Shown here: positions 1 through 64,000 of the stretch, in pieces
Layout: each line of letters begins with the position of its first letter
Position numbering within the stretch: the stretch's first letter is position 1
Source: a virus
Direction: 5' to 3' (one strand)
IMG/VR virus record: IMGVR_UViG_3300045988_060255
Length of the DNA: 64,000 nucleotides
The notes under the pieces: generated by a model
The model's input: the letters and a program-made list of their open reading frames with translations, nothing else
Database searches by the model: none
Told to the model about the DNA's origin: nothing
Position numbers and translations under genes: made by a program

Positions 1-140
1 TCCGGTGTTGGTTGCCGCTGACCGGTTTCCGGTGTTGGTTGCCGCTGACCGGTTTCCGGTGTTGGTTGCCGCTGACCGGTCTCCGGTGTTGGTTGCCGCT
101 GACCGGTTTCCGGTGTTGGTTGCCGCTGACTGGTCTCCGG
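1..140 (-). repeat. 27-bp in-frame tandem repeat (5 full units + partial sixth)
   Basis: Units tccggtgttggttgccgctgaccggt[t/c] at 1-27, 28-54, 55-81, 82-108, 109-135 with 1-2 nt variants. Minus-strand translation gives SAATNTG(N/D)(R/Q) nonapeptides. Confidence 0.95.
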
Positions 141-471
141 TGTTGGACTTTTTATCATCGTCCCAGTTAACCTGATCTTTAATGTACTCCAGACCGGCTT
201 TAACAATTCCGGCAATTCCGATTTCTGCTTTAATCGAAATCTTCTTTCCTACTCTCTTGCTGTCGTCAGATTTCTGATCGTTTGCATCCAGCTCGACTTC
301 GCAATATCTGGAATCAGCCGGTGCATAATATCCAAATACATCCAACGGATTCTCACAAGCATGAAATCCCGTATCACAAATCTCGCATCTTTCTTCTTCA
401 TACTTCTTTCCGATTTCATACTGAAAATCACGGCATTTTAAGTCTTTGTCAAATCCCTTATAGCATTTCAT
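1..471 (-). CDS. repeat-containing phage protein (Cys-containing N-terminal domain + SAATNTG nonapeptide repeats); C-terminus beyond window
   Basis: ATG 471-469 overlaps the upstream stop as ATGA. Frame stays open to nt 1; not in the ORF track because there is no stop in the window. Begins MKCYKGFDKDLKCRDFQYEIGKKYEEERCEICDTGFHACENPLDVF. Confidence 0.8.
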   Translation of the reverse strand, partial: MKCYKGFDKDLKCRDFQYEIGKKYEEERCEICDTGFHACENPLDVFGYYAPADSRYCEVELDANDQKSDDSKRVGKKISIKAEIGIAGIVKAGLEYIKDQVNWDDDKKSNTGDQSAATNTGNRSAATNTGDRSAATNTGNRSAATNTGNRSAATNTG

Positions 472-647
472 TTTTCCTTGTCCTCCAAATTCAGTCCGAG
501 TATAGCTGCACAAACCTCTTTCTTTAAATACGTATTTGCTTCGGTTGTGTTCAGGTACGCTTCAAATGCCTTTAATCTGCCTACCAGCTCTGCATACTCC
601 TCGGCTACGGTCTCTGCTCTGAAATCCATCTTATTTTCTTTCTCCAT
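468..647 (-). CDS. hypothetical protein (59 aa)
   Basis: GAGGAGGA RBS 5 nt before ATG 647. Stop is coupled to the next start (ATGA). Confidence 0.6.
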   Translation of the reverse strand: MEKENKMDFRAETVAEEYAELVGRLKAFEAYLNTTEANTYLKKEVCAAILGLNLEDKEK

Positions 648-933
648 CGCAATCCTCCTCACAATACGGGCATTTGTTGTCCATCAAAATTTTGTTCAAA
701 TGGTCAGTTACTTTCTTCACATTTTCTCCCTGCTGGCAACCGCCCTCTACAATGCTGTACATATCAAACTCTCTTAATGATTCTTTCTTATATATGTTGA
801 TGTGCAAGCTGCATCCGATCTTGTAGTTTGCAAAATGAAATGCTACCGTTCTGCCGGTTTCTTTCTGAACGCGTCTGCATAACTGGTATAGTTCGTCTAC
901 GGTTTTATTAAAATCATTCTCCTTTATCTTCAT
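631..933 (-). CDS. hypothetical protein (100 aa, C-terminal CPYCEEDC motif)
   Basis: GGAGGG RBS before ATG 933 (MKIKENDF...), within track ORF 631..960. Confidence 0.65.
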   Translation of the reverse strand: MKIKENDFNKTVDELYQLCRRVQKETGRTVAFHFANYKIGCSLHINIYKKESLREFDMYSIVEGGCQQGENVKKVTDHLNKILMDNKCPYCEEDCDGERK

Positions 934-1192
934 CGAAAAGCCCTCCAAGTAAATCATCAAATAATGTTTTTACAACTTCTTTGATTTTTTCTTTTTGAAT
1001 AGTTTTAAATTCTTCTTCGTTCATCAGTCCGATTTTGACCGCTTCGTCAATCTCCTGCTTCACAGATTCCTCTGTTTTTTTGCCGTCTTCCATAATGGTT
1101 TCTTTGATTCCTCGAACGACAACCGCTAAGTCAGCTATTAATTCTGCTTTACTGCCTTTAAGTGTGATTTCTCCCATTTTTGTCTCAATCAT
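914..1192 (-). CDS. hypothetical protein (92 aa, acidic/helical)
   Basis: Track ORF with ATG and a purine-rich RBS (GGAAAAGAGAG). Confidence 0.65.
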   Translation of the reverse strand: MIETKMGEITLKGSKAELIADLAVVVRGIKETIMEDGKKTEESVKQEIDEAVKIGLMNEEEFKTIQKEKIKEVVKTLFDDLLGGLFDEDKGE

Positions 1193-1490
1193 CTCTCTTT
1201 TCCGTTACTGAAAACTTATAAAAAGTTATAAACTTCTATGTTTCATTCCTACTTCAACGAGTATGCTTTTGATGATATAAATATCTATCTACTCACAAGT
1301 TCCTGTACTCTCCATAGGCGTAAATTCCGGACTAACGTATCCGTACATATTTGCATTAACGTTTCAGTGTCAGCTTGCAAATTTTTCTCCATAAGTCTTG
1401 AGATTTATAGATGCCTGGAAATATATTCCACTCTAATATCTTATAAAACTCAACATACACTTATATGATTTTATAATTTATATTTAACTG

Positions 1491-1658
1491 TTAATTTCCT
1501 CCGATTCTTTTAATTTCATCCGGGTAAATAACCACGAATGATAAGATAAACATTGCGATTGCTACTGCAACCGGCTGTGATGCACTGTCAAATCTCCAGA
1601 ACGGCAAGTACGGTGACATACCGCCGATTAGAGCTGACAGAATTAATGCTTTTACCAT
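1491..1658 (-). CDS. small membrane protein (55 aa)
   Basis: GGAGGG 7 nt upstream of ATG 1658. MVKALILSALIGG...VAVAIAMFILSFVVIY has two hydrophobic segments. Below the ORF-track length cutoff. Confidence 0.5.
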   Translation of the reverse strand: MVKALILSALIGGMSPYLPFWRFDSASQPVAVAIAMFILSFVVIYPDEIKRIGGN

Positions 1659-1717
1659 TTTTATGTCCCTCCAATTTTTTTGTGTGGTATACTCTCATTA
1701 TGAAAGGAGGTGTTTTT

Positions 1718-1930
1718 ATGGATAAGTTACAAATCGCTCATGATCTGGCTGTTGCTAAGGTATGCGCTGAATTACCGGGAAGCCTGGACAACTCTCATAT
1801 CTGCCAGAGATACTTCAAATACCGCGCATAGTTTGTTGATCTTCTGGATTCCCATGATGAAGATTACTTTCTCAATGAACTGGATAAAGAGAAAGTAAAT
1901 AATTGTTCTCCATCTCGGCGCTACTTTTAA
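1718..1930 (+). pseudogene. small acidic protein ORF interrupted by in-frame TAG at 1829-1831
   Basis: AAAGGAGG RBS, ATG 1718, 37 codons, TAG, then 32 more in-frame coding-looking codons (FVDLLDSHDEDYFLNELDKEK...) ending at TAA 1928-1930. Confidence 0.45.
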
Positions 1931-2145
1931 TCGTTAGACTTTTCACCGGATGTGCTCTTTGTTGTTCTGCCAATATAGAGCACATCCTTAAGGGAAAACT
2001 GAATTTTATTATTAATTCCGTTTTCATTCCATTCGTATTCAACAATTGACTGTTTGTCGAAATTAATTTTTTCATACACCTCTGCCGGGACACGCAACGT
2101 TTCTCCGTTTTTAAACTTAATAATTGTTTCGTCGGCAATCTTCAC
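1927..2145 (-). CDS. hypothetical protein (72 aa)
   Basis: GTG start at 2145 with GGAGGTG RBS 5 nt upstream. Confidence 0.65.
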   Translation of the reverse strand: MKIADETIIKFKNGETLRVPAEVYEKINFDKQSIVEYEWNENGINNKIQFSLKDVLYIGRTTKSTSGEKSND

Positions 2146-2160
2146 ATTCTCACCTCCTAC

Positions 2161-2364
2161 TTAATCTGCTTTAGCAAAGAAAACACCAATCGGGTCTTCG
2201 ATATGAAATTCATCAATCATTGTCTGAATCTCATTGCTGTTGAAAATTCCTTTCTGCATCTTTCCATAAAATGTTTTTGGCGTAATTCCAAGCATTTTAG
2301 CAACGTCCGTCTGAGATTTTCTATTCTTCGCAAATATTCCTCGAAGTTCATCAGTTTTTATCAT
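2161..2364 (-). CDS. small HTH DNA-binding protein (67 aa)
   Basis: HTH-like SQTDVAKMLGITPKTFYGKMQKG. ATGA overlap with the upstream gene. Confidence 0.7.
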   Translation of the reverse strand: MIKTDELRGIFAKNRKSQTDVAKMLGITPKTFYGKMQKGIFNSNEIQTMIDEFHIEDPIGVFFAKAD

Positions 2365-3144
2365 TTTGTCATCTCCTGCTCAATCACCGGAAGAATCCCG
2401 CTCTCTTTCAGCTTGTCGTAAAGAAATATTCTTCCTTTCTGTGACCACTTAGTATTCATCTTCACATCCGGTCTACCGTCCGATCTCACGATATCAACGG
2501 TCTCGGAATGTGTATAGCCCATACAGTGATATTTGCTGTACAGTAACCACTGTCCGCTCTGCTTGTACTGGATTCCGATGTCATGCAGAATATCGTTCAT
2601 CTTCTTCCCAGACATTCCATAATCCTTAGCAATCTGGGTAATGGTCACAAGTCCCGGATTCTTTAAGATTTCATCATAGTAGTCGGCTTTCGGTTTCAGT
2701 TCGCCGATTATCTGGTTTTTGACACTGATTTCCGTTGACAGTAACTTGACCGAATCTTTCAACTTCGCAATGGTCTGGTCTGCCATCTTCAATGCTCTAG
2801 CAAAAAATTTGTTCTGGCGTGTTCCATGCTTTTTCGAGGTCTATGAAATACTGTCGGTATTGTCTGCCTTTTTCTGACCGCTGAATCATGCAAATCTGTT
2901 TTGCCATGTCTATAGAAACTTGATAATCAGAAATTTCTCTTTCTGCTCCGTTATTTACAAGTGTGGAACTTTTCACGCTTGTAAAATCGCTTCCCTCAGT
3001 GAAACCATATGTAGACATTCTTTCAAACCATCTCGAAAATCTGTCTGTAATTTCAAGCCCTGCATACAGCTCTCTGGCTGATACAGTAGGTTGTTCACTA
3101 CTGTAATTAATAGGTATTAACTGTTCCGTAATATCGTCTCCTCT
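2361..3144 (-). pseudogene. phage antirepressor (AntA-like N-terminal + KilAC C-terminal domains) split by a frameshift
   Basis: N-terminal part: ...QPTVSARELYAGLEITDRFSRWFERMSTYGFTEGSDF...EKAWNTPEQIFC*. C-terminal part: ARALKMADQTIAKL...ITQIAKDYGMSGKKMNDILH. The frames join if the A6 run 2802-2807 loses one base. No ATG at the 5' end. Confidence 0.75.
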
Positions 3145-3306
3145 CTAATTACTATCTCTAATTGTTGCTTCTTCTTTCTGAGTATCACTCTCAACAGTAT
3201 CAGCAACGCCATTCATGTATCCCAAAATGTAGTGTTGCTTATCTACCGGAAGCTTATTGATTCGTGTTGTTACATCTCTGATAAGCTGTCTCTTTTCTTC
3301 TGACAT
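3145..3306 (-). CDS. hypothetical early protein (53 aa), first gene of leftward operon
   Basis: GGAGGTG RBS, ATG 3306, MSEEKRQLIRDVTTRINKLP..., TAG 3145-3147. Confidence 0.6.
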   Translation of the reverse strand: MSEEKRQLIRDVTTRINKLPVDKQHYILGYMNGVADTVESDTQKEEATIRDSN

Positions 3307-3340
3307 TTGTTCACCTCCACATCTCTTACGTTATGAACGT

Positions 3341-3369
3341 ATAATATCACATCTATAACGCATTGTCAA
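3341..3369 (-). promoter_or_regulatory. leftward early promoter TTGACA-17-TATTAT
   Basis: Minus-strand -35 at 3369-3364, -10 at 3346-3341, read directly. Confidence 0.7.
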
Positions 3370-3398
3370 CGTGTTTTTAAATATTTTTACGTTGACAA
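3363..3398. promoter_or_regulatory. inverted-repeat operator pair TTGTCAACG / CGTTGACAA
   Basis: 9-bp arms at 3363-3371 and 3390-3398. Each covers one of the divergent -35 boxes. Confidence 0.65.
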
Positions 3399-3420
3399 CG
3401 TATTTTAAAAATGTTATACT
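3392..3420 (+). promoter_or_regulatory. rightward repressor promoter TTGACA-17-TATACT
   Basis: -35 at 3392-3397, -10 at 3415-3420, 33 nt upstream of the repressor ATG. Confidence 0.7.
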
Positions 3421-3452
3421 GTTACCATAAAATAAAGAAAGGAGGTGGGTAA

Positions 3453-3809
3453 ATGGGCGAGCGGTTGAAAGAGCTGCGAAAATACTTAGGACTTTCAAGA
3501 GAAGACTTTGCAAAAAAACTCGGTTTAAAAAGCCGTGGTAAAATTGAAAATATAGAACTTGGAAGAACAGTTCCAGATGACGATTTTCTAAAATTGATCT
3601 GTACTACTTATAAGGTTTCTTATGACTGGCTTGTGAGCGGCGACGGTAACATGTTTATGGACGACGATGGCGATGCGCAGGCTATCGTAGATTCGGTAAT
3701 GACCGGGGATAATGAATTTGCAAAAAAAATCCTTGTTAAATTCGCAAAGCTTAGTGAAGAGCATTGGAAACAGCTTGAAGAAATTTTGACCGAATTAGAA
3801 AGCAACTAA
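3453..3809 (+). CDS. XRE/CI-like HTH repressor (118 aa)
   Basis: AAGGAGGTG RBS. MGERLKELRKYLGLSREDFAKKLGLKSRGKIENIELGR is a typical XRE HTH. Divergent from the early operon. Confidence 0.8.
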   Translation: MGERLKELRKYLGLSREDFAKKLGLKSRGKIENIELGRTVPDDDFLKLICTTYKVSYDWLVSGDGNMFMDDDGDAQAIVDSVMTGDNEFAKKILVKFAKLSEEHWKQLEEILTELESN

Positions 3810-3814
3810 TAAAA

Positions 3815-3847
3815 AGGACTGGGGTAAAAATCCCAGTCTTTTTTTGC
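3815..3847 (+). terminator. intrinsic terminator
   Basis: AGGACTGGG-N8-CCCAGTCTT followed by a T-run. Confidence 0.75.
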
Positions 3848-3912
3848 GTTTTAACTATACTATCAGTCCTTTGTGTATTATAATATATAAAAAATCACCA
3901 AGGAGGACTTAA

Positions 3913-4062
3913 ATGAGAAAAAGAAAAACTATCGACAAAATTACCAGAAAAATAAAATGCCCGGCAATCACTTGTCGGAGTGCCAATGTACAGATAATTA
4001 GCAGGGGTTTCTTTTCTACTAAATATCAATGCAAAAAATGCGGGCGCGTTTTTAAGGGATAG
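3913..4062 (+). CDS. Zn-ribbon small protein (49 aa); the -1 frame continues to 4259
   Basis: AAGGAGG RBS. CPAITC...CKKCG motif, TAG 4060-4062. See the finding on the -1 frame continuation. Confidence 0.6.
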   Translation: MRKRKTIDKITRKIKCPAITCRSANVQIISRGFFSTKYQCKKCGRVFKG

Positions 4063-4266
4063 TCCAAAAGCCAAATATATATTGGTGGGGTAACATCTTT
4101 ACGGAGTATAAGAAAACTAAAGTAGAGGATTCGGAATTTGGAGAAGAAATGGGAACTGCCATTGCGGACAAAATCAATGAAATGATAGGATCAAAATATG
4201 ATAGTTCTAAGTTCGAATATTATTTTTCGGCTTCTCCAGATGATTTAAAAACAGAATAACAAATTT

Positions 4267-4296
4267 GCCCCTGTAAACGCAGGGGCTTTTATTTTT
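4267..4296. terminator. intrinsic terminator (bidirectional position)
   Basis: GCCCCTG-taaacg-CAGGGGC followed by TTTTATTTTT. Sits between convergent genes. Confidence 0.75.
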
Positions 4297-4402
4297 ACTT
4301 TTCTTTTAAATACAAATATTCTAACAGTTTATATACCCGTTTTAATGTTTCTTCTGTTTTAACCTTTTCTAATAAAGCCATGATTTTCTCTTTATAATCC
4401 AT
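4295..4402 (-). CDS. hypothetical small protein (35 aa)
   Basis: GGGAGGG RBS, ATG 4402, MDYKEKIMALLEKVKTEETLKRVYKLLEYLYLKEK. Confidence 0.45.
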   Translation of the reverse strand: MDYKEKIMALLEKVKTEETLKRVYKLLEYLYLKEK

Positions 4403-4475
4403 AAATAGCCCTCCCTGTCACAACTACCACCTACATTACAGTATATGCCCGGCTTGTAGGAAACAGAACCGAACA

Positions 4476-4799
4476 TTAGTTCGTTTTCATCATTATACCA
4501 CCGATATTCCCTCTTGGCAACTGCCAAATATACACATGGACTTTTGTTATTTCGTAGGCAAACTTCGTAATCTCAAAGCAAATTGTGCTTTCGTGAATAC
4601 AGCATCCGACATTGCAAATTTCCTTGATCTCGCTCAACTCCTGCATCTGGGCGGAATAAATTTGTTTCGCAGCTTCTTTTGTAATCTGCACATCTCTGCG
4701 GTGGCGTTCTGCTATATCATGTGACGGTATATGCACCGCACAGAATATTTCGTAAAATATCAGGATGAATACGACTATCCTGTATCTGTTCTTCTCCAT
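4476..4799 (-). CDS. hypothetical protein with N-terminal hydrophobic segment (107 aa)
   Basis: Track ORF 4476..4808; ATG at 4799 (MEKNRYRIVVFILIFYEIF...). Confidence 0.55.
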   Translation of the reverse strand: MEKNRYRIVVFILIFYEIFCAVHIPSHDIAERHRRDVQITKEAAKQIYSAQMQELSEIKEICNVGCCIHESTICFEITKFAYEITKVHVYIWQLPRGNIGGIMMKTN

Positions 4800-4979
4800 T
4801 ACTACCAACTCTTTCTAAAAATATATCACGCATTATAGCACACACTTGTGTAATTTTTCTGGGAAGTGCAAAATCAGGGAGTTTTTCTGCAAAAATAATC
4901 TACTTTTTTGATATTTTACTATGCATAGTTTGCATGAGGTGGTATAATATTGTAAAATTTTAACAAGGGAGGGGATTGT

Positions 4980-5228
4980 ATGAGCAAAGGTGAAAAGAAG
5001 AAAGATTCAACCCTGAGCGTCATTTCCTGTATTCTGGCAGGTGTGGCATTCATTCTTCCGTTGCCAATTATCCTGTCGTTTCCTCTGGCTCTGGCAGGAG
5101 CAATTGTAGGATTAGTAGATATTGGCACAAAGAAAGAGGAATATAGACATATTGGCTCATGGTTCGGAATTATTGTCGGAATCATTGAAGTAGTTTTTAT
5201 TGCAGTGCAGTATATGAGATTTATTTAA
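4980..5228 (+). CDS. small integral membrane protein (82 aa)
   Basis: GGGAGGGG RBS. Hydrophobic stretches VISCILAGVAFILPLPIILSFPLALAGAIVGLV and WFGIIVGIIEVVFIAV. Confidence 0.7.
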   Translation: MSKGEKKKDSTLSVISCILAGVAFILPLPIILSFPLALAGAIVGLVDIGTKKEEYRHIGSWFGIIVGIIEVVFIAVQYMRFI

Positions 5229-5247
5229 GAACAAGGGAGGACATGAT

Positions 5248-5988
5248 ATGAAGAAAAAGATTATTGCATTAGTTTTATGTGGTGTCATGGCTCTGAGTGT
5301 TCCTGTATACGCCAAAGGTGGAAGTGTTTCACTCAGTTCTGATGAATTGCAAGTGCCAAAAACAGAGCAGAAAAAAGACAAAAAAGAGAGTAAAAAGAAA
5401 AAGAACCAAGATATTACCGTAACACAAAGCGGTTGGACTATTCAGACAAGTGATTATGATAACGACCGATACGTTGCATATGGAGCTAAGGTTACTAACT
5501 CTAGTTCTAAAAAATATGGATATGTAACTTTAAATATTGTCGTAAAAGATGCTAACGGTAAAATATTAAAGAGCACTGATGATACATTTTCATCTATTGT
5601 TCCGGGAGATACTGTATTTTCGGCAGATAAAATTCACATTGGTCAATATGACCCTGCATCTGTCGAATTTTCTGTTTCATATGAAGATTCAGACTTTTTA
5701 GAGTCCGTTTCTGGCGACTCTGGAACGGATGCTTTTTCATTGTCAAACTTATCTGAAATGACAGACGAATACAGTTATACCACAATTACCGGTGAGATTG
5801 AAAGCGAAGCCCCTGATAGCTGCACTTCCGCTTGCATGACTGTTATTCTTAAACAAGGTGATGATATTGTCGGCGGTTTTTATGGTTATGTTGACGTGAC
5901 AAGTGGCGAAACAACAGCTTTCGAAATCTCTGATTATGATCTACCAGAACATGATAACGTAGAAATTTCAGCACGTCCAGCATTTTAA
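5248..5988 (+). CDS. secreted protein with signal peptide (246 aa)
   Basis: GGGAGGA RBS. MKKKIIALVLCGVMALSVPVYA signal, Lys-rich linker, then a beta-rich domain. Confidence 0.75.
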   Translation: MKKKIIALVLCGVMALSVPVYAKGGSVSLSSDELQVPKTEQKKDKKESKKKKNQDITVTQSGWTIQTSDYDNDRYVAYGAKVTNSSSKKYGYVTLNIVVKDANGKILKSTDDTFSSIVPGDTVFSADKIHIGQYDPASVEFSVSYEDSDFLESVSGDSGTDAFSLSNLSEMTDEYSYTTITGEIESEAPDSCTSACMTVILKQGDDIVGGFYGYVDVTSGETTAFEISDYDLPEHDNVEISARPAF

Positions 5989-6002
5989 AAAGTAATAAAC
6001 AA

Positions 6003-6029
6003 GAGGGGCAATCGCCCCTCTTTCTCTTT
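6003..6029 (+). terminator. intrinsic terminator
   Basis: GAGGGGC-aatc-GCCCCTC followed by TTTCTCTTT. Confidence 0.8.
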
Positions 6030-6249
6030 GCCTGTCGTTCTCGCAGGCAGTCTCTTTATCCACACATCCTCCCGGACACAGAAACCATATTTTTCGAATT
6101 ATGTCAAACTTTAATGCTTTACACTAACAATTTCAAGTGCTACACTTTGTTTGTGGGACAATAATGCCACGAACAGGAAGAAAAATGTGTGTACTGTCAA
6201 AATCATGGCGTATTTTGACAAATTGAGACTACGAAAGGAGGGTGCGCAT

Positions 6250-6948
6250 ATGAGAATAGCCATATGTGACGATAACCAGCTTGAAGTTGACTTGTTTAAA
6301 GAGTGCGTATCGGGATTCTTACGGCGCAAAAGAGATTATCGCTATGAAATCAGCGAGTATTCAGCAGGTTATCCACTTGTTGAAGATGTGAAAGAGGGTA
6401 AATGGTACGATGTAATTGTACTGGATATGATTCTGGAAAATGAGAACGGTTTGGAGATTGCGAACCGGCTCCGAGATATTGGATATGATGGAAAGATTAT
6501 TTTCTGGACAGCCGACGATTCTCATCTGCAAGAAGCATTTGACGTCGGTGCTATGCAGTATGCGGTCAAGGGCAAGGAATACGGCAGAATATACCGGGCT
6601 ATTGACGAGGTCCTGTCGCAGATGAGGGATGAAACATTGACATTCAAATTCCGCAGGCAGATAAACCGGCTCAAATACGATGAAATTAAGTACGTCGAGA
6701 GTCAGGCAAGAGTTTGCCATATTTTTGCTACAAATAACCGATGTTTCGTGACCACTTGCAAGCTGAACGATCTGGAAGAAAAACTGTCTGATAAGCGATT
6801 CTTGCGCTGCCACCAGAGTTATCTGGTGAACATGGATCACATTCAGTCGGCAGGCGATAATTTCGTCATGGATTCTGGGGACATTGTCCAGATAAGACAG
6901 AATGGAGCAAAGGAAATTAAAGAAAAGTACGAAGAATACATAAGCTGA
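6250..6948 (+). CDS. orphan LytTR-family response regulator (receiver + LytTR domain)
   Basis: AGGAGGG RBS, ATG 6250. MRIAICDDN...DVIVLDMIL receiver motifs. C-terminal ...IKYVESQARVCHIFATNN...FLRCHQSYLVNMDHI is LytTR-like. Confidence 0.85.
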   Translation: MRIAICDDNQLEVDLFKECVSGFLRRKRDYRYEISEYSAGYPLVEDVKEGKWYDVIVLDMILENENGLEIANRLRDIGYDGKIIFWTADDSHLQEAFDVGAMQYAVKGKEYGRIYRAIDEVLSQMRDETLTFKFRRQINRLKYDEIKYVESQARVCHIFATNNRCFVTTCKLNDLEEKLSDKRFLRCHQSYLVNMDHIQSAGDNFVMDSGDIVQIRQNGAKEIKEKYEEYIS

Positions 6949-6957
6949 CAGCGAAGA

Positions 6958-6998
6958 ATGACCGCCAACCCGGGAAGGAGTAATTGGCGGTCATTTTC
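6958..6998 (+). terminator. intrinsic terminator
   Basis: 11-bp stem ATGACCGCCAA/TTGGCGGTCAT followed by TTTTC. Confidence 0.8.
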
Positions 6999-7089
6999 AT
7001 TGTCAACACTTAATAAATAAAAGGGTTTGCAATACGACTACTATATCGAACACATTTATTATAGCATTATAAAGATTATATTACAACTG

Positions 7090-8517
7090 TCATTTAGAAA
7101 TTTCTGTGATTCTGGTAAACGTTCCCTTTGGGATAAACTCAAAAACGAACCCTTCTGTCGGATGCGGGATGCGAATGAAGTACCATTTAAGTCCCGAACT
7201 GTCGGTTTCTGTGTACTTCATTACCTCTACAACTGCACCTTTTTTCAGTTTTGGAAACAGCTTTGACGGGCTGTTTTTGTTTGATTTTGTATAGCATTTT
7301 GTGTCCTTTTTTATCTGCGCAATGTAGGCTCTAGTGTTCTGCTTTTTGGCTGTATCTGAGCCTGAAACTGACGTTGTATTTTTAACTAAACTGTAATTTG
7401 GAGTGCAGAATTTTGTTCCTGGAAGGTTGCTGTTGTAGTAACTTTTCTGGCATACACCACCACCATTTGCGATAATTGTAGAGCCACCAGAAGTATTTCC
7501 TTCGACTGTCCAGAACCGATCTCCTGACACTTTTATTACGATTCCAGTATGCGTAAATTCTCCGTTTCTGTAGAAAATAACAATGTCTCCGACTTTTGGA
7601 TTGCTGTTTAAAGTAAACAAATCTGCCATTGTCGGGCAGTAAACGTATGGCCAGTGTTTCAAAAGTTTCTTCGCTGTGTCTAAGCCGAATGCTTTCATCA
7701 TGCACCATGAAACGAATGCAGCGCACCATGGCTGCCCCTGATAAGATGGTTTTATATCTCTCCAATATTTTGTGTAATTATTCTCTCCGGCGTTTGCTGT
7801 TTTGCTGTCAAGTTGACTATTGCTTGCCTTTTCGAGATAGCCAACCTCGTTCTTTGCGATCTGGATTAATTTGTCAATTGCGTTCATGCTCGTTTCCTCA
7901 CTTTCTGGAAAATATGTTTTTAATGCGTTATAAACAACTCTCTGCCTGCTCTCGTATGCCCCAACTTGGTTCCCTGTGTCCGTCTGACAAGCTGCATAGA
8001 GATTATCGAGCGTATATGGCTTCTGGGTCTTTGCCAGAATCCGTGTTACCGCCCCCTGCCCGCCTTGGTGCCTAAAGTTCACGCACATGGCTTGTGCTCT
8101 AGCGTCCGTAACGCCCTGTTTAAGGGCTTCATCTGCATAGGTGGCTAATTGTTCATCCATAAGGCTATCTTGGCATTTAACACCCAAATCGGACGAAATA
8201 AGGGCAACTATGGTGTCGGCAAGCTGTGACACTCTGGAGATATTAAAACATTCCCAGTTTGCGGTCTGAACTTGTTCCAGAAGTCTGACCTTGTCTATCT
8301 TCTCCCACTGTTCCGGGTCGGCATCGTAAATTCGTTCCAGAAGTGTTTTAGCTTCGGTTGCGTACCACGCTCCTGCCCCGATTGTAATTGCGTGTTCTTC
8401 AGAAGAATTGGTGTAGGCTTCCGTGAAGTCCGAATAATCCTGTTGTCCGTAAACCTGTCCACCAGTTTCGACCGCATAAATAATCTTCCTGAGAACTGTT
8501 TTCTGTTCGTTTGTCAT
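7090..8517 (-). CDS. multidomain endolysin (N-terminal glycosidase-like domain, central CHAP peptidase, C-terminal SH3-like binding domain)
   Basis: CHAP signature QPWCAAFVSWC...FTHTGIV...TVEGN. C-terminal KKGAVVEVMKYTETDSSGLKWYFIRI is SH3-like. Confidence 0.8.
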   Translation of the reverse strand: MTNEQKTVLRKIIYAVETGGQVYGQQDYSDFTEAYTNSSEEHAITIGAGAWYATEAKTLLERIYDADPEQWEKIDKVRLLEQVQTANWECFNISRVSQLADTIVALISSDLGVKCQDSLMDEQLATYADEALKQGVTDARAQAMCVNFRHQGGQGAVTRILAKTQKPYTLDNLYAACQTDTGNQVGAYESRQRVVYNALKTYFPESEETSMNAIDKLIQIAKNEVGYLEKASNSQLDSKTANAGENNYTKYWRDIKPSYQGQPWCAAFVSWCMMKAFGLDTAKKLLKHWPYVYCPTMADLFTLNSNPKVGDIVIFYRNGEFTHTGIVIKVSGDRFWTVEGNTSGGSTIIANGGGVCQKSYYNSNLPGTKFCTPNYSLVKNTTSVSGSDTAKKQNTRAYIAQIKKDTKCYTKSNKNSPSKLFPKLKKGAVVEVMKYTETDSSGLKWYFIRIPHPTEGFVFEFIPKGTFTRITEISK

Positions 8518-9133
8518 ATCACGTTGCTCCTTTCTGTTAAATATGCCTTATAATCTCCGTATTTGCCACTAGAATCAATTTTTATATGTTATTCAAGGAT
8601 TTTATCGAATTACGCATAAAATCGTTATATGAGTCAAATACGAGGTTGTTAATAAAAATGGTTTGCCTTGGGCTGAAACGAATTGAGAATGTCAGGGTCA
8701 AATAACGCTTATTTGACGATTAATATATATCTCGTATATATATTAATTATATTCTTATTCTATTTCTTATTCTTATTCTATTGCGTTACATTGCGTTACT
8801 GGTAACGTTATTGTAACGTTACATTGAGATATTATGTAAACGAAAATTGCTCGTTGACAGAATACTTATTTCTGAATTTTATTATTTTCTCAGATGATTG
8901 ATTTATTCTGAAAACAAGCAAAATTTACGTTTACAAATTATTCATTTTTTATTTTTAATATAGTTACATTTTAGTACGGTCAGGGCTGAGATTTTGAGGC
9001 TATTTGGCAAATAAGGGCTTATTTCGGTTTTTTCGGGAAAATGCGCTCTTATTTGTGATTTTAGGCTTCTTATTTGCAAAAATTAACATTAAAATAAGCA
9101 AAAAGAGCCGATGGAAGTGAGATTTTACAATGA

Positions 9134-9793
9134 TTATGACATCACATACTCAATTAATTTCTGTGGTGTGCTGAATGTTCCCATACCCTCTACATATATA
9201 TCTTTTGTATAGTTTCCCGAACTTCCCGAAATATTTGGAAAATTTTCATTGAAAGAAACAGCAGATAATCCATCATAGCTGTAAGGACCACTTCCAAAGC
9301 CGCTAAGGAAACTATAATAGCCATCGTATTTGTTTTTTCCTACGCCTAAATATGCATATTGTTCTTTTTCGTAAGTTACATTTCCGTCCTTATCCCACTG
9401 TTGCCATGTTCTTTTCACAAATTTTCCAATGCTAGGTGCATATTTACTAGAAAATGTTGCTTCGAAAAGTAGGTATGCATATACAAAATATGAATGCCAT
9501 GGAGGTGTTGAGCCCGATACATTGACCAAAGAAGCACCAGCATTTCCTAGTTCTGTTATTGAATAGTTGCCGTTTTCTGATACGTTCATAATGGCTTCGC
9601 TATATTCGCAAACATAAGAATTTCCGTCAGAATCGCGTCCTGTAAATCGTGTAAAGATTCGAAGCAATTCTTTTGGAGAATCATCGCTTTTCTTCCAGAG
9701 AAGTGTATCACCGCCATAAATCTCGTCTGTATTTACACCATTGATGGGAAAATCTTCAATTTCCTGTCTGTTCAAAAACGCCTTATATATCAT
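9134..9793 (-). CDS. tail-tip associated hypothetical protein (219 aa)
   Basis: Track ORF immediately downstream of the large receptor-binding protein. Confidence 0.55.
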   Translation of the reverse strand: MIYKAFLNRQEIEDFPINGVNTDEIYGGDTLLWKKSDDSPKELLRIFTRFTGRDSDGNSYVCEYSEAIMNVSENGNYSITELGNAGASLVNVSGSTPPWHSYFVYAYLLFEATFSSKYAPSIGKFVKRTWQQWDKDGNVTYEKEQYAYLGVGKNKYDGYYSFLSGFGSGPYSYDGLSAVSFNENFPNISGSSGNYTKDIYVEGMGTFSTPQKLIEYVMS

Positions 9794-9797
9794 CCAA

Positions 9798-12700
9798 TCA
9801 GCCCTCCTTAAATGTGAAATACAATGTATCTGTTCGGTCAGTTCCTGCGGCTACAAGAGCGTCGTAATCAGCTTTCTTGATTCGCTTTATGCACCTTAAT
9901 TGTGCCTTTTTTAATTGCCCGGAAGTACTACCAGAATCGCCAGAACCGTCCGTAAAATCATCAATCATTGCCGGTGAAAATTCAGAATCCGAACCGTCTG
10001 TAAATTCTGCATAACTGATTGTCGGCATTTCAGATCGTGTAAGGTTAACCGTTCCAGATATTTCAGGAGTATATTTTCCTAACTGCTGACTGTTGCTATT
10101 AAACGGTGCATTATTGGCAGAATAGGTGTCAATCATGTCTGTAGCGCCGATTTTAAGCGTCCTGCTCATAATGTATGAATGAACGTACCATTGCAGTTCT
10201 GTAGGCTCCTGATCGTCGTGCTGAATCTGCTTCTTATAGTAGAGTTCGACTGCCTGTCCAACCATGTTCAGTGGGTTTCCCTGAACATCGGCGGTATATC
10301 CCTGCGCACGGTAATATTTCCGTAAATCTTGATTTACGAATACGCCATAGCAGATTTTCATAATCGGTTCAGCCCTTGAAATACCGCCATATTCATCAGC
10401 ATCCCAAACATAATTCAGCCAGTCTTCATTTCCTACAAAGAAGCTATTTCTGTTGTAATAAACGTTGTTATCATACGCTTCTTGCGCTGTATAGTCGCCT
10501 TGCGTAAAGCCAAAGGCTCTATTCGGGTCGGGGTCACAAAATATAATATTCGGGAACCAGATTCTGCCCTCTTTTGCGGTAAAACTCTTGAATGTATCAA
10601 GATGTACTTCTTCGTTATTGTAGTATTTATAAATGTTCTGATTACCGGTGGTCTGCCCGTATCTGTAACTGTTCTGGCGAAGTTTCAGATACTCAAACTT
10701 GCCGTCCCTGTTCATCCAACCAAAACGGTCATTCTGCAAGCATAAATCTTTCAGAATATTTACTACGTTCATTTCATTTGAATTATTCGTATCAGGCACA
10801 TAGGTGTCGTCCCAATGCAACTTTGTACTGACCTGTTCAAGCCCTAAAAACTCAAATAATTTATCCCTGAATTGCTTTTGAGTCAGCTTTTTCTTCTTAT
10901 CAGTCGTCTGGTTTTTATACCACCTTGCAATGTCAGTATTTCGTAATTTATACAGATAATCGTATGCGATAAAATTACGTGTCAGGGAATTTGCTTTCCG
11001 CTCTGCGCTGTCGATTTCGCCTGTGAAGATTTTGATTTTTGTTCCTTTTCTCTCGACGTAAACTTCAATTTTTCCATGCGGATAAAACTCTTCCGAGGTA
11101 CCGTTAAACTGGTCGTGGTGAGCCTGAAACGTTATCTGATTACAGACACAGCCGCCAAAAATGAAATAGCTTTCAGAACAAATAGACTCCTGCAAAGTAA
11201 GCGTATTCTGGTCGATATTTTCATTTGTAAGGTCGGCAAATTCGCCATTAATCCAGTGTACTGTAACATTGATTGGTTCAGTTTTTTCTTCTTCAACTTC
11301 GCCAGAACCACCACTTGAGCTATCATCAAATGGGTTTTTTCCGTCGTTCGTGACTTTAATTTGAAAACTGTCGGAACCAACAAATTTGGAAGTTCCGTTG
11401 ACTGTGGCATTATAAGAAACTGTGATGGTCTTAGAACCTGCGGTAGAACTATCGAAGCCAGAAATATCATAATCTGTAATTTCTTTCTCGGTTCCATCCT
11501 GTCTTACTTCTGCAACGGTAAGACCCGATGGGTCGAATGCTTCTCCGATTTTGTAATAAACCTTGGATGGAAAACTTGTGATTCTTATTCCGGAAAGATC
11601 GTATACGGTTACTTTAAAAGTATCGGTATGTGTTTTGTAGGTTACTGTGATTGTTTTTTCGCCAACAGAAGAACTATCAAATCCAGATATTTCAAATCCG
11701 CTTGTCTTTGTTTCTGATGTGCCATCAGTATATTTAACAAGGATTGACAATCCAGTTGCGTCGAATACATCTCCTTTCGGATATTCGGTTTTTACAGGCA
11801 TAGTTTTTACTTCGATTCCAGAAATGTCTACCACAAGAATACTGAAATCCACGGTCTTTTCATCGAATGTAACCGTTACAGTTTTATTTCCGTATACTGA
11901 CATATCCGGGCTTGATAAGGTATATCCTGTTACTTGTTCTGACGTATTATCGTTGTAGTATGCAGCAATTACAAGTCCTGCGCTGTCAAAAGTTTCGCCT
12001 ACGAAATATCTGGCTTTGGTTGGCATATGAGTAACTTCAAGTCTGGTTGCCCGAATTAACCATGTGATTGTGCCAGATGCTCCCCACGGTGAACCAGAGA
12101 TTTCATTTGTTTTTTTGTTCAGTGTGATATTTGTTGTAACAGGCGTGTTAAAAGCATTTTCCCAAATGACCGTAACGCTTGCAGGAATAGACACGTTTGT
12201 AAGTTGTGTTCCGCGAAACGCCTGAGCGCCAATAGTTTGAACGCCGTCAGGAATTACCAGATTTTTAAGTGAAGTATTGTAAAACGCATTATCTCCAATG
12301 TTTATAACACTTGCAGGAATAGTAATTTCCGTGATTTTCCCACAGTTCGCAAAACACGATGTTGGTATTACTGTTATTCCGTCTTCAATGGTAACTGTTT
12401 TTAAAGTACTAGAACATGGTGTAAAATGTGATGTTCCGGTAAATTTAACCGTGCTTTTTAGCGTAAGATTTTCGAGCGCAGAAAGCAATTTCGTTCCATT
12501 TGTTCCGTCAATAGTTCCGCCGCGAATTATCAAATTCTTGCAATTTGGAATAAAAATACCGGATGAATTGAATATGGAATCTGCATTTCCGATTTCAACA
12601 TTATCTATTGTCGCCCCTGAAAAAGCACCGGATGATAACGAAGTCAACGACGTTGGAAAAACAATGTTTTTTAATTTTGGACACTCATTGAATGTGCCGC

Positions 12701-14342
12701 CCTCAATTGTTTGTAAGCCATCATGAAAAAGTAGTTCTGTTAGATTAGGACAAGAGTAAAACACGCCTCCTAGAATCGTTTTAATTGATGACGGAAATTC
12801 AAGTTTAGTTCCTAAAAATATTGAAAAATTTCCACGTTCGATTTCTGCGATCGTGTTTGAAAAAACAATGCTTTCCAATTTTTTGAATGAGGAACTAAAT
12901 CCGCTCCTAATGCCAGTGATTCCGTCTCCAAAAACCATTTTTGTACATCTTTTATATAAGCTGTCAGGGATAGAAATGTCGGATTTCTCTAAACTATCAG
13001 ATAAACTATATGTGAATTTTCCAGTTCCAGATATGGTTAAAGTATTTGCATCAATGTCGAATTCAGCTGTCACATCTTCGTAATTCGGAGAACCGATATG
13101 TATCAAAAGAGAACTGTATACTGTGACATTTGACGTAATTGCCACGCCAAAATATTCTACATTAATAGGAATTACACCGGCTTCCAAAAGCGCCTTATTT
13201 TCAATTGTGTATCCGCTTGTCACTTCCTCTGAGCCGTCTGAGTATTCTACAGTTATATAAGATACCTTAAGATCTAATGCATCACCGACAAAATAATATT
13301 TGCCTTGACAAAATATGTCCGAGATTCTTTCTGGTTGCATAATAGTAACTTCAAATGTACAAGTGAAACTGCCATAATGAACTGTAATTTCACATTGCTT
13401 TGGAGAACTACTGTCAAAACCAGAATATGTACAATCTTTTGTGACATCTATAGTGTTTCCGTCACTTGCCGTTGCCGTAACCACAATGCCTGTAGAATCA
13501 AATTCTTTTCCTATGTGATAATTTACCTTGCTTGGCATAGTCGTTACTGATATGGTGGTAATAGAAGCTTCTGAGACGGTAATCTCAAACGTTGTGGTTT
13601 TGCCAGATACAGTAACGGTTATGGTCTTTGTACCTGCGGAACTGCTGTCAAATCCTGATAATTCATAATTGGTGATGGTTTCTGATGTTCCATCATTGTA
13701 TGTTTGAGACACTGCAAGGCCTGTGCTGTCAAATAATTCGCCCTGATAGTACGTGGTCTTATCTGGCATTTTTGACACAGTAATTCCAGTGACATATTTG
13801 TCAACAAACTTCTCATAGCTGACTTTCTGTGATACACCTGCGTTCTTTACCAGAATTGAAACCGGAACCGTAGAAGATACGGAAAGAGTTAGGGTTGTTG
13901 TGGCTTTACCGTCGGTGATTGACGATGTACCAGTGTATGAACTGCTTGTAGGTCTCTGAACGACATTGATAAATAATGTCTGTCCTTCTATCAAGAATAC
14001 TTCGTATTTCAGCGCATATGATGAAGATGTACTTGAATAATATACATATCCTTCAACTCTGATTTTGAGGAATCTTTTTCCTGATGTGAGTGTTCCTTCC
14101 TGTCGGTAAATATAATAAACCGCGCCATCCCTGCGCCAGATTTTGAGTTGTTCGGCGTTTTGCCCGAATCCGATAAAATTGTTACCAGAAACATATATAG
14201 TACTGGCAGTCTTTCCTGCATAGGTAAACCAGTCAACACCTGTTACACTGACTACATCATCATCGTGTTTCTTGTTGTTAACAATAGCAGTCATCCCGGC
14301 TGTCGTATTCAATAAACTGTCAAAAGATACTGTATCTGCCAT
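9798..14342 (-). CDS. giant tail/receptor-binding protein with ~6 Ig-like repeats, BspA-type leucine-rich repeats and a C-terminal tail-tip-like region
   Basis: GGGAGGA RBS. Repeated ...Y.GE.FD.TGL.V...Y.DGT.E.IT.Y..SGFDSS..G.KTITV modules. LRR block ...IPDSL..CT.L..I.F..GIT.I....F..C..L. Confidence 0.8.
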   Translation of the reverse strand: MADTVSFDSLLNTTAGMTAIVNNKKHDDDVVSVTGVDWFTYAGKTASTIYVSGNNFIGFGQNAEQLKIWRRDGAVYYIYRQEGTLTSGKRFLKIRVEGYVYYSSTSSSYALKYEVFLIEGQTLFINVVQRPTSSSYTGTSSITDGKATTTLTLSVSSTVPVSILVKNAGVSQKVSYEKFVDKYVTGITVSKMPDKTTYYQGELFDSTGLAVSQTYNDGTSETITNYELSGFDSSSAGTKTITVTVSGKTTTFEITVSEASITTISVTTMPSKVNYHIGKEFDSTGIVVTATASDGNTIDVTKDCTYSGFDSSSPKQCEITVHYGSFTCTFEVTIMQPERISDIFCQGKYYFVGDALDLKVSYITVEYSDGSEEVTSGYTIENKALLEAGVIPINVEYFGVAITSNVTVYSSLLIHIGSPNYEDVTAEFDIDANTLTISGTGKFTYSLSDSLEKSDISIPDSLYKRCTKMVFGDGITGIRSGFSSSFKKLESIVFSNTIAEIERGNFSIFLGTKLEFPSSIKTILGGVFYSCPNLTELLFHDGLQTIEGGTFNECPKLKNIVFPTSLTSLSSGAFSGATIDNVEIGNADSIFNSSGIFIPNCKNLIIRGGTIDGTNGTKLLSALENLTLKSTVKFTGTSHFTPCSSTLKTVTIEDGITVIPTSCFANCGKITEITIPASVINIGDNAFYNTSLKNLVIPDGVQTIGAQAFRGTQLTNVSIPASVTVIWENAFNTPVTTNITLNKKTNEISGSPWGASGTITWLIRATRLEVTHMPTKARYFVGETFDSAGLVIAAYYNDNTSEQVTGYTLSSPDMSVYGNKTVTVTFDEKTVDFSILVVDISGIEVKTMPVKTEYPKGDVFDATGLSILVKYTDGTSETKTSGFEISGFDSSSVGEKTITVTYKTHTDTFKVTVYDLSGIRITSFPSKVYYKIGEAFDPSGLTVAEVRQDGTEKEITDYDISGFDSSTAGSKTITVSYNATVNGTSKFVGSDSFQIKVTNDGKNPFDDSSSGGSGEVEEEKTEPINVTVHWINGEFADLTNENIDQNTLTLQESICSESYFIFGGCVCNQITFQAHHDQFNGTSEEFYPHGKIEVYVERKGTKIKIFTGEIDSAERKANSLTRNFIAYDYLYKLRNTDIARWYKNQTTDKKKKLTQKQFRDKLFEFLGLEQVSTKLHWDDTYVPDTNNSNEMNVVNILKDLCLQNDRFGWMNRDGKFEYLKLRQNSYRYGQTTGNQNIYKYYNNEEVHLDTFKSFTAKEGRIWFPNIIFCDPDPNRAFGFTQGDYTAQEAYDNNVYYNRNSFFVGNEDWLNYVWDADEYGGISRAEPIMKICYGVFVNQDLRKYYRAQGYTADVQGNPLNMVGQAVELYYKKQIQHDDQEPTELQWYVHSYIMSRTLKIGATDMIDTYSANNAPFNSNSQQLGKYTPEISGTVNLTRSEMPTISYAEFTDGSDSEFSPAMIDDFTDGSGDSGSTSGQLKKAQLRCIKRIKKADYDALVAAGTDRTDTLYFTFKEG

Positions 14343-14409
14343 AATCATCCTCCCGTCTATTTATAAAATAAAAGAGCACATGAGCTGTGACACTCATGCA
14401 CTCTGGTTG

Positions 14410-14841
14410 TTAGTATTCGATCAGTGCGAACCGCATCTTATTATAAAGAATGTTCTTTGTCTCTTCGTCCACATTGATAATTTTGTAATCCACATCGGGC
14501 ATATAAAAAACCCCCGTTCTGTAGGTGTTCTGCTCATCATCCCAATATGTGACATTGTACTTCCGCTGCGCTCTGTTGACCAAGCCAGAAGCAAATGCAG
14601 ACTGCAAATCAATCTTCTCTGCCAGATAAAGCGGTCTGGTATTAAAATCAATCTTTGTCTTAAAATTCGGGCTTGTGTCCCTGTGCAAGAGATTATTCAA
14701 GTCCCTGTATGCTTCTACTTCTGTTCTCTGGTTTGGAGTTGCAGTGTAATCATCGTAGGCGAGGTATTTGTTTGGAACAACTTTGCTTCCAAACTTCAAG
14801 AGCCATCCTTCAAAACTGCTTCCTGCAATAAAATCACTCAT
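14410..14841 (-). CDS. putative distal tail protein (143 aa)
   Basis: Position between the tape measure and the tail-tip protein. Confidence 0.5.
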   Translation of the reverse strand: MSDFIAGSSFEGWLLKFGSKVVPNKYLAYDDYTATPNQRTEVEAYRDLNNLLHRDTSPNFKTKIDFNTRPLYLAEKIDLQSAFASGLVNRAQRKYNVTYWDDEQNTYRTGVFYMPDVDYKIINVDEETKNILYNKMRFALIEY

Positions 14842-14850
14842 TTACCTCAC

Positions 14851-17800
14851 CTACCTTTCAAATAATCCGAATCCATTGCGGTTTCTGAACTGTTCGTTTT
14901 CCTCTTGCAAATATCCGACTAAGTGACCATCTGCATAAATTGCCATGCCTTTGACAGCTTCCCGGATAACCTGCGCGATATTCTGATTGTTGTCGAATGT
15001 GTTGTTACTGATTGCAATTACTTCACGGCGAATATCGTCACCAAAAGTACCATTCGCAGATACCGGCTTCTGATACATTCTGGCAGTCGGAACAGCCTTT
15101 ATATTGGCTTCCATTTGTGGGAGCTGAATGCCCTGTATAGATGTGCTTATATCCCCGATTGTAGAATGTAATGCCGGAATCATATTCTGCATACCTATCT
15201 GGAAGCCCTGCATGGTGTAGCCGCCAAGTTCTTCAAATACCTGAGATGGGCTGTGAATTTTGAGAACTTTGCGAAACGTATTTGATATATTTTGTGCGAT
15301 CTTTTGCACATTTGCATAAAGTTGTTGTGCCGCTCCTACAATTCCATTATTTAAGCCAATAATAGAGTTCCAACCGATATTATACAGGTTTCCAATGGAA
15401 TTGCTGATTCTGCTTCGGATTCTTCCGAACCATGTGAACGACGCAGAAAAGCCCGGCTCTAATCCGTTTCGGAATCCTTGACCGCAGTATTCTGCAAGCT
15501 GCTTGAACCATCTGGACGGAGAGTGGGAGTCTACTGCTTCCTGCGCAGGGGCTTTTACGCTGTTATTCATTAGGTCAAGAATCGAAGTCTTTGTGCTTTC
15601 TTTCTTCCCGTTAATTCCAGACTGTAATCCCTCTGCAATGTTGCTTCCAAGGGTTTTACCGCTTGATTTCGCAGTTTCTTCTGCATCTTTTGCAGATGAT
15701 TGAATTGTTGAGTTAAGCTTTTCAGTGACTTTGCTGCCGTTCTGCTCAATCCCACTACCTACGGCAAGAATCTGATTCTTTCCGAGTTCCGTAACTAATT
15801 CAAAACCAGAATTGTTATCCAGAACGCCGTTGATTGCCCCCTGCAGAGTTGAATCCATTGTACTTTGTAGAGTACTTTCATAGTCAGAAATACCTTTTCC
15901 AAACTGCACCATCTGTCCGTTTGCCAAAGTATAGTAACCGTTATCGTCCGGCTCTAATCCCTTTGCAATTTCCTGATAAATCTGTAATGCTTTTTCGCCG
16001 AGAATCTGTTTTCCATTTTCCCAGATACCACCCATTTCATCAATTGCATTTGCCGTATCTGTTACCAGAGTTGCAAAGTCAACGGTCTGGATAAGTGTCT
16101 GGAATCCCGTAAGCTGTTCTGAGATATCCTCAAACGACACATTGTTAATCCGATCAGCCATATTTGAAAACTGATTAGAGGATGTTTCCGCTGTATCTCC
16201 AAGGTCTTTGACTGGTTTGTTTACTCCTGCTATCGCATTCTCGAAATCTTCGGACGAAATTCCAAGATTATTAAGCTTAAGTTCAAGTTCAAATAACGCC
16301 TGTTCTGTGCTATATCCGTTATCTTTTAGCTCGGAAAGGAATGTTAATAAAGGATATGCTTGTTCGCCTGAAATCTGGCTTGCGTGAACCAAACCGAGAA
16401 TAGCATCTTCATACTCCTGAAATACCTTTAAATCGTCCTCTGTCAGTTTATCTCCGACTCCGAATATATCTTTCATCCATTCGTTGATAGCACCGGTAAA
16501 ATCTCCTTTTTGATATCCGAATACATTATCTTCCAAAAACTCTCCAAAAGTTTTATCTTCGCCGCCGAACAGATTGACGCTTATCCATTTTCCAAGGTTG
16601 AAACCTGCCATTGCAGTTCCTAAGACAACCATACTGTCTGCGAGTCCTGCTACAAGTGTAGAACCTAGTCCAGAGCCAAAGAATGTCTGCAATGCACCAC
16701 TGGCTGTGGAAAGAACCGTTCCTAACCCACCGAAGATTGTTCTGAGTGCACCGATAGAGCTAACTACATTGTATATGTTTCGAGCAAAATTAATGCTCCC
16801 TCTTATAATAAAAAACCGTGCTAGAGCTTCGCCAAGAGCTTCTATCTGCTTATCGTCAAGCTTTCCTAAGGCTTTTGCGAAAGCATCTAAGGCGCTTACT
16901 AATGCGTTAATCAGAGGGGCGCCGATATCGTTCAGCATTATATCGAAAAAGCTGATAAACCCATCTGCGAATCCCTCGGCAAATGGCTGGAATACATCCC
17001 ATACATCACCGATTGTTTTTATTAACGAATCCCAATTAATATTTTTGATGAAATTCACAATTACGTCTTTAAGATTCCCGATTCTTGTCCATAACCCGTC
17101 CCAATCAACATCAATCACTCCAAATTTATCAAGTGCGGCAACAGTAAGACCAAGTCCTGCCGCTATCGAAGCATATGGATGCGCTGCTAACATGGTGATT
17201 CCTTTGCCTATCACTCCTTCTTTACCGAAAATGCCACCGAACCATGTAAGTCCTTTAAATGCTACAAAAGCTGTCAGGAGCTGACCAAGGAAATAGCCGA
17301 TAGATTGTGCCTGTTCTGGCGAAAATGTTGCGATAAACTCTTTGAACCTGTCAACCAGATCAGGAAGTTTATTAACTCCATCTGCCGCCTTGTCAAAAAA
17401 ATCATCGAAGAAATCAAGTAATCCTGTTCCGACATTCTCAGCAAATGGCTCTAATACATCCCATAACTGTGCAAGGGAAGCATTGATTTTGTCCCAATTG
17501 ATCTTTACAAGAAAATCATTGAAAGCATTAATTAATCGCGGTAATCCCTTTTCTCCTAATGTCCACTTTCCAAGTGGAACTAAAAAGTGTTTCCAGAAAT
17601 CTTTTAATGCTGTCCATGTGAAATCTCTGAGTTGTTTCAATCCATTGTTCCAGAGATTTTTTAGTGCTTTTGTGGTAGGTTCTGCGACTTTTGCAAGTTT
17701 CTTAAATGTGTCTGTAACTTTATTTGCGAATGCCATAGCCTTATTTTCCATGGAATTGTAAGCGGCATCCCATTTCTTCTGGTATTCGTTCAAAAGTTTA

Positions 17801-20800
17801 TCCAGTGCATCATTGAGGATTCCTGCGTCAATTGCAGATGTGTCAATTTTTGGCGCTTTAATTTTAGAATTTGCAAGGTCAGACAGAGAACTATCGTCTT
17901 TGCTCATAATTTCAAGTTCATCATAGGATGCGAGGAACTGTTTTAATTTTTTTGCGCTCTTAGTCGCATCTTTCAGATTGTTATTTGTATCTTTTGTAGC
18001 ATCATCTACGTCCGAAATTCCAGAATCGTCTATGGAATCAAGTGCATTCGAGAGATTTTCACTTCCGCCACCGATAGAACCGAACATTTTTCCGATTTTG
18101 GTATCAACTCCAAGAAGCGAACCAATGTATGTCAAAAGTCTCTGGAATGCGATTACAAGACCATTGATATATGGCAACACTGCCGCAACTACAGGCATAA
18201 AGATGTTCCCTAATGCTCTGGCACAGGATACTAAGTTTGCACGAAGTATACGTAACTGGTTGGCTGGCATATTTATCGTATTTGCCATATCCGCCCATGC
18301 GTACCGGGTGGAATCCAGTATCACTATTGTTCTCAGCATTGCCTTGCTTGCTTGGTCCATATTAGAAACAGACGTTTGTATACCAAGATTTGCCGCATAT
18401 TGCTGTAAGTTTGCCACACGAATGTTTGCACCATATTTGTCTACAGCACGGCTCATACCTACTAATCCAGAGGACAAGTTCTCATAAACTGTGCTAAAAT
18501 CAAGATTCTTAACAGATGCAAGGTCAGCACCGATCATGGTTAATGCATTCGACAGTTTTAATGCCTGCTCAGAAGTCGTTCCCATAGATGATGATAACTG
18601 CGCAAACTGTCCTTGATAATTCAAGAGCATGGACGGATCCATACCGAGTGATTTACCTGATTTATTTGCGGTCAAAATCGCATTATCAGAAACATCGAAC
18701 CCAGACATTTTGGATGTAAGTTCTCTAGCTCTATTACTAAATGAATTTGCGTAAGCTTCCGCAGAATCATACCCTGCTTCTGACCAAGTCTCTCCCGTTT
18801 TATCCGCTACCTGGCGGAATGCTGCTTGAAAGTAGTTGTAATCTTCGAGAAAATTCATGGAACTTTCAATTGCGCTTCCAAATTTTCCAACAACAAATTT
18901 CAACGTCCAGAATTTTGCCACCAGAGACATGATGCTAGGCAAACTTTTCTTTGCCTTGCTTCCTACACTTCCAACGGCGTTTGCAAGTTTTCTGACCTTT
19001 CCTGTAGAAGTACCCGCACCCTGTCCTAATCTGGAAAATGCGCCTGCGGTAGACCTTGCCGCTCTACCAGCATTTGCCCCAGAATTTGCCAACTGAGCAA
19101 TGGCCTGCGTCATTTGAATTGTACTGCTACTGATTCTAGGAGCGGTACTCATCGTCTGGAAGAATGATTTTAAGCTATTTGCCAGATCATTAAGCTGAGT
19201 TGCTGTCTTTCCAGTTTTATCACCTGCATTTGCCAACTGAGATATTGACTGAACAAATGTATTAATTGGCTGAGAAATATTGCCTATTTCAGAGAATGAG
19301 CCTACGATTTTTTCAAGTTCTTCACCAAGTTTCGGGAGCTTTGATGCAACTGCATCAATAGAACCACCGGCATTCGCTAATCTTGACAGTGAAGAAACAA
19401 ACCGGTTCACATTGTTTGATACATCTGGAATACTGCTAAGACCAGATAATTCGGAAATCATGTTCTGAATCTTTCCAGACACATCACCTGTGGAATTTAT
19501 TGTTTCGTTCAGTCTGCGGATTGCATTTACGAATGAGTTTAATCCGCTGTCTTTCAGATTAAGACTTCCAAGCGTGCTCATGGACTGAGTGAACTGCTGT
19601 AACTGGCTATTTACTGTCGATAAATCCAGACCGTTCAATTTTGCTTCTATATTGTTCTTGAGCTCATCCGTATTAATTGAGAGATTTACTTTTACCGGGT
19701 CATAGGTAAGCGTGGATGCCTTGTTGATGGCATTTCTAATATCTCTGGCAATCTTTTCTTCATTAATCTTTACGTCAATTGGAATCTGACCGTTTGCAGA
19801 CTCCATGGCAGACGCAATATTTCTTTGAATTGAGGCACCGAGTTGCGTGCCTAACTCATTTACCGAGCTGTATACCCTGTCCGATGCCATTGCTGCATCT
19901 GAACCAGACAAAGCCTGAATTGATATTGGTTTGATGGAATCCCTTACTTTTTTGAGGTTTTCCAAGACAGTTTTTAACTGTTCCGCATCGTTTACCGTAT
20001 CCTTGGGAATTAATGTAGGAAATTTTTCTGCCAGTTCGCCCCATGCAGAATCGAGGTTAATTCCTTTTGTTGCATCGACGGTAATATTTCCAAGGTGCTG
20101 TTGAAGTAATTCTCTGAACTCGCCTTTTCCAACATTGAATTTAAGCATATCGGAAACATAAATTTTCTTACCTTTAAAATAATTGTAAAAATCCTGCCAT
20201 TCCTGTTCGGCACCGTCCAGATAACTTCCGAGATTGGATTTTACGACTTTCCCGCTCTGCTCAATGCTTTTTGCAATATCATCCAGAGTCTTTCCCCAAT
20301 CACCGGCTGTGAAGTTTTGTCCGTCAAATGAATTTGTAAGCTGCTGTGCCAACAAATCTATCTGTCTTTGAAGTTTGGAAGCGGCACCGCCTTTTAATTC
20401 AAACGCACTTGCAAGCTGTTTGGATAATGCAGATGCGTCTATTCTGGTAGTCTCTATAGATTTCTCAACAGAATATTTCAATTTTTCGGACATATCCGCT
20501 GAATTAATCTCTACATTTACTTTGAGATTCTTGTTTTCAAGATTGCTCAAATTCACTTTACTGAGACGTTCGAGCTGTGCGGCCATGCTATTCAACTTAC
20601 TTGTATCAATACTTTTGATAGATTGCACGGCATAACTGAGAGTACCGATAGATTTAGAAAAATTCCTCATCAAGCCTACGCTTTTGGACATTAAGCTGTC
20701 TAATCGGTCGAATTTATTGCACAAATCATTGATTGATCTTGACGCACTGGAAACGTCACTGCTGACTTGTATCGCCAAGGTATCAATCGTATTGTCCGCC

Positions 20801-20802
20801 AT
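14851..20802 (-). CDS. tail tape measure protein (1983 aa)
   Basis: Size, position after the G/T chaperones, helical repeat-rich sequence with hydrophobic central segments. Confidence 0.9.
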   Translation of the reverse strand: MADNTIDTLAIQVSSDVSSASRSINDLCNKFDRLDSLMSKSVGLMRNFSKSIGTLSYAVQSIKSIDTSKLNSMAAQLERLSKVNLSNLENKNLKVNVEINSADMSEKLKYSVEKSIETTRIDASALSKQLASAFELKGGAASKLQRQIDLLAQQLTNSFDGQNFTAGDWGKTLDDIAKSIEQSGKVVKSNLGSYLDGAEQEWQDFYNYFKGKKIYVSDMLKFNVGKGEFRELLQQHLGNITVDATKGINLDSAWGELAEKFPTLIPKDTVNDAEQLKTVLENLKKVRDSIKPISIQALSGSDAAMASDRVYSSVNELGTQLGASIQRNIASAMESANGQIPIDVKINEEKIARDIRNAINKASTLTYDPVKVNLSINTDELKNNIEAKLNGLDLSTVNSQLQQFTQSMSTLGSLNLKDSGLNSFVNAIRRLNETINSTGDVSGKIQNMISELSGLSSIPDVSNNVNRFVSSLSRLANAGGSIDAVASKLPKLGEELEKIVGSFSEIGNISQPINTFVQSISQLANAGDKTGKTATQLNDLANSLKSFFQTMSTAPRISSSTIQMTQAIAQLANSGANAGRAARSTAGAFSRLGQGAGTSTGKVRKLANAVGSVGSKAKKSLPSIMSLVAKFWTLKFVVGKFGSAIESSMNFLEDYNYFQAAFRQVADKTGETWSEAGYDSAEAYANSFSNRARELTSKMSGFDVSDNAILTANKSGKSLGMDPSMLLNYQGQFAQLSSSMGTTSEQALKLSNALTMIGADLASVKNLDFSTVYENLSSGLVGMSRAVDKYGANIRVANLQQYAANLGIQTSVSNMDQASKAMLRTIVILDSTRYAWADMANTINMPANQLRILRANLVSCARALGNIFMPVVAAVLPYINGLVIAFQRLLTYIGSLLGVDTKIGKMFGSIGGGSENLSNALDSIDDSGISDVDDATKDTNNNLKDATKSAKKLKQFLASYDELEIMSKDDSSLSDLANSKIKAPKIDTSAIDAGILNDALDKLLNEYQKKWDAAYNSMENKAMAFANKVTDTFKKLAKVAEPTTKALKNLWNNGLKQLRDFTWTALKDFWKHFLVPLGKWTLGEKGLPRLINAFNDFLVKINWDKINASLAQLWDVLEPFAENVGTGLLDFFDDFFDKAADGVNKLPDLVDRFKEFIATFSPEQAQSIGYFLGQLLTAFVAFKGLTWFGGIFGKEGVIGKGITMLAAHPYASIAAGLGLTVAALDKFGVIDVDWDGLWTRIGNLKDVIVNFIKNINWDSLIKTIGDVWDVFQPFAEGFADGFISFFDIMLNDIGAPLINALVSALDAFAKALGKLDDKQIEALGEALARFFIIRGSINFARNIYNVVSSIGALRTIFGGLGTVLSTASGALQTFFGSGLGSTLVAGLADSMVVLGTAMAGFNLGKWISVNLFGGEDKTFGEFLEDNVFGYQKGDFTGAINEWMKDIFGVGDKLTEDDLKVFQEYEDAILGLVHASQISGEQAYPLLTFLSELKDNGYSTEQALFELELKLNNLGISSEDFENAIAGVNKPVKDLGDTAETSSNQFSNMADRINNVSFEDISEQLTGFQTLIQTVDFATLVTDTANAIDEMGGIWENGKQILGEKALQIYQEIAKGLEPDDNGYYTLANGQMVQFGKGISDYESTLQSTMDSTLQGAINGVLDNNSGFELVTELGKNQILAVGSGIEQNGSKVTEKLNSTIQSSAKDAEETAKSSGKTLGSNIAEGLQSGINGKKESTKTSILDLMNNSVKAPAQEAVDSHSPSRWFKQLAEYCGQGFRNGLEPGFSASFTWFGRIRSRISNSIGNLYNIGWNSIIGLNNGIVGAAQQLYANVQKIAQNISNTFRKVLKIHSPSQVFEELGGYTMQGFQIGMQNMIPALHSTIGDISTSIQGIQLPQMEANIKAVPTARMYQKPVSANGTFGDDIRREVIAISNNTFDNNQNIAQVIREAVKGMAIYADGHLVGYLQEENEQFRNRNGFGLFER

Positions 20803-20834
20803 ATTCTCACTCCCTTCTCAAAAAATATTTATAG

Positions 20835-20863
20835 TAAAAAAGAGGGGACAAAAATGTCCCCTC
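20835..20863 (-). terminator. intrinsic terminator just upstream of the tape measure gene
   Basis: Minus strand GAGGGGAC-attttt-GTCCCCTC followed by TTTTTT. Confidence 0.75.
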
Positions 20864-20927
20864 CCTCTAGTTTTCTACAGTTTGAGTTTCCCGATTTTAA
20901 ATCGGAAAACATAATTGTCCCGTTTTT

Positions 20928-21278
20928 TTATTTTTTCTTATATTTCTTAGAATCTGCAGCAAGCGCATCAAAATAATTAATTGCTTTTTGCAATTCCTTT
21001 TCTTTTTTCTCTTCTTCTTCCTCTGCGGTGAGCGGGAAGATTCGGAACGGCTTTGCCGGATACTCATATGGTGCTTGACCATTTTTTCTGAACATATTGC
21101 ACACGGTAGCTTTGAGAGCTTCTACAGTGTACACGCCCTGCATATGTTCGTGGAAATTCTTTCTGTCCTCAGAAAACTTATATGCTAAATCGTAGCATTC
21201 CAGCTCTCTGGGTTCAGAGTCCATAAACTCTGCTTTTGAAACTCCGTTATAAATATAGAACGGAAGTAAATCTTCCAT
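20928..21278 (-). CDS. tail assembly chaperone frameshift extension (gpT-like)
   Basis: Its frame is the -1 frame of the upstream gene and stays open back through the slippery site at 21314-21320. Confidence 0.7.
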   Translation of the reverse strand: MEDLLPFYIYNGVSKAEFMDSEPRELECYDLAYKFSEDRKNFHEHMQGVYTVEALKATVCNMFRKNGQAPYEYPAKPFRIFPLTAEEEEEKKEKELQKAINYFDALAADSKKYKKK

Positions 21279-21310
21279 AACATATCGGCTAAATGGTTTC
21301 TGAATTTTTT

Positions 21311-21739
21311 TTACTTTTTGGCTGGATTCTTGTGATCCTGTGGTGCTTTCACTCCATTCTCCATTTCCGGATTCGGATTCTGAAGAATATCGTTTAAAAA
21401 ACCCGCGTTCATAAGCTCATCGGCAAGAATGCCGAACAACTGTAAGAGTCCTCTTGGTTCATCGGTTTCTTCATCTTTGTAATCATCCAGTAAATTTCCA
21501 ATTTCCTGCAATGATTCTGCCGGATTGTATTTTTTAAATCCAACAAAAAGAAGCTCCCTGATTACGCAGAATAAGTCTTTAGTTCTTCCAATTCCGGAAA
21601 CGTCTCCATCTGTTTCGATTTCTGCTGATTTAAAAAGCTTTGCCAAGTCCTGAACTCTTTCCATAAGATCTGTATCGCAGAACGCATTGTAACCAAATTT
21701 GATAATATAATCAGTTCCATTAATTGTTAATTTTGTCAT
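21311..21739 (-). CDS. tail assembly chaperone (gpG-like)
   Basis: Position between the major tail protein and the tape measure. Acidic C-terminus, ends ...PAKK* on C-AAA-AAG. Confidence 0.75.
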   Translation of the reverse strand: MTKLTINGTDYIIKFGYNAFCDTDLMERVQDLAKLFKSAEIETDGDVSGIGRTKDLFCVIRELLFVGFKKYNPAESLQEIGNLLDDYKDEETDEPRGLLQLFGILADELMNAGFLNDILQNPNPEMENGVKAPQDHKNPAKK

Positions 21740-21806
21740 ATTATATGTCCTCCCAAATTAAAATAGAAATTCCCGCCATAGGTTTGACTCAATGGCGGGA
21801 TGTTTA

Positions 21807-22319
21807 TCAGCCCCCGAGTGGAGATGGAAAATCTTCATCAGATGGCTCAATTTTGTCTTCAATCTTGATTTCATCTGAAATTGTTACGTTTGCAGTAACT
21901 TCCCATGCTGCATTTACTTCGGCAGATGGAACGCCAAGTCTTGACGGTACAATCGGAATAAACCAAGCCTTTGTAAGGTCTGGATGATAAATTTCCAGCC
22001 AAGGTCTTTTGCCTTCTGCTTTGTTCTTGTCCCATGTTCCACAGATGTTTTCCCAAGTATCAATGAACACCTGAGACATACCAAATGTAAATCCCATAGC
22101 TCCCGATAAATCGAGAAGTCCCGGAACGGATGTTTTGTATTTTGTTGCGTTCAGAGATGTGGTGTCGATAGTATCAGGTTCCGGGTTCATATCCGGAATG
22201 GATTTTGGTTTCTGTAAATTGTAATATTTTTCTGTTGGGCGTGTGCCCGCTATAGTTTCGAATGCAATCGCGACCTTCATGCCAATGGTACTGAGGTCAA
22301 TCGCTGGTGTTGCTGCCAT
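21807..22319 (-). CDS. major tail protein (170 aa)
   Basis: Position and size. AAAGGAGCC RBS. Confidence 0.7.
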   Translation of the reverse strand: MAATPAIDLSTIGMKVAIAFETIAGTRPTEKYYNLQKPKSIPDMNPEPDTIDTTSLNATKYKTSVPGLLDLSGAMGFTFGMSQVFIDTWENICGTWDKNKAEGKRPWLEIYHPDLTKAWFIPIVPSRLGVPSAEVNAAWEVTANVTISDEIKIEDKIEPSDEDFPSPLGG

Positions 22320-22360
22320 ATTCGGCTCCTTTCTGCTTTTTCAGCTATAAAATCACATTA

Positions 22361-22383
22361 AAAAAGAGCCTTGTCGGCTCTGA
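22361..22383 (-). terminator. intrinsic terminator upstream of the major tail gene
   Basis: Minus strand AGAGCC-gacaa-GGCTCT followed by TTTTTT. Confidence 0.7.
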
Positions 22384-22426
22384 CACGTAACCCTGTGCCC
22401 GGGAGATAAAAGAATCACCGTCCTTT

Positions 22427-22639
22427 CTATTCATCTGTGCCCGTTTTCAGTTCTGGAAGCCCTGCTACAGATGTAAGCAAGGATAAAACACCGGAAAGAA
22501 CGGACGCGGATACAACCATCTTCCAGTCAACGCTTCCAAGGACTGTTGCGGTTCCGATTGTCGCAACTGCTGTCTGAGCAATTGTCTTAACAGCTCTGAT
22601 TCCTGCAGCTTTCAGCCATTGTAATTTATCTTTACTCAT
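22427..22639 (-). CDS. holin (70 aa, LL-H/phi-LC3-like)
   Basis: AAAGGAGAG RBS, ATG 22639. MSKDKLQWLKAAGIRAVKTIAQTAVATIG...VVSASVLSGVLSLLTSVAGLPE. Confidence 0.8.
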   Translation of the reverse strand: MSKDKLQWLKAAGIRAVKTIAQTAVATIGTATVLGSVDWKMVVSASVLSGVLSLLTSVAGLPELKTGTDE

Positions 22640-22680
22640 AGGACACTCTCCTTTCTTTTTGGTATAAAAAATAGAAGCTG

Positions 22681-23088
22681 TTACACTTCCAATAATTGCC
22701 CGGTGTAAATTCTGCTGTACCGGCTTATGATTCGTTTGAAACTCTTTTCGGAGTTTGCAACTTCTTCTGGCCCGTATGTCCGGCGAAACCCCATTGAAAC
22801 CATAGCCTGATGACTTTTGCTGTCGATTTCGTATGCAGTCGATAAAGCCTTTGTCCCAGATGCGTAACTTTCCGTTTGAAATGAAAGAACTGTTGCGCAT
22901 TCGTGACCTTCAAGGCTTGTTGACTGCGTAGGGTTTCCCATCATGAATAATCTGGCGTATTTCGTTTTACCAGATGCTATTGTCTGGCTTTTCTCCATGG
23001 AAAAATTGCCTTTTCCGACTGTTGGTTGAATATCTTTACTCCACCTAGAAAATACTTCTGATACTGGGTTGTTAATCGTGTCTGGCAT
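22681..23088 (-). CDS. tail completion / head-tail joining protein (135 aa)
   Basis: Position upstream of the major tail gene. Confidence 0.5.
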   Translation of the reverse strand: MPDTINNPVSEVFSRWSKDIQPTVGKGNFSMEKSQTIASGKTKYARLFMMGNPTQSTSLEGHECATVLSFQTESYASGTKALSTAYEIDSKSHQAMVSMGFRRTYGPEEVANSEKSFKRIISRYSRIYTGQLLEV

Positions 23089-23108
23089 TTTATATCACCC
23101 CGCCTGTT

Positions 23109-23780
23109 CTAACATATTCTGAGACTGGTCTTAAGGAAATCTCTTATTTGAGAATATCCCCATCCGCAGTCAATCAAACCACTAACAAGCATTTCCTTTG
23201 ACTGGACAGCTTTTAGCTCTTCTTCTGTCAAGAAATCTCTCAGATTATCTTTTGTAGACAGTCCCTTTTCCTCTCGAAGCTGTTTTGCGGTTATTCCAAA
23301 TAAAGTTCGGTACACCATATCCGTATACGTTGAATACGCATGACCATGCATTCTCTCGTTTTCCTGTGATTCTTTAAGCGCATTGGTCAATGCCTGTCTT
23401 ACTGCAATGCCTTTGTCTCGTTCTCTGATTTTTCCCAAAAGAACTTTTTCCATTGCATTGAATTGGCGAATGTATCCTTCTTTGAACTTCATGGCTTTTT
23501 CGCCAGTGTATCCCATAACAAGAAGCGTAAATCCATCTCTCGTCATGCAGTACATAGGTTGTTTTTTATTCTGGATGCTTGTGTATGAGGAAAGCACGAA
23601 ATTGTGCTGTCCGAATTCTTCACTGCATCCTAAATTTCTAATGTCCTGCAATACTCTTTTATGTTCTTTTTCAAAAGTTTCTGCGACATCTAGGCTTGTG
23701 ACAATGCTCGTTTCTACTTTTTTGATAATCATTGTTTCTACTAACATGCTTACATTCTCCTTTTCTATGTTTTTTTGCAT
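23109..23780 (-). CDS. Rha-family phage regulatory protein
   Basis: ATG 23780 (MQKNIEKE...). VTSLDVAETFEKEHKRVLQDIRNL...MTRDGFTLLVMGYTG is the Rha motif. Confidence 0.75.
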   Translation of the reverse strand: MQKNIEKENVSMLVETMIIKKVETSIVTSLDVAETFEKEHKRVLQDIRNLGCSEEFGQHNFVLSSYTSIQNKKQPMYCMTRDGFTLLVMGYTGEKAMKFKEGYIRQFNAMEKVLLGKIRERDKGIAVRQALTNALKESQENERMHGHAYSTYTDMVYRTLFGITAKQLREEKGLSTKDNLRDFLTEEELKAVQSKEMLVSGLIDCGWGYSQIRDFLKTSLRIC

Positions 23781-23874
23781 GAAAAAAGCACCCACCACTC
23801 AGGTAGATGCTTTTATATGTTATAGTATATCAAAGACAGAGGTATTATTCAGTATTATCAGGTATTAACTTTCA
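23776..23874 (-). repeat. late-leader element copy A (AATAC-type decamer repeats, -10-like box, terminator hairpin, ATGCAAAAAA)
   Basis: 23840-23874 is identical to 37950-37984 (35/35). 23776-23792 is identical to 37883-37899 (17/17). Confidence 0.9.
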
Positions 23875-24399
23875 TGATGCAAACACTTCTTTTGCAATTT
23901 TTCTAATACTCTGCATGATTTCTACGCTTGCCTTATAAACTGGCATGGTGGCTTCAGTACCGTAAGAACGTACCCATTCGCCAGAATCGGAATAATAAAC
24001 CCACGATTCATTCTTTCCATTCCCTTGTCCGTATGAACCGATTGTGTAACCAAAATCTTGCCCCTTAGGATGCGGGCTGGTTCCCGCCGGAGTGTTGTAG
24101 TGAATGCCCGACCCGAACTCAATGAATAAAAGGTCAGAGCCTTCACACACAAGCGTCGCCTGAGAATAATCGCCAAAGTTATTGATTCTGATATAGGTGT
24201 TATGGTTTTTATCAGAATCGCCTTGTGCCAATGCTATGTTTTCATCTATGACCGGGATTCCAAGTTCTGCCAGCCTGCGGACAAACTCTTCATTCTTGCT
24301 TGCAAGTGACTTCTGATACGCTCTGAGCTGCTTTATTGTGTCCTGTATAGATTTATGCGACAATTCCATTTTGATAGTCTTATTCGCCATCTGAGCCAT
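23872..24399 (-). CDS. head-tail joining protein (HK97 gp10-like)
   Basis: Position and size; ...LLFIEFGSGIHYN... motif. Confidence 0.55.
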   Translation of the reverse strand: MAQMANKTIKMELSHKSIQDTIKQLRAYQKSLASKNEEFVRRLAELGIPVIDENIALAQGDSDKNHNTYIRINNFGDYSQATLVCEGSDLLFIEFGSGIHYNTPAGTSPHPKGQDFGYTIGSYGQGNGKNESWVYYSDSGEWVRSYGTEATMPVYKASVEIMQSIRKIAKEVFAS

Positions 24400-24778
24400 C
24401 TCCTGTGTACTTAATACCGTATCGTGTCACATTGCCTTTCTGGGTATCAAGAATCTTTTTTAGGCGGTAATCTGGTGGGACTGCAGGCTCTCCATCTTCA
24501 CCTAAAACAAGTTCTCCTGCGTCGGTCAGTTCTGGTTTGCGGTCAATCCAGAATACATCGGCAGTCTGTGGCTTGAAGTTGCGGTCGAAGTTTGTGATAT
24601 ACCTGTCATAATCCGGGATATAACCGGCGGATAATTCCTCTGGCGTTCCGGCAGTCGCAGATACGGAGAGGTGATGTAATTCTGGCTTTTGGTACGTTTT
24701 GATTGTGTCTATCCCGTCAAGTCCTTCAGTCACCCTTGACCAATACACTGTCTGCTTTTGACGTTTCAATCCTCTCAT
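24380..24778 (-). CDS. head-tail adaptor-like protein
   Basis: GAAGGGAGAA RBS, ATG 24778 (MRGLKRQKQTVYW...). Confidence 0.5.
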   Translation of the reverse strand: MRGLKRQKQTVYWSRVTEGLDGIDTIKTYQKPELHHLSVSATAGTPEELSAGYIPDYDRYITNFDRNFKPQTADVFWIDRKPELTDAGELVLGEDGEPAVPPDYRLKKILDTQKGNVTRYGIKYTGDGSDGE

Positions 24779-24811
24779 AACGTTTTCTCCCTTCAAAAAG
24801 AGTCTTTTTAT

Positions 24812-24967
24812 TTATATTGCGTATTTCATATGAGACACTTTTACATCTTCATCAGATACCTTTGCATAGATCATTGTCGTGTTAATGTTGACATGTCCAA
24901 GAATCTTCTGTGCCTCAGTAATCGGCGTACCTCTTTGAAGCATAAGAGTCGCAAGAGCCCTCTTTAG
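24812..24967 (-). pseudogene. tyrosine recombinase C-terminal remnant (51 codons)
   Basis: Reads ...ALATLMLQRGTPITEAQKILGHVNINTTMIYAKVSDEDVK..., i.e. the box II / catalytic Tyr region of phage integrases. No N-terminal part. Begins directly after the stop of the preceding gene. Confidence 0.8.
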
Positions 24968-25132
24968 TTAATTAGTTTCCACTTTCGGTTCTTCTTCCTT
25001 ACTAACATCCATCAACTCATTATACTGTTCCTCAGTAATCCTGCCCGTTGCGAAGAAAATATCAATCTTATTCTTTAAATCATCTGTAAGATCGTTTCTT
25101 TCTTTAAGTTTCAGTAATGTTCTATATAACAT
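24968..25132 (-). CDS. XkdX-like small protein (54 aa)
   Basis: GGAGGT RBS. ...FFATGRITEEQYNELM... resembles the XkdX family that follows PBSX-type fibre genes. Confidence 0.55.
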   Translation of the reverse strand: MLYRTLLKLKERNDLTDDLKNKIDIFFATGRITEEQYNELMDVSKEEEPKVETN

Positions 25133-25135
25133 ATA

Positions 25136-27280
25136 TCATACCTCCAATTCTGTTAATGCTACTGCATATTCACTGTTGACATAGGCTTCTGCGCTCTGTG
25201 TGTCAATATCCTGAGTACGTGCGTCCATATCATAGATGTAATCCCTCGTATCGCCAATCTGCTGTTTTACATAGTTCCAACCGTTTGCCATGCTTATTGG
25301 ATAATTGAATACTGTATATCCGTCAAGCTGTTCTGAATTGACGCTGATGTTTGTGGTTGGATAATAGGTTGCAAGTGATTTGAGAGCTTTGATTTCTTTG
25401 TCAGTAAGGTCGATTTCTTCGGGAGCTTCATTTGTCACTAAAATTTTCAAATCATTATTTTCAAGCCAAGCGTCTAATGAATCCTGATCATGTACTTCTG
25501 TTGTTGGCAAAAAAATCCATAAAGTTCCATTATATATATACCAATGGGACTCGTCTAAAGTAAGCCCATCTTTATTTATGGAATGGCTGCACATCGATCT
25601 ATTGGTAATATTTCTACCAGGAAGTATGCCATATACCGCAATACGTGAGTACGTTCCAATCGTGATAGTAAACGTTGCATTTTTTATAACAAGTTCTTTA
25701 CACATCCTAACCAACTTCCCACGTTCCACATCCACATAATCCGCAATATACTGCTGACCATCAATTGTGACGTTACCTCCTGAGTTTACAGGGATTGCAT
25801 TGAGGGTGTATGGGAGGGTGACGGTCTGTTCGTGGTAGGGTTCATAAGGTGTAGCTTCTGAACCCATTTCCAACTGGACATCATATACTTTATCTCCTGC
25901 AACGCTTCTATATAAAATAAAACCTATTTTTTCTACATCTCTTTCGGGAACAAAATTAATAAAATTATTGTTTATAAATCTAATGTTCTTGATTTCACCA
26001 TTCGTATATCTTAAACATACATATCTATTACCTGAAGTACTAACTGTGGTTTTTAATGAAAATGTATAAGTATTATTCGCTTTTAAAAGCAACGGTCTAC
26101 TGCCATAAGAACTAGGTGTTACGTCTACTTGCATAGTATCTGTTGTTGCTATATATGTTCCATTTTTTTGTTCAACGTTTCCTGATGATAATGTTTTAAA
26201 ATTATCCCATAAATTCTTCCCACACACCTTCACCGTTGGATTCACCACGCTCTTAATCTCCTGCGGATAGTCAGGGTTCGGGCTTGGGATGCCGCCGGTG
26301 TAGGGTTCGAAAGTATCGTAGGTGGCATCTGGGTATAAGGAAGCGTCCACAATCATTGGTTTAAGAATCGTTTTGGGAACAGTCTGGCCAACATTTATAT
26401 GTATATCAACAACTGATGAATCGTATCCCGTAGGAACAGTAACATTACCTCCATTATAAGTTTCATTAGAAAATCTATTTTCAGTTTTATTATAGAAAAC
26501 AAAGCATATTCTACCGACCGAACCACTTATGGTAGAACCAGATTCAACGATAAACTTGACATTTTTCCCAATTAATGAATTATACAATGCTTTTTGTTCA
26601 TCTACGGTTCGTACTAACGAAAAAATAAGTTCGCCAGAACTGTTATTTGTACCCTCGATTGTACACGTTCCATCTCCGTTATTTGTTAATGTGACACCAC
26701 TGTATGTGTAAGTTTTGAATGCAGCATTCAGCAAATTCTTTCCCGAATACTGTTTCTGCTCAGACTTCCCATACACCATCATATCCATGATTTTGCCATT
26801 GTCAGAATCGGCAAGATGGGTTTCACCTTGCGAACTGGCGTAGAATTTGGTAATTTTGGTGGATAAATCTTCCTTTAGCGAAGCAGTTTCCGTTTTCAGT
26901 GAAGCAATATCCGTCTTGTTCTGCTCAATCTGCTGTGCCTGTTCTGTCGTGGCTCCGGGCTTGACTGGATTCTTTTCAAAATATTCCGTAACTAATCTTT
27001 GTATTACCGCCTCTGCTTCTTCTTTTGTGAAATACAATGACATATCAATCGGAGCGCCCATAGTGTCCCATACTACACCGTTCCATGCCACATTCATTCC
27101 TGCTTCGCCGTAAATGGATTTAGACTCGATATTGTACATATCGCCAATGTCTGGATTTAATGGAAGCAAATCAGCAGTCGCAACTGTACCTCTGTATCTT
27201 ACAGGGCTGTTCAGTTTTGCTTCCATATCGGAAATCTGGCGTTTTAATATTGCATATACTTTTTTTGCTGTTAATGCCAT
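25136..27280 (-). CDS. second tail-fibre-like protein (714 aa)
   Basis: AAAGGAGAA RBS, ATG 27280. The N-terminus and a coiled-coil (TDIASLKTETASLKEDL) resemble PBSX XkdV-type fibres. Confidence 0.65.
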   Translation of the reverse strand: MALTAKKVYAILKRQISDMEAKLNSPVRYRGTVATADLLPLNPDIGDMYNIESKSIYGEAGMNVAWNGVVWDTMGAPIDMSLYFTKEEAEAVIQRLVTEYFEKNPVKPGATTEQAQQIEQNKTDIASLKTETASLKEDLSTKITKFYASSQGETHLADSDNGKIMDMMVYGKSEQKQYSGKNLLNAAFKTYTYSGVTLTNNGDGTCTIEGTNNSSGELIFSLVRTVDEQKALYNSLIGKNVKFIVESGSTISGSVGRICFVFYNKTENRFSNETYNGGNVTVPTGYDSSVVDIHINVGQTVPKTILKPMIVDASLYPDATYDTFEPYTGGIPSPNPDYPQEIKSVVNPTVKVCGKNLWDNFKTLSSGNVEQKNGTYIATTDTMQVDVTPSSYGSRPLLLKANNTYTFSLKTTVSTSGNRYVCLRYTNGEIKNIRFINNNFINFVPERDVEKIGFILYRSVAGDKVYDVQLEMGSEATPYEPYHEQTVTLPYTLNAIPVNSGGNVTIDGQQYIADYVDVERGKLVRMCKELVIKNATFTITIGTYSRIAVYGILPGRNITNRSMCSHSINKDGLTLDESHWYIYNGTLWIFLPTTEVHDQDSLDAWLENNDLKILVTNEAPEEIDLTDKEIKALKSLATYYPTTNISVNSEQLDGYTVFNYPISMANGWNYVKQQIGDTRDYIYDMDARTQDIDTQSAEAYVNSEYAVALTELEV

Positions 27281-27293
27281 ATGCGCTTCTCCT

Positions 27294-27536
27294 TTACAGT
27301 TTGTACCATGTATCGGTAGGTTTGTGATATTCGTATAATTCAGAAGTATCAAGGCACAACGCCGAAGAACCACTCTGTACATAATGTGGGAGTTTTGATA
27401 CGTCTTTTGAAAGTCCCTCGTAATCACGAACCATACCTTTTGCATCTGTACACACCCAACTGCCTAAATCCGGCAATTCGTCCCCAGGATTGTACTTGAT
27501 TCCATCAAAAATAACTGTGTTTTCTGCTTTTGCCAT
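27294..27536 (-). CDS. hypothetical protein (80 aa)
   Basis: Track ORF, tightly packed between neighbours. Confidence 0.6.
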   Translation of the reverse strand: MAKAENTVIFDGIKYNPGDELPDLGSWVCTDAKGMVRDYEGLSKDVSKLPHYVQSGSSALCLDTSELYEYHKPTDTWYKL

Positions 27537-27923
27537 CTATGCAATCATCCTTTCTGCCCCGATAGGAGCCACATATGTGAACTGGTTTCCCAAAATATCT
27601 CTGGCTGTGCCAATAACAAACTGTCCATAGTCTGCCAGAAGATTGCAGCACCATTCTTCTGCATCCACCCAATACCGTTTCTTAACCATGCGGTGAAGTT
27701 CTGGCAATAGACCGTAGCTGAACATCACACAATGCCCTAACTCATGAATGAAAACACGGTTCAGAAGCTCTCCATGTAGGCTATTTGCGATTGAAATTAT
27801 ATGGGTGGAATAATCTGATACCCCGAGTGTTCTGTTGCCTGTACGGTCAATTAAAACGCTGTCGTGCGGAGACACAAACTGTACTCTCCATAGGTCACCG
27901 TTCATGTAAAATTGTCTCAGCAT
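27537..27923 (-). CDS. HExxH zinc-metallopeptidase-like protein (128 aa)
   Basis: Motif VFIHELGHCVMF. Confidence 0.6.
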   Translation of the reverse strand: MLRQFYMNGDLWRVQFVSPHDSVLIDRTGNRTLGVSDYSTHIISIANSLHGELLNRVFIHELGHCVMFSYGLLPELHRMVKKRYWVDAEEWCCNLLADYGQFVIGTARDILGNQFTYVAPIGAERMIA

Positions 27924-28080
27924 GGCTTATCACCAGCGTCGCAGGGCAAGGAAACTCACCACTCTTGAGTGGTGGGAGGAATGCCCGTTTTAGCGACGCA
28001 TTTTCCTTTCTATAAATAAATATTGTTCTTCGCCAAAATGTATGTTATAATGTTTTTGGTGAAGAAAGTAGGTGCTATAT

Positions 28081-29208
28081 ATGGAACAGACAATTACGGC
28101 AAAACTTCAGATTTTAGTCAATCCTTCTGATAAACAGATACTCTGTGATACCATGAAGGCTTATTCTGATGCCTGTAATTATGTATCCGAATTCATATAC
28201 AAGACTCATAATCTTAGCCGTTATAGCGTGCAGGAAGATACTTATCATCAGGTACGGGAAATTTATGGTCTCCGTTCCCAGATGGCTGTTTCTTGTGTAC
28301 GCACAGTTATAGCCAAATACAAAACCATTATTAAAAATCAGAAAGAATGGATAAAACCTACATTTAGACTGCCTCAGCTAGACCTCGTATGGAATAGGGA
28401 TTATTCTCTTAACACCAAAAACAATATTTTCTCTGTAAATACACTAAGCGGTCGCATCAAGGTGTCTTTCTATAAAAATGGTTTTGAACGATATTTTGCC
28501 GATGACTGTAAATTCGGAACGGCTAAACTTGTTAATAAGCACGGTATGTTTTTCTTACATATACCTGTAACATACGAAATTTCTATGCTCAATAAGTCAG
28601 AAGTTTCTAATGTTGTCGGTGTAGACCGTGGGATAAGATTTCTTGCTGCTACATATGACAGCAAAGGAAAATCTGTATTCTACGATGGTAATATAATCAA
28701 GCAAAAACGTGCTCATTATAAGGCTTTGCGTAAACATTTACAGCAAGTCGGTACTCCGTCATCCCGTAGACGAATAAAAGCTATTGGTCAACGAGAAAAC
28801 CGTTGGATGCAAGATGTAAATCATTGTATTTCTAAGGCACTCGTTGAAAGCAATCCTGATGGCACTATGTTTGTTATCGAAGATTTAACAGGAATCCGCT
28901 CTGCTACTGAAAGAGTGAAAGTAAAGAACCGTTGTATATCTGTATCATGGTCTTACTATGATTTAGAGCAAAAATTGTCTTACAAAGCCTTAAGACATCA
29001 TCAGCTTGTAGAAAAGGTTAATCCTGCTTATACAAGCCAAGCATGTCCAAAATGCGGTCATACCGAAAAAGCGAATCGCAATAAGAAAATACACTTTTTC
29101 TGCTGTAAAAATTGCGGTTATAAATCGAATGATGACCGCATAGGAGCTATGAATCTGCATCGTATGGGAATAGAACTTTTAGTACCTGATGCAGTTGCTA
29201 CGGAGTAA
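28081..29208 (+). CDS. tnpB: TnpB RNA-guided nuclease (RuvC + Zn finger)
   Basis: RuvC motifs VGVDRGIRF, FVIEDL, SNDDRIGAMN. Zn finger CPKCGH...CCKNCG. Confidence 0.9.
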   Translation: MEQTITAKLQILVNPSDKQILCDTMKAYSDACNYVSEFIYKTHNLSRYSVQEDTYHQVREIYGLRSQMAVSCVRTVIAKYKTIIKNQKEWIKPTFRLPQLDLVWNRDYSLNTKNNIFSVNTLSGRIKVSFYKNGFERYFADDCKFGTAKLVNKHGMFFLHIPVTYEISMLNKSEVSNVVGVDRGIRFLAATYDSKGKSVFYDGNIIKQKRAHYKALRKHLQQVGTPSSRRRIKAIGQRENRWMQDVNHCISKALVESNPDGTMFVIEDLTGIRSATERVKVKNRCISVSWSYYDLEQKLSYKALRHHQLVEKVNPAYTSQACPKCGHTEKANRNKKIHFFCCKNCGYKSNDDRIGAMNLHRMGIELLVPDAVATE

Positions 29209-29372
29209 ATCTCTATAGCACAGGTACAAGTCAACGTGCCTACAATGTAACGCCACTTTTAGCAGTAATGCTAAACGACTAAATGTGGAAGGAGTAATCC
29301 GTTATACCACAGGGCAGTTACAAGCCCATTCCATTTAAGTGATGGGTAGTTGACCATCCTTTTCTCAACTGA
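29150..29372 (+). ncRNA. putative omega (right-end) RNA scaffold of TnpB
   Basis: By analogy with characterised TnpB systems, the guide RNA overlaps the tnpB 3' end and the right end. Extent not determined. Confidence 0.3.
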
Positions 29373-29403
29373 AAAGCCCCTGCTACATTCCTGTAACAAG
29401 GGC
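29373..29403 (-). terminator. intrinsic terminator ending the low-complexity cassette
   Basis: Minus strand GCCCTTG-N14-CAGGGGC followed by TTTTC. Confidence 0.6.
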
Positions 29404-29419
29404 AAAATTCATTTCATGT

Positions 29420-30052
29420 TCAATTCATCTGCTGTATAAAACGTGTCAAGTCAGTTTTCATCTGCTGTCTGATTGATGCGTCTGCATCGTCCCACATTTC
29501 TTTCATATTGCGGATGATATCTTCTGTATACTCTTTCATGGAATCATCCATTTTTCTCTTGGATTCAGCGTCTTTGGAATCATGGTAATGTCTGCGATTC
29601 TCGCTATATCTGTCGTAGGTTTCACCATATCTGGACTGTTGACGATTCATGCCATCATCTCCCATATTCCTGTCCGAATATTCTGGGTGATATCCCATGC
29701 GGTACATATTGCGTTCAAATTCTGGATTATTCAGATATTCATTCATCCAGTCATCATCTTCCATGTACAGATATGGTTTATATCCCATACGGCTTCCTTT
29801 GCCTTTTGGGGCAAATCTGCCGTTTGCATAACGATATCTGTCATATCCCATGCGTCCAAGATACTTCTCTTCCTGCTCGCATTCGTCCATAGCTTCTACG
29901 ATTCGATAATCTTTGTCTGCACAGATTGCGCATTTTACTGCTTCTAAGCAATCTTTCAGATCATCCCAGTCCTGAGAACTAAGATTGTCAAATCCATGTG
30001 CTTTGGCTTTTTCCATAGCCCATTTTCCCATTTCCATTGCAACTTTATGCAT
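29420..30052 (-). CDS. Tyr/Arg/Asp-rich protein with three RMGY motifs (210 aa)
   Basis: GRMGYDRYRY, SRMGYKPYLY, YRMGYHPEYS. TAATG coupling to the upstream gene. Confidence 0.65.
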   Translation of the reverse strand: MHKVAMEMGKWAMEKAKAHGFDNLSSQDWDDLKDCLEAVKCAICADKDYRIVEAMDECEQEEKYLGRMGYDRYRYANGRFAPKGKGSRMGYKPYLYMEDDDWMNEYLNNPEFERNMYRMGYHPEYSDRNMGDDGMNRQQSRYGETYDRYSENRRHYHDSKDAESKRKMDDSMKEYTEDIIRNMKEMWDDADASIRQQMKTDLTRFIQQMN

Positions 30053-30477
30053 TACATTGCCCCCTTTCTGGCAGCCTGTGTAACAGGTGTGTCTGTCGTT
30101 GGGGCTGTACCATTAATTGCTGTTAAATTGTTACTCGGACTACAAGCTGGATTTCCCAACATCTTGAATACTCCGCCAGTTGCACTTGTAGCTACTCTGG
30201 TTGCGTACTTCGTTCTGGTTCTTATTCCGCAAGCCGTAACCTGTGCACAGCAACGATTCTGTAATGGATACAAGGTTGTTCCCGTGCCTATCTGGATTAC
30301 TACCGGAGCAGAAATTGTGGTTGTTTCCGGTATGCTTTGTGCAACAACAATACAATATTTCTCTCCGTTATTGTAACTGCCTGCCGGAAGTGTGATTACA
30401 AGATTACCTCCTGTAAACGCAACGGCTTGGCTGATTACAAGATGGTTGCAGAGCTTACAAACATTTTTACAACTCAT
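30052..30477 (-). CDS. Cys-rich beta-type protein (141 aa)
   Basis: MSCKNVCKLCNH...NRCCAQVTACG...NPACSP. Confidence 0.65.
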   Translation of the reverse strand: MSCKNVCKLCNHLVISQAVAFTGGNLVITLPAGSYNNGEKYCIVVAQSIPETTTISAPVVIQIGTGTTLYPLQNRCCAQVTACGIRTRTKYATRVATSATGGVFKMLGNPACSPSNNLTAINGTAPTTDTPVTQAARKGAM

Positions 30478-30556
30478 ATTTTATACCTCTCAATCAAAAT
30501 AAGAGGTGAGCCACAACTCACCTCTTAGAATTAGTCAACCTCTAAGGGTGAGTTAC

Positions 30557-31366
30557 TTAGCAGCAACCACTATTGCATCCGCATCCACCGTAATAGGTAT
30601 TCGGATTCGGAACAACGTATGCCGGGATGGCTGCCGGATTAATTGCATTGATTAACTGCTGAGTCTGTGAAGCCATAGCAGTTGTAAGTAATGCAGACTG
30701 ACGATCCTGAGATGCAGCACGTTTCAGGTCAGTATTTTCTGCCTGTAATGTTGCAATCTTATCCTGAGTCAGGAAATCAAGGATTGCTCTTGTATTACTG
30801 TTCTGGTTTTCCAGAAGGTCTCTTGTGTTGTTATTCATTGTGTTCTGGAGAGCACAAGTGTTGGTAGCCATGTTGTAGTTGATACCCTGGATAGCTTCTC
30901 TTGTTTCGCAACAACAATTTGCTAACTGAGACTGTAATGCGTTGGTGTTCTGCATATTGGCTACAGTGTCAGCATTAATTGCCTGCTGAACGCCATTGAA
31001 GCCCTGAAGCATTCCAACGTTCACACCGTTAAAACCGCTCTGCATGGTATTGTTGAGTGCATATGTACTGTCGCAAATACCCTGCTGAATACCTCTGATA
31101 CCGTTCTGAATATCGTTAAGAGCAAAGCCCTCATTAATATCCGCACGTGTGGCCCATCCTTGGAATCCAGCACCATTTGCACCGTTTCCACCATTGCCGC
31201 CGAAGCCACCGCCCCAGCCGCCAAAACCTCCCCATCCAAAGATAGCAAAGATCAGGACGAGCCAGATAAGTGAAAAGCCATCACCGCCCCACATATCATT
31301 GGCGCGATTATTAGAGCCTGTAGCGGCAGCAATGTCACTAAGACTGTAATTTGAACCATTCATCAT
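30557..31366 (-). CDS. membrane-anchored Gly/Trp-rich, Asn/Gln-rich protein ending in GGCGCNSGCC (269 aa)
   Basis: AAGGAGA RBS. TM segment LIWLVLIFAIFGW, then GGFGGWGGGFGGNGGNGANGAGF, a long N/Q-rich helical region, and CCC plus a C-terminal Cys cluster. Confidence 0.7.
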   Translation of the reverse strand: MMNGSNYSLSDIAAATGSNNRANDMWGGDGFSLIWLVLIFAIFGWGGFGGWGGGFGGNGGNGANGAGFQGWATRADINEGFALNDIQNGIRGIQQGICDSTYALNNTMQSGFNGVNVGMLQGFNGVQQAINADTVANMQNTNALQSQLANCCCETREAIQGINYNMATNTCALQNTMNNNTRDLLENQNSNTRAILDFLTQDKIATLQAENTDLKRAASQDRQSALLTTAMASQTQQLINAINPAAIPAYVVPNPNTYYGGCGCNSGCC

Positions 31367-31462
31367 GTTTTTAGTCTCCTTAAATTTTATTTACAATAGG
31401 AGACATCCGCGGCTGTCGTCCCGAATTGTAGCGATTTTTAATCACCCAATTGTGGGGAAGTG

Positions 31463-31708
31463 TTATAATCCAAGGAATTTTTGTATAATTCCATCTGGAG
31501 ATAAATGTTTTTCGTTGAATACATTTTGCTGTATTTGATGTAACTGGTCTGTATCACCTTTTTTGTATAAATCCAACGCATTCTTCAATGTTGGATTATT
31601 TCCTGCAAATTTACTCATATCGCTCATCATGTTGTCAACACTTCCGAACCTCTGAGAAATCATTTTCTCAAATTTCTTTTTCATCATGGCGTTTGGGTTG
31701 AAATTCAT
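31463..31708 (-). CDS. hypothetical protein (81 aa)
   Basis: Track ORF; ATGA-type overlap with the upstream gene. Confidence 0.6.
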   Translation of the reverse strand: MNFNPNAMMKKKFEKMISQRFGSVDNMMSDMSKFAGNNPTLKNALDLYKKGDTDQLHQIQQNVFNEKHLSPDGIIQKFLGL

Positions 31709-32202
31709 CTCTGCCTACCTCCATTCTGCTTAGGTTCCGATGTCCCCGACATCTGTGTCGGAAACATGCTCTTTATTTCAGAAATCTCAGAGCAAACATC
31801 ATTCCGAAGCTGATTAAACATTGCTTCAATATCAATCTGTTTTTCATCTTGCTTAGATTGCTGTTCATCTGGATTTACGAGTCGGTAAACAAAAATTCTG
31901 CTCCTTCCATCGGATTGAAGCTGTTTTCTGTAAATTTCAGTTCCGTCTGTTTTTGGATAGTAAACAGGATTGCCGGACATATCCACATCTTTAGCCTTTA
32001 CAGTATCAATCCCATCCACCATTTGTCCTTGAAGCATAGGGGACTGTGGAACCGGCTGTAACTGTTGCATCTGTATTTGACCATAAGGCATTGCCTGCTG
32101 GTAATTATTCTGCAATTGCGCCAGCCTGTCCTGATACGGCTGTATTTGCCCGTATGGATTGTTTATCATTGGCTGTTGTGGATAATACGGATAACCTGCC
32201 AT
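31705..32202 (-). CDS. Gln/Pro/Tyr-rich protein (165 aa)
   Basis: TAGGAGGAA RBS. MAGYPYYPQQPMINNPYGQIQPYQDRLAQLQNNYQQAMPYGQIQMQQLQP... Confidence 0.65.
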   Translation of the reverse strand: MAGYPYYPQQPMINNPYGQIQPYQDRLAQLQNNYQQAMPYGQIQMQQLQPVPQSPMLQGQMVDGIDTVKAKDVDMSGNPVYYPKTDGTEIYRKQLQSDGRSRIFVYRLVNPDEQQSKQDEKQIDIEAMFNQLRNDVCSEISEIKSMFPTQMSGTSEPKQNGGRQR

Positions 32203-32323
32203 AATCTATTCCTCCTATCCGGGATTCAAGAATCATGTCCATATCATCTATGGAACGATGCTTTTCCCATATACCCTCGTAAGGGTTTCTTAACATAATC
32301 ATTGTGTTTTCTCCTATGATTAT

Positions 32324-32352
32324 ATTATATAGGAAGGAACTCTGTTTTTGAA
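32324..32352 (-). promoter_or_regulatory. promoter TTCAAA-17-TATAAT for the low-complexity cassette
   Basis: Read on the minus strand: -35 at 32352-32347, -10 at 32329-32324. Confidence 0.5.
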
Positions 32353-32357
32353 CGTCA

Positions 32358-32612
32358 CTATTTCGCCACGTTTTCGCCATAATACAAAGAAAAGCCCCGA
32401 CAATACATCGGGGCAACTTTGGAAATTTTCTTCTTTATTCTTTTGTTAATTCGGTCTATGGTTCTCGGACTATACCCCATAAGTTCAGATGCTTCCCATA
32501 GTGTCTTTTCGCCATAGGCCCGTAATCGAAACAGTTTTTCTTCTCTGGAATCAAAGCCTGCTTCTTTTAAATAAAATTTTCTTTCATCTTCTGAAAAGTC
32601 TGTATAATTCAT
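32358..32612 (-). CDS. sigma-70 region-4-like HTH protein (84 aa)
   Basis: GGGAGGA RBS, ATG 32612. ...EEKLFRLRAYGEKTLWEASELMGYSPRTIDRINKRIKKKI. Confidence 0.6.
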   Translation of the reverse strand: MNYTDFSEDERKFYLKEAGFDSREEKLFRLRAYGEKTLWEASELMGYSPRTIDRINKRIKKKISKVAPMYCRGFSLYYGENVAK

Positions 32613-32641
32613 ATTTCCACCGTCCTCCCTTACAAGTGGAA

Positions 32642-32953
32642 TCAAACTGGAAGAATACCGCTTAACATAAAACCGATAACTGCGCTGACAATCGCTGTAA
32701 TAACGCATACAATGATTGTATCGTAACGCTTTCCCGGGACTGCCATGAGAGTCTTTATATTGTTATTCATCTCATCCACAGTTGACTTGATATGGTTCAA
32801 GTCATTCTCACTTAATGCTGTCTTTCTTTCCAGTTCCCCGATACGCTCATAAAACTCTTTACTACGATCAGATTGCTTCTCTTGCATCAGCTGAAAATTC
32901 TTTTCCAGTTCTTCTATGCGGTGTTCATTAAAACATTCATGTTCACATCCCAT
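32642..32953 (-). CDS. XhlA-like coiled-coil protein with C-terminal TM (103 aa)
   Basis: N-terminal heptad region plus C-terminal TIIVCVITAIVSAVIGFMLSGIL. Confidence 0.5.
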   Translation of the reverse strand: MGCEHECFNEHRIEELEKNFQLMQEKQSDRSKEFYERIGELERKTALSENDLNHIKSTVDEMNNNIKTLMAVPGKRYDTIIVCVITAIVSAVIGFMLSGILPV

Positions 32954-33066
32954 CGCCAGTTCCTTTCTTCACTCCCTTAACATTTGCTTTTCCCTACTGA
33001 ATATAAGCAACCCAGCGGCACTCCGGGAGGACAAAAATACCGTGCCACGTGACCCAACCATCTTAG

Positions 33067-33393
33067 TTAAATTAAACTTCCTGCAAATGGAAAAACGCCA
33101 TGATTAATATATATTTCTGTTTCGGATTCCCAGTTTCGACTTACTGAATTTTCAGAGTGCGATTCTTGGAACTCGGCTCCCTGCTTCACAAGGAAATAAA
33201 GAGCCAGATCAAATATGCAATCATAACAGCATTCCATATCGGTATTGATTTTTTCGTCTGTATATCCAGACGGATAGTTGCGTTTCTTTTTGAATGAACG
33301 AATTGCACGCTTCACAGACAAAGAAATCATACCGTCAGTTTCCGCATCATCGGATAGATATTCTTTCAGATCATTCACAAGTTCTTCGTTCAT
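33067..33393 (-). CDS. head-tail connector (gp6-like)
   Basis: Position after the capsid genes. N-terminus ...LKEYLSDDAETDGMISLSVKRAIRSF... Confidence 0.65.
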   Translation of the reverse strand: MNEELVNDLKEYLSDDAETDGMISLSVKRAIRSFKKKRNYPSGYTDEKINTDMECCYDCIFDLALYFLVKQGAEFQESHSENSVSRNWESETEIYINHGVFPFAGSLI

Positions 33394-33403
33394 TCAAGAT
33401 CAC

Positions 33404-33508
33404 CTACCCTTGCTGAGATAAAATTTCAGAGATAATACCAGCCTTATTTGTCGATGTCAGGGCATAGCCATTGTCACTTGCGAGCTGTTTCAGTTGAACC
33501 ACTGTCAT
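33404..33508 (-). CDS. HeH/Rho-N-like small protein (minimum 34 aa from first ATG)
   Basis: MTVVQLKQLASDNGYALTSTNKAGIISEILSQQG. The frame is open a further ~27 codons upstream with no canonical start. Confidence 0.4.
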   Translation of the reverse strand: MTVVQLKQLASDNGYALTSTNKAGIISEILSQQG

Positions 33509-33591
33509 GCTTGACAGCTCGTTTTCTGTATACTTGTGTTTAACACTTGCTACAGATGGTGACTGGCTGTTCTCGTCGAGACTATGCCCGT

Positions 33592-34629
33592 TTATTCCCC
33601 CGCTTTGGTACCGATTACGATACCGCCATTAGCTTTTGCTGCTACTGGAACAAACATACCTGATGCTTTAGTCCAAACTGCAACTGGGTCTTGTGTAGCC
33701 CACATGGACAGTGTTACAAAGGAACGATTTTCTTCCTGAATAAACTGTCTGTATTCAAGTTCCTCTGGTGTTACGCCCCAGAGTCCAGTACCAAATGAAC
33801 CGTTCGGCTCTGCTTCATACAAAGTGAATACATTCTCTTTGAAGTATCTTCCTGTTTTGAGTGAACCATCTGCTTTTCTGAATCTGAATTTCTCGTCACA
33901 ACGATCAATTGTGATTCCGTATTCCTGCATAAGCAGATTTGCAAGTTCCTGTTTTGTTAAGAGACGTTTGTTTGCTGCTCCTAAGACTGCTGTCTGCATT
34001 GCAGTGTTATTTCTCATGTAATTAATCATTTTAAGGGATGTCAGGGCTTTGTTTACCACAAAACCATTATCCTCTGCAACAGCAACCATCTTCTGGATAT
34101 CACCCATGATATCTGCATCCGGTTTAGACCAATCTGACATTTCTACCTTTGCGCTGGACGGAACGCCATAATCAATGCTCATATCCACGTTGTTCTCTTT
34201 GACTTTTACGGCACCTGTAGAAAGGAATTGTCCTTTCATGACATTTGCTCTGGCAACAACGCCTTCAAACAGGTTAGCTGCATCATCAAATACAAATCTC
34301 TTTAAGTTCTCGTCATCCGGCACACCGTTTTCAATTGCCTGCTGTAATCTCTCAGACTGATTGATTTTTCTCTTAATAAAGAGCTTTTCAGTCAGAACTT
34401 TTTCGAAGCCCGGTCTTGTCCCGATTTCTGCTTCAGTATCAAGCGCATGAACAAATGCTACCTCTGGAAGTCTCTGTCCAGCCATAAGTCTGTAGTATTC
34501 AGCTTTCAGGAACTGGGTTTTGACATCCGGGAAGATGGTGTCAAGAATGCCCGGTCTTTTTACGCTGAAATCTTGAGAAAAGTTAAGTCTTTCTTCCTGT
34601 GTGATTGATTCTAAAATATTAAATGGCAT
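33592..34629 (-). CDS. major capsid protein (lambda gpE-like family)
   Basis: 345 aa, position after scaffold and decoration genes. N-terminus MPFNILESITQEE... Confidence 0.85.
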   Translation of the reverse strand: MPFNILESITQEERLNFSQDFSVKRPGILDTIFPDVKTQFLKAEYYRLMAGQRLPEVAFVHALDTEAEIGTRPGFEKVLTEKLFIKRKINQSERLQQAIENGVPDDENLKRFVFDDAANLFEGVVARANVMKGQFLSTGAVKVKENNVDMSIDYGVPSSAKVEMSDWSKPDADIMGDIQKMVAVAEDNGFVVNKALTSLKMINYMRNNTAMQTAVLGAANKRLLTKQELANLLMQEYGITIDRCDEKFRFRKADGSLKTGRYFKENVFTLYEAEPNGSFGTGLWGVTPEELEYRQFIQEENRSFVTLSMWATQDPVAVWTKASGMFVPVAAKANGGIVIGTKAGE

Positions 34630-34641
34630 CTGCTTACCTCC

Positions 34642-34986
34642 TTAAAATTCTGGGTCTGTAGTGGTTACAAAAACGATACCTGCTTTTTCAAGCTCTGTTT
34701 TCGCAGTGGTTTCTACTGTTACCGGAAGTCTTTTTTCAAGAACACGTCCTGCAACAATTACGGAAATCGGTCGTTTTGTATCGTCTGTCATATCGACGTC
34801 TTCAAACACAATGCCTTTAGCACCAGTTGCGTTTGTCGGATATACAGAACCTGCCTTGATAATCTTCTTAGTTCCAACGGTTTCAGCATTTGTCTGTTCT
34901 GCTGTATAGGTTTTAAGTACCAGTCCTACCTCGGATTCGAGGATATTAGGTGTGGATTCGTACTGCTCTGTTTTCATAAAAGCCAT
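34642..34986 (-). CDS. head decoration-like protein (114 aa)
   Basis: Small ORF between the scaffold and the major capsid gene. Confidence 0.5.
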   Translation of the reverse strand: MAFMKTEQYESTPNILESEVGLVLKTYTAEQTNAETVGTKKIIKAGSVYPTNATGAKGIVFEDVDMTDDTKRPISVIVAGRVLEKRLPVTVETTAKTELEKAGIVFVTTTDPEF

Positions 34987-35004
34987 AATCTAAATCTCCT
35001 TTTC

Positions 35005-35631
35005 TTAAATATTTACTGGGGCATTATCATCTGCCGGTTTATTTTCTGGACACATTTTTGCTGAGTACGCTTTTGCATATTCAGATGCTTCGCTTTTCTT
35101 TTCTGGTTCTCCACCAGATTTACCGCCACCCGGATTAGGTGTCTTTTCAAGGGCTTCTTTTTCCCATGCGGCTTTTGCGGTATCAAGCGTTGATTTATTT
35201 ACTTCGGAAATTCCATCAACAAAAGTCTGGGCTTCTTTGAGTGCATCTTCAGCATCCATATTTGAAAATGCTTTGATTGCTCCTGCGTAGGCATCTCCTT
35301 TCATTCCTGCACTCGCAAAAATAGAAGTGATTTTACCTGTCAGAGCGTCTTTCTGAGCTGCTTTAAGTGCAGATTCGAGATCAGAAATTCTTTTTTCATT
35401 TGTTGCTTTCTCTTTCTGATGCTCCAATTCTGTTCTTTCAGCTTCACTCATGTTCTGCTTTTTCAGTTCTTCCAGTTCTGTTTCCAACGCTTTTGCTTTT
35501 TCTGCATCTTCTTTTAATTTCTGATTTTTGGCTTTTTCCTTAGCCACATCAGAATTTGACTGATTCAGGAAAGAGGTAATCTGCTCATCGGTTGCATCTG
35601 GAAAGATCTTCTTTACATCTTCTCTTGTCAT
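35005..35631 (-). CDS. scaffolding protein
   Basis: Helical, charged, Ala/Lys/Glu-rich. Lies upstream of the capsid gene. Confidence 0.7.
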   Translation of the reverse strand: MTREDVKKIFPDATDEQITSFLNQSNSDVAKEKAKNQKLKEDAEKAKALETELEELKKQNMSEAERTELEHQKEKATNEKRISDLESALKAAQKDALTGKITSIFASAGMKGDAYAGAIKAFSNMDAEDALKEAQTFVDGISEVNKSTLDTAKAAWEKEALEKTPNPGGGKSGGEPEKKSEASEYAKAYSAKMCPENKPADDNAPVNI

Positions 35632-35757
35632 TGAAATCTCCTTTCACCAATACGCTTTTTTTACGCTGTTCGCTCAGCTCAAGGTGTCTCCCATGATTAC
35701 GCTATCGGGATGCATATTTTTTTTAATAAAAAAGAGACGATTTTACTCGTCTCTAAA

Positions 35758-36411
35758 TCAACTGTATTGAATTGAACACCGGCAGTTCACAACCTCATCT
35801 GCCGAAGCTCCTAGCGAGGTGTCTTTTGGAAATTGTAGTAAGCTATCTCCAACCGAAAACGGCTCATCAATCGGGAGTATGGTTCCTCCGACTTCAAGGT
35901 GTGTCTTTCGTTCCCTTTTGTCTCCTACGTCAATCCATTTCTTCTTTGTCTTTCCTGCTTTCACAGCTTTTGAATACTGTCTGTAATTCAGTATCGAATT
36001 AGCTTCGCATTCTGAAATAAACATTGTCCGGTCATTTGACAGGTAATAATCATCAGTAATGCTTTTGTCTTCGGCAGAAAATCTTTCAAATGTTGCATCA
36101 ATAATTTGTTTTGTCACGTCAAGAGCATATTGCTTGATATATGTGTCTATAAGCATATACGAAGCAATTACATCCAGATATTTGTCGTAAAATTGAGTCT
36201 GAATGTATTCTTGATCTGATTCTCCACTTTCTATGGTTGTTTCTATCAACGCTAAAATATAAAGGACAACTTCTTCCATTTGTTCAGAAAAAGCTATCCT
36301 TTGTTGCTTTTCTTTGTCTGATATTGACATTTTGCTGAAATATTCTTTATACGGTTCACTTCTGCGATTGTTGGGCCTGATATTTAATTCATCGTATGAT
36401 GAAATACTCAT
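35758..36411 (-). CDS. minor head protein (Mu F / SPP1 gp7-like)
   Basis: C-terminal ...DKRERKTHLEVGGTILPIDEPF...VVNCRCSIQY. Confidence 0.75.
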   Translation of the reverse strand: MSISSYDELNIRPNNRRSEPYKEYFSKMSISDKEKQQRIAFSEQMEEVVLYILALIETTIESGESDQEYIQTQFYDKYLDVIASYMLIDTYIKQYALDVTKQIIDATFERFSAEDKSITDDYYLSNDRTMFISECEANSILNYRQYSKAVKAGKTKKKWIDVGDKRERKTHLEVGGTILPIDEPFSVGDSLLQFPKDTSLGASADEVVNCRCSIQYS

Positions 36412-37862
36412 TCTGAAATCACATCCTTATTGAAGCCATTCAGCAAATCTTGCGCTTTCTGCAACTCTGAGTCTGGGTCTGCCAATTCCGGATAAATGGT
36501 TCCGAGATATGGCAAACTCATTTCATATACTTTTTGTGGATCACTAAATAATCCGCAAGTAATCAGCGCAATAAGCGGATGAATTTTATTTTTGAACAGA
36601 TAATCAAGTGCCTGCGCTTTGACAAGCATGTTATCTGTCGGGTTTCTGGTGATTTTTACATCAAAATCTCTAGTTGAAATATTTACGTCCATTGAAGTTT
36701 TTCGGATAATATTCAAAATAATTCTGGCGGATGCTTTTTCCGCTTCTTTCGTAAATGGTTCTACCAATTTTGCGTCTCGTTCTGCAAAATCCCAACCATT
36801 CCTCAGATACACTGCATTTCCTGTGTCTCCACCGGTATTGCCCTGTCGATTCGGCATTGCTTCTACAATCAGTATATTGTTGTAAATATCATCTTTAGCA
36901 ACCTGACTTTCTGACTGATTTAGTTCAGCAGTCATTAAATCAACATCTGATTGTGTTCCATTCCCGACGTCTTTTACAGATACAGCACCGAGTTTTATCA
37001 TTTTTACAAATTCTGCTTCATCAATCTCACAGTTTTTGAATTTCATTAGGGCTTGCACGAACTGTTCAACCCCATTCAGTCTGTCAGATTGATATTTGTT
37101 GATTGCATCATACATTGTGATCGCAATTTCAATGTCAGAAAGTCTGTCGTGATTATTTGGATATTCAATGATAGGAATACCGCCAAAACCATTGATTCCA
37201 GATTCTGTTACCGCTCCATTTTGTATTTTGAAATACTGTCTGGAAGAATAACACTGGTAATACTGCTGATTGTCCTCGTCTTTTAAAATCTGGACGGAAA
37301 GCACTGGTTTGCCAGTAACGCTTGAATAAACAATATATACATCCTGCGGTGATGGGATAAATATTCTGAAAGGCGGTAAGTCTCCATCCTTTGTCCATTC
37401 ATCCTCTCTTAGAATTGCTTTATATGCAGTTCCTACTGCGCTCTGGTATATTCCAAGCTGAATGTTTCTGGCGTCTGAATTGGCTTCGTCCAGATAATCA
37501 TTGAGCCTATCAACTTGTTCGTTTGTTTCTTCACTCGCTTTTTTCTTCTTGCAGACATACTGAATAGGTTCTCCGTATATCTGTCCTGCCTTGAATTTGA
37601 CTGTTTCAAGGGCATGATTCTCAACAACTTTATTGTTGACCTCTGGGCGAACAAGTTTTTCACGATATAAAATTGGCTGATCGCCTTTGTAATATCTGTA
37701 AAGATAATCCATCAGGGTTCTATTCCTGTTATGGATTCCGATTGTATCAGAAAGGACCTGTGCCACGTTCTGGGGAGTAATCTGGTCTACGCCAGTATAG
37801 GCAGTTTTTCTGCCAAACTCGCCTTGGCATAGGTCAACAAAATTTATTTTGTTTCTCCCCAC
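36408..37862 (-). CDS. portal protein (SPP1 gp6-like)
   Basis: GTG 37862 with AGGAGGA RBS. Size and position downstream of the large terminase. Confidence 0.85.
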   Translation of the reverse strand: MGRNKINFVDLCQGEFGRKTAYTGVDQITPQNVAQVLSDTIGIHNRNRTLMDYLYRYYKGDQPILYREKLVRPEVNNKVVENHALETVKFKAGQIYGEPIQYVCKKKKASEETNEQVDRLNDYLDEANSDARNIQLGIYQSAVGTAYKAILREDEWTKDGDLPPFRIFIPSPQDVYIVYSSVTGKPVLSVQILKDEDNQQYYQCYSSRQYFKIQNGAVTESGINGFGGIPIIEYPNNHDRLSDIEIAITMYDAINKYQSDRLNGVEQFVQALMKFKNCEIDEAEFVKMIKLGAVSVKDVGNGTQSDVDLMTAELNQSESQVAKDDIYNNILIVEAMPNRQGNTGGDTGNAVYLRNGWDFAERDAKLVEPFTKEAEKASARIILNIIRKTSMDVNISTRDFDVKITRNPTDNMLVKAQALDYLFKNKIHPLIALITCGLFSDPQKVYEMSLPYLGTIYPELADPDSELQKAQDLLNGFNKDVISE

Positions 37863-37882
37863 TGCCTGTCCTCCTATTTTTC

Positions 37883-37984
37883 TGCATGAAAAAAGCACCA
37901 AGGGTTCTTCCCGGTGCTTATTTTACAGCTTATATTATATAATATATGCAGGTATTATTCAGTATTATCAGGTATTAACTTTCA
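37883..37984 (-). repeat. late-leader element copy B
   Basis: Shares 35-bp and 17-bp identical blocks with 23776-23874. Contains the terminator AAGCACC-N13-GGTGCTT followed by TTTTC. Confidence 0.9.
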
Positions 37985-38400
37985 AAATTCTTAATGTTTT
38001 TGACGATATTCAGTGCTTTCGAATGCAATAATTTCACATGAGAATAGGAATATCCCATTTCACAGGCAATCATTTCAAGCCTTTCATCTTTTACATATCG
38101 CCTAAACAGCAGATCATACAAATCTGAATTGATATCGCTCACCTTGTCTATTGTTTCAATAATGTCTTGCTTTTTCTTTGTGTATTCAATAACCATTTTT
38201 TTGATTTCTGTTTGAATGTCAACAAGTTCGCTTACGGCATCGGTCATTTGATTGGGATTCGGAGTAGACTGAACTTTTTCACCATATGAGAACGATTTAA
38301 GCCCAAGAGCAAGACTTCTTAAATGTTCTTCTTCGTATTTTTTATTTTTAATAAGCTTGTCATATTTCTGAATTTGCCCTAAATATTCTCTTGTGGTCAT
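37975..38400 (-). CDS. sigma-70 region-4-like phage transcriptional regulator (141 aa)
   Basis: ...YDLLFRRYVKDERLEMIACEMGYSYSHVKLLHSKALNIVKNI. Confidence 0.6.
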   Translation of the reverse strand: MTTREYLGQIQKYDKLIKNKKYEEEHLRSLALGLKSFSYGEKVQSTPNPNQMTDAVSELVDIQTEIKKMVIEYTKKKQDIIETIDKVSDINSDLYDLLFRRYVKDERLEMIACEMGYSYSHVKLLHSKALNIVKNIKNFES

Positions 38401-38401
38401 A

Positions 38402-40138
38402 TTATCTCCTTCCCCAAAATGGATTGCGCATTGCAGTTGCTTTTCCGCCTAATGGATTCTGCACGTACTCTGCCATCATTGCTAAACTGTCCGGGCCGTC
38501 ATCATGAGCTACTTTTGCCCTTGTGGTATATGTGGTTACATTCGCCATAAATAATCCATAGTCGGATTTTGGTTTATACTGGCTCGGATGTAAAAAATAA
38601 AAATGTTTTGATATGTAATCAGAATTCACAAGAATTTTTGTTTCTTTATTTGCTTGCGTAGGTCTTGTTTCGATATCCGCTCGGCATTTCCCTGAGATTA
38701 TCTTTTGAATGTTGTGTGCAACACGATTTCCTACGTTATTTGACTCGAATCTGATTTTATGCGGATTGTGTTTTATCAAGATATCAGCAGTCTTTCTGTC
38801 CAGGATGTCGTAATCTGTGGTATCATCGAAAACAACGTCCGGGATGAAAAATTTATCCCCATATTGATATGCAATAGGTAATGATTCAAAATCTGTACCT
38901 TTATCTTTTGTATCACATACTGCCCATATCGCATCTGCTTCTCTGTCTGGTATAATTGTGTATTCGTCCGTGCATCCATCGGGAACGTCTTCTTTGCCAA
39001 AGAAAAATCTTTTTAGCTTATCTGGCGGAAGCAATAATCCTTCACGTTCTACCGGTTGTTGCTGATAAAGACAGTTATAAGAGATTTCGTCCATGGACTC
39101 TTTAGCATCGTTGAAATACTTCTCAGAGAATCCATTTACTGTGAATAAAAAATTGCTTTTGCCATTCTCGTCAAGTGCCGGTACTGCTATAAACCTTGCT
39201 CTAGGGTTCCCAGCGTATAACTGCTGTAGCTTTCCAATAGGGTCATGTACTGACCATCTTGTAGCTATATAAAACTCTTTGCAACCCTCTAGCCTACGAG
39301 AACGCAAGTCATTTACTACTTTTGTCCATAAGGTGTCCAGTCGATTCTTGTTCAGTGCTTCTTCGATACCAGACACAAGGTCATCGGCGGTAAGAAATCT
39401 GTTACAACGGGTAGCTCCTGTCAATGAACCATCAATGGATCTGAACGTCCAAGTCTTAAATCGTCCGTTTCTTTCGAGATTGACCGTAGTTTCCTTTGCA
39501 TTTGTTCCCTGTATTTCTACATTCGGAAAAATCTCATGCCATGTGTACTCAACCGAATCATTGATGATTTCCAGAACTCCATCATAAAGTGAACGTGTCA
39601 GAATACTACTGTGCGCTGATGACAGGTTGAAATCATTCGGAAACCACCCGCCTACCAGAGACAGAAAGAAATCTTCAAGAGTAGATTTTCCGCAACCGGG
39701 TGGTACGCTCAGCGCAAATATATCAAGTTTATCATCCATCAAGTCTTGTAAAGAGCCGATGATATTGTGCTTCAAGAACACATTTCTTCTTGGCTGATAG
39801 AAGCGTTCTTTTAATATTCTGTTCTTTTCCAGATACAGTAGACCACTGTCAACCTGATAGTTTCGGGCTTCGAACAGAAGATATTTGTAGTAGAGGTCTT
39901 CAAATTCTTTTGAACCTGTTTGAAGCAACTGATTAAGCGCAGCTTCTTTTCCAATATTGCTTAATCCTATGCCTTTTTCACGATAATTCGGGTATTCTTT
40001 AAAAGAATGTTTTTCATCCATTAAGTAGACAAGGGAATATAACTTATTCCACTTTGTTTCCGGGCTTAGATTACTGTTGATGATGTTATTTCCGATCATC
40101 ACATACCATTCCGGCGATTCTTCAATAATTTTTTGCAT
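38402..40138 (-). CDS. terL: terminase large subunit
   Basis: 578 aa. Walker A-like SVPPGCGKST. C-terminal nuclease region. Precedes the portal gene. Confidence 0.9.
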   Translation of the reverse strand: MQKIIEESPEWYVMIGNNIINSNLSPETKWNKLYSLVYLMDEKHSFKEYPNYREKGIGLSNIGKEAALNQLLQTGSKEFEDLYYKYLLFEARNYQVDSGLLYLEKNRILKERFYQPRRNVFLKHNIIGSLQDLMDDKLDIFALSVPPGCGKSTLEDFFLSLVGGWFPNDFNLSSAHSSILTRSLYDGVLEIINDSVEYTWHEIFPNVEIQGTNAKETTVNLERNGRFKTWTFRSIDGSLTGATRCNRFLTADDLVSGIEEALNKNRLDTLWTKVVNDLRSRRLEGCKEFYIATRWSVHDPIGKLQQLYAGNPRARFIAVPALDENGKSNFLFTVNGFSEKYFNDAKESMDEISYNCLYQQQPVEREGLLLPPDKLKRFFFGKEDVPDGCTDEYTIIPDREADAIWAVCDTKDKGTDFESLPIAYQYGDKFFIPDVVFDDTTDYDILDRKTADILIKHNPHKIRFESNNVGNRVAHNIQKIISGKCRADIETRPTQANKETKILVNSDYISKHFYFLHPSQYKPKSDYGLFMANVTTYTTRAKVAHDDGPDSLAMMAEYVQNPLGGKATAMRNPFWGRR

Positions 40139-40185
40139 AAAAATAGAGCCAGACCTCCTTTCTTCTTAAGATTTAGTCTGGCTCT
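40139..40185 (-). terminator. hairpin + T-run immediately upstream of terL
   Basis: Minus strand AGAGCCAGA-N23-TCTGGCTCT, then ATTTTT, then ATG. Confidence 0.55.
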
Positions 40186-40203
40186 CATGTGGCTCTTTGA
40201 CTG

Positions 40204-41406
40204 TTATTCACTTGCTTTGAAGTTATATATAGGTTTGATAATATCAACTATTTCTACGGTATCTTTGATGTTATCAATAATTTCTTGCGGTGGTTTGTAA
40301 GCCATAGGGCTTTCATCAATCGTAGATTTCTGAACGGATGTTGTATATATCCCATTCATAGACTTTTTAAATTCTTCTAACGATATGTTTTCTTTTGCTT
40401 TTGATCGGCTCATGATACGTCCTGCACCATGCGGGGCTGAACAATTCCAGTCCTCGTTTCCTTTCCCGAATGCGATAATGCATCCGTCTCGCATATTCAT
40501 TGGGATAAGAACTTTCTCACCATATTTAGCTGATATTGCACCTTTGCGAACAATGTTTGTATCGTGGTCAATATAATTATGAATTGTATCAAACCATGTA
40601 TTTCTTTGGAATGTCCACTTCATAGTGTAAAATATAGCACTCTGTATACATCGTCTGTTTATTCTTGCAAATTCTTGACAAATTTTCATATCATGCAGAT
40701 ATTGTTTTCTGTGTTCTCCTGTTAAGTAACACAATTCTTTCGGAATACCCAGTTTGTCTGGCTTCCATTTTCGTTTTAATTCGTCAATACCATTTTGGAT
40801 TTCCTTGTGTCTGCCAGAACGCTTGTATTCTTTCACCAATTTTTGTATTTCAGTTTCGAGCTTGTCTGTACCCTGCATGTCTTCTATGGCAATTTTTTGA
40901 TATATTTCAGCTACTTGTTTTCCAAGATTGCGACTTCCAGTGTGAATTACAAGATAATTTATCCCTTTTGAATCAGTGTCAACTTCAATAAAATGATTTC
41001 CGCCCCCAAGCGTACCAAGGCTCCTGCGAATCCATTCGATATTTTTAAGCTGATGGAAGCAGTGAAGTTCTTCTAATTCTTCAAAATTTATGATTTCGTC
41101 ACGTACATTTCTTCCTGCCGGAACATTGTTTCTTATTGCTTTGTCAAGGTTTTTTAAATCTATTGTCCCCACATCGGTAGGAATTTGTGTTGTAAGCATT
41201 CCACATCCAATGTCCACGCCAACAATGTTCGGAATTACTTTATCTCCGAGATCGGCAGTAAAGCCAATTACACATCCTGCTCCTGCGTGAACATCTGGCA
41301 TGATTCGTACTTTACATTCAGAAAATGCAGGCTGTTTTATCAATGTATAAATCTGATTTAACGCTTCTGGTTCGATGTTTCCTGTAAATATCTTCAAGTC
41401 ACTCAT
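40204..41406 (-). CDS. rtcB: RtcB RNA 3'-phosphate ligase
   Basis: MPDVHAGAGCVIG...GVDIGCGM...GGGNHFIE...HTGSRNLG...APHGAGR motifs. Confidence 0.9.
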   Translation of the reverse strand: MSDLKIFTGNIEPEALNQIYTLIKQPAFSECKVRIMPDVHAGAGCVIGFTADLGDKVIPNIVGVDIGCGMLTTQIPTDVGTIDLKNLDKAIRNNVPAGRNVRDEIINFEELEELHCFHQLKNIEWIRRSLGTLGGGNHFIEVDTDSKGINYLVIHTGSRNLGKQVAEIYQKIAIEDMQGTDKLETEIQKLVKEYKRSGRHKEIQNGIDELKRKWKPDKLGIPKELCYLTGEHRKQYLHDMKICQEFARINRRCIQSAIFYTMKWTFQRNTWFDTIHNYIDHDTNIVRKGAISAKYGEKVLIPMNMRDGCIIAFGKGNEDWNCSAPHGAGRIMSRSKAKENISLEEFKKSMNGIYTTSVQKSTIDESPMAYKPPQEIIDNIKDTVEIVDIIKPIYNFKASE

Positions 41407-41440
41407 AATGGCACTCCTTTCTGGCTCTCTGATTAATTAT

Positions 41441-41710
41441 TTATTCTTTCCTTTCAACAACAGTTACGCTACCCTCAAATACTCCGAAATTAGAAGATTC
41501 CTGGAACGTGTGAGTCTCGGCAATATCATCATCAGTCATAGGGCGTGTGAGATACCATAGTGAATCATCTTTCCATGTAATTTCCTCTAACTTTTGGTTT
41601 GGTTCCAACTCTAATGTTGTGTTTCCGCCGCAATTTCTTGTGGCAGACTGGCATCCGGCCATTCCAAGTGTCAGCGCTAAAACTGTTATTACAACGGTTA
41701 TCTTTTTCAT
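41441..41710 (-). CDS. lipoprotein (89 aa)
   Basis: Lipobox LTLGMAGC after MKKITVVITVLA. Confidence 0.7.
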   Translation of the reverse strand: MKKITVVITVLALTLGMAGCQSATRNCGGNTTLELEPNQKLEEITWKDDSLWYLTRPMTDDDIAETHTFQESSNFGVFEGSVTVVERKE

Positions 41711-41712
41711 AA

Positions 41713-42207
41713 TCATTCTCCATTCAGCACGTTTGCAATAATTTCTTCAATTGCGATAAAATCAGAACACGACATATTGGATTTCTTAGAACGAAAATAT
41801 ATATCAATTTCTTTCAGTAACAATTTATGTATCCTGTTTTTCTGGTCATCTGTAAGATAATCTTTTTCAATTGGTTTCTGATTGTATATATCAGACCATT
41901 CTGATGCAGTTTGTTTTATTGTGGTTCCTCGGAATGCATTATTAATTATTAACAGCCATTCTAAATAAAGCAGTTTTTCTTTGCATACTAGTGTTATTTT
42001 GAGCGGTATGCCTTCTTCTACGTTTATGAGATCAAACGGAATTATTTTTGAACCAATTTTAATAAGGCATGTATCGTAATTACATATTCTTTGAGATTGG
42101 AGCTTGATATATGTAACTTCTTTTTCTAATGGATCAATTTCAATCCGTGCTTTTACTTCTTCGCCTGTTTCTATAATTTGTATAGGTACATATTCTATTG
42201 AAATCAT
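41713..42207 (-). CDS. hypothetical protein (164 aa)
   Basis: Track ORF. Confidence 0.6.
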   Translation of the reverse strand: MISIEYVPIQIIETGEEVKARIEIDPLEKEVTYIKLQSQRICNYDTCLIKIGSKIIPFDLINVEEGIPLKITLVCKEKLLYLEWLLIINNAFRGTTIKQTASEWSDIYNQKPIEKDYLTDDQKNRIHKLLLKEIDIYFRSKKSNMSCSDFIAIEEIIANVLNGE

Positions 42208-42216
42208 GCATTCACC

Positions 42217-42393
42217 TCAATCTGTAATCCCTAACTGTTTATAAGCAAATATAGCTGTATACTTCTTCCCACATTTGTAGCAAGTTTCCGTAATAGTGCA
42301 AGTCTTTTCTTTGTCATTACATTTCGATTTTGTGTCCGAACTTTTGAACTTGCAACCACCTGTTAAAAAACATTTAATCCGTTTTCTGTTCAT
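42217..42393 (-). CDS. Cys-rich small protein (58 aa)
   Basis: ATGA overlap with the upstream stop. MNRKRIKCFLTGGCKF...CTITETCYKCGKKY. Below the track cutoff. Confidence 0.5.
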   Translation of the reverse strand: MNRKRIKCFLTGGCKFKSSDTKSKCNDKEKTCTITETCYKCGKKYTAIFAYKQLGITD

Positions 42394-42623
42394 ACATTGA
42401 CCATAAACTCTTTCTTGCAGTTGCTTCCCTTACATTTATACGGCATCCGGTAAATCTTTGTGGTCGGGAAAATCTTTAAGGCTTTCTTTCCACAAAACGG
42501 GCAAATCACCCACTTTGTACCATTTTCCATTTTAATTTGTGCTGAGCCGTCCCATGGTTCTGGTATATTCATATATTCAGAGAAGTCTACTCCTTCTGAT
42601 TCAAGTGCTGTTTTAATGCTCAT
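42390..42623 (-). CDS. Zn-ribbon protein (Cys-rich KTR-like, 77 aa)
   Basis: ICPFCGKK...YKCKGSNCKKEF. Confidence 0.6.
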   Translation of the reverse strand: MSIKTALESEGVDFSEYMNIPEPWDGSAQIKMENGTKWVICPFCGKKALKIFPTTKIYRMPYKCKGSNCKKEFMVNV

Positions 42624-42862
42624 TTACCGTTGTCCTTTCTGATCAATGTCAAAATCGTCAAATAATTGTCCCCGATGTAATCTGCTTTCCATGTTTTTGA
42701 AAGATTTACAGTTTTGTTGTATATGGCGGTCGTATTCCCTGCCAGAAGCAAGCGTCTGTCTGGATAGAACCTAGTCGGGATGTTCATTCGGTGACATTCT
42801 CCCTCGATATTGTATGTGGTGTCAAGAAAATCAATGTCCGAGCCTGAATAAATAATTCTCAT
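42620..42862 (-). CDS. hypothetical protein (80 aa)
   Basis: Track ORF, coupled overlaps. Confidence 0.6.
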   Translation of the reverse strand: MRIIYSGSDIDFLDTTYNIEGECHRMNIPTRFYPDRRLLLAGNTTAIYNKTVNLSKTWKADYIGDNYLTILTLIRKDNGK

Positions 42863-43203
42863 CAGCTCAGTCCATGAATCTTTCTCAGATTCGCATATCG
42901 GTCAACAAGTACGTCCAACGTAGTCTGAAGCTGATTAATCGTGATGCAATCGTCCTGGTGCTGCCTGTGATATTTTGCGATTTCTACAGATTCGTCGTAA
43001 AATGGTGTATCTGCCTTTTCGTCCACCTGTCTTTTTAACTCATTGTTATAAGCGCACATTTTATCCAGTTCAGCCTGAAGCTCGTTGATTTTATTATCCT
43101 TGTCTAAAATCTCATGTTGCTTTGCTTCTCTCTCATCAGCCAACCGAACAAGTTCTTCTTTCAACTGATCTACTGTCCAACTCTTCAAATCTTCAATTCT
43201 CAT
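42862..43203 (-). CDS. coiled-coil protein (113 aa)
   Basis: Track ORF. Confidence 0.6.
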   Translation of the reverse strand: MRIEDLKSWTVDQLKEELVRLADEREAKQHEILDKDNKINELQAELDKMCAYNNELKRQVDEKADTPFYDESVEIAKYHRQHQDDCITINQLQTTLDVLVDRYANLRKIHGLS

Positions 43204-43214
43204 GGCATCCTCCC

Positions 43215-43454
43215 TTAAAGCTTAGTAAATATTTCCATGTCATAGTTATTTCGAATATAATCCACGCATTCAGACAACTTTTCTTTTAAGAACGGGTCGT
43301 TTGCAATGTCTGGATGTATTGAATATAGTGTGCAACTATCTTTTTTACCGTCTTTCTGAAATTTCTTCCAGTCAAATGTCATTACGAACAACGGAATTGC
43401 TTTGAGATTTTTGGTCTTGTATCTTATGTAGAGATTGAATATCTTTTTGAACAC
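43215..43454 (-). CDS. hypothetical protein (79 aa)
   Basis: Track ORF. Confidence 0.6.
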   Translation of the reverse strand: MFKKIFNLYIRYKTKNLKAIPLFVMTFDWKKFQKDGKKDSCTLYSIHPDIANDPFLKEKLSECVDYIRNNYDMEIFTKL

Positions 43455-43465
43455 GAATACTCCCC

Positions 43466-43675
43466 CTATCTGGTCGAACTTAAAATAATTTTATTCTTGC
43501 ACTGTGGACAAACAATGTATTTTTGCTTGTACCCGAATCCAGATGGCATATTTGTAGCAAAATGCTTCTCTATATTTTCTTCTTTAACATCTTCTTTTTC
43601 ATCGTACTGCAACAATGCTCCGCATTTTACACATTTTATTCTTTTTAATGTTCCAGGAACTAAAATTTTAATCAT
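43466..43675 (-). CDS. Zn-ribbon protein (69 aa)
   Basis: CVKCGA...CPQCKN. Confidence 0.6.
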   Translation of the reverse strand: MIKILVPGTLKRIKCVKCGALLQYDEKEDVKEENIEKHFATNMPSGFGYKQKYIVCPQCKNKIILSSTR

Positions 43676-43835
43676 TTTTTTCTCTTTCCTCCCTGTGCTT
43701 CATCTGGCATTCAATCATCTTCGCTATATTCTCACGTTCCTGTTTTATTCCATGTCCCTGACGGAACAACTTACATTCGAGGATATTTCCGCATCTGGAA
43801 CACTCGTCTTTAATTTCTTTTCCTGCTATTTGCAT
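43668..43835 (-). CDS. Cys-containing small protein (55 aa)
   Basis: MQIAGKEIKDECSRCGNILECKLF... Overlaps both neighbours. Below the track cutoff. Confidence 0.5.
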   Translation of the reverse strand: MQIAGKEIKDECSRCGNILECKLFRQGHGIKQERENIAKMIECQMKHREEREKND

Positions 43836-44125
43836 TTCTTCTCCCTTGTTGGGCGGATAATTAATCCATAATATTGTCCACGATCAAAATAATCTGTTGC
43901 TGTTTCGATACAGCGTGTTCTTAATTGTTTGTAAGCGTTTTTATAAAATTTCAAATCAGACATTATTTTGTTAATTGATTCATAGTCTAGGTTCTCCCAG
44001 CATTCGCAGCCATCATTAAAGAATCTAAAGTCTGCACAATGTTCACTGTCGCCATTACAGCAGGCGCCTTCGCATACTGCGTATCATTTACACGTGCAAC
44101 AACATTTACATCCTTTTGTGTCCAT
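43826..44125 (-). pseudogene. Cys-rich protein ORF (99 codons) with in-frame TGA at codon 14 (44084-44086)
   Basis: AAGGAG RBS 9 nt before ATG 44125. MDTKGCKCCCTCK-TGA-YAVCEGACCNGDSEHCADFRFFNDGCECWENLDYES...KKCK*. Confidence 0.55.
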
Positions 44126-44215
44126 AAACACCATCTCCTTAATTAAAAAAGTCCAGTGTGCCGACTTGAACGGCATAAATCTCCCAACGAGAAACACTGG
44201 AACCGAACGAAGTAA

Positions 44216-44250
44216 GAGAAAAAGATTCCAATGATTGCAGTTCATTGGAA
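44216..44250 (-). terminator. intrinsic terminator after tRNA-Thr
   Basis: Minus strand TTCCAATGA-N7-TCATTGGAA followed by TCTTTTTC. Confidence 0.75.
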
Positions 44251-44322
44251 TCGGAAAGGCAGGAATCGAACCTGCGGCACATAGCTTACAATGCCATTGC
44301 TCTACCACTGAGCTACATTCCG
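44251..44322 (-). tRNA. tRNA-Thr(UGU)
   Basis: Hand-folded. Acceptor CGGAATG/CTTTCCG (1 mismatch), D arm GCTC-AGTGGTA-GAGC, anticodon loop AUUGUAA, T arm GCAGG-TTCGATT-CCTGC. No encoded CCA. Confidence 0.85.
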
Positions 44323-44613
44323 TACCGCCTGTAACGGCCAGTTCTCCGAAAAGGAACTGGGTTGATTTCCACATCACATGCTTTCGGACCAGATGAAAAT
44401 ATCCAGATAAGCATTAACCTTTCCATCGTAAAACGCATGAACTAGATGGTTCTTTTAGAATTGCCGACTATCACTTCTCACGGCCCGTGGTCTCATCTCT
44501 CTAAAAAGTTTTTTACGCAAACGCCTAGTGAGTTGTACGTTTACGCTCATGCGTAAACCCACCTGAGACATAGACTACTTGTATATAAACAGCTTAACTC
44601 TAAGCGGATTAAA

Positions 44614-44682
44614 GCGGAACGCCCGGAATCGAACCGGAGACCAGAGCGCGACTCTGTCAGTTTTCCACTAGCGTACATTCCA
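44614..44682 (-). ncRNA. tRNA-like RNA with canonical acceptor and T arms but aberrant D and anticodon regions
   Basis: Acceptor TGGAATG/CGTTCCG, T arm TCCGG-TTCGATT-CCGGG. The centre folds as CAGAG-TCGCG-CTCTG (5-nt loop) rather than a 7-nt anticodon loop. Confidence 0.6.
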
Positions 44683-45012
44683 CATAACCCGGAAACCCCG
44701 GGTTAGCAATATGTTTATCGTGTTATGCTTTCCACTAGGCTGTTTTATGCCGTGCCAGCCCCACGGAGTTATTTCGGATTTGGATATTCATGTCATTGTG
44801 GATAACGACGAAACCTTTTATATGCCTCTTGAAAACTTCCTGTCCTCAACGTGCACCTATTGACGACAATTTAACTCAGAGACTGTGCCGAACGGGGAAT
44901 TATCTTCATTGAACAGGCTGTGCCGTTACACACCTTTCATAAAAATAATCCACATACACTCATTCAGCAGTTTTTTCTGTCCATAAAACGGATAGACAGC
45001 ATATGGAAGAAA

Positions 45013-45085
45013 TGGAAACTACAGGACTCGAACCTGTGACTTGTCGGTTATGAGCCGACCGTTCTGCCAACTGAACTAAGTTTCC
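45013..45085 (-). tRNA. tRNA-Met(CAU), elongator-type (or Ile2 if lysidinylated)
   Basis: GGAAACT-TA-GTTC-AGTTGGCA-GAAC-G-GTCGG-CTCATAA-CCGAC-AAGTC-ACAGG-TTCGAGT-CCTGT-AGTTTCC-A. Confidence 0.9.
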
Positions 45086-45287
45086 TAAGCAGAGGGTTAT
45101 TGCAGTTCAAGAGTAACTTCCTCTGCTGTTGCGATTCTTGCCCTCGCAGTCGCAACAAAGGGTCTAAATGCTGTTCTACATAAGTAGAGTCCATCCGGGG
45201 CATTTGAAGCCCCTTTAATCATCCCCGTTGGGATAGATGGAACCAATTCGGAGGGGAACTATATCATGGCTAAACAATATAGTCCGA

Positions 45288-45359
45288 CTGGGCTAGCGGG
45301 ATTCGAACCCGCGAATACAGCAGTCAAAGTGCTGTGCCTTACCACTTGGCGATAGCCCA
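45288..45359 (-). tRNA. tRNA-Gln(UUG)
   Basis: TGGGCTA...CAGCA-CTTTGAC-TGCTG...GCGGG-TTCGAAT-CCCGC-TAGCCCA-G. The U1-A72 pair is typical of bacterial tRNA-Gln. Confidence 0.9.
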
Positions 45360-45649
45360 TTATTTGTCCGGGATTTTACCCGGACTCGTGATAGAGTGAT
45401 ATATTTTATAAAATTTTAGAAAGCATCATGTCTATATTTGTATCGTTAAGTCCGCGCCAGTTACTTTGGGAAATTGTATTTCACTGACGCAGACCTAAGC
45501 TACTCTGGATGCCTCGACCTGTCAGATTCAAAGGCTTTCCCTAACCTGAGAACGACAGGCTTCTGCTTTTCTTGTATTTTCACCCGTTCAATCAGTATGG
45601 TGAACAGGGGAATTTGTATTGTGAACGCTAACCACATTGGGTTCTCCTC

Positions 45650-46162
45650 TTATTCTGCAAAAATCCAATCCTCTGCTAACATATCTGCCTGAGTTGCAAG
45701 CCATCCCATCTGTACGCCAGATGTTCCGACAAAAGCAATGGCTTTATTTCCGATTGCATCGTGTTCGCAATTTATAATCTCATTATCAGCAGTCTTATAT
45801 GAAATTCCAGTGGCGAGCTGAATGTACTGTTTCTTTCCGTTCCAACCTTTTCTTGCCACTTTAAGTCCGCGCTTCATGTACTTAATTGCATCCCCGAAAG
45901 AGAATGTTGCTTCACCGCCGAGTACCTGGCAGTTTGTTTCGTCCGCAATAATCCATTCATCAGACTGCATATTCATAGTTGTATATTCCACCATCTGCGT
46001 CTCACGAATATCAAGTAATTCTCCTTTTTCACCGTTATCCTGTGGGCGGCACTGAATCATAATTGTTTCTTTTTCTGCATCCCAATACCAATATCCGCCC
46101 CATGATGGAAACTTTACCTTGGCTCCCTGTTTCATAAGTTTGAATGCTTCTGAAAATTTCAT
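45650..46162 (-). CDS. tandem DUF2829 (Tad2-like) protein (170 aa)
   Basis: Two halves: FSEAFKLMKQGAKVKFPSWGG...SDEWIIADE and FSFGDAIKYMKRGLKVARKGWNGKKQYIQL...GWLATQADMLAEDWIFAE. Confidence 0.75.
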   Translation of the reverse strand: MKFSEAFKLMKQGAKVKFPSWGGYWYWDAEKETIMIQCRPQDNGEKGELLDIRETQMVEYTTMNMQSDEWIIADETNCQVLGGEATFSFGDAIKYMKRGLKVARKGWNGKKQYIQLATGISYKTADNEIINCEHDAIGNKAIAFVGTSGVQMGWLATQADMLAEDWIFAE

Positions 46163-46177
46163 TACTTGTGTCCTCCT

Positions 46178-46354
46178 TTATAATCTAAAAATCACAACTG
46201 CATTAACTGCAAAACAAATTTCCATCAATATAAATACTGCCGTCGCTATTGGATTGCCTTTCTTTTCGGTTTCGTCCTGTGATATAAGAAATGCTAAAAA
46301 CAATGTAAAAAATGCAATATCCAACATGACTGCTACAAATTTTGCAAGAATCAT
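46178..46354 (-). CDS. small membrane protein (58 aa)
   Basis: ATGA overlap. MILAKFVAVMLDIAFFTLFLAFLIS...AVFILMEICFAVNAVVIF. Confidence 0.5.
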   Translation of the reverse strand: MILAKFVAVMLDIAFFTLFLAFLISQDETEKKGNPIATAVFILMEICFAVNAVVIFRL

Positions 46355-46731
46355 TCTTTCTGTTCCTCTCCGATCATAAAATCAAGAATCTTACCGGCGG
46401 TTTCGTCTTCTGGCTCGAATGGTAAACCACAGGTGCAATACTTCTCAATCGCTGTTTTAAGGCTTGCTTTGAAACCATTGTAAACTTCTCCATGTGTAAG
46501 AAGTTCGTGCCTTAAAATAGCTACTGCATCGGTTAGTTTCTGTTTTGAAAGGTCAATCTTCACATCTCCATTCAGGCTTTCATACGCCGTCGCGTTGTCC
46601 AAAAGAACTTCGACTTTATTTGCTTTAAATATCACGTATCCTTGAATTTTTTCCGGGTCTGGTTTTTCTCTTGTGAAAATTGCTGTTTTATCTATTACAT
46701 ATGCGTAATATACTGGGTCAATACTGTTCAT
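46351..46731 (-). CDS. hypothetical protein (126 aa)
   Basis: Track ORF. Confidence 0.6.
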   Translation of the reverse strand: MNSIDPVYYAYVIDKTAIFTREKPDPEKIQGYVIFKANKVEVLLDNATAYESLNGDVKIDLSKQKLTDAVAILRHELLTHGEVYNGFKASLKTAIEKYCTCGLPFEPEDETAGKILDFMIGEEQKE

Positions 46732-47038
46732 TCTTCAAGTCCTCCATTTCCTTTACGCTGATTCCGACTATCCCTGCGCTATCTTTGCTGTCTGTAGCTT
46801 TGAAGTGTGCTTTAGGATGCTGCGGGTACATAAACTCGAACATGAGGTAATTTGCTGCATCCACGAGATATTCTGTGTTTCCGGTGGAATTATATTTCTC
46901 AATACACCGTTCCATAGACGGGAGTGCCTGCACGTTCCCGGTTTTAAAATTCTTCCTGGCAGGACCGTATTTATGATAGCTTACCTCGACTCGATTCTTA
47001 CGAAGTTCATCAAAGCGTTCACTTTATTCTTTTGACAT
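46718..47038 (-). pseudogene. conserved-looking phage protein ORF (106 codons) with in-frame TAA at codon 5 (47024-47026)
   Basis: AAGAGG RBS, then MSKE-TAA-SERFDELRKNRVEVSYHKYGPARKNFKTGNVQALPSMERCIEKYNSTGNTEYLVDAANYLMFEF... The track only found the GTG-started 3' part. Confidence 0.6.
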
Positions 47039-47087
47039 ATAAAAACCTCTTTTTTATTTTTTGAGAAAAATTGAGTCGGCGTTTTGC

Positions 47088-47237
47088 CTATCTCCTTCGG
47101 AAATATTGTTCCAATGCTTCTCTGGTGATCTGCGATACGCTTTTGCCGGTTCGGTTCTTTTCGGCTACGAGCTTTCGTTCTAGCTGTCCTGTGAGCCGGA
47201 TTCGGATTGATTCACCTTGAGAGTTATTCTTTTTCAT
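47088..47237 (-). CDS. ribbon-helix-helix (CopG/Arc-like) protein (49 aa)
   Basis: MKKNNSQGESIRIRLTGQLERKLVAEKNRTGKSVSQITREALEQYF. Overlaps the upstream stop. Confidence 0.55.
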   Translation of the reverse strand: MKKNNSQGESIRIRLTGQLERKLVAEKNRTGKSVSQITREALEQYFRRR

Positions 47238-47436
47238 AGGCAGTGTCCATCTTTACTGAAAGAATTGGTTTGTCACCAGTTTTTGCAAGAAGCGTAATAC
47301 CTTCGCCCTCTTTCCGAGATGATGTAGCTATCTGAATATTGGAAACACCAGTTTCGCTACAAATACTCAGTAACTGCCTGGCAATGTCCATTAGTCCAGA
47401 CCGAAGATATCCATCATTGTTTACTATTTTTTCCAT
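47224..47436 (-). CDS. hypothetical protein (70 aa)
   Basis: Track ORF. Confidence 0.6.
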   Translation of the reverse strand: MEKIVNNDGYLRSGLMDIARQLLSICSETGVSNIQIATSSRKEGEGITLLAKTGDKPILSVKMDTAYEKE

Positions 47437-47955
47437 CTTGTACCTGCCTTTCTGATATCGCCTTATTTATTTGGCAGAGAAACGGTTAAGGCTTACCGCT
47501 TGTCGTGTTGCAATCACTATCTCTGCCGTGGGGAACTCTTTTTTTGTTTTTTTGGAATTTTTAAGCCTTGCTGTTAGAAGAGGCTTTTTTAATTTTTCGG
47601 GAACTCGGGGTACTCACTCGGCGTGTGTTGGGACTTATATACACCCCCTCCCCGGTATCCATGCCGGACGCTACCAGGGAAGCCCGCCGCCCCATGGGTT
47701 CCCGCTTCCCTGGTTTAGCGCTGACCTTTAATGGCCTGCGGCAGTGGTCAAGGAAGAAATATATAGCAGATAATTGTCGGAATATTACATCTATAAGAAA
47801 AACAACAGTTTTTTATATAGATTAATGTACATATTACACAATTTGAAGACTTATGTTTGTATACATTGCACAGTTTCTACTAATTTGCCTTGTTTTCGTG
47901 CCGTTTGTCCGTGAGTCCTGCACATTTTCGGGCTCTTGATACGTCCTATCTTGCC

Positions 47956-48537
47956 TCACTCTCCTGTCAGCAAACCACCAAACTCTTCTTTGATCTGTTC
48001 CAGGCTCTCCCGTGGTTTATCCTGCCGCTGGTTTGCCTGTACTGGTGCCGTCTCTGCCATGCCGTCAACAGCTTTACAAAGGAATATGCCACCAACGTTC
48101 CCGGAAGCTGCGCTTTTATATCGTCCGAGTGCGCATTCATCTTGCCATTTTTTAATCGTGTCGGAGCGTGAGAGGTTTAGCTTTTCACAATAGTCATCAG
48201 CTCTGCACTCTCCTTTCGCCCATGAATAAATTGTGTCTCTGTGAATGCCAATCAATAATGCGTATTCTTCTATCGTAGGCTTTTGATTATATTTATATAC
48301 TAACTCTGTATAAGCTTCCCATATCTCATTAAGTACTGTTATGCTCTCAAGTATATCTCTGTTAAATCCAACATGTTTATTTATATACTTAATCATACCT
48401 GTAAATTGATTACTATTTGGCTTATGTATTTCTTCTTGGTCATACAGTGAATCAGCATATTCATCAGCATAATAATTAATCGTACTAGTGTATACTTCTA
48501 TTCCCTGTTCTGTTACTATTGTATTACTCTTTTTCAC
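47956..48537 (-). CDS. terS: terminase small subunit (putative)
   Basis: GTG 48537 with GGAGGTG RBS. HTH-like IEEYALLIGIHRDTIYSWAKG, then ...SGNVGGIFLCKAVDGM typical of small terminases. Confidence 0.6.
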   Translation of the reverse strand: MKKSNTIVTEQGIEVYTSTINYYADEYADSLYDQEEIHKPNSNQFTGMIKYINKHVGFNRDILESITVLNEIWEAYTELVYKYNQKPTIEEYALLIGIHRDTIYSWAKGECRADDYCEKLNLSRSDTIKKWQDECALGRYKSAASGNVGGIFLCKAVDGMAETAPVQANQRQDKPRESLEQIKEEFGGLLTGE

Positions 48538-49086
48538 TGTATCACCTCCAAAAATTGAAATAAAAAAAGACGACAAAAACACGTTCGCAGATACAATCTG
48601 GGACCTTTCTAAATCCCTTTCTTCTTTCCGATCTGCTCGGTTTTAATCGTCTTAAATAGTCTTATTATTCTTATTGCCTTTCGGCTTATTCAATTGTTAA
48701 TTCTGTTTTATCATACTTTTATATTACTTGTCAACAGTCTATTTAATTTTATTTTTACCGTTACATTACTCTTATTAACTCTATATATCTATACGGTACT
48801 GTATAGTATGTATATTAATAAACTCTAGGTCTTTAGAAGAATCTTGGAGGGGATTATAAATACAGTTATTATATATTTATACACCTTGTAATACGGTCGT
48901 TTTCCGGCGTATAACGCACAAAAAGCCAGACCTTCCGGCACCTTGTCCGGCGTGATCTGGCTGCTAAATTCTTATTCTTTTCGCGCTCTGGCTGTCGCTC
49001 CCCTCCTGAGTTCCGTCGCCTGTCGTTGATTTTATTTTATCCACATCGGTTTTAAAAATCAAGTCCCAAAATAAAAAAATTTTTGC

Positions 49087-49115
49087 TTGACAACTTCGAC
49101 AGTTTTATGATAAAT
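49087..49115 (+). promoter_or_regulatory. promoter TTGACA-17-ATAAAT
   Basis: Read directly. No ORF/RBS follows. Confidence 0.6.
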
Positions 49116-49121
49116 GTATTT

Positions 49122-49218
49122 TAACAACTTCGGCGGCGGGGTTGTTCCCCTCACTCATTACGCCGCCAGAATAAGACAGCAAAAGCCCCCGGGATTATCT
49201 CTCAGGGGCTTATTTTGT
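49122..49218 (+). ncRNA. candidate ~97-nt sRNA (promoter-hairpins-terminator unit)
   Basis: Stem GGCGGCG(49132-38)/CGCCGCC(49161-67) enclosing GGGG-ttgtt-CCCC. Terminator AAGCCCC-N15-GGGGCTT followed by ATTTTGTGTCTTT. Confidence 0.45.
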
Positions 49219-49318
49219 GTCTTTCCAAAATGGAAATATTAAAATTTGCACTTATTCAGTACTATTTCAAATTTACATTCAATTACCTCAGTAATTGTTG
49301 CCTAAATAATACTATAGA

Positions 49319-50008
49319 TCAGATGAAAAAGCAAGGATTGTTTAAATTATCACAATCTGCAATTACTTTCATTCCTCTGTCTAAATATTTCACCGGAATG
49401 TCATTAAATCTTCGTTTTCCATTTTTGATCACGTAGTCTTTGTGAATTGTGTAAACTGTTCCGGGTGTTTCTGCCGTAGCCGGTGCATAAGTGCACATAT
49501 CAAGCGTCATTTCCTGCGCTGGCAAAACGTCAACAACCTGCACGTCGTCAATTCTTATCAAGTCCTCATGTCGTCCCAGGCTTGGGAATGTCCGCGGGTT
49601 CAGAATCTTTCTACAGATCACATCAACTTCTTCCTGATTTTCCGGCATAACATGCAATCTCAGGTCCAGATCAGACACAACGCTTTCATAAATCGGCGTA
49701 TTGACCCAGCCCACAAAAGAATCCCCAGATTTTACCCTGACTGGAAAACGCTGCTTAAACTCCTCTGTCTCTGATCCTGCGACAGCTCCGCCGCGCCACC
49801 TCATGCAGATTTCTGGCTTGTTCATGACTCCGTTTCCGGCTACGGATATTTCCATATCATGCCAGCTATCCCACCGACAAAGAAAATGGACCATACCGGC
49901 AATTGTAGAAAAAGGCGGGAGCGGGTATGTTTCGCCCCGCTTGCCATTCCATCCCGGTATTGAAAACCGGACGGTATCCATATGTCCTTGTATCATTACT
50001 GCTTTCAT
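49319..50008 (-). CDS. orphan Cas5-like (RAMP) protein, 229 aa
   Basis: N-terminal ...TVRFSIPGWNGKRGETYPLPPFSTIAGMVHFL and C-terminal ...FPSLGRHEDLIRIDDV match the remembered Cas5 (type I-B/I-C) signature. No other cas genes or array in the window. Confidence 0.6.
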   Translation of the reverse strand: MKAVMIQGHMDTVRFSIPGWNGKRGETYPLPPFSTIAGMVHFLCRWDSWHDMEISVAGNGVMNKPEICMRWRGGAVAGSETEEFKQRFPVRVKSGDSFVGWVNTPIYESVVSDLDLRLHVMPENQEEVDVICRKILNPRTFPSLGRHEDLIRIDDVQVVDVLPAQEMTLDMCTYAPATAETPGTVYTIHKDYVIKNGKRRFNDIPVKYLDRGMKVIADCDNLNNPCFFI

Positions 50009-50199
50009 GCGTTCATTTCCTTGTCTGCTCGGAATCCTTCAAGAATATCGCCATACAGACTTTCTGGTATTTCTTCCTCCATCAACGGCTGTCTTTCTTC
50101 AAGTTCTGCGTCAAGGCTTGCGTCGATGTCTGCAAGCGCCTGCTCTCTGCCGAATCCCATTGCTACAACTTCATTTAATAAATCAATTGTTTTCTTCAT
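50005..50199 (-). CDS. acidic small protein (64 aa)
   Basis: Track ORF. ATGA-coupled to the Cas5-like gene. Strongly acidic C-terminal half. Confidence 0.6.
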   Translation of the reverse strand: MKKTIDLLNEVVAMGFGREQALADIDASLDAELEERQPLMEEEIPESLYGDILEGFRADKEMNA

Positions 50200-50219
50200 C
50201 TTCTTTTTCCTCCATTTTC

Positions 50220-50423
50220 TTAAATTTCTTCTGTGTAGGAAATTCTAAGAGTATTGTCCTCAACTTCCCAGAAATAATTTTTACTGTCATATTTTTCGAG
50301 GTTTCTAAACTCCTCGATTTCTCCACTTGTCAGTGTCATTTCTACGGTCACCGGTTCGGTTCCCATCTTCCCGGTTTTCATTGCTTCTTTCTCAATTGCT
50401 TGATCAATTTTTCTTTCTAGCAT
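50220..50423 (-). CDS. hypothetical protein (67 aa)
   Basis: Track ORF. Confidence 0.6.
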   Translation of the reverse strand: MLERKIDQAIEKEAMKTGKMGTEPVTVEMTLTSGEIEEFRNLEKYDSKNYFWEVEDNTLRISYTEEI

Positions 50424-50435
50424 CTTTTTTCCTCC

Positions 50436-50639
50436 TTATGCCCGAGCATATGAAATAAAATTCTGCTCGGCGGTTTCGTCAACAAGTTCCGCCGGGATTC
50501 TCACCCAGTTCTCACCCAGAGAATTTATAAAATCCTCTTTCTGAGCTTCTGTGCCGCACAGCCAAGCTGCTGTAACTTTGGCACATCCGAAACTTTCGGA
50601 ATTATTCCGCGCCACCTGTTTTAATTCAAATTCTTTCAT
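50436..50639 (-). CDS. hypothetical protein (67 aa)
   Basis: AGGAGGAG RBS before ATG 50639 (MKEFELKQVARNN...). Confidence 0.6.
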   Translation of the reverse strand: MKEFELKQVARNNSESFGCAKVTAAWLCGTEAQKEDFINSLGENWVRIPAELVDETAEQNFISYARA

Positions 50640-50649
50640 TTTTCTCCTC

Positions 50650-50880
50650 CTAGTTAATCCCGGTAACTTTAACACGGGTTTGTAAAATATCTTCCGCAGC
50701 TTCCAGAATCTCGAAATCAACAATGTACTCCTCACCGTTCTGGTATACGGCGATTGCTCCGGACTCCAAAAGTTCCTCGCCGTCCCCGTTTCCATCCCAG
50801 AGCTGACCGAAGAAATATTCTTTACCAGCTTCAATTGTGTCCTCGGAACAGAGGACATATGACAATGTGTTTAATTTCAT
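50650..50880 (-). CDS. hypothetical protein (76 aa; possible longer form from ATG 50964)
   Basis: AAGGAGAAA RBS before ATG 50880 (MKLNTLSYVLCSED...). Confidence 0.55.
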   Translation of the reverse strand: MKLNTLSYVLCSEDTIEAGKEYFFGQLWDGNGDGEELLESGAIAVYQNGEEYIVDFEILEAAEDILQTRVKVTGIN

Positions 50881-51064
50881 GTTTATTTTCTCCTTGACTT
50901 TTCCCCTGCGCTGACATATAATTTCGATATCAGCAATTTTTATTGTTGTTTCCCGGTGTTCCATGATTTCACTGGGAGTCGTCCCGATCAACGGCGAGAC
51001 GTTGAGTTGAAATATGTTAAAATAAGATTGTAAGGTCTTATCAAGCGGGGCGTAACTGTTTTAG

Positions 51065-51397
51065 TTACGCCTTTTCGTTGCCATTCAGGTAATTGATATA
51101 CCCTTGTCGAGCAGCTCCCTGCATACACTCTTCGGGAGTTTCTTCCCGGATTTCTCCAGAGTTTTCAAAATATGCAATTCGTCCGGTGCTCTTCTGTACC
51201 ACTTCATTTACTGATAATGTGCAAAAACTTTCGCATTTTTCGCGAAATGCCTCAGCCCGCTCGACAAGATTAATTAATCTTTCAAGCTGAGGAATTGAAA
51301 AACATTTCAAGTCCTCGTCTGTGATGACGTCTCTAACGTACCACTGCAAGTTTTCGGCAGTTTCATTTTTCTTGTTAAGCAAATCCTCTTTTCTCAT
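51065..51397 (-). CDS. hypothetical protein (110 aa)
   Basis: Track ORF. Confidence 0.6.
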   Translation of the reverse strand: MRKEDLLNKKNETAENLQWYVRDVITDEDLKCFSIPQLERLINLVERAEAFREKCESFCTLSVNEVVQKSTGRIAYFENSGEIREETPEECMQGAARQGYINYLNGNEKA

Positions 51398-51439
51398 TTT
51401 GTCCTCCGTTCCGCCCCTCCCCGGGGCTGTGTGATTGGT

Positions 51440-51958
51440 TCAACTCATTCTTTTTAAGATTTCTTCTTTTAACAGTCTGGATTCAAAAAAATCATTATTA
51501 GTCGCATATTCATAAAGCAACTTTTCGTTTGAAAGCTTCAGCATATCGTAAACTTCTTGCTTTCTCTTTGATATTTTTTCTTGATCTTCCTGTACCCTTT
51601 TCAACCTTGCGTCGACTACTTTTAATGTTTCGAGATTGTACAAATCTTCACCGTTCAAAATTCCGGATTTTATTAATTTGTACTCTACTAAATACATTTT
51701 ATTTCGAATTTCGTCATAATACAAATAGTTTGATTCATCAATAACTTTTACAATTTTAAAATCAAAGTCATCATTTTTCAAAATATCTTGTTGTATTGAC
51801 CTGTTATTGTGTTTTCCTCTTGCGATTTCTCCCTTGTGGACTTCCGCACGCTTTTTTAATTGTGTAGAAGAACCTATATATTTCTTTCCGGTTCTTCTAT
51901 TTGTTATTGTGTATACTCCGCATCGGTCTTTATCTGGAATATTGAATAAATCACTCAT
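51440..51958 (-). CDS. GIY-YIG nuclease-domain protein (172 aa)
   Basis: CGVYTITNRRTGKKYIGSSTQLKKRAEVHK... Confidence 0.7.
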   Translation of the reverse strand: MSDLFNIPDKDRCGVYTITNRRTGKKYIGSSTQLKKRAEVHKGEIARGKHNNRSIQQDILKNDDFDFKIVKVIDESNYLYYDEIRNKMYLVEYKLIKSGILNGEDLYNLETLKVVDARLKRVQEDQEKISKRKQEVYDMLKLSNEKLLYEYATNNDFFESRLLKEEILKRMS

Positions 51959-52033
51959 TCTGTAACCACTTCCTTTCTATGGTTACAGTATATATTATTA
52001 GTGCTTAATTGTCAATAGTTATTTGTGCTTAAT

Positions 52034-52237
52034 TTACATTTTTTTCATTCTATCCATTTTATCAAGTTCTGCAAGAATTAATTCCCTTGCGAAAGCGTTG
52101 GTTTTTAATCCGTATGCGTTTATTCTGTCGAGTGTTCCCTGCGGTAAGATCACATTTATTCTATCCTTATTTTTCATACATTTCTTTACTGCTTCTCTAT
52201 TCTTTATTGCTTTTTCTTCTACTGTTAATTCTGCCAT
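52034..52237 (-). CDS. ribbon-helix-helix DNA-binding protein (67 aa)
   Basis: AAAGGAGGAA RBS, ATG 52237. ...KDRINVILPQGTLDRINAYGLKTNAFARELILAEL. Confidence 0.65.
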   Translation of the reverse strand: MAELTVEEKAIKNREAVKKCMKNKDRINVILPQGTLDRINAYGLKTNAFARELILAELDKMDRMKKM

Positions 52238-52262
52238 GTTTATTCCTCCTTTATTTTTCTTC

Positions 52263-52291
52263 ATTATAATATGCGTGTGCTTAATTGTCAA
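52263..52291 (-). promoter_or_regulatory. consensus promoter TTGACA-17-TATAAT for the RHH operon
   Basis: -35 at 52291-52286, -10 at 52268-52263. The spacer contains repeat copy 3. Confidence 0.7.
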
Positions 52292-52362
52292 CAATTTTAG
52301 TGCTTAATCATAATGCACAATTTGCCATAAATAATTAGTGCTTAATTTGTACATTATGTCAA

Positions 52363-52391
52363 TTGCTATTAGTGCTTAATTAGTGTATTAT
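52363..52391 (+). promoter_or_regulatory. promoter TTGCTA-17-TATTAT for the plus-strand block
   Basis: The spacer contains repeat copy 6. Confidence 0.55.
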
Positions 52392-52451
52392 ATAACCATC
52401 AACAGAGAGCAAACAACCCGGACGCAGAGCCGGGAGAACGGAGAAAAAAAC

Positions 52452-52676
52452 ATGATTAAATTTTTAGACTTATTCAACACAATGCACTGTGATTTCTTCG
52501 AAATCCAGAAAGGCAGAAAAAGCGAGCTTGTAGAATGGGAAATGAGCGGCAAAATGCTTCAGACCTGCAAAAAATATTTTGATGATCGGGTGATTGATTT
52601 CTATATCACAAGATCAAACAAGAATAACGAGTTAGGGCTTATTATTAGACTGGAGGAAATAAAAAATGAGATATAA
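52452..52676 (+). CDS. hypothetical protein (74 aa)
   Basis: ATG 52452 (MIKFLDLFNTMHCDFF...) after a purine-rich RBS. Confidence 0.6.
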   Translation: MIKFLDLFNTMHCDFFEIQKGRKSELVEWEMSGKMLQTCKKYFDDRVIDFYITRSNKNNELGLIIRLEEIKNEI

Positions 52677-52821
52677 CATCTATCTGTCCCAGATTGAAAA
52701 GGCCCACACAAAAAGAAAGCTGGAAAAGCTCCTGGACCTGATCGGGAACGACTTCACCGGGATTAACTCCCGACAATATGAAGAATTAAGATTCTTGATT
52801 CTTTATAAAATGGCGTCATAA
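52666..52821 (+). CDS. hypothetical protein (51 aa)
   Basis: GGAGG 9 nt before ATG 52666. Below the track cutoff. Confidence 0.5.
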   Translation: MRYNIYLSQIEKAHTKRKLEKLLDLIGNDFTGINSRQYEELRFLILYKMAS

Positions 52822-52923
52822 AAAAAGGAATCCGGACGAAAAGCCCGGATTCCCCCACAGTATAAATTGTAAATCATTAAAATATCAGCAAAAACAGAAT
52901 ATCACAGAAAAGGAGAAAAAACA

Positions 52924-53388
52924 ATGTGTAAAATCATTCCTTTCCCGGTTCAGGAGTCGACCGGATTCATAAACTTAAAACAGTTCTTCGAGGTTTCTGA
53001 AACTGTAAAAACTACAGAGTTTTACCTTGGAACCGCTGAAGAATTAGCAAGGCAAAGCAAAATAACGCAGTCCGAACTGCTGACACTTCGCAGAATCGGG
53101 CGTCAAAAATTAAAGACATTAGAGAGTCAGACAGCCGCCCTGGTTGCCGCTCCCGGGTTGTATATGTACACGCCGGAAATGGGGCAAGAAAAGCCAGAAT
53201 GTCAGATTGACGCAAGCCGGAGTTATTACGGTGATCACTGGTTTTTAACAACTAAATTAAGTCTAAAAGGGCGTGGGATTCGTCTTGATAAAGTGGAAAA
53301 CGATACAAATTATTATATAGTTACGGAACGCGCTTTTGAGAAACTAAAAACAGAATATAGCATATCTAAGGTTAATTATTTAGACTAA
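52924..53388 (+). CDS. hypothetical protein (154 aa)
   Basis: Track ORF; AAGGAGAAA RBS. Confidence 0.65.
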   Translation: MCKIIPFPVQESTGFINLKQFFEVSETVKTTEFYLGTAEELARQSKITQSELLTLRRIGRQKLKTLESQTAALVAAPGLYMYTPEMGQEKPECQIDASRSYYGDHWFLTTKLSLKGRGIRLDKVENDTNYYIVTERAFEKLKTEYSISKVNYLD

Positions 53389-53465
53389 TCCCTCCGGCGG
53401 CGGTCAAGCCGTAGCCCCAACGCAACCGCCGGCTTTCAAAAAAAATAAAAAGAGAGGTAAATAAT

Positions 53466-53858
53466 ATGGCATACGCAACAGTAAAAATCGAGGGAAACAA
53501 AATCATTTCTACATCTTTATGAAATACACATACTTTTGAAATTGTGAAGAAAATCCCGGGTAACTACTTTGTTTGGAATATTGGTGAAAACATGGGGACT
53601 GATCTTTATATTCCTATTTGCCAGATACTCCACCCGGGAGATAAAGAAGATTTTTCCATTAATCCCAATACATTGAAAGCTGTTTCGGTTACTTCTGAAG
53701 AATACAAGGCACTTCAAAAAGCCGCATCTTACGGTGTAAACAGTTTGAAAACTGTTGAAAAAGCACTGAGAAGTAAAAGACATGGTTATATGTCAGACAA
53801 GAAAAGGGGGCTTGCAGCTCTTACAATTGATATTTTCAAAAGACTTACGGAAAATTAG
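53466..53858 (+). pseudogene. protein ORF (130 codons) with in-frame TGA at codon 19 (53520-53522)
   Basis: AGAGAGG RBS, then MAYATVKIEGNKIISTSL-TGA-NTHTFEIVKKIPGNYFVWNIGENMG... The track ORF starts at the internal GTG 53544, which has no RBS. Confidence 0.55.
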
Positions 53859-53899
53859 GCCGGCAAGCGTACCGGGGAGCATTTCCCCGGCGGCCTTTT
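53858..53899 (+). terminator. intrinsic terminator
   Basis: Nested stems GGCCG...CCGGGGA-gcatt-TCCCCGG-CGGCC followed by TTTT. Confidence 0.8.
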
Positions 53900-53925
53900 A
53901 AAATAAAATCAGGAGGATTAAAAAC

Positions 53926-54294
53926 ATGAAAAAATTAACATTAGTAGAATACGGATGCACGGGAACAGGCTACAGAAACGGCTCAGACGTGCCAAATTGC
54001 AGAGTTCGTGCGGAATTTGACACGCTGGACGGTCTGCACGTTGTTGCGGATTTTGGTGGCTACCAGAGACGCGACGCAAATAAAAAAGGGTGCCCAGTGG
54101 TGCAACTTAACGCGTTACATGTCGACGGCACATACTACGACTCTGAGGGCTGCGGGCGCTCTTATGAATATAGGCTTGCGCAAAAGGGATTTGATTTTTC
54201 GCGTTTTGATTTCACAAGAACCGGAATTTTGGCATTTGTAAACGAGGTGACCGGGGAAAATTATACAGAAATCGAGTTTGTAAAAAGAAATTAG
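53926..54294 (+). CDS. hypothetical protein (122 aa)
   Basis: Track ORF; AGGAGGA RBS. Confidence 0.65.
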   Translation: MKKLTLVEYGCTGTGYRNGSDVPNCRVRAEFDTLDGLHVVADFGGYQRRDANKKGCPVVQLNALHVDGTYYDSEGCGRSYEYRLAQKGFDFSRFDFTRTGILAFVNEVTGENYTEIEFVKRN

Positions 54295-54322
54295 GATTGT
54301 TTGGACTAAATAAACGAATTTC

Positions 54323-54347
54323 GGGCGGGTTTTCCCGCCTGTTTTTC
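54323..54347 (+). terminator. intrinsic terminator
   Basis: GGCGGG-tttt-CCCGCC followed by TGTTTTT. Confidence 0.8.
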
Positions 54348-54368
54348 TAACCAGAAAGGGGATTTTAT

Positions 54369-54752
54369 ATGATAGATAGAATTATAAAACCATCGTCAAA
54401 ACAGACTATTGATGCCATAAAAAGCGGCGATTTTTCCGAATTTGATAAAATTAAAGAATCGGCAGAAAAGGACGCTAGAAAAGTATTTGATGCTATTTCT
54501 TCCGGTGCAGTCCCACTGATCTGGTACGACTTGCCGCCGGCGCGGTGTCAGTCTGGGGCGGTGTCTTTTATGCGGTATGCTCTGCATAAATCCACTAAAA
54601 TACCGGGATATTTGCAACTTTCCTGTATGGAGATAAAAAACGGTCGCATGATTCCGACATCTGACCGCCAGTACAATGTTACTGACGGCGGCTTTTCTGA
54701 GTTCTTCCGGGATTTGCCCGGGGTCGCAAATATAAACTATTTAGAGCAGTAA
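54369..54752 (+). CDS. hypothetical protein (127 aa)
   Basis: Track ORF; AAAGGGGA RBS. Confidence 0.65.
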   Translation: MIDRIIKPSSKQTIDAIKSGDFSEFDKIKESAEKDARKVFDAISSGAVPLIWYDLPPARCQSGAVSFMRYALHKSTKIPGYLQLSCMEIKNGRMIPTSDRQYNVTDGGFSEFFRDLPGVANINYLEQ

Positions 54753-54769
54753 AACCGCTGCTCTTTTTC
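54744..54769 (+). terminator. intrinsic terminator
   Basis: GAGCAG-N8-CTGCTC followed by TTTTT. Confidence 0.7.
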
Positions 54770-54884
54770 TAGTGTCCTGCATCCGCTCCGGGCGGCGGTG
54801 GTTCGTGACCTGTGCCAGGACTTCACCGGGGCTTGTTTCCCGGTGTGATGTGCATTGACAATTATATATAGTTGTATTGGCTTC

Positions 54885-54965
54885 TATTTGACGTTTTAAC
54901 GGCTTCCAGCGTGATTCTGGTATATTTTATCACAGGCATATAAAACCGCCTTAAAACGTCAAATA
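54885..54965. promoter_or_regulatory. 15-bp perfect inverted repeat TATTTGACGTTTTAA / TTAAAACGTCAAATA
   Basis: Arms at 54885-54899 and 54951-54965, with a 51-nt spacer. Confidence 0.85.
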
Positions 54966-54983
54966 TCGAATTGATAACAGGGA

Positions 54984-55012
54984 TTGACGACAGAACGCAA
55001 AGGGGTTATTAT
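54984..55012 (+). promoter_or_regulatory. promoter TTGACG-17-TATTAT upstream of the AP2-domain gene
   Basis: Read directly. Confidence 0.6.
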
Positions 55013-55047
55013 TTTGTATAGCTGTACGGCTATAAAAGGGAGATCAC

Positions 55048-55827
55048 ATGAGCAAAATAAAATACGTGTATCCATACAAAAACACTGATAAATGGATTAC
55101 GCAAATAAATTATAACAGCAAGAATTACACGCTTGGAATTTTCGCAAGCCCGGAGGAGGCCGCACAAGTCCGCAAAGATGCGGAAATCGCAAAGAATAAC
55201 GGCACGTTCCCGGAGTTCTTCGCGAAGCTGCGCCCGGGTGTGCAGATCACAAACAACAATATAAAACGATGCGTTGTCTGCGGGAAAGAGTTCGAGAGTC
55301 GTAACGGGCGACTTGTGTGCGGCCCGGAGTGCAAAAGGGAACGGCTGCGGATGTCTTACGCAAAAGCAAATTCCAAAAACGCTTATAAAAAAGACATCGT
55401 AAAATACAAAAATCTGCATCTTAACAGTTTCGGGCGCTGGGAGGTTAATGTATACCGGGATGGCGCAAAATATTACCTTGGCTCTTATTCTGCCTTAGAA
55501 GACGCCTTAAGCGCTCGTGATAGTTTTACGGGATGCACAGGAAACTACGCAGAAAAAGCGGAAGAAATCCGATCAGGGGCGTTAGCGACACAAGCACAAA
55601 AATGGTGCACCGGGTATAAACACGCTCAAGAGTTCTACAACCTTAACGGGGATTTACTTGTCCCCTGCTCTTACGTTTGCCCGGACGGTTATAAACTGGG
55701 ACAATGGATACGCTCACAGCGTAGCGCCAGAAAAGGCAATTCATACGCCCAGACCACACCGGAGCGGGTAGAACTGCTCGACAAAATCGGGATGGTTTGG
55801 GACGTCAAGAAAGTTAGAAATACTTAA
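55048..55827 (+). CDS. AP2-like DNA-binding + helicase-associated (HA) domain protein (259 aa)
   Basis: Two ...W...I...GK.Y.LG.F...EEA...R... AP2-like units, a CxxC...CxxC, and C-terminal GYKLGQWIRSQRSARKGN...RVELLDKIGMVWD. Confidence 0.6.
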   Translation: MSKIKYVYPYKNTDKWITQINYNSKNYTLGIFASPEEAAQVRKDAEIAKNNGTFPEFFAKLRPGVQITNNNIKRCVVCGKEFESRNGRLVCGPECKRERLRMSYAKANSKNAYKKDIVKYKNLHLNSFGRWEVNVYRDGAKYYLGSYSALEDALSARDSFTGCTGNYAEKAEEIRSGALATQAQKWCTGYKHAQEFYNLNGDLLVPCSYVCPDGYKLGQWIRSQRSARKGNSYAQTTPERVELLDKIGMVWDVKKVRNT

Positions 55828-55924
55828 TTAATACAATCATATCTGATTAGAACAAATGTTTAAAATTGGTATTACCGGGCAATTCCTGTATCAATTGCAG
55901 ATGCACTGGAACTGGAAAACCCCG

Positions 55925-55972
55925 GAAAAAAATCGCAGAAATCTGGAACTAATTCAGACCTGCGATTTTTTA
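55925..55972 (+). terminator. intrinsic terminator
   Basis: AATCGCAG-N21-CTGCGATT followed by TTTT. Confidence 0.65.
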
Positions 55973-56041
55973 TGCTTGTTAATTTTGGCGAAAATTCCGT
56001 AGAACGTATATCGGCGTGCTGTGAATTTTTTTGAATTTCTA

Positions 56042-56070
56042 TTGACTTTTTAATTCGTAAGAGATATTAT
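56042..56070 (+). promoter_or_regulatory. promoter TTGACT-17-TATTAT
   Basis: Read directly. No RBS/ORF follows. Confidence 0.6.
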
Positions 56071-56076
56071 TATTCC

Positions 56077-56180
56077 AACGGATATCAATGGTGAAAGGCG
56101 TCCGGAGCCTCATTGATAGACGGATAAAGTATAACACATGGTGTTGGAAGGTGGCAGTAATCAAGCTGCCACCTTTTATT
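56077..56180 (+). ncRNA. candidate ~100-nt sRNA (promoter-hairpin-terminator unit)
   Basis: Stem TATCAATG(56083-90)/CATTGATA(56111-18). Terminator GGTGGCAG-N8-CTGCCACC followed by TTTTATTATTT. Confidence 0.45.
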
Positions 56181-56318
56181 ATTTCATAACGTTCAATTCG
56201 TCACTTCTGAAATTCTTTTTATTCTGTATAACGTTTGAAATTTTAACATTTCTGCGCTTCTGTCGGCTCGTTTCCTTACTTCTGCGCTTCGCTGATTCCC
56301 TGCTGATGGTTCCCATGC

Positions 56319-56963
56319 CTACTCCTTTCTGAACGCTTCTTTCATGTTCTGGCTCCGTGAATTGAGGTTTATAATTGGCACATCCACATTGAGTTCATCC
56401 GGCACGATACCTACGATCACAACCTTTGTCGGCTCTATTGCGTCCAACATTTCCTTAAAATTCTCGCAAAACTCCATTCTTGCAGACTTTGACCGCACTC
56501 TGCCATTGGTGCAACATGATACAGTGCTTCTGTGTGGTGTTCCATCAAATATCCATGGCATTTCCTTTGGACTAATAATATTTACGGATGGGATGATTTT
56601 AACGCCCATAACCGCCCAATAATATCCTAAGGCATGGTTTCTATACAGGTTGTAGATGTTCAACGCACTTGGCATCCCGGAAGCAATTGTGAAATCTGGG
56701 CTGCAAACTGAATTGAAACATTTTAAGTGCTCAATGTACTGGTCCGGCTGATTCCATACCTGCAGAAAGCTTTTGTCATCAATGTAGAAATTCACCGTCA
56801 GGTCTTTATGGCCTTTCAATGATCTGGATTTTGAAGACACAAAGTCAATCGACTTGCCCGGCGAGAAATCCACTTTTGGAAGCATTGGTATCTGAAATTG
56901 TCCATCAAGTTCTGCACCGGTTATCAGATATTCTTTCATCACATCATATGCGGTATGTATCAC
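56319..56963 (-). CDS. DUF4417-like protein
   Basis: GTG 56963 with GGAGGTG RBS. ...FYIDDKSFLQVWNQP...CSPDFTI...YRNHALGYYW... resembles DUF4417. Confidence 0.55.
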   Translation of the reverse strand: MIHTAYDVMKEYLITGAELDGQFQIPMLPKVDFSPGKSIDFVSSKSRSLKGHKDLTVNFYIDDKSFLQVWNQPDQYIEHLKCFNSVCSPDFTIASGMPSALNIYNLYRNHALGYYWAVMGVKIIPSVNIISPKEMPWIFDGTPHRSTVSCCTNGRVRSKSARMEFCENFKEMLDAIEPTKVVIVGIVPDELNVDVPIINLNSRSQNMKEAFRKE

Positions 56964-57020
56964 AACGTCACCTCCATACAACCATATTAGCATAATTTTG
57001 GCAACAAAAAAAGACCGCAT

Positions 57021-57305
57021 TTCTGCCGTCTACGATGGTTTTTCCTGTGTCTCACACACAAGTTTTCCTCCTATGGTTTTAATTCGAATATTTGTTCTTG
57101 TTCCTTACCTGTTCCCTAGCCTGTTCCCTCGAACTTTTAAACACCTCTAAAAAGCACAAAAAGCCTTGATTTTACAATGTTTTCGTAGCAGCCAGTACGG
57201 GAATCGAACGTATCTTTAAACTGCTATTTTTCCTATAAAACCAATGCTTCTAACCTTTTGCAGGGTGTTCCTTTTTGTTCCCTGGCTGTTCCCTCTCAAA
57301 AAAAG
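57021..57305. promoter_or_regulatory. attP-like region: two clusters of TGTTCC(C)T arm-type repeats around a tRNA T-loop-like core
   Basis: Repeats start near 57093, 57099, 57110, 57122 and 57266, 57276, 57287, all in the same orientation. GGAATCGAAC (reverse complement of GTTCGATTCC) at ~57199-57209. Confidence 0.6.
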
Positions 57306-58520
57306 CTATCTTGATACTACCATAAATTCATCTATGCTGTCCATGATTTTTTGTTTTTTCTTGAGGTCCTTTCGATCTCTGTGGTAGTAGTTCTCGGAAC
57401 ACGAAATATTTGTGTGGCCCATCTGTGATGTGACCATCTGATTATCTATGCTGTGGTCGAGTAATATCGTGCAATATGTTTTTCGTATTTTATGCGGTGA
57501 TTTTTGAATACAACCAGTTTTCTTGCACACTGTTCTTAACCGGTTCCTGAACGAATAAGTATTTAATCGCTTTCCATCTTTAGAAAATATATATTCACAG
57601 AATGTCGACATATTTCTAAGCTTCTGTAATATCCATATACACCCCTGAGGAACCACTACATTTCTTACGCCTGCTTCTGTTTTCGGAAAGTCTTTGACTT
57701 CAAAAATGCCTTTATGGTTTTCAAAATGCCTTACTTCCGTTCTTCTGACTTTAATCGTACTGATATGTGGTAGCCAGTCATTCCATTTCAAAGCGCATAG
57801 CTCCCCAACTCTCAGCCCGGTTACGAACATAAGCATAATGCCAAGATTTACTATGTCCTGATTGTCTTTCAAGTAGTCAATCATCCTGTCCATTTCAGCG
57901 TCGTTGAATACTTCTTCCGAATCTTCTTTGATATTTCTTTTGAAAGATTTATCGGTGACATCCAAGTCATAGAATAATTCCTGCACGTTCCAATCAATCA
58001 GCTTGTTACGCTTCGCCCATTTCAGGGTACCTCTGGTAATTGTCTTAAGATTGCAGAAAGCTTTTGCGGTTAGATTGTGTTCACTGATCTGCTCTTCCAG
58101 GAAGTTGCTGATATCCTCTGACTCAATGTTTTTAATTCTGCGTTCGCCCATAGTCCCAAAAAAACGATTAAAGTCCTGCTGATATCTCTGATAAGTTTGT
58201 ATTGAAATCTTATTCAGATCAACCTTGCGCTGCGCCCATTCCTCGAATATAGTCTTGACTTTCGGATTCTCTGCTTTCTCTCGGTGTGTTTTTACAATCA
58301 AGTCCTCTAAATCCTGTTTAGACCGACGTTTGAACATCTTCCGCTGTCCGGTTTCGTCATGAGTCATACGGATTTTCCAATATCCGTCAGATGCCTTCCA
58401 TATACTGTCCCTGTATTCTTTTAAAATTTCTTCCCTTTTATTCATTTCAACTTGCTCTTGTATGTGAGACAAATTGATGATACCATTCTCAATTGCATAT
58501 TTCAAGTCGCCATTATTCAT
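57306..58520 (-). CDS. int: tyrosine integrase (404 aa)
   Basis: SAM-like N-terminal domain. Catalytic region ...GLRVGELCAL...HKIRKTYCT...GHTNISCSENYYHR. Confidence 0.9.
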   Translation of the reverse strand: MNNGDLKYAIENGIINLSHIQEQVEMNKREEILKEYRDSIWKASDGYWKIRMTHDETGQRKMFKRRSKQDLEDLIVKTHREKAENPKVKTIFEEWAQRKVDLNKISIQTYQRYQQDFNRFFGTMGERRIKNIESEDISNFLEEQISEHNLTAKAFCNLKTITRGTLKWAKRNKLIDWNVQELFYDLDVTDKSFKRNIKEDSEEVFNDAEMDRMIDYLKDNQDIVNLGIMLMFVTGLRVGELCALKWNDWLPHISTIKVRRTEVRHFENHKGIFEVKDFPKTEAGVRNVVVPQGCIWILQKLRNMSTFCEYIFSKDGKRLNTYSFRNRLRTVCKKTGCIQKSPHKIRKTYCTILLDHSIDNQMVTSQMGHTNISCSENYYHRDRKDLKKKQKIMDSIDEFMVVSR

Positions 58521-58583
58521 AAAAAATAAGGAGGAACCGGGATATCCTTTCGCTGGCCAGCGGCTCCTCGTTCCTCCTTTCTT

Positions 58584-58811
58584 TCACACATAATCAAAAA
58601 TATTCATCTGTCCTTCCGGCATATCATCTTCAAGATTGAAGAATTTACAGGCAATAAAATTTCCATGCCAGTCCCGATCACCGCCGTACATCAGACATTT
58701 TCCCCTCTTTCCGTCCCTATAGAATCTACATTCAGAACATTTATGCTGATATGCTGTTCCCCCGGAACGTTTATACATTTCGCTTATTGTTCTCATTTCT
58801 TTTCCTTTCAA
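58584..58811 (-). CDS. Cys-rich small protein (75 aa)
   Basis: Track ORF. Confidence 0.6.
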   Translation of the reverse strand: MKGKEMRTISEMYKRSGGTAYQHKCSECRFYRDGKRGKCLMYGGDRDWHGNFIACKFFNLEDDMPEGQMNIFDYV

Positions 58812-58815
58812 AGGT

Positions 58816-59058
58816 TTAAATTCTCAAAGCTGCTCTTCTTTTTGTTCCTGTTCTTCTTTTAAAAATCCCTTTCATTACGCATTCCGTCGGTAGGCATCCT
58901 CTCATGCGATCGTTAATAAGGATGTAATCGCAAGTTCCATATGATAACCCTCCAGAATTATTCTTTGAAAAATAATCACAATGCTTACATTGCTTTTCTT
59001 TTAAATTCTGAATTTCTCTGAAAGACATTTCGCCCCATGGTTTAACAGCTATTTTCAT
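58816..59058 (-). CDS. Cys-rich small protein (80 aa)
   Basis: Track ORF. Confidence 0.6.
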   Translation of the reverse strand: MKIAVKPWGEMSFREIQNLKEKQCKHCDYFSKNNSGGLSYGTCDYILINDRMRGCLPTECVMKGIFKRRTGTKRRAALRI

Positions 59059-59887
59059 TCTCTTTACCTCGCATTCCTTGTACCATCTTCATTTTCAAAT
59101 GTTGTGCTATATGTTCTCTGACAGATTCCTCTGGAAATGGGATTTCAAGTGATCGCTCCAGAATCCTGTTTGTGATTCTCTCGTCATATTTCAGTTCTGA
59201 TATCTGGCAGTTGCTCGTGAATATAGTGATTTTCCTGTCGACATACCGCCCGTTGATAATGCTATAGAATCTTTCGTTAATCCACTCCTTACCAGAATCA
59301 GCGCCGAAGTCGTCAATGATAAGGATTTCTGTTCTGGACAAATCCTCTATCAACTTTCCTTCCGTATTCCCTTTGTCTCCCCATGTATTCTTGATCTCAT
59401 CAAGAATCCTGAGGGATGTGGTGAACTTTACTGGCTTCTGGTATTTCTTCATAATTTCATTCGCCAAGCTGCATACTGTTTTGGTTTTGCCAGAACCTTT
59501 TGCGTTTGAGAAAAGGTATAGCCCTATTCCTTTCTTCTGCATATCAGGAAGATTTTTAAACCAGTAATTTACCGCCTGAGCCGCCTGAGAAAATACTTTT
59601 CGGCTCTCGGCGTTCAAATATACACTTGACTTCAAATCATTGAAATTTGAGCCTTTAAACACGTTTGGAAGCTCTGCAAATTTCAATTGATTTTCAAGGA
59701 TTATTCTTTTTCTGATTCCGCAAGGGCATTCCTCGCAATAGGGAATACCACTTGCATCTCTTACCCATCTCCACCCGCTGTCCCCGCATTCAGGGCATTC
59801 AAGCGAACGGGGTGTCTGATTCTTCTCCATTCCATTCTCCAAGTGGGATGATTGGTTCGACATTTCTTTGAGTTGCGTCAGCTCCAT
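59042..59887 (-). CDS. DnaC/IstB-like AAA+ helicase loader with N-terminal Zn-ribbon
   Basis: Walker A SNAKGSGKT, Walker B LIIDDFG, CPECGDSGW...CEECPCG. The start may be an internal ATG. Confidence 0.8.
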   Translation of the reverse strand: MELTQLKEMSNQSSHLENGMEKNQTPRSLECPECGDSGWRWVRDASGIPYCEECPCGIRKRIILENQLKFAELPNVFKGSNFNDLKSSVYLNAESRKVFSQAAQAVNYWFKNLPDMQKKGIGLYLFSNAKGSGKTKTVCSLANEIMKKYQKPVKFTTSLRILDEIKNTWGDKGNTEGKLIEDLSRTEILIIDDFGADSGKEWINERFYSIINGRYVDRKITIFTSNCQISELKYDERITNRILERSLEIPFPEESVREHIAQHLKMKMVQGMRGKENENSC

Positions 59888-60620
59888 TTCGCATATCCTC
59901 CCTGTTGTGGTATTTGTTTTCGAGTATCTTTAAGAAGTTGTTTGGTTTCACAAACCATTCAAAATTTATCATAAAATCAGTTTTCTTCCCCATAAGGAAG
60001 TCACTGTTTTTTACGTTCCTCAGAGCTTCCATTACCTTATCCATGCCATATTCTCGGATTCTTGCTTTCAGCATTTGCGTTCGCCTTGCTGTCATTCTTG
60101 CGATTGGCTGAATCCCGAACTGCTGAAGCTTGTTCCATTCATCAACAACTTTCTGAACATCTCCGGGCTTGACTAAATCTTTTTCGCAAGAAATCTGCTC
60201 TGGAATCTTCGGCGTACGTTCTTCCTCTGATAATTCTTTCTGGCGTTTTCTGTGCTCGGCAACCCGTTTTCTTGTCTGCTCTCTGATTCTTTCAAGCCCG
60301 TCAATATTCTGATGCTCTTCCCATCCGGGAATTGAAAGCAATGTTCCATCTCTGGTTATCATGCCGAATTTTTCAAGAATTGTAAGTGCAAGTTCGATCA
60401 CACTCTCATCAAAGTCCAGCTCGTCAGCCAACATTTTATTTGTATATGGAATATTCTCTGTCAAAAAAATAATCCCGTTTGAATTACAACGCCCTGCCAT
60501 CGTCAGGAGCATCATCCAGATTAGAACGATGTTGTTCCCCTCTGGAAGTTTTCTGATATGCCGGATTTTTTTGTTATCGAACATATCTATTTCTAATCGA
60601 ATCCAACTCACATTTGTCAT
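59799..60620 (-). CDS. phage replisome organiser (DnaD-like)
   Basis: N-terminal WIRLEIDMFDNKKIRHIRKLPEGNNIVLIWMMLLTMAG... Confidence 0.75.
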   Translation of the reverse strand: MTNVSWIRLEIDMFDNKKIRHIRKLPEGNNIVLIWMMLLTMAGRCNSNGIIFLTENIPYTNKMLADELDFDESVIELALTILEKFGMITRDGTLLSIPGWEEHQNIDGLERIREQTRKRVAEHRKRQKELSEEERTPKIPEQISCEKDLVKPGDVQKVVDEWNKLQQFGIQPIARMTARRTQMLKARIREYGMDKVMEALRNVKNSDFLMGKKTDFMINFEWFVKPNNFLKILENKYHNREDMRNGADATQRNVEPIIPLGEWNGEESDTPFA

Positions 60621-60657
60621 TTAGCCACCTTCCCGTCTGACAAGGACATTTCCGTCC

Positions 60658-60813
60658 TTACCACATTGATTTTCGGATAAAATTCTCCATCATTGTTTCT
60701 TTCCAACTTGATATGTGCTTTTCACAGGTATCGTCTTCCTCTATCAGGATGCCTTTGCGGTCGCACAGCCCGTTGTCGTTTTCAATACAAGTTTCGCATG
60801 TTTTATCTGCCAT
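60658..60813 (-). CDS. Cys-containing small protein (51 aa)
   Basis: GAGAGGAGA RBS, MADKTCETCIENDNGLCDRKG... Below the track cutoff. Confidence 0.5.
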   Translation of the reverse strand: MADKTCETCIENDNGLCDRKGILIEEDDTCEKHISSWKETMMENFIRKSMW

Positions 60814-61116
60814 TTTCTTCATCTCCTCTCGCAATCAATCCTCCACAATACGGACAAAATGTATAATCCAGTCGATTAAGTGGTTTTCCGCAACTACACC
60901 ATGCTTTTACGGGCCATGATTTATAGTAGTCTGGCATAGAGTTGAAGTCATTATCGCTTAGCACTTTCATTTTTACAATTTTCCCGTGCTTCGAATATTC
61001 TATTCTCGCATCCTCTTTCCCATCAGAATACCCGTGGCTATATGCGCTGTTCAGCTGATATTCTTCAGCTGATATTCAATGGATTTGACAGCGTTATCTA
61101 AATACTTATAAGCCAT
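60803..61116 (-). pseudogene. Zn-ribbon protein gene disrupted by a 14-bp tandem duplication
   Basis: ttcagctgatattc at 61050-61063 and again at 61064-61077. Removing one copy restores a 99-aa ORF MAYKYLDNAVKSIEYQLNSAYSHGYSDGKEDARIEY...CSCGKPLNRLDYTFCPYCGG... Confidence 0.75.
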
Positions 61117-61597
61117 TCTTCATCTCCTCCAACTGTTTTACTGCTTTTCTATAATCTCTATTCGCAGACCGGAACATCATCAAAAGTATTTCAGACACAG
61201 GCCTTGTCCGATTTCTTCGCTTTGCTTTTTTGACGCATGTAAGATCATTTGCTTCTGGTACATATATTCCTACATAATGTGGAATTTCAAGGGATACCGC
61301 AGCGCATACATCTGTCGGCATAACCAGGTAGTTATAATCACCAATAAAATTCAACCCATGACCAGAACGAAAATCTTCAGCTGATGATTTAACCTCATAA
61401 CAATAGCAGTCACCTTTTTCTATCCCGGACACACTATTATTTGCTGGCACGAATCGCATATAATCCACCCTTACCGCATGATCTGTCGAATAATCGAATG
61501 TCACTTCTTTCGCCCAATAAATACGTGGATCATTGTGAGGATTTATTTTCTTTTCAAGCATGGCTGATAATTTTGCTGTAATCTCAGGTCTTGTCAT
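61106..61597 (-). CDS. MmcB-like PD-(D/E)XK nuclease-fold protein (163 aa)
   Basis: ...VDYMRFVP...GDCYCYEVKSSAEDFRSGHGLNFIGDYNYLVMP... Confidence 0.55.
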   Translation of the reverse strand: MTRPEITAKLSAMLEKKINPHNDPRIYWAKEVTFDYSTDHAVRVDYMRFVPANNSVSGIEKGDCYCYEVKSSAEDFRSGHGLNFIGDYNYLVMPTDVCAAVSLEIPHYVGIYVPEANDLTCVKKAKRRNRTRPVSEILLMMFRSANRDYRKAVKQLEEMKNGL

Positions 61598-61808
61598 TTT
61601 GAACCTCCTCCAACTTCTTCTCTATCGGATTAATAATCTCTTCCAATACCTGCTGCTCATAATTTTCTTTCCAAAATTTCTCTCTTTTCCAAAACGGAAC
61701 TTTTTTAACTTCACCTATTAAATCAATACACGCCATTGCTTCCAGCATTCCCCAACATCCATCACAGGCTCTTTCATTGCACCACTTTGCAAATTCTTTA
61801 AATTTCAT
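61584..61808 (-). CDS. hypothetical protein (74 aa)
   Basis: Track ORF. Confidence 0.6.
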   Translation of the reverse strand: MKFKEFAKWCNERACDGCWGMLEAMACIDLIGEVKKVPFWKREKFWKENYEQQVLEEIINPIEKKLEEVQNDKT

Positions 61809-62370
61809 TTTTGAGTTCCTCCAGCTTCTTCACAGCTTCTTCACGGGTGAGGAATACGGTTTTGCCAAGTTCATTATAATAATTGCAAAATAGCATAAAT
61901 TTCAGATTGTTTTCTACGATATAAAATTTCTTTTCAGAATCACAATCGCAGTTACAATTATAATTCTCACAATCAATAACTGTTTCTCCAAATTTACTAC
62001 ATTCCGTATATTCATAAGTTATTCGATATACTTTTTTAAATAAATCATCTGGCAATTTCACAAGCAAACCCTGTTCTTCTAAGTCTTTATAAGATTTCAG
62101 TTCTTCTAGCAGCTCTGCAACATCTTTCAACCAATACAATCCTCCATTTTCAAAACAACATTCATAAGTATCTTGATAATACGGGCATCCAACCGCTTCC
62201 TTGTCGCTGATAGGATCTCTTAAATCCTCGCCAGTTCCACAGACAATGCGTTTATACTCATCATCCATATGTATGAAGTTTTCGTGGTCTGCATAGCAAC
62301 CACCTCCTGTATCTTGACTGGCAACACATCTAAGTGCTTTTATCGTATCGTCAAGTGTTAATCTCTCCAT
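61798..62370 (-). CDS. Cys-rich hypothetical protein (190 aa)
   Basis: Track ORF. Confidence 0.6.
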   Translation of the reverse strand: MERLTLDDTIKALRCVASQDTGGGCYADHENFIHMDDEYKRIVCGTGEDLRDPISDKEAVGCPYYQDTYECCFENGGLYWLKDVAELLEELKSYKDLEEQGLLVKLPDDLFKKVYRITYEYTECSKFGETVIDCENYNCNCDCDSEKKFYIVENNLKFMLFCNYYNELGKTVFLTREEAVKKLEELKNEI

Positions 62371-62396
62371 CTACTTCACCTCTTATCGCTTGCTTT

Positions 62397-62720
62397 TTAT
62401 CGCTCATTTTCATCGCTTGTTTTTGTAATTTCTCTCAAGCAGGCATTCCAACCGTCGGCAAATAAGTTTTTCTGCACTTCGTAATTGCTCACGGGTGCAG
62501 TTGTACTTTTCTTCTCTGGTAACAGCTTCAATGGACACCAATCAGGTCTTGATTTACTTTCGCAATCATAATGTTCTTCTGTCATCAGAATTACATCATA
62601 ATCTAAACAGTCAGCTAATTCGCACAAACCCTCATATTCAAGATCGCCACAGTATCCAATTCCAAATGGACAATTATAACAATTTTCTGGCGTATTCATT
62701 ACCAACACTGATTTGTTCAT
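62397..62720 (-). CDS. Cys-rich hypothetical protein (107 aa)
   Basis: Track ORF. Confidence 0.6.
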   Translation of the reverse strand: MNKSVLVMNTPENCYNCPFGIGYCGDLEYEGLCELADCLDYDVILMTEEHYDCESKSRPDWCPLKLLPEKKSTTAPVSNYEVQKNLFADGWNACLREITKTSDENER

Positions 62721-62845
62721 TTCTTCTTACCTCTTTTCTGTAGGAACGCACCGTATTGTGCAGGACTGATAATGTCTTCCTTTTCTCTAGTAGCCTGACC
62801 GTATCCGAGTCTTCCATTCTTCTTGTTTTCTTCTCTTGTAAACAT
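62717..62845 (-). CDS. basic small protein (42 aa)
   Basis: MFTREENKKNGRLGYGQATREKEDIISPAQYGAFLQKRGKKK. ATGA-coupled to the next gene. Weak RBS. Confidence 0.4.
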   Translation of the reverse strand: MFTREENKKNGRLGYGQATREKEDIISPAQYGAFLQKRGKKK

Positions 62846-62864
62846 AGTAGAAATATCTTTGCCT

Positions 62865-63107
62865 TTACTCACTCGCTTCACTTCCTCTCAGCATCAGGCT
62901 CAAAGTGTTATATCCCGGACAAGTTCTGACCCCATTCTTGGTATCTCTTAGCAGGACACAGTACGGATATAATGCCATGACCTCATAGACGTGTTCTGTG
63001 GTGTCTTCACCGCGCTGGTCTATGTATTTGAAGCACTTTCCGGGTCTAAGAAAGTATCTTGCGCATACATACGCTTTTGTCCCGAATCTTACGCTTGCAC
63101 TACTCAT
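62865..63107 (-). CDS. hypothetical protein (80 aa)
   Basis: Track ORF. Confidence 0.6.
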   Translation of the reverse strand: MSSASVRFGTKAYVCARYFLRPGKCFKYIDQRGEDTTEHVYEVMALYPYCVLLRDTKNGVRTCPGYNTLSLMLRGSEASE

Positions 63108-63828
63108 TTGTACGCCCCTCCATTCCTAAATCAAACAATGTGATCTGTGATCTAAATTCTTCTAACCGCTTACAAGCGTCATTGTAATAATTTTCATTAA
63201 TTTCATACCCGATATATTCAAGTCCACATTCTTCATAGGCAATCAATGAGCTTGCGCTCCCCACATGGGTATCAAGAATCTTCATTCCTTTCTGCAGATA
63301 TTTCTGGCATATCCAACGATATAAATTTACAGGTTTTTGAGTTGGGTGGATTCGCTTTTCGTTCAGTTTTTTGTTGCCCTGCTGTATTGTTCCTTCAATT
63401 ATTGATTTTCCTTGAAACATTCCTCTCCACATATAGCGAAAAATGTCAGCTCTTCTTGTAAGACTGCAGTAAGCAACTTCTGCGTCTGATTGATCTGAAC
63501 CATCATTGCATTTATCCCAGATTATCAAGCCACCCGCCATTGGGTAATCAAAGTAATTGCATCCCCAGATAATCTGATTCTTTGATACTCTGAATAGTTG
63601 TTTAAAATATTCTCGATCTGGTGGTTTATTATCCCAACCATAATTCTTATAGCCACCATCAGGAACATAAATGGAACTTCCATTTTTCTGCTTTACATAT
63701 TTACTACGATTCTTACCGCCGTGTTCTTTGATTCCGTATGGTGGGTCTACGACTGCCACATCGAAGTAATTATCTGGAAAGTCCGGGAGAAAATTCATGC
63801 AGTCACCGCAAATAAATTCTCTTTGCAT
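63100..63828 (-). CDS. DNA N6-adenine/N4-cytosine methyltransferase (beta-class)
   Basis: DPPYGI catalytic motif, followed later by the SAM motif ILDTHVGSASS. Confidence 0.85.
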   Translation of the reverse strand: MQREFICGDCMNFLPDFPDNYFDVAVVDPPYGIKEHGGKNRSKYVKQKNGSSIYVPDGGYKNYGWDNKPPDREYFKQLFRVSKNQIIWGCNYFDYPMAGGLIIWDKCNDGSDQSDAEVAYCSLTRRADIFRYMWRGMFQGKSIIEGTIQQGNKKLNEKRIHPTQKPVNLYRWICQKYLQKGMKILDTHVGSASSLIAYEECGLEYIGYEINENYYNDACKRLEEFRSQITLFDLGMEGRTNE

Positions 63829-64000
63829 TATTGCTCCTCCTGTAATAATTCTTTATTGTCGAAAATGTTTCCAACTGGCATAGTGTCTACCATGTCAATC
63901 CAATACCCTAAATCTTTTCTAAGACATTTGTCATCCGACCAATCTACATAGAATCCGACATGTTCCGCTTTCTGAGAATCAAAACAATTTTGATAGCATC
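63828..64000 (-). CDS. hypothetical protein, 5' end beyond window
   Basis: Open frame ...CYQNCFDSQKAEHVGFYVDWSDDKCLRKDLGYWIDMVDTMPVGNIFDNKELLQEEQ*. TAATG coupling to the methylase. Confidence 0.6.
   Translation of the reverse strand, partial: CYQNCFDSQKAEHVGFYVDWSDDKCLRKDLGYWIDMVDTMPVGNIFDNKELLQEEQ

Follow-up and report, generated by a model that had tools for sequence, protein, structure and literature searches.

The 64,000-nucleotide viral stretch analysed here (IMG/VR record IMGVR_UViG_3300045988_060255, hereafter the window) carries six gene-breaking alleles, which we interpret, with a probability of roughly 80%, as loss-of-function alleles in conditionally dispensable small early/accessory genes of a viable phage whose virion genes are intact. 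The window covers most of the ~78-kb genome of a viable temperate phage that is widespread and infects human-gut Lachnospiraceae-like bacteria. The comparison set comprised about 60 related contigs together with 15 complete genomes of this ~78-kb phage. The relatives have the appearance of complete phage genomes, being CheckV-complete and, in many cases, carrying terminal repeats; they are present in hundreds of gut metagenome blocks. The allele frequencies given below are drawn from assemblies, not from unbiased sampling.

Disrupted genes and native gene ends

The original prediction had listed eight ORF-breaking lesions, and all eight sequence features are present exactly where it had placed them (Table 1). 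Six are true gene-breaking alleles, comprising four nonsense changes, one +1 frameshift and one 14-bp tandem duplication, and the remaining two, TAG 3145 and G3 4056, are native gene ends.

Table 1. Features of the window, with alleles given as read on the strand of the gene
Feature	Coordinates	Strand	Allele or remark
70-aa ORF, function not assigned	1718..1930	+	TAG 1829-1831, codon 38
AntA + KilAC (ANT) antirepressor, frameshifted	2361..3132	-	T5 to T6 at 2802-2807 (A6 on the + strand), +1 insertion
Conserved 53-aa ORF	3145..3306	-	TAG 3145, native stop
49-aa Zn-ribbon (CxxC...CxxC) gene	3913..4062	+	G3 4056-4058, in last sense codons before native TAG
Lysis, tail, head and packaging block	7090..40138	-	all ORFs open; 15 complete genomes revealed no robust lesion
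99-aa Cys-rich ORF	43826..44125	-	TGA 44084-44086, codon 14
tRNA-Thr(UGU), tRNA-Met(CAU), tRNA-Gln(UUG)	44251..45359	-	ARAGORN and Rfam; none a suppressor
106-aa ORF	46718..47038	-	TAA 47024-47026, codon 5
130-aa ORF	53466..53858	+	TGA 53520-53522, codon 19
Zn-ribbon ORF, 97-99 aa if intact	60803..61116	-	14-bp tandem duplication 61050-61077

Specifically, TAG 3145 is not a lesion, since it natively terminates a conserved 53-aa ORF, which is called as a gene in seven metagenome contigs; the sequence across it is identical in 23 relatives and the stop is invariant. The G3 run at 4056 lies directly before the native TAG of the 49-aa Zn-ribbon gene, and there is therefore no frameshift. This gene is identical in about 22 relatives, its stop is kept in two variants, and in three diverged phages homologues with 82% identity share the terminal ...FKG*, behind which lie a GC hairpin and a T-run (terminator). 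Native gene boundaries, which the original prediction had itself foreseen as grounds for refutation, thus account for these two of the eight features, and the other six are real.

The proposed comparison with related phages recovered sense codons at all four true nonsense sites, namely Glu at 1829, Trp at 44084, Tyr at 47024 and Trp at 53520. In line with the earlier remark that three stops fall early in their genes, the latter three lie within the first 19 codons (codons 14, 5 and 19, respectively). In the 70-aa ORF, which has the SD sequence AAGGAGG 5' of its ATG, the TAG stands where relatives have GAG or GAA. The ORF is unbroken in 18-19 relatives, and TAG 1829 is carried only by the window, L025 and L148-L151. 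In the Cys-rich ORF, codon 14 is TGG in six relatives and TGA in the window, L011 and L014; the 99-aa gene is unbroken in G026, and G007 and G014 carry a separate nonsense change (Cys to stop) in the same gene. Codon 5 of the 106-aa ORF is TAC in 18 relatives, and TAA 47024 is found in three other loci (L011, L013 and L014); among the listed cluster members, a truncated 65-aa product occurs on ~100 contigs versus ~300-360 with the intact gene. Codon 19 of the 130-aa ORF is TGG in 7 relatives, the TGA is shared by the window with L011, G007 and G012, and a truncated 104-aa product is present on ~80 contigs versus ~390 intact among the listed members.

The 14-bp duplication in the longer Zn-ribbon gene is carried by 14 of 16 relatives and by 9 of 9 IMG/VR exact-flank matches. 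Intact 97-99-aa forms exist on at least ~75 contigs, G024 has an unbroken 97-aa allele, and L001, which is free of the duplication, has lost 1 nt of the gene, for which at least three disruptive alleles are found.

Recurrence of the alleles and the intact structural block

Each of the six alleles recurs in independent assemblies, and they are therefore not assembly artefacts. Additionally, T6 and TAG 1829 occur together on L148-L151, contigs with 99.94-100% identity to the window, of which one has 107x coverage. For all six lesions there are intact orthologues, in which the site holds a sense codon or the frame is undisturbed, and the intact allele is the majority for five of them. The sets of carriers differ from lesion to lesion, but each lesion has a single origin and lies on one shared haplotype block. 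Around each lesion, carriers are near-identical over a haplotype of at least 1.5 kb, and the closest non-carrier of TAA 47024 shows a single base difference in the ±300 nt around it. Across the clade, pN/pS is 0.07-0.25 for all six genes (0.07 for the 106-aa ORF and 0.25 for the 70-aa ORF), and the six are therefore real, protein-coding genes.

The large structural ORFs, which had been predicted to be free of lesions, are indeed open under translation table 11, with no robust lesion against the 15 complete genomes. The block that holds them encodes a CHAP endolysin (475 aa), a Big_3/LRR tail protein (1516 aa), a 1983-aa protein, a 769-aa protein, major capsid E, an SPP1-type portal and TerL (578 aa). 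Because this virion/lysis/packaging block makes up 58% of the coding length of the window, the chance that all six lesions fall outside it is 0.42^6, or ~0.006. Among the relatives, ~25 further lesion events include none in structural genes, and the bias of the pooled lesions of window and relatives away from structural genes is overwhelming. An unbiased scan of 16 sequences (15 relatives and the window) yielded 0-4 robust lesions per genome in ~22 families, for example RtcB, an Apyc1-like metallo-beta-lactamase, Bro-N/ANT, DUF4417 and an HA-domain protein, and no robust lesion in any structural gene.

These data bear directly on the idea that the lesions stem from sequencing or assembly error, or mark a decaying defective prophage, an idea that we find hardly credible. 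One lesion does lie within a homopolymer, and sequencing error had originally been conceded for the two homopolymer cases. That concession is not borne out, as T6 is seen again in independently made assemblies and the G3 run is no lesion; moreover, every allele recurs in assemblies of other submissions made with different assemblers. A decaying prophage was likewise rejected, because the genes for lysis, virion and packaging are intact over 33 kb and the relatives, complete genomes, carry terminal repeats.

Taken together, the results favour the earlier proposal that selection is relaxed on dispensable accessory genes of a phage that otherwise functions: the alleles are heritable, the structural genes are intact and the relatives show the same picture. 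On this reading, six small early/accessory genes were inactivated, four by a point nonsense mutation, one by a +1 slip in a T5 run and one by a 14-bp tandem duplication; each allele arose once, is inherited and has been shuffled among mosaic genomes by recombination. The alleles would persist because the six genes are only conditionally useful, and purifying selection would purge such mutations wherever they strike lysis, virion or packaging genes, hence a pattern restricted to small genes. The broken products are presumed to be non-functional or strongly reduced, and we infer that neither lytic growth nor lysogeny requires the six genes.

The split antirepressor and translational recoding

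After frame correction, the antirepressor product matches PF08346 (AntA; 5e-24), PF03374 (ANT; 6e-35) and phrog_63 (7e-67), and all three matches span the frameshift site. With an N-terminal AntA domain and a C-terminal ANT (KilAC) domain both present, the product belongs to the AntA/KilAC (Ant) phage antirepressors, with which it shares both Pfam domains and phrog_63. Like the genes of these proteins, its gene comes after a small ORF and opposite a repressor gene of the XRE-type HTH class; unlike them, it has a probable ATT start in this lineage and, in the window haplotype, is split by a +1 frameshift. In the lineage of the window, the 5' end of the gene is without ATG, GTG or TTG, and the first ATG comes only after 22 residues of the AntA domain. 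Translation probably starts at a non-canonical ATT at 3130-3132, a codon that lies 5 nt downstream of the strong SD sequence AGAGGAG and corresponds to an ATG in L024.

Relatives have T5 and a single antirepressor ORF of at least 218 aa. T6 occurs in none of the first 39 relatives; elsewhere, the same allele is found on 14 other contigs, and its share is ~3% of contigs among the listed members. Programmed frameshifting or transcriptional slippage at T6 was rejected on these grounds, since the 39 relatives have T5 and one ORF, and T6 is a rare allele and no conserved slippery run.

Recoded gut phages have one stop codon reassigned, mostly in late genes and often together with a suppressor tRNA. 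The window resembles them in having in-frame stops in a human-gut phage, and differs in that three stop types are involved, only a few early genes are affected and the stops exist only as variant alleles. As terminators, TAA, TGA and TAG (50, 31 and 19, respectively) are all in normal use. No suppressor tRNA was found by ARAGORN or Rfam, which returned only the three tRNAs of Table 1. Stop-codon recoding was therefore rejected: all three stops are involved, none is avoided as terminator, no suppressor tRNA is present and the large genes are open. Reading of UGA as selenocysteine was rejected as well, because both TGAs of the window align with TGG (Trp) and not with Cys.

The original prediction had also raised deliberate attenuation or readthrough control, in which stops and frameshift would serve as regulatory devices (leaky UGA read as Trp, reinitiation, slippage at T6) that keep potentially toxic early proteins low. 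Both TGA alleles stand in place of TGG, so that near-cognate readthrough would restore Trp, and low-level UGA readthrough might return the original residue at these two sites. Three stops inside the first 19 codons, the formal possibility of +1 re-pairing of tRNA-Phe on the U-run, and an antirepressor with a probable ATT in place of a canonical start also fit such control. We nevertheless consider it very improbable. The sites hold sense codons or T5 in most relatives and therefore do not form a conserved device; the stops, each of single origin, include TAA and TAG and not TGA alone; a phage-encoded suppressor tRNA was not found; and T6 is rare. TGG to TGA is, besides, among the commonest nonsense transitions.

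Persistence of the disrupted alleles

Neutral loss may not be the whole account. Among the listed members, nonsense alleles reach ~20% of contigs for some genes with pN/pS of ~0.1, which exceeds what constant purifying selection would allow, and the same genes are hit repeatedly; neutrality is thus perhaps incomplete, and gene loss may sometimes be favoured. In its strong form, this argument holds that knock-outs are selected rather than drifting, as early proteins would be sensed by host defence or be costly in some hosts. It draws on single-origin alleles in many samples and on differing mosaic backgrounds, on independent disruptions of the same otherwise constrained genes, on the near fixation of the 14-bp duplication in the near clade, and on a precedent, the escape from CapRel via a W43* stop in the 66-aa non-essential phage protein Gp54 (PMC11578894).

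The likeness to the CapRel/Gp54 case extends to Trp-to-stop and early knock-outs, small, presumably non-essential early proteins without assigned function, and repeated targeting of one gene; it is a resemblance only and not a mechanism demonstrated for the window. We regard adaptive loss as unlikely. None of the six genes has a known defence system or trigger role, and searches of Pfam, PHROGs and NCBIfam found no family for them, apart from the matches of the antirepressor to AntA, ANT and phrog_63. The frequencies are assembly-derived, the position of lesions inside genes has no significant skew, and hitchhiking with neighbouring modules would account for the spread equally well. That several small early proteins are sensed by, or costly in, Lachnospiraceae hosts, with the knock-outs as positively selected escapes spread by recombination, is a doubtful proposition; if true, the phage pangenome would be a natural catalogue of defence triggers.

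Relaxed selection, the reading that we prefer, places the window within a pattern already known, that of ordinary loss-of-function polymorphism. Pseudogenes of accessory, "moron" and counter-defence genes in temperate phage pangenomes likewise comprise nonsense, frameshift and duplication alleles in small early genes next to intact virion genes, and they likewise segregate among mosaic relatives, which here lose RtcB, Apyc1-like and antirepressor genes. There is no essential difference from that pattern; in the window, six alleles sit on one haplotype, some of them at ~20% or near-fixed.

For annotation, the six genes should be marked as disrupted alleles, the two supposed lesions as normal gene ends, and the antirepressor as having a probable ATT start, which standard gene callers miss. 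The phage also offers a clean natural example of selection partitioning a genome, in which virion, lysis and packaging genes are untouchable, and loss and reshuffling recur among the counter-defence, regulatory and unknown early genes. Genes that are repeatedly broken provide a cheap guide to conditionally dispensable functions, and part of them may be defence-related; they include the 99-aa Cys-rich and 97-aa Zn-ribbon genes and, in relatives, RtcB, the Apyc1-like gene and Ant.

Eight candidate sites and their state in relatives

The original prediction named eight lesions in small early or accessory genes, and all eight strings are present in the window (Table). Each site was compared with 27 metagenome loci (L001-L027), 30 IMG/VR loci and 15 complete genomes fetched whole. 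The sense codon or intact form was recovered at six sites, which are true lesions, whereas TAG 3145 and the G3 run at 4056 are native gene ends. Apart from the antirepressor, the broken genes match no family in Pfam, PHROGs or NCBIfam.

Table. Positions of lesions, gene ends and other features in the window
Feature	Position (nt)	Strand	Description
Repeat ORF	1-513	-	Runs off left end; tandem 27-nt repeats; NTGNRSAAT-like nonapeptides
Accessory/regulatory island	1-6.9 kb		XRE-type HTH gene facing small ORF and AntA/KilAC antirepressor; lipoprotein; LytTR regulator
TAG 1829	1829-1831	+	Codon 38 of 70-aa ORF 1718-1930, strong SD
T6 run	2802-2807	-	Antirepressor frameshift
TAG 3145 to ATT	3130-3147	-	TAG ends 53-aa ORF; ATT 12 nt past it, preceded by AGAGGAG + 5 nt
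G3 run	4056-4058	+	In 49-aa CxxC...CxxC ORF 3913-4062, ending ...FKG-TAG
CHAP endolysin	7090-8517
TnpB-type gene	28072-29208	+	378 aa; OrfB_IS605 and Cas12f1-like TNB domains
TerL	38402-40138		End of tail, head and packaging block; RtcB next
Small early genes			~24 kb; three tRNAs, DnaC-like and replication-organiser genes, divergent regulators
TGA 44084	44084-44086	-	Codon 14 of 99-aa Cys-rich ORF 43826-44125; better-spaced ATG begins MDTKG
TAA 47024	47024-47026	-	Codon 5 of 106-aa ORF
Stretch of ~520 nt	47436-47956		No convincing gene in window and most relatives
229-aa protein	49319-50008	-	Sub-threshold Cas_Cas5d match
TGA 53520	53520-53522	+	Codon 19 of 130-aa ORF
Integrase	57306-58520		Within small-early-gene region
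163-aa/Zn-ribbon junction	60803-61597		Rearrangement hotspot
14-bp duplication	61050-61077	-	In 99-aa Zn-ribbon ORF

At TAG 1829, relatives carry GAG or GAA (Glu) and the 70-aa gene is called; among the relatives compared, only the window and the related loci L025 and L148-L151 have the stop, which is a real nonsense allele. Codon 14 of the Cys-rich ORF is TGG in six relatives and TGA in the window and two metagenome loci (L011 and L014), and the gene is intact in the complete genome G026. In two other complete genomes, G007 and G014, it carries a separate, independent Cys-to-stop change (…CEGVC*NGD…) nine codons beyond the TGA 44084 position. Alignment of Cys with TGA is a classic selenoprotein signature; the change in G007 and G014 is most likely another knock-out, and selenocysteine is excluded for the window because both of its TGAs replace Trp. 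The TAA at 47024 corresponds to TAC (Tyr) in eighteen relatives and is shared with L011, L013 and L014; within ±300 nt of it, G026 differs from the window at that single base. The TGA at 53520 corresponds to TGG in seven relatives and is shared with L011, G007 and the complete genome G012.

Deleting one copy of the 14-bp duplication restores the Zn-ribbon ORF, of which a 97-aa form is intact in the complete genome G024; at least ~75 contigs encode intact forms of 97-99 aa. Of 16 relatives, 14 carry the duplication, as do all nine IMG/VR matches with the same flanks. L001 has no duplication, yet carries a 1-nt deletion further along the gene, and on 7 contigs a deletion fuses the upstream 163-aa gene to the Zn-ribbon gene, giving a 131-aa product (protein P0111).

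At the G3 run of the 49-aa CxxC...CxxC ORF, ~22 relatives match the window exactly, and the stop is kept in two variants that read AGG and TGG. An 82%-identical homologue in three diverged phages has the same last residue and a TAA stop; a GC hairpin and a T-run come next, and the downstream frame has no counterpart in these phages. A weak Pfam CPxCG_zf match does run across the junction (E = 0.03); a frameshift was nevertheless rejected because the diverged homologues stop at residue 49 with a terminator.

The antirepressor gene

When the two frames at the T6 run are joined, they match AntA, ANT and phrog_63 without a break, and all 39 relatives first examined at this site have T5 and a single ORF. 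The exact 73-aa frameshift product is found on 14 contigs in the protein collection. Additionally, T6 and TAG 1829 occur together on four contigs of other assemblies that are 99.94-100% identical to the window; coverage of one is 107x. T6 is a real but rare allele, at ~3% of the contigs listed. Programmed frameshifting was excluded, as T6 is absent from those 39 relatives.

TAG 3145 is unchanged in 23 relatives, and the 53-aa ORF that it ends is gene-called in seven contigs; it is not a lesion. In the antirepressor frame after this stop, the first ATG, GTG or TTG lies 43 codons in, and a start there would remove 22 residues of the AntA domain. The canonical antirepressor start is absent from the window's lineage (24 genomes), so that gene callers place the start of the protein within the AntA domain, at an internal ATG. 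Other lineages have an ATG at roughly the position of the ATT, behind AAAGGAGA, and the lineage of L032 and G006 likewise has no nearby ATG, GTG or TTG. We infer that the antirepressor starts at the ATT, possibly when translation of the 53-aa ORF terminates. In the selection test, the 129-nt stretch from TAG 3145 to the first ATG showed zero variation among 24 sequences. A readthrough fusion of the 53-aa ORF and the antirepressor was rejected, because in other lineages the upstream HTH gene is separate and the antirepressor has its own start.

Bias, constraint and origin of the lesions

The lysis, virion and packaging block makes up 58% of the window's coding length, and all six lesions lie outside it (p ~0.006). 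In a scan of 16 sequences (the window and 15 relatives) against one another, with SD-guided starts, purine bias to discount antisense ORFs and an intact copy in at least five genomes, we found 0-4 lesions per genome in ~22 families and none in a structural gene. The largest broken family is RtcB (400 aa; nonsense at codon 73). Others include an Apyc1-like metallo-beta-lactamase (a frameshift in a relative), an HA-domain protein, a Bro-N/ANT antirepressor, DUF4417, an MmcB-like protein (163 aa), many genes of 50-120 aa and, outside the window, a 234-aa protein that is frameshifted in three genomes, each time differently. The RtcB, Apyc1-like, Bro-N/ANT, DUF4417 and HA-domain genes, whose roles in counter-defence or regulation are known or suspected, are individually broken among five complete genomes (G026, G017, G027, G010 and G005). 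The predicted bias away from structural genes is therefore real, and since relatives show it too, it characterises the phage population as a whole. Such a pattern is what results when essential genes are under purifying selection in a phage that still needs to build virions. The accompanying argument, that random decay hits long ORFs first, is valid for a dead prophage only, and the window is not one.

The six lesion genes have pN/pS of 0.07-0.25 across the clade. Around each nonsense allele, the sequence is near-identical among carriers over at least 1.5 kb, indicating that each allele arose once. Carrier sets differ between lesions (G007 has only TGA 53520, and L013 only TAA 47024 among the sites its locus covers), so recombination has reassorted them. 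Counts of truncated versus intact products among the cluster members listed suggest, as a rough figure, that roughly 20% of those contigs carry TAA 47024 or TGA 53520.

Because the lesions recur in other assemblies, artefact was excluded. Recoding or suppressor readthrough was excluded as well: three stop types are involved, all serve as terminators (TAA/TGA/TAG 50/31/19), and long genes lack in-frame stops. The window holds no suppressor tRNA, its tRNAs being Thr, Met and Gln(UUG) only, and a search of the tRNA-like element at 44614-44682 against Rfam gave no tRNA hit at E<=1. Some full-length product might still be made in trace amounts, through leaky decoding of UGA as Trp or through slippage at a low level; given the sense codons in most relatives, this would be incidental rather than a device. 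The same sense codons, together with T5 in most relatives, speak against the proposal of deliberate attenuation or readthrough control. Relaxed selection on dispensable accessory genes in a functional phage, the other reading proposed, is well supported by the bias seen throughout the relatives.

Selection might instead favour loss of these genes, which are otherwise under constraint: the same ones are disrupted independently, and the alleles, though young, have become widespread. Laboratory phages escape protein-sensing defence through stops in small non-essential genes, such as Gp54 W43* against CapRel (PMC11578894), the same type of lesion. We consider such selection unlikely here, though worth retaining as an alternative, and favour relaxed selection; the whole phenomenon is ordinary. 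Useful by-products are a corrected annotation, in which the antirepressor probably starts at ATT, and a catalogue of the accessory genes that are lost repeatedly.

The phage and other features of the window

Nearly every gene lies on the - strand. Exact-protein look-ups place the phage among the very common ones of human-gut metagenomes: neighbouring proteins were found in 263-1111 index blocks, and the contigs that encode them measure 50-140 kb. IMG/VR holds many genomes of it at 72-80 kb, rated complete by CheckV, many with direct terminal repeats. The closest TerL among species genomes is from Blautia MAGs (73% identity), and an INPHARED search returned short unannotated fragments only.

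The 229-aa protein's Pfam Cas_Cas5d match has E = 0.005 and scores 17 bits, where the cut-off is 23. In the complete genome G005, a 147-aa resolvase-like ORF is inserted at the place of the ~520-nt stretch. A ninth lesion at 47500-47700 was not accepted, as this is a low-complexity stretch whose short ORFs are inconsistently open between genomes.

The TnpB-type gene lies antisense within the late structural block. The locus spans ~1.4 kb in the window and ~540 nt in the close relative G026, which indicates a mobile-element insertion; it falls between genes and breaks none. Similar TnpB genes occur at other places in three metagenome loci (L006, L013 and L018).

Follow-up and report, generated by a model that had tools for sequence, protein, structure and literature searches.

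The window, the 64,000-nucleotide stretch of DNA in IMG/VR record IMGVR_UViG_3300045988_060255, belongs to a temperate siphophage that infects Lachnospiraceae of the human gut; its phage identity is documented by an SPP1-type portal, a capsid E protein, a terminase, a CHAP lysin and an integrase. On the minus strand, an operon starts at a perfect sigma-70 promoter consensus (52291–52263; TTGACA-17-TATAAT, 12 of 12 positions). It runs through a first gene of 67 aa (52034–52237), a GIY-YIG nuclease (51440–51958; 5.2e-07) and genes for proteins of 110 aa (51065–51397), 76 aa (50650–50880), 67 aa (50436–50639) and 67 aa (50220–50423), none of which, apart from the nuclease, matches a family. The products of this upstream part (50220–52237) are mostly acidic, and the gene order is matched to that of relatives. 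The last ORF of the operon (49319–50008, minus strand) encodes a 229-aa protein that the original prediction, made from the sequence by eye, had described as an orphan Cas5-like subunit; the ORF was found exactly as quoted. It is translationally coupled to the preceding gene (50005–50199, minus strand) by a 4-nt ATGA overlap, seen as tcat at 50005–50008 of the plus strand. That neighbor encodes a 64-aa protein, strongly acidic as the prediction had it (pI 4.06, 17 D+E against 6 K+R). An ORF of 63–65 aa with the same overlap is conserved in relatives L002, L003, L004 and L011, with 57% identity in the clade, and profile searches returned no family match for the 64-aa protein. Its candidacy as an AcrIB4-like protein or a mimic of the Cas8b C-terminus was rejected (E 0.97 and 2.3), and no PDB chain was similar to it. 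Three kilobases downstream of the cas5-like gene, a Tad2-like Thoeris anti-defense gene (45650–46162, minus strand; Pfam PF11195, 1.6e-24, above cutoff) marks the stretch from the cas5-like gene to the terminase as an anti-defense region; relatives carry a Tad2-like or Tad8 gene in the corresponding variable region.

The resemblance to Cas5 is real: the product of 49319–50008 is a bona fide homologue of type I-B Cas5, with a similarity that reflects homology and not chance. It matches the PADLOC Cas5b models (7.7e-23 and 2.3e-19) as well as TIGR01895, with an E-value of 8.7e-19 at 68 bits, below the curated cutoff of 96.7 bits; the match to Pfam PF09704 (E 0.0048, 17.3 bits) likewise lies under its cutoff of 23 bits. 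Six more Cas5 models match with E-values up to 1e-3, no PHROG family is matched, and no phage record is similar to the region at the DNA level. The AlphaFold (AF2) model, predicted with a pLDDT of 91 and a pTM of 0.83, adopts the Cas5 RAMP fold: the top ~30 Foldseek matches in the PDB are all Cas5 chains of Cascade, from type I-E, I-B, I-A and I-C complexes, with a probability of 1.00 and TM scores of 0.45–0.56. The assignment to the type I-B family of Cas5 RAMP subunits was therefore right. In an alignment of 31 viral and cellular Cas5b proteins, the N-terminal motif Y28-P-L-P-P..S-T..G..H41 and the G145..D149 residues of the LGRHED strand are invariant, and the viral proteins share a block of their own, RW(K/R)GG..ET.EFK.RFPVRV.

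The protein is divergent in that it lacks the ‘hook’, the 18-residue region aligned to TENNSVHFKSHESSVGRD. Between the Y-x-P and G-T-x-Y anchors it has 8 residues, as does the Listeria protein AcrIB3, compared with 26 in Listeria Cas5b and 11–26 in operon-encoded cellular Cas5b proteins. Hook loss is suggestive but not diagnostic, because some genuine operon-encoded Cas5b proteins also have segments of just 11–15 residues. Where AcrIB3 has an extra 6-residue loop, a predicted Cas7 contact, proteins of the window’s clade are 4 residues longer than Listeria-type Cas5b, an insertion also present in several cellular Cas5b proteins. Overall, the window protein shares fold, conserved motifs and length with canonical Cas5b/Cas5t (TIGR01895, PF09704) but differs in lying outside a cas operon, in being hookless, in its sub-cutoff scores and in its position on a long separate branch.

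The gene had been called the only cas gene of the phage. This held for cas6, cas7, cas8, cas3, cas1 and cas2, no model of which matches any of the 91 window ORFs, but not for cas-related sequences at large. A TnpB/Cas12f-like ORF lies at 28072–29208 (PADLOC Cas12f, 4e-35), and one window ORF matches the PADLOC model ‘Csx1 - found elsewhere’ at 1.2e-27; 23 window ORFs tested singly as its source were all negative. The accompanying statement that the phage carries no repeat array proved wrong. On the same minus strand, a degenerate CRISPR-like unit with a single spacer occupies ~49223–49297, starting 21 nt past the stop codon of the cas5-like gene; with it, the locus is better seen as a module of protein and RNA than as a lone subunit.

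Five parts follow one another in this element. Hairpin 1 (49280–49297, minus strand; CAATTAC-TGAG-GTAATTG) lies directly 5′ of the handle and is part of the minimum free energy fold. Its stem covaries in relatives (CAGTTAC/GTAACTG, CGTCA/TGACG, CATCA/TGATG, CAGGCG/GCCTG), while the GAATGTAAA that follows is fixed; it stands where a CRISPR repeat would have its 5′ portion and is a putative Cas6-type processing hairpin. The second part is a type I-B 5′ handle, GAATGTAAAT (49271–49280, minus strand), with the same sequence as the 3′ terminus of authentic type I-B repeats; these end in ...GAAATGTAAAT (Listeria and L001), ...TAATGTAAAT (Pectinatus and L009) or ...TGGAATGTAAAT (83 arrays). The 3′ end of a type I-B repeat becomes the 8-nt 5′ handle of the crRNA, to which Cas5 binds. 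The third part, a 25-nt spacer-like segment with an internal 5-bp hairpin (TTGAAATAGTACTGAATAAGTGCAA; 49246–49270, minus strand), is nearly invariant in the window’s clade, and other clades have different ones. The fourth is a truncated second repeat, ATTTTAATATTTCCATTTTGGAA (49223–49245, minus strand), made of the first ~22 nt of a I-B repeat; it retains a small CCA..UGG hairpin and has no 3′ handle. A G+C-rich hairpin with U-runs on both strands (49173–49223) completes the element. It is a bidirectional terminator, conserved in the L002-type clade, and is predicted to end both the cas5-like/mini-array transcript and a small convergent transcript of the plus strand. The region 49170–49318 (minus strand) folds at −40.3 kcal/mol (z = −4.5), and an Rfam E-value scan of the 735-bp gap gave chance matches only. 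Promoters with a consensus or extended −10 were seen by eye upstream of the RNA in the L002-type, L021, L020 and L099 relatives; none was detected directly upstream of it in the window, where the RNA is likely co-transcribed with the cas5-like gene.

The repeat origin of the RNA is clearest in divergent relatives, where units match genuine repeats at 26 of 30 positions (twice in L021, once in L099) and at 25 of 30 (L020), compared with null maxima of 21–23; a unit in L018 is marginal (23/30 against a null maximum of 22). The repeat pieces are degenerate in the window’s own clade. There, the best 5′-half match (18/22; 49224–49245) and the best 3′-half match (11/12) are each the top match in the 64 kb, although either half alone falls within the null of Markov-shuffled controls, and GAATGTAAA by itself occurs 2 times against 1.46 expected. 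Because each half is within the null alone, the identity of the window repeat rests on position (the two half-matches lie 26 nt apart in the correct order), on architecture and on the clearer relatives. Taken together, the downstream RNA is of CRISPR-repeat origin and its adjacency to the viral cas5 is conserved. In a sample of viral loci dominated by two phage groups, the handle is found 26–59 nt after the stop of the cas5-like gene in 79 of 80 viral relatives, and the RNA accompanies 47 of 48 sequence variants. In the reciprocal test, a cas5-like gene ends 42–59 nt upstream at 81 of the 95 informative viral loci with the RNA signature. Neither part strictly needs the other, because the RNA is found without cas5 at 14 viral loci and two sub-lineages (P0035/L005-8 and L102) carry the cas5-like gene without the RNA.

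Genuine arrays have a period of 65–67 nt with 30-nt repeats, hence spacers of 35–37 nt; the viral spacer-like stretches, as extracted, measure 18–32 nt, and several contain conserved internal hairpins. Their seeds are similar across clades (ATTAAnTT.. and TTAGAnTGTTAG). Twelve spacers searched by blastn-short against the window and ~300 phage and host loci gave chance-level matches only. The spacer seed matched no host cas promoter or host mini-array above chance in the window or in ~120 host array loci, a set that does not include the true host’s own I-B locus, and a regular-expression scan for host mini-arrays with short spacers returned mostly false positives.

The viral clade is monophyletic (299 of 300 neighbor-joining bootstraps) and forms a long branch apart from canonical Cas5b. 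Gene tables of ~100 viral loci show no cas neighbors at any of them; a 35% identical homologue, P0046, lies within a full cas6-cas8b-cas7-cas5-cas3-cas4-cas1-cas2 operon with an array. The cas5-like gene is under strong purifying selection (dN/dS of 0.127 over 879 pairs), has moved among at least five phage backbones and has cluster members in the hundreds. Decay of a former CRISPR-Cas system of the phage was rejected as an explanation, given the low dN/dS and the spread over several backbones. The slots that it occupies are always accessory, beside the lysis cassette, an integrase or a recombinase, with small HTH or RHH genes directly preceding it, and prophage junctions are seen at L011, L016 and L017; the L011 prophage resides in GCA_964261755.1. 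In L020, the cas5-like gene overlaps a gene directly upstream with a weak AcrIC5 Pfam match. The RNA site thus lies in an anti-defense setting, adjoining the gene of a putative Cas5 mimic, with HTH/RHH and weak AcrIC5-family genes upstream in relatives and Tad2/Tad8 nearby.

A viral Cas5 acting against CRISPR is not without precedent, contrary to the original prediction. AcrIB3, a Cas5b homologue encoded by mobile elements of Listeria, inhibits type I-B immunity (bioRxiv 10.1101/2023.06.24.545427; Nature 2024, Katz et al.); it is recovered together with Cascade on purification and keeps target DNA from being bound (bioRxiv 10.1101/2023.06.24.545427). A 2026 review covering the Nature 2024 version (PMC13131331) states that it acts by displacing Cas5, an activity that depends on loss of the Cas8b-binding hook. 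AcrIB3 (237 aa) and the window protein (229 aa) are similar in length, and both are orphan Cas5b homologues on temperate mobile elements, lack the 18-residue hook, keep the Cas5 N-terminal and LGRHED motifs and reside in anti-defense neighborhoods. Yet they are only 34% identical, and AcrIB3 is closer to cellular Cas5b (41–46%) than to the window’s clade (31–35%); as its grouping with the viral clade is, in addition, recovered in 150 of 300 neighbor-joining bootstraps, the window’s clade probably branched off separately or very early. The hosts also differ (Listeria as opposed to gut Lachnospiraceae), the RW(K/R)GG..ETxEFKxRFPVRV block belongs to the window’s clade, and neither the crRNA-like element downstream nor the acidic 64-aa protein of this phage group is reported for AcrIB3. 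Two tblastn matches labeled ‘Listeria phage’ were rejected as AcrIB3-like genes: they are genuine Listeria Cas5b, because the ORF lies in a full cas8b-cas7-cas5-cas3 operon beside a 36-repeat array, in UNVERIFIED_ORG records.

Five IMG/VR relatives are found at matching coordinates in Table S3 of Katz et al., which covers ~48 viral cas5 loci predicted as orphans, and are entered there as cas5 / CAS-I-B. Three (contigs IMGVR_UViG_3300045988_035813, _103204 and _101626) encode proteins 90–92% identical to the window’s, and two (_109905 and 3300006168_000014) are 42–48% identical relatives; the predicted hosts given there are Blautia_A and Oliverpabstia. As a lone viral Cas5, the window protein is thus a further, already catalogued member of a published class. 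Table S3 is a tblastn catalogue without function, clade structure, hook analysis or the neighboring RNA element, and the preprint uses none of the terms mini-array, solitary and Racr. In the literature searched, no paper ties a small CRISPR-repeat-derived RNA gene to a viral cas5. The new observation is that a Cas5 mimic of gut Lachnospiraceae phages is almost always accompanied, directly 3′, by a crRNA-shaped RNA that keeps its handle.

Two kinds of phage RNA resemble this element. The first comprises the type I-B mini-arrays that Shmakov et al. (2023) reported beside acr genes of Clostridium and Fusobacterium phages; their proposed role is regulatory, in that they would direct the host’s Cascade to the cas6 promoter and so silence the cas genes (PMC10120712). 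The architecture is shared: two repeat-like units around a shortened spacer, of which the handle-bearing unit is better conserved. Mini-arrays of the same architecture and repeat type as the cas5-linked RNA, without cas5, also occur in IMG/VR. By contrast, cas5 is never mentioned in that paper (PMC10120712), whereas here the RNA is directly 3′ of an orphan cas5 at 81 of 95 informative loci; the window’s clade has an unrelated covarying hairpin in place of the 5′ part of the first repeat, and the window RNA has no host counterpart or promoter target among the sequences searched, where the published mini-arrays have a proposed one. The second kind is the Racr, a repeat-mimicking small RNA, of which the bicistronic AcrIC5-RacrIC1 locus is an example (Camara-Wilpert et al. 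2023; PMC10651486). Like the Racr, the window RNA is a small mimic of a repeat in a putative phage acr locus, with a putative Acr protein gene on the same transcript or close by, and the weak AcrIC5-family gene directly upstream of cas5 in L020 adds to the likeness. The window RNA differs in standing next to a gene for a Cas5 homologue. RacrIF1 acts by means of its segment 5′ of the Cas6 cleavage site and, having no 5′ handle, excludes Cas5f and Cas8f (PMC10651486); the window RNA keeps both the handle and a spacer-like segment and is therefore shaped like a complete crRNA.

On these grounds, the cas5-like gene and its downstream RNA probably form a two-part anti-CRISPR module, a reading held with moderate confidence. 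For the protein, subunit mimicry or poisoning, as the original prediction had suggested, is the best-supported reading, and the Cas5 homologue taken alone is most likely an anti-CRISPR decoy of the AcrIB3 kind. Its fold and invariant N-terminal motifs are kept, and the hook that holds Cas8b in native Cas5 is gone; by analogy with AcrIB3, it would replace Cas5 on crRNA-Cas7 complexes and yield Cascades unable to engage target DNA. The RNA, co-transcribed with the gene or made from its own promoter and shaped as a single crRNA, may be trimmed by Cas6-type processing, which would place its 5′ end between G and AAUGUAAAU or between A and UGUAAAU. It could then act as a Racr-like decoy sequestering the Cas6 and Cas7 of the host, or, in the manner of Shmakov-type mini-arrays, as a regulatory guide through which the host’s Cascade would repress the host’s own cas operon. 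We infer all of these functional steps, from anti-CRISPR activity, Cascade assembly and RNA processing to joint or parallel action of protein and RNA, from the observed homology, fold, hook loss, orphan status, purifying selection, acr-like contexts and the adjacency and repeat origin of the RNA. The combined model contains a tension: a mimic that kept each Cascade containing it from binding DNA would disable the regulatory guide too. The reading also presumes hosts with type I-B systems of ...GGAATGTAAAT repeats. Type I-B systems are common in Clostridia and gut commensals.

A more ambitious version, in which protein and RNA form a dedicated partnership, is rather unlikely. The viral Cas5 would bind the handle of the phage’s crRNA-like RNA and nucleate host Cas7 and Cas6 around it, producing a phage-programmed Cascade-like particle that is free of Cas8b and Cas3, or nuclease-silent. 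Such a particle could be a high-affinity sink for Cas7 and Cas6, titrating Cascade parts far better than either component alone, or could silence a specific gene, be it the host cas operon, another defense system or a phage or lysogeny gene. The tight same-strand adjacency (gaps of 26–59 nt) fits this proposal, as do the N-terminal motifs invariant in Cas5b, the spacers conserved within clades with seeds alike between clades, and the retention in the RNA of the exact part bound by Cas5, unlike the handle-less RacrIF1 (PMC10651486). Set against these are the loci that carry one part alone (14 with the RNA, two lineages with cas5), the failure to find a target for the spacers in the window and ~300 loci, the internal hairpins, which are unusual for a guide, and the expectation that a hookless Cas5 would impair the DNA binding needed for silencing.

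Exaptation for a role outside CRISPR, such as generic RNA binding or processing of phage transcripts, or carriage of an inert passenger acquired by imprecise excision beside a host CRISPR locus, would agree with scores under the curated Cas5b cutoffs and with the clade’s own conserved block, and imprecise excision is the capture route that Katz et al. propose for viral cas genes. We consider it improbable. Inert leftovers are excluded by the purifying selection, the hundreds of cluster members, the spread over at least five backbones and the covariation of the RNA hairpin, and a CRISPR handle and repeat kept beside the gene in acr-type contexts argue for a CRISPR-directed role. Least probable of all is inter-phage warfare, in which the mini-array would direct host Cascade at competing phages or plasmids (superinfection exclusion) with the viral Cas5 boosting or biasing guide loading: virus-borne mini-arrays in inter-viral conflicts are an established category, cited in that sense by PMC10651486, and this is a temperate phage that has an integrase and shows prophage junctions, but the spacers are short (18–32 as opposed to 35–37 nt), near-invariant and not diverse within a clade, and unmatched in ~300 phage and host loci, the terminal repeat has no handle, and hook loss predicts interference lost, not gained.

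If the two parts of the favored anti-CRISPR module act together, they would link Cas-subunit mimicry with repeat-RNA mimicry or regulatory mini-arrays, so far described separately, explain why a phage retains a handle-binding subunit, and suggest a compact, programmable off-switch for type I-B systems. Were the dedicated partnership true, a viral Cas subunit and a viral mimic of crRNA would together constitute a single protein-RNA anti-CRISPR. For genome mining, the locus indicates that screens discarding viral cas matches only upon standard array-finder calls can miss degenerate one-spacer units. A possible recurrence of the cas5 and RNA coupling comes from the cultured Fusobacterium phage FNU4, which carries two downstream units of 55 nt that are 80% identical throughout. 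As a genuine Fusobacterium CRISPR repeat these units were rejected, with 0 matches in an array-shaped metagenome scan, and they may be a plain tandem duplication; the phage being cultured, a true recurrence would make the partnership of viral Cas5 and handle-bearing RNA experimentally tractable.

The 229-aa ORF at 49319..50008 (-) is present with the sequence quoted in the original prediction, and its assignment to Cas5 is borne out by both homology and fold. PADLOC Cas5b models match at 7.7e-23 and 2.3e-19; the NCBIfam model for type I-B Cas5b (TIGR01895) gives 8.7e-19 at 68 bits, below its curated cutoff of 96.7 bits, and Pfam PF09704 scores 17.3 bits, under its 23-bit curated cutoff. An AlphaFold2 model of the protein, based on an alignment of 31 sequences, has a mean pLDDT of 91, and its top ~30 PDB matches in Foldseek are without exception Cas5 chains from Cascades of types I-E, I-B, I-A and I-C. 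The motifs named in the original prediction are real: Y28-P-L-P-P, S34-T35, G38, H41, G145 and D149 are invariant in viral and operon-encoded Cas5b. One more Cas5-like phage protein, which falls outside the viral clade described below, is the BFVD entry A0A8D9PGM8, a 275-aa 'uncharacterized protein [Bacteriophage sp.]' (TM 0.86 and 30% identity to the window-protein model).

The cas5-like gene is, as claimed, the final ORF of a minus-strand operon, which starts at a sigma-70 consensus (12/12) at 52291-52263 (-) and encodes a GIY-YIG nuclease as well as several small, acidic proteins without assigned function. It shares a four-base ATGA overlap with the preceding 64-aa ORF (50005..50199), whose product is strongly acidic (pI 4.06); both were predicted, and relatives in the clade at 57% identity keep the acidic ORF with the same overlap. 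The window, a temperate tailed phage, encodes a portal of SPP1 type, capsid E, a terminase, a CHAP lysin and a tyrosine integrase. The identical protein was found again in human-gut metagenomes, on contigs of ~79 kb, and in prophages integrated between host genes.

The gene is an orphan, with none of the 91 window ORFs matching cas6, cas7, cas8, cas3, cas1 or cas2 models. Its homologues form two groups. The first comprises proteins of 227-231 aa at 46-100% identity, in clusters of 456 and 645 members; all those examined lie in phage or prophage DNA, none with cas neighbours. The second consists of cellular Cas5b proteins, 26-35% identical to the window protein, such as P0046 of Pectinatus, whose canonical operon (cas6-cas8b-cas7-cas5-cas3-cas4-cas1-cas2) has a long array. 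With 299/300 bootstrap support, the viral proteins form a monophyletic clade on a long branch, and they are under strong purifying selection (median dN/dS 0.127 over 879 pairs, dS ~0.39). The gene has been transferred among at least five phage backbones, always into accessory slots: beside a lysis cassette at the prophage edge, in the lysin/integrase interval, or beside a serine recombinase. Small HTH or RHH genes directly precede it; in L020, a locus of the P0034 lineage, its start is overlapped by a gene (1488-1952) with a weak precomputed Pfam AcrIC5 match, upstream of which lies an HTH_26 gene. PADLOC returned no match for the AcrIC5-like protein of L020. In this phage group, the variable stretch from the cas5-like gene to the terminase carries anti-Thoeris genes of the Tad2-like or Tad8 kind together with RtcB and tRNAs; in the window, the product of 45650-46162 (-) (170 aa) has a pair of Tad2-like (Thoeris anti-defence 2) domains (1.6e-24), and relatives (loci L014 and L011) have Tad8 in its place. 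Such a neighbourhood is typical of anti-defence or acr loci. The RtcB RNA ligase encoded immediately upstream of the terminase and the tRNAs Thr-tgt, Met-cat and Gln-ttg (40204-41406 (-) and 44251-45359 (-)) are plausibly a counter-measure to host tRNA-cleaving defences.

The belief that such a role had not been described for Cas5 was incorrect. Mobile elements of Listeria encode a Cas5 homologue, AcrIB3, that co-purifies with Cascade, stops target DNA binding and inhibits type I-B immunity, and over-expression of native Cas5 causes no inhibition (Katz et al., bioRxiv 10.1101/2023.06.24.545427; Nature 2024). As summarized in a 2026 review of the Nature version (PMC13131331), AcrIB3 displaces native Cas5, is without the 18-residue hook by which Cas5 contacts Cas8b and carries an additional loop of 6 residues; its activity is lost when the hook is put back or the loop removed. 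The same authors catalogued 358 orphan viral cas genes from IMG/VR (bioRxiv 10.1101/2023.06.24.545427). Because five independently retrieved relatives of the window gene appear in their Table S3 as cas5 / CAS-I-B with matching coordinates, the family was already catalogued, as predicted genes. Three are 90-92% identical to the window protein (3300045988_035813, _103204 and _101626) and two 42-48% (3300045988_109905 and 3300006168_000014), with Blautia_A and Oliverpabstia as predicted hosts (Katz et al.).

AcrIB3, taken from Table S2 of Katz et al., is 34% identical to the window protein over its full length. It is nearer to cellular Cas5b (41-46%) than to the viral clade (31-35%), with which it groups in only 150/300 bootstrap replicates. 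The hook was measured as the residues between the conserved Y-x-P and G-T-x-Y anchors: Listeria Cas5b has 26 and AcrIB3 has 8, the absent segment being exactly TENNSVHFKSHESSVGRD. The window protein also has 8 and thus shares the feature reported behind AcrIB3 inhibition. The whole viral clade has 7-10 residues and operon-encoded cellular Cas5b 11-26, with the caveat that some genuine Cas5b have short hooks too. At the site of the extra loop, the window clade has a 4-residue insertion, also found in some cellular Cas5b. The sole matches in the phage-record collection, OR846720.1 (L001) and OR848150.1 ('Listeria phage LM 4-11-1 / 4-14-1', flagged UNVERIFIED_ORG), were rejected as Acrs: they are genuine Listeria Cas5b in a complete type I-B cas8b-cas7-cas5-cas3 operon with a 36-repeat CRISPR array, and the records look like bacterial chromosome contigs filed as phage.

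Largely correct as an observation, the original prediction erred in reporting no repeat array, since a probable CRISPR-repeat-derived RNA element lies just 3' of the cas5-like gene. All close relatives have an ORF-free gap of ~750-900 bp at this position. The element begins 21 nt past the stop codon, on the coding strand, with the hairpin CAATTAC-TGAG-GTAATTG (49297-49280 (-)), followed by GAATGTAAAT (49280-49271 (-)), a unique, spacer-like 25-nt segment (49270-49246 (-)), ATTTTAATATTTCCATTTTGGAA (49245-49223 (-)) and, last, a strong terminator (49223-49173). For comparison, the type I-B repeats of genuine arrays linked to cas operons read GTTTTAACTACTTATTATGAAATGTAAAT (Listeria) and GTTTATAATTGAGCAGAATGTAATGTAAAT (Pectinatus), and an array-shaped scan of species genomes yielded at least 120 arrays, many from Lachnospiraceae, with 30-nt repeats such as GTTTTAATAGAACCATAyTGGAATGTAAAT. 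The 3' end of a repeat becomes the 8-nt crRNA 5' handle, which is bound by Cas5. Compared with these repeats, the element reads as a repeat 3' end (handle), then a short stretch resembling a spacer, then the initial ~22 nt of a handle-less repeat, which would be the pieces needed for one crRNA-shaped RNA. The 149-nt region folds at -40.3 kcal/mol (z = -4.5), and an Rfam scan of the gap gave no family match. The gap also holds a plus-strand promoter (TTGACA-N17-ATAAAT at 49088) with a predicted hairpin-rich transcript of ~100 nt (49088-49220 (+)) converging on the element's bidirectional terminator, a conserved GGAACTCAGGAGGGG block (features within 48925-49115) and a second minus-strand terminator (48939-48925), all kept in the clade at 57% identity.

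From the window alone, the repeat origin of the element cannot be called solid. GAATGTAAA is present twice, where 1.46 occurrences are expected. When 83 genuine repeats were slid across the whole window, with shuffled sequences as controls, the element gave the best matches to both a 5' half (18/22) and a 3' half (11/12), which lie 26 nt apart, in the correct order and on the strand of the cas5-like gene; each match lies within the shuffled-control range. The case therefore rests on relatives. The element stands at the same place in 79/80 IMG/VR loci (47/48 distinct sequence variants). Hairpin 1 covaries (CAATTAC/GTAATTG, CAGTTAC/GTAACTG, CGTCA/TGACG, CATCA/TGATG) with GAATGTAAA constant, and second-unit hairpins include a CAGGCG/GCCTG variant. 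In divergent sub-clades, the units directly after the stop codon are unmistakable as repeats: two units of L021 match a real repeat at 26/30 (null maximum 21), L099 and L020 reach 26/30 and 25/30 (null maxima 23 and 22), and L018 is marginal at 23/30 (null maximum 22). In several relatives a separate promoter, of consensus or extended -10 type, stands ahead of the first unit, past the stop codon; none was detected there in the window, so its element is likely co-transcribed with the cas5-like gene.

A reciprocal search, in a sample dominated by two phage groups, found the RNA signature in 101 viral loci. A cas5-like gene ends 42-59 nt upstream on the same strand in 81; 6 were not judgeable and 14 are without the gene. 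The cas5-less loci comprise a group of 130-166-kb phage contigs and a few others, and include L229, L256, L259, L276, L290, L294 and L316 (IMG/VR contigs of 93-167 kb) and L296, L251 and L279. Their layout is a promoter, TTTAATAGACACATATTGGAATGTAAAG, a 22-nt spacer ATTAATTTATTATCAAGACATT and a truncated repeat, of the same repeat type as the cas5-linked elements, and their spacer seeds resemble the cas5-linked units of L018, L020 and L099. Conversely, cas5 is present and the element absent in the P0035 lineage and in L102.

Comparable RNAs are known. Host I-B loci carry regulatory mini-arrays upstream of cas6, with short spacers partly matching the cas6 promoter; phage copies have slightly shorter spacers, adjoin acr genes and were proposed to silence host cas expression, with Cas5 nowhere mentioned (Shmakov et al., PMC10120712). 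Racr RNAs and a bicistronic AcrIC5-RacrIC1 locus have also been described, and RacrIF1 is without a 5' handle and thereby excludes Cas5f and Cas8f (Camara-Wilpert et al., PMC10651486). The literature searched, with most subscription-journal papers outside its scope, held no report of Cas5 combined with a mini-array in a phage. The cultured Fusobacterium phage vB_FnuS_FNU4 (OQ808964.1, region 1831-3140) encodes a lone full-length 355-aa Cas5b (PADLOC 1.6e-128), followed by a terminator, a promoter-like site and three repeat-like units CTAATnTAGTrATACAT at 51 and 55 nt spacing. It may represent a second, independent cas5 and mini-array pairing, its units being only candidate host CRISPR repeats.

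The best-supported reading, which we consider reasonably probable, is an anti-I-B module with two arms: a Cas5 mimic lacking the hook would poison Cascade, as AcrIB3 does, and a repeat-derived RNA would serve as decoy or regulatory guide. More doubtful is that the viral Cas5 and the phage RNA act as one unit, in which Cas5 would cap the handle-bearing RNA and recruit host Cas7 and Cas6. Four points count against over-interpretation: no spacer target was found in the window or in ~300 loci, a set without the host's I-B locus; internal hairpins are conserved in several spacers; a Cascade unable to bind DNA would be of no use to a regulatory guide either; and each part stands alone in some lineages. 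Inter-phage warfare and a non-CRISPR exaptation are less likely. Purifying selection and spread across phage backbones exclude inert leftovers. The anti-CRISPR interpretation originally offered is plausible, its novelty forestalled by the published concept and the listed family; what is added is the conserved cas5-like and crRNA-like module.

Elsewhere in the window, a 378-aa TnpB/Cas12f-like ORF at 28072-29208 (+) (Pfam OrfB_IS605 and Cas12f1-like TNB; PADLOC Cas12f 4e-35) sits on the opposite strand within the minus-strand structural gene block and is probably an IS605-family insertion, possibly with its own guide RNA. PADLOC PDLC01039 ('Csx1 - found elsewhere') matches one of the 91 ORFs at 1.2e-27; the 23 ORFs tested singly were all negative, leaving ~35 ORFs of at least 100 aa as candidate carriers. 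Giant tail-region proteins are encoded at 9798-14348 (-) and 14851-20802 (-); the 1516-aa protein has five Big_3 and BspA-type LRR_5 domains, and the 1983-aa protein gave no Pfam match. A 27-bp tandem repeat (TCCGGTGTTGGTTGCCGCTGACCGGTT; 5.4 copies, 96% identity) occupies the window's very start (1-146), Pfam Response_reg and LytTR domains occur in one ORF, probably 5248-5988 (+), and 63100-63828 (-) encodes an orphan type II DNA methyltransferase.
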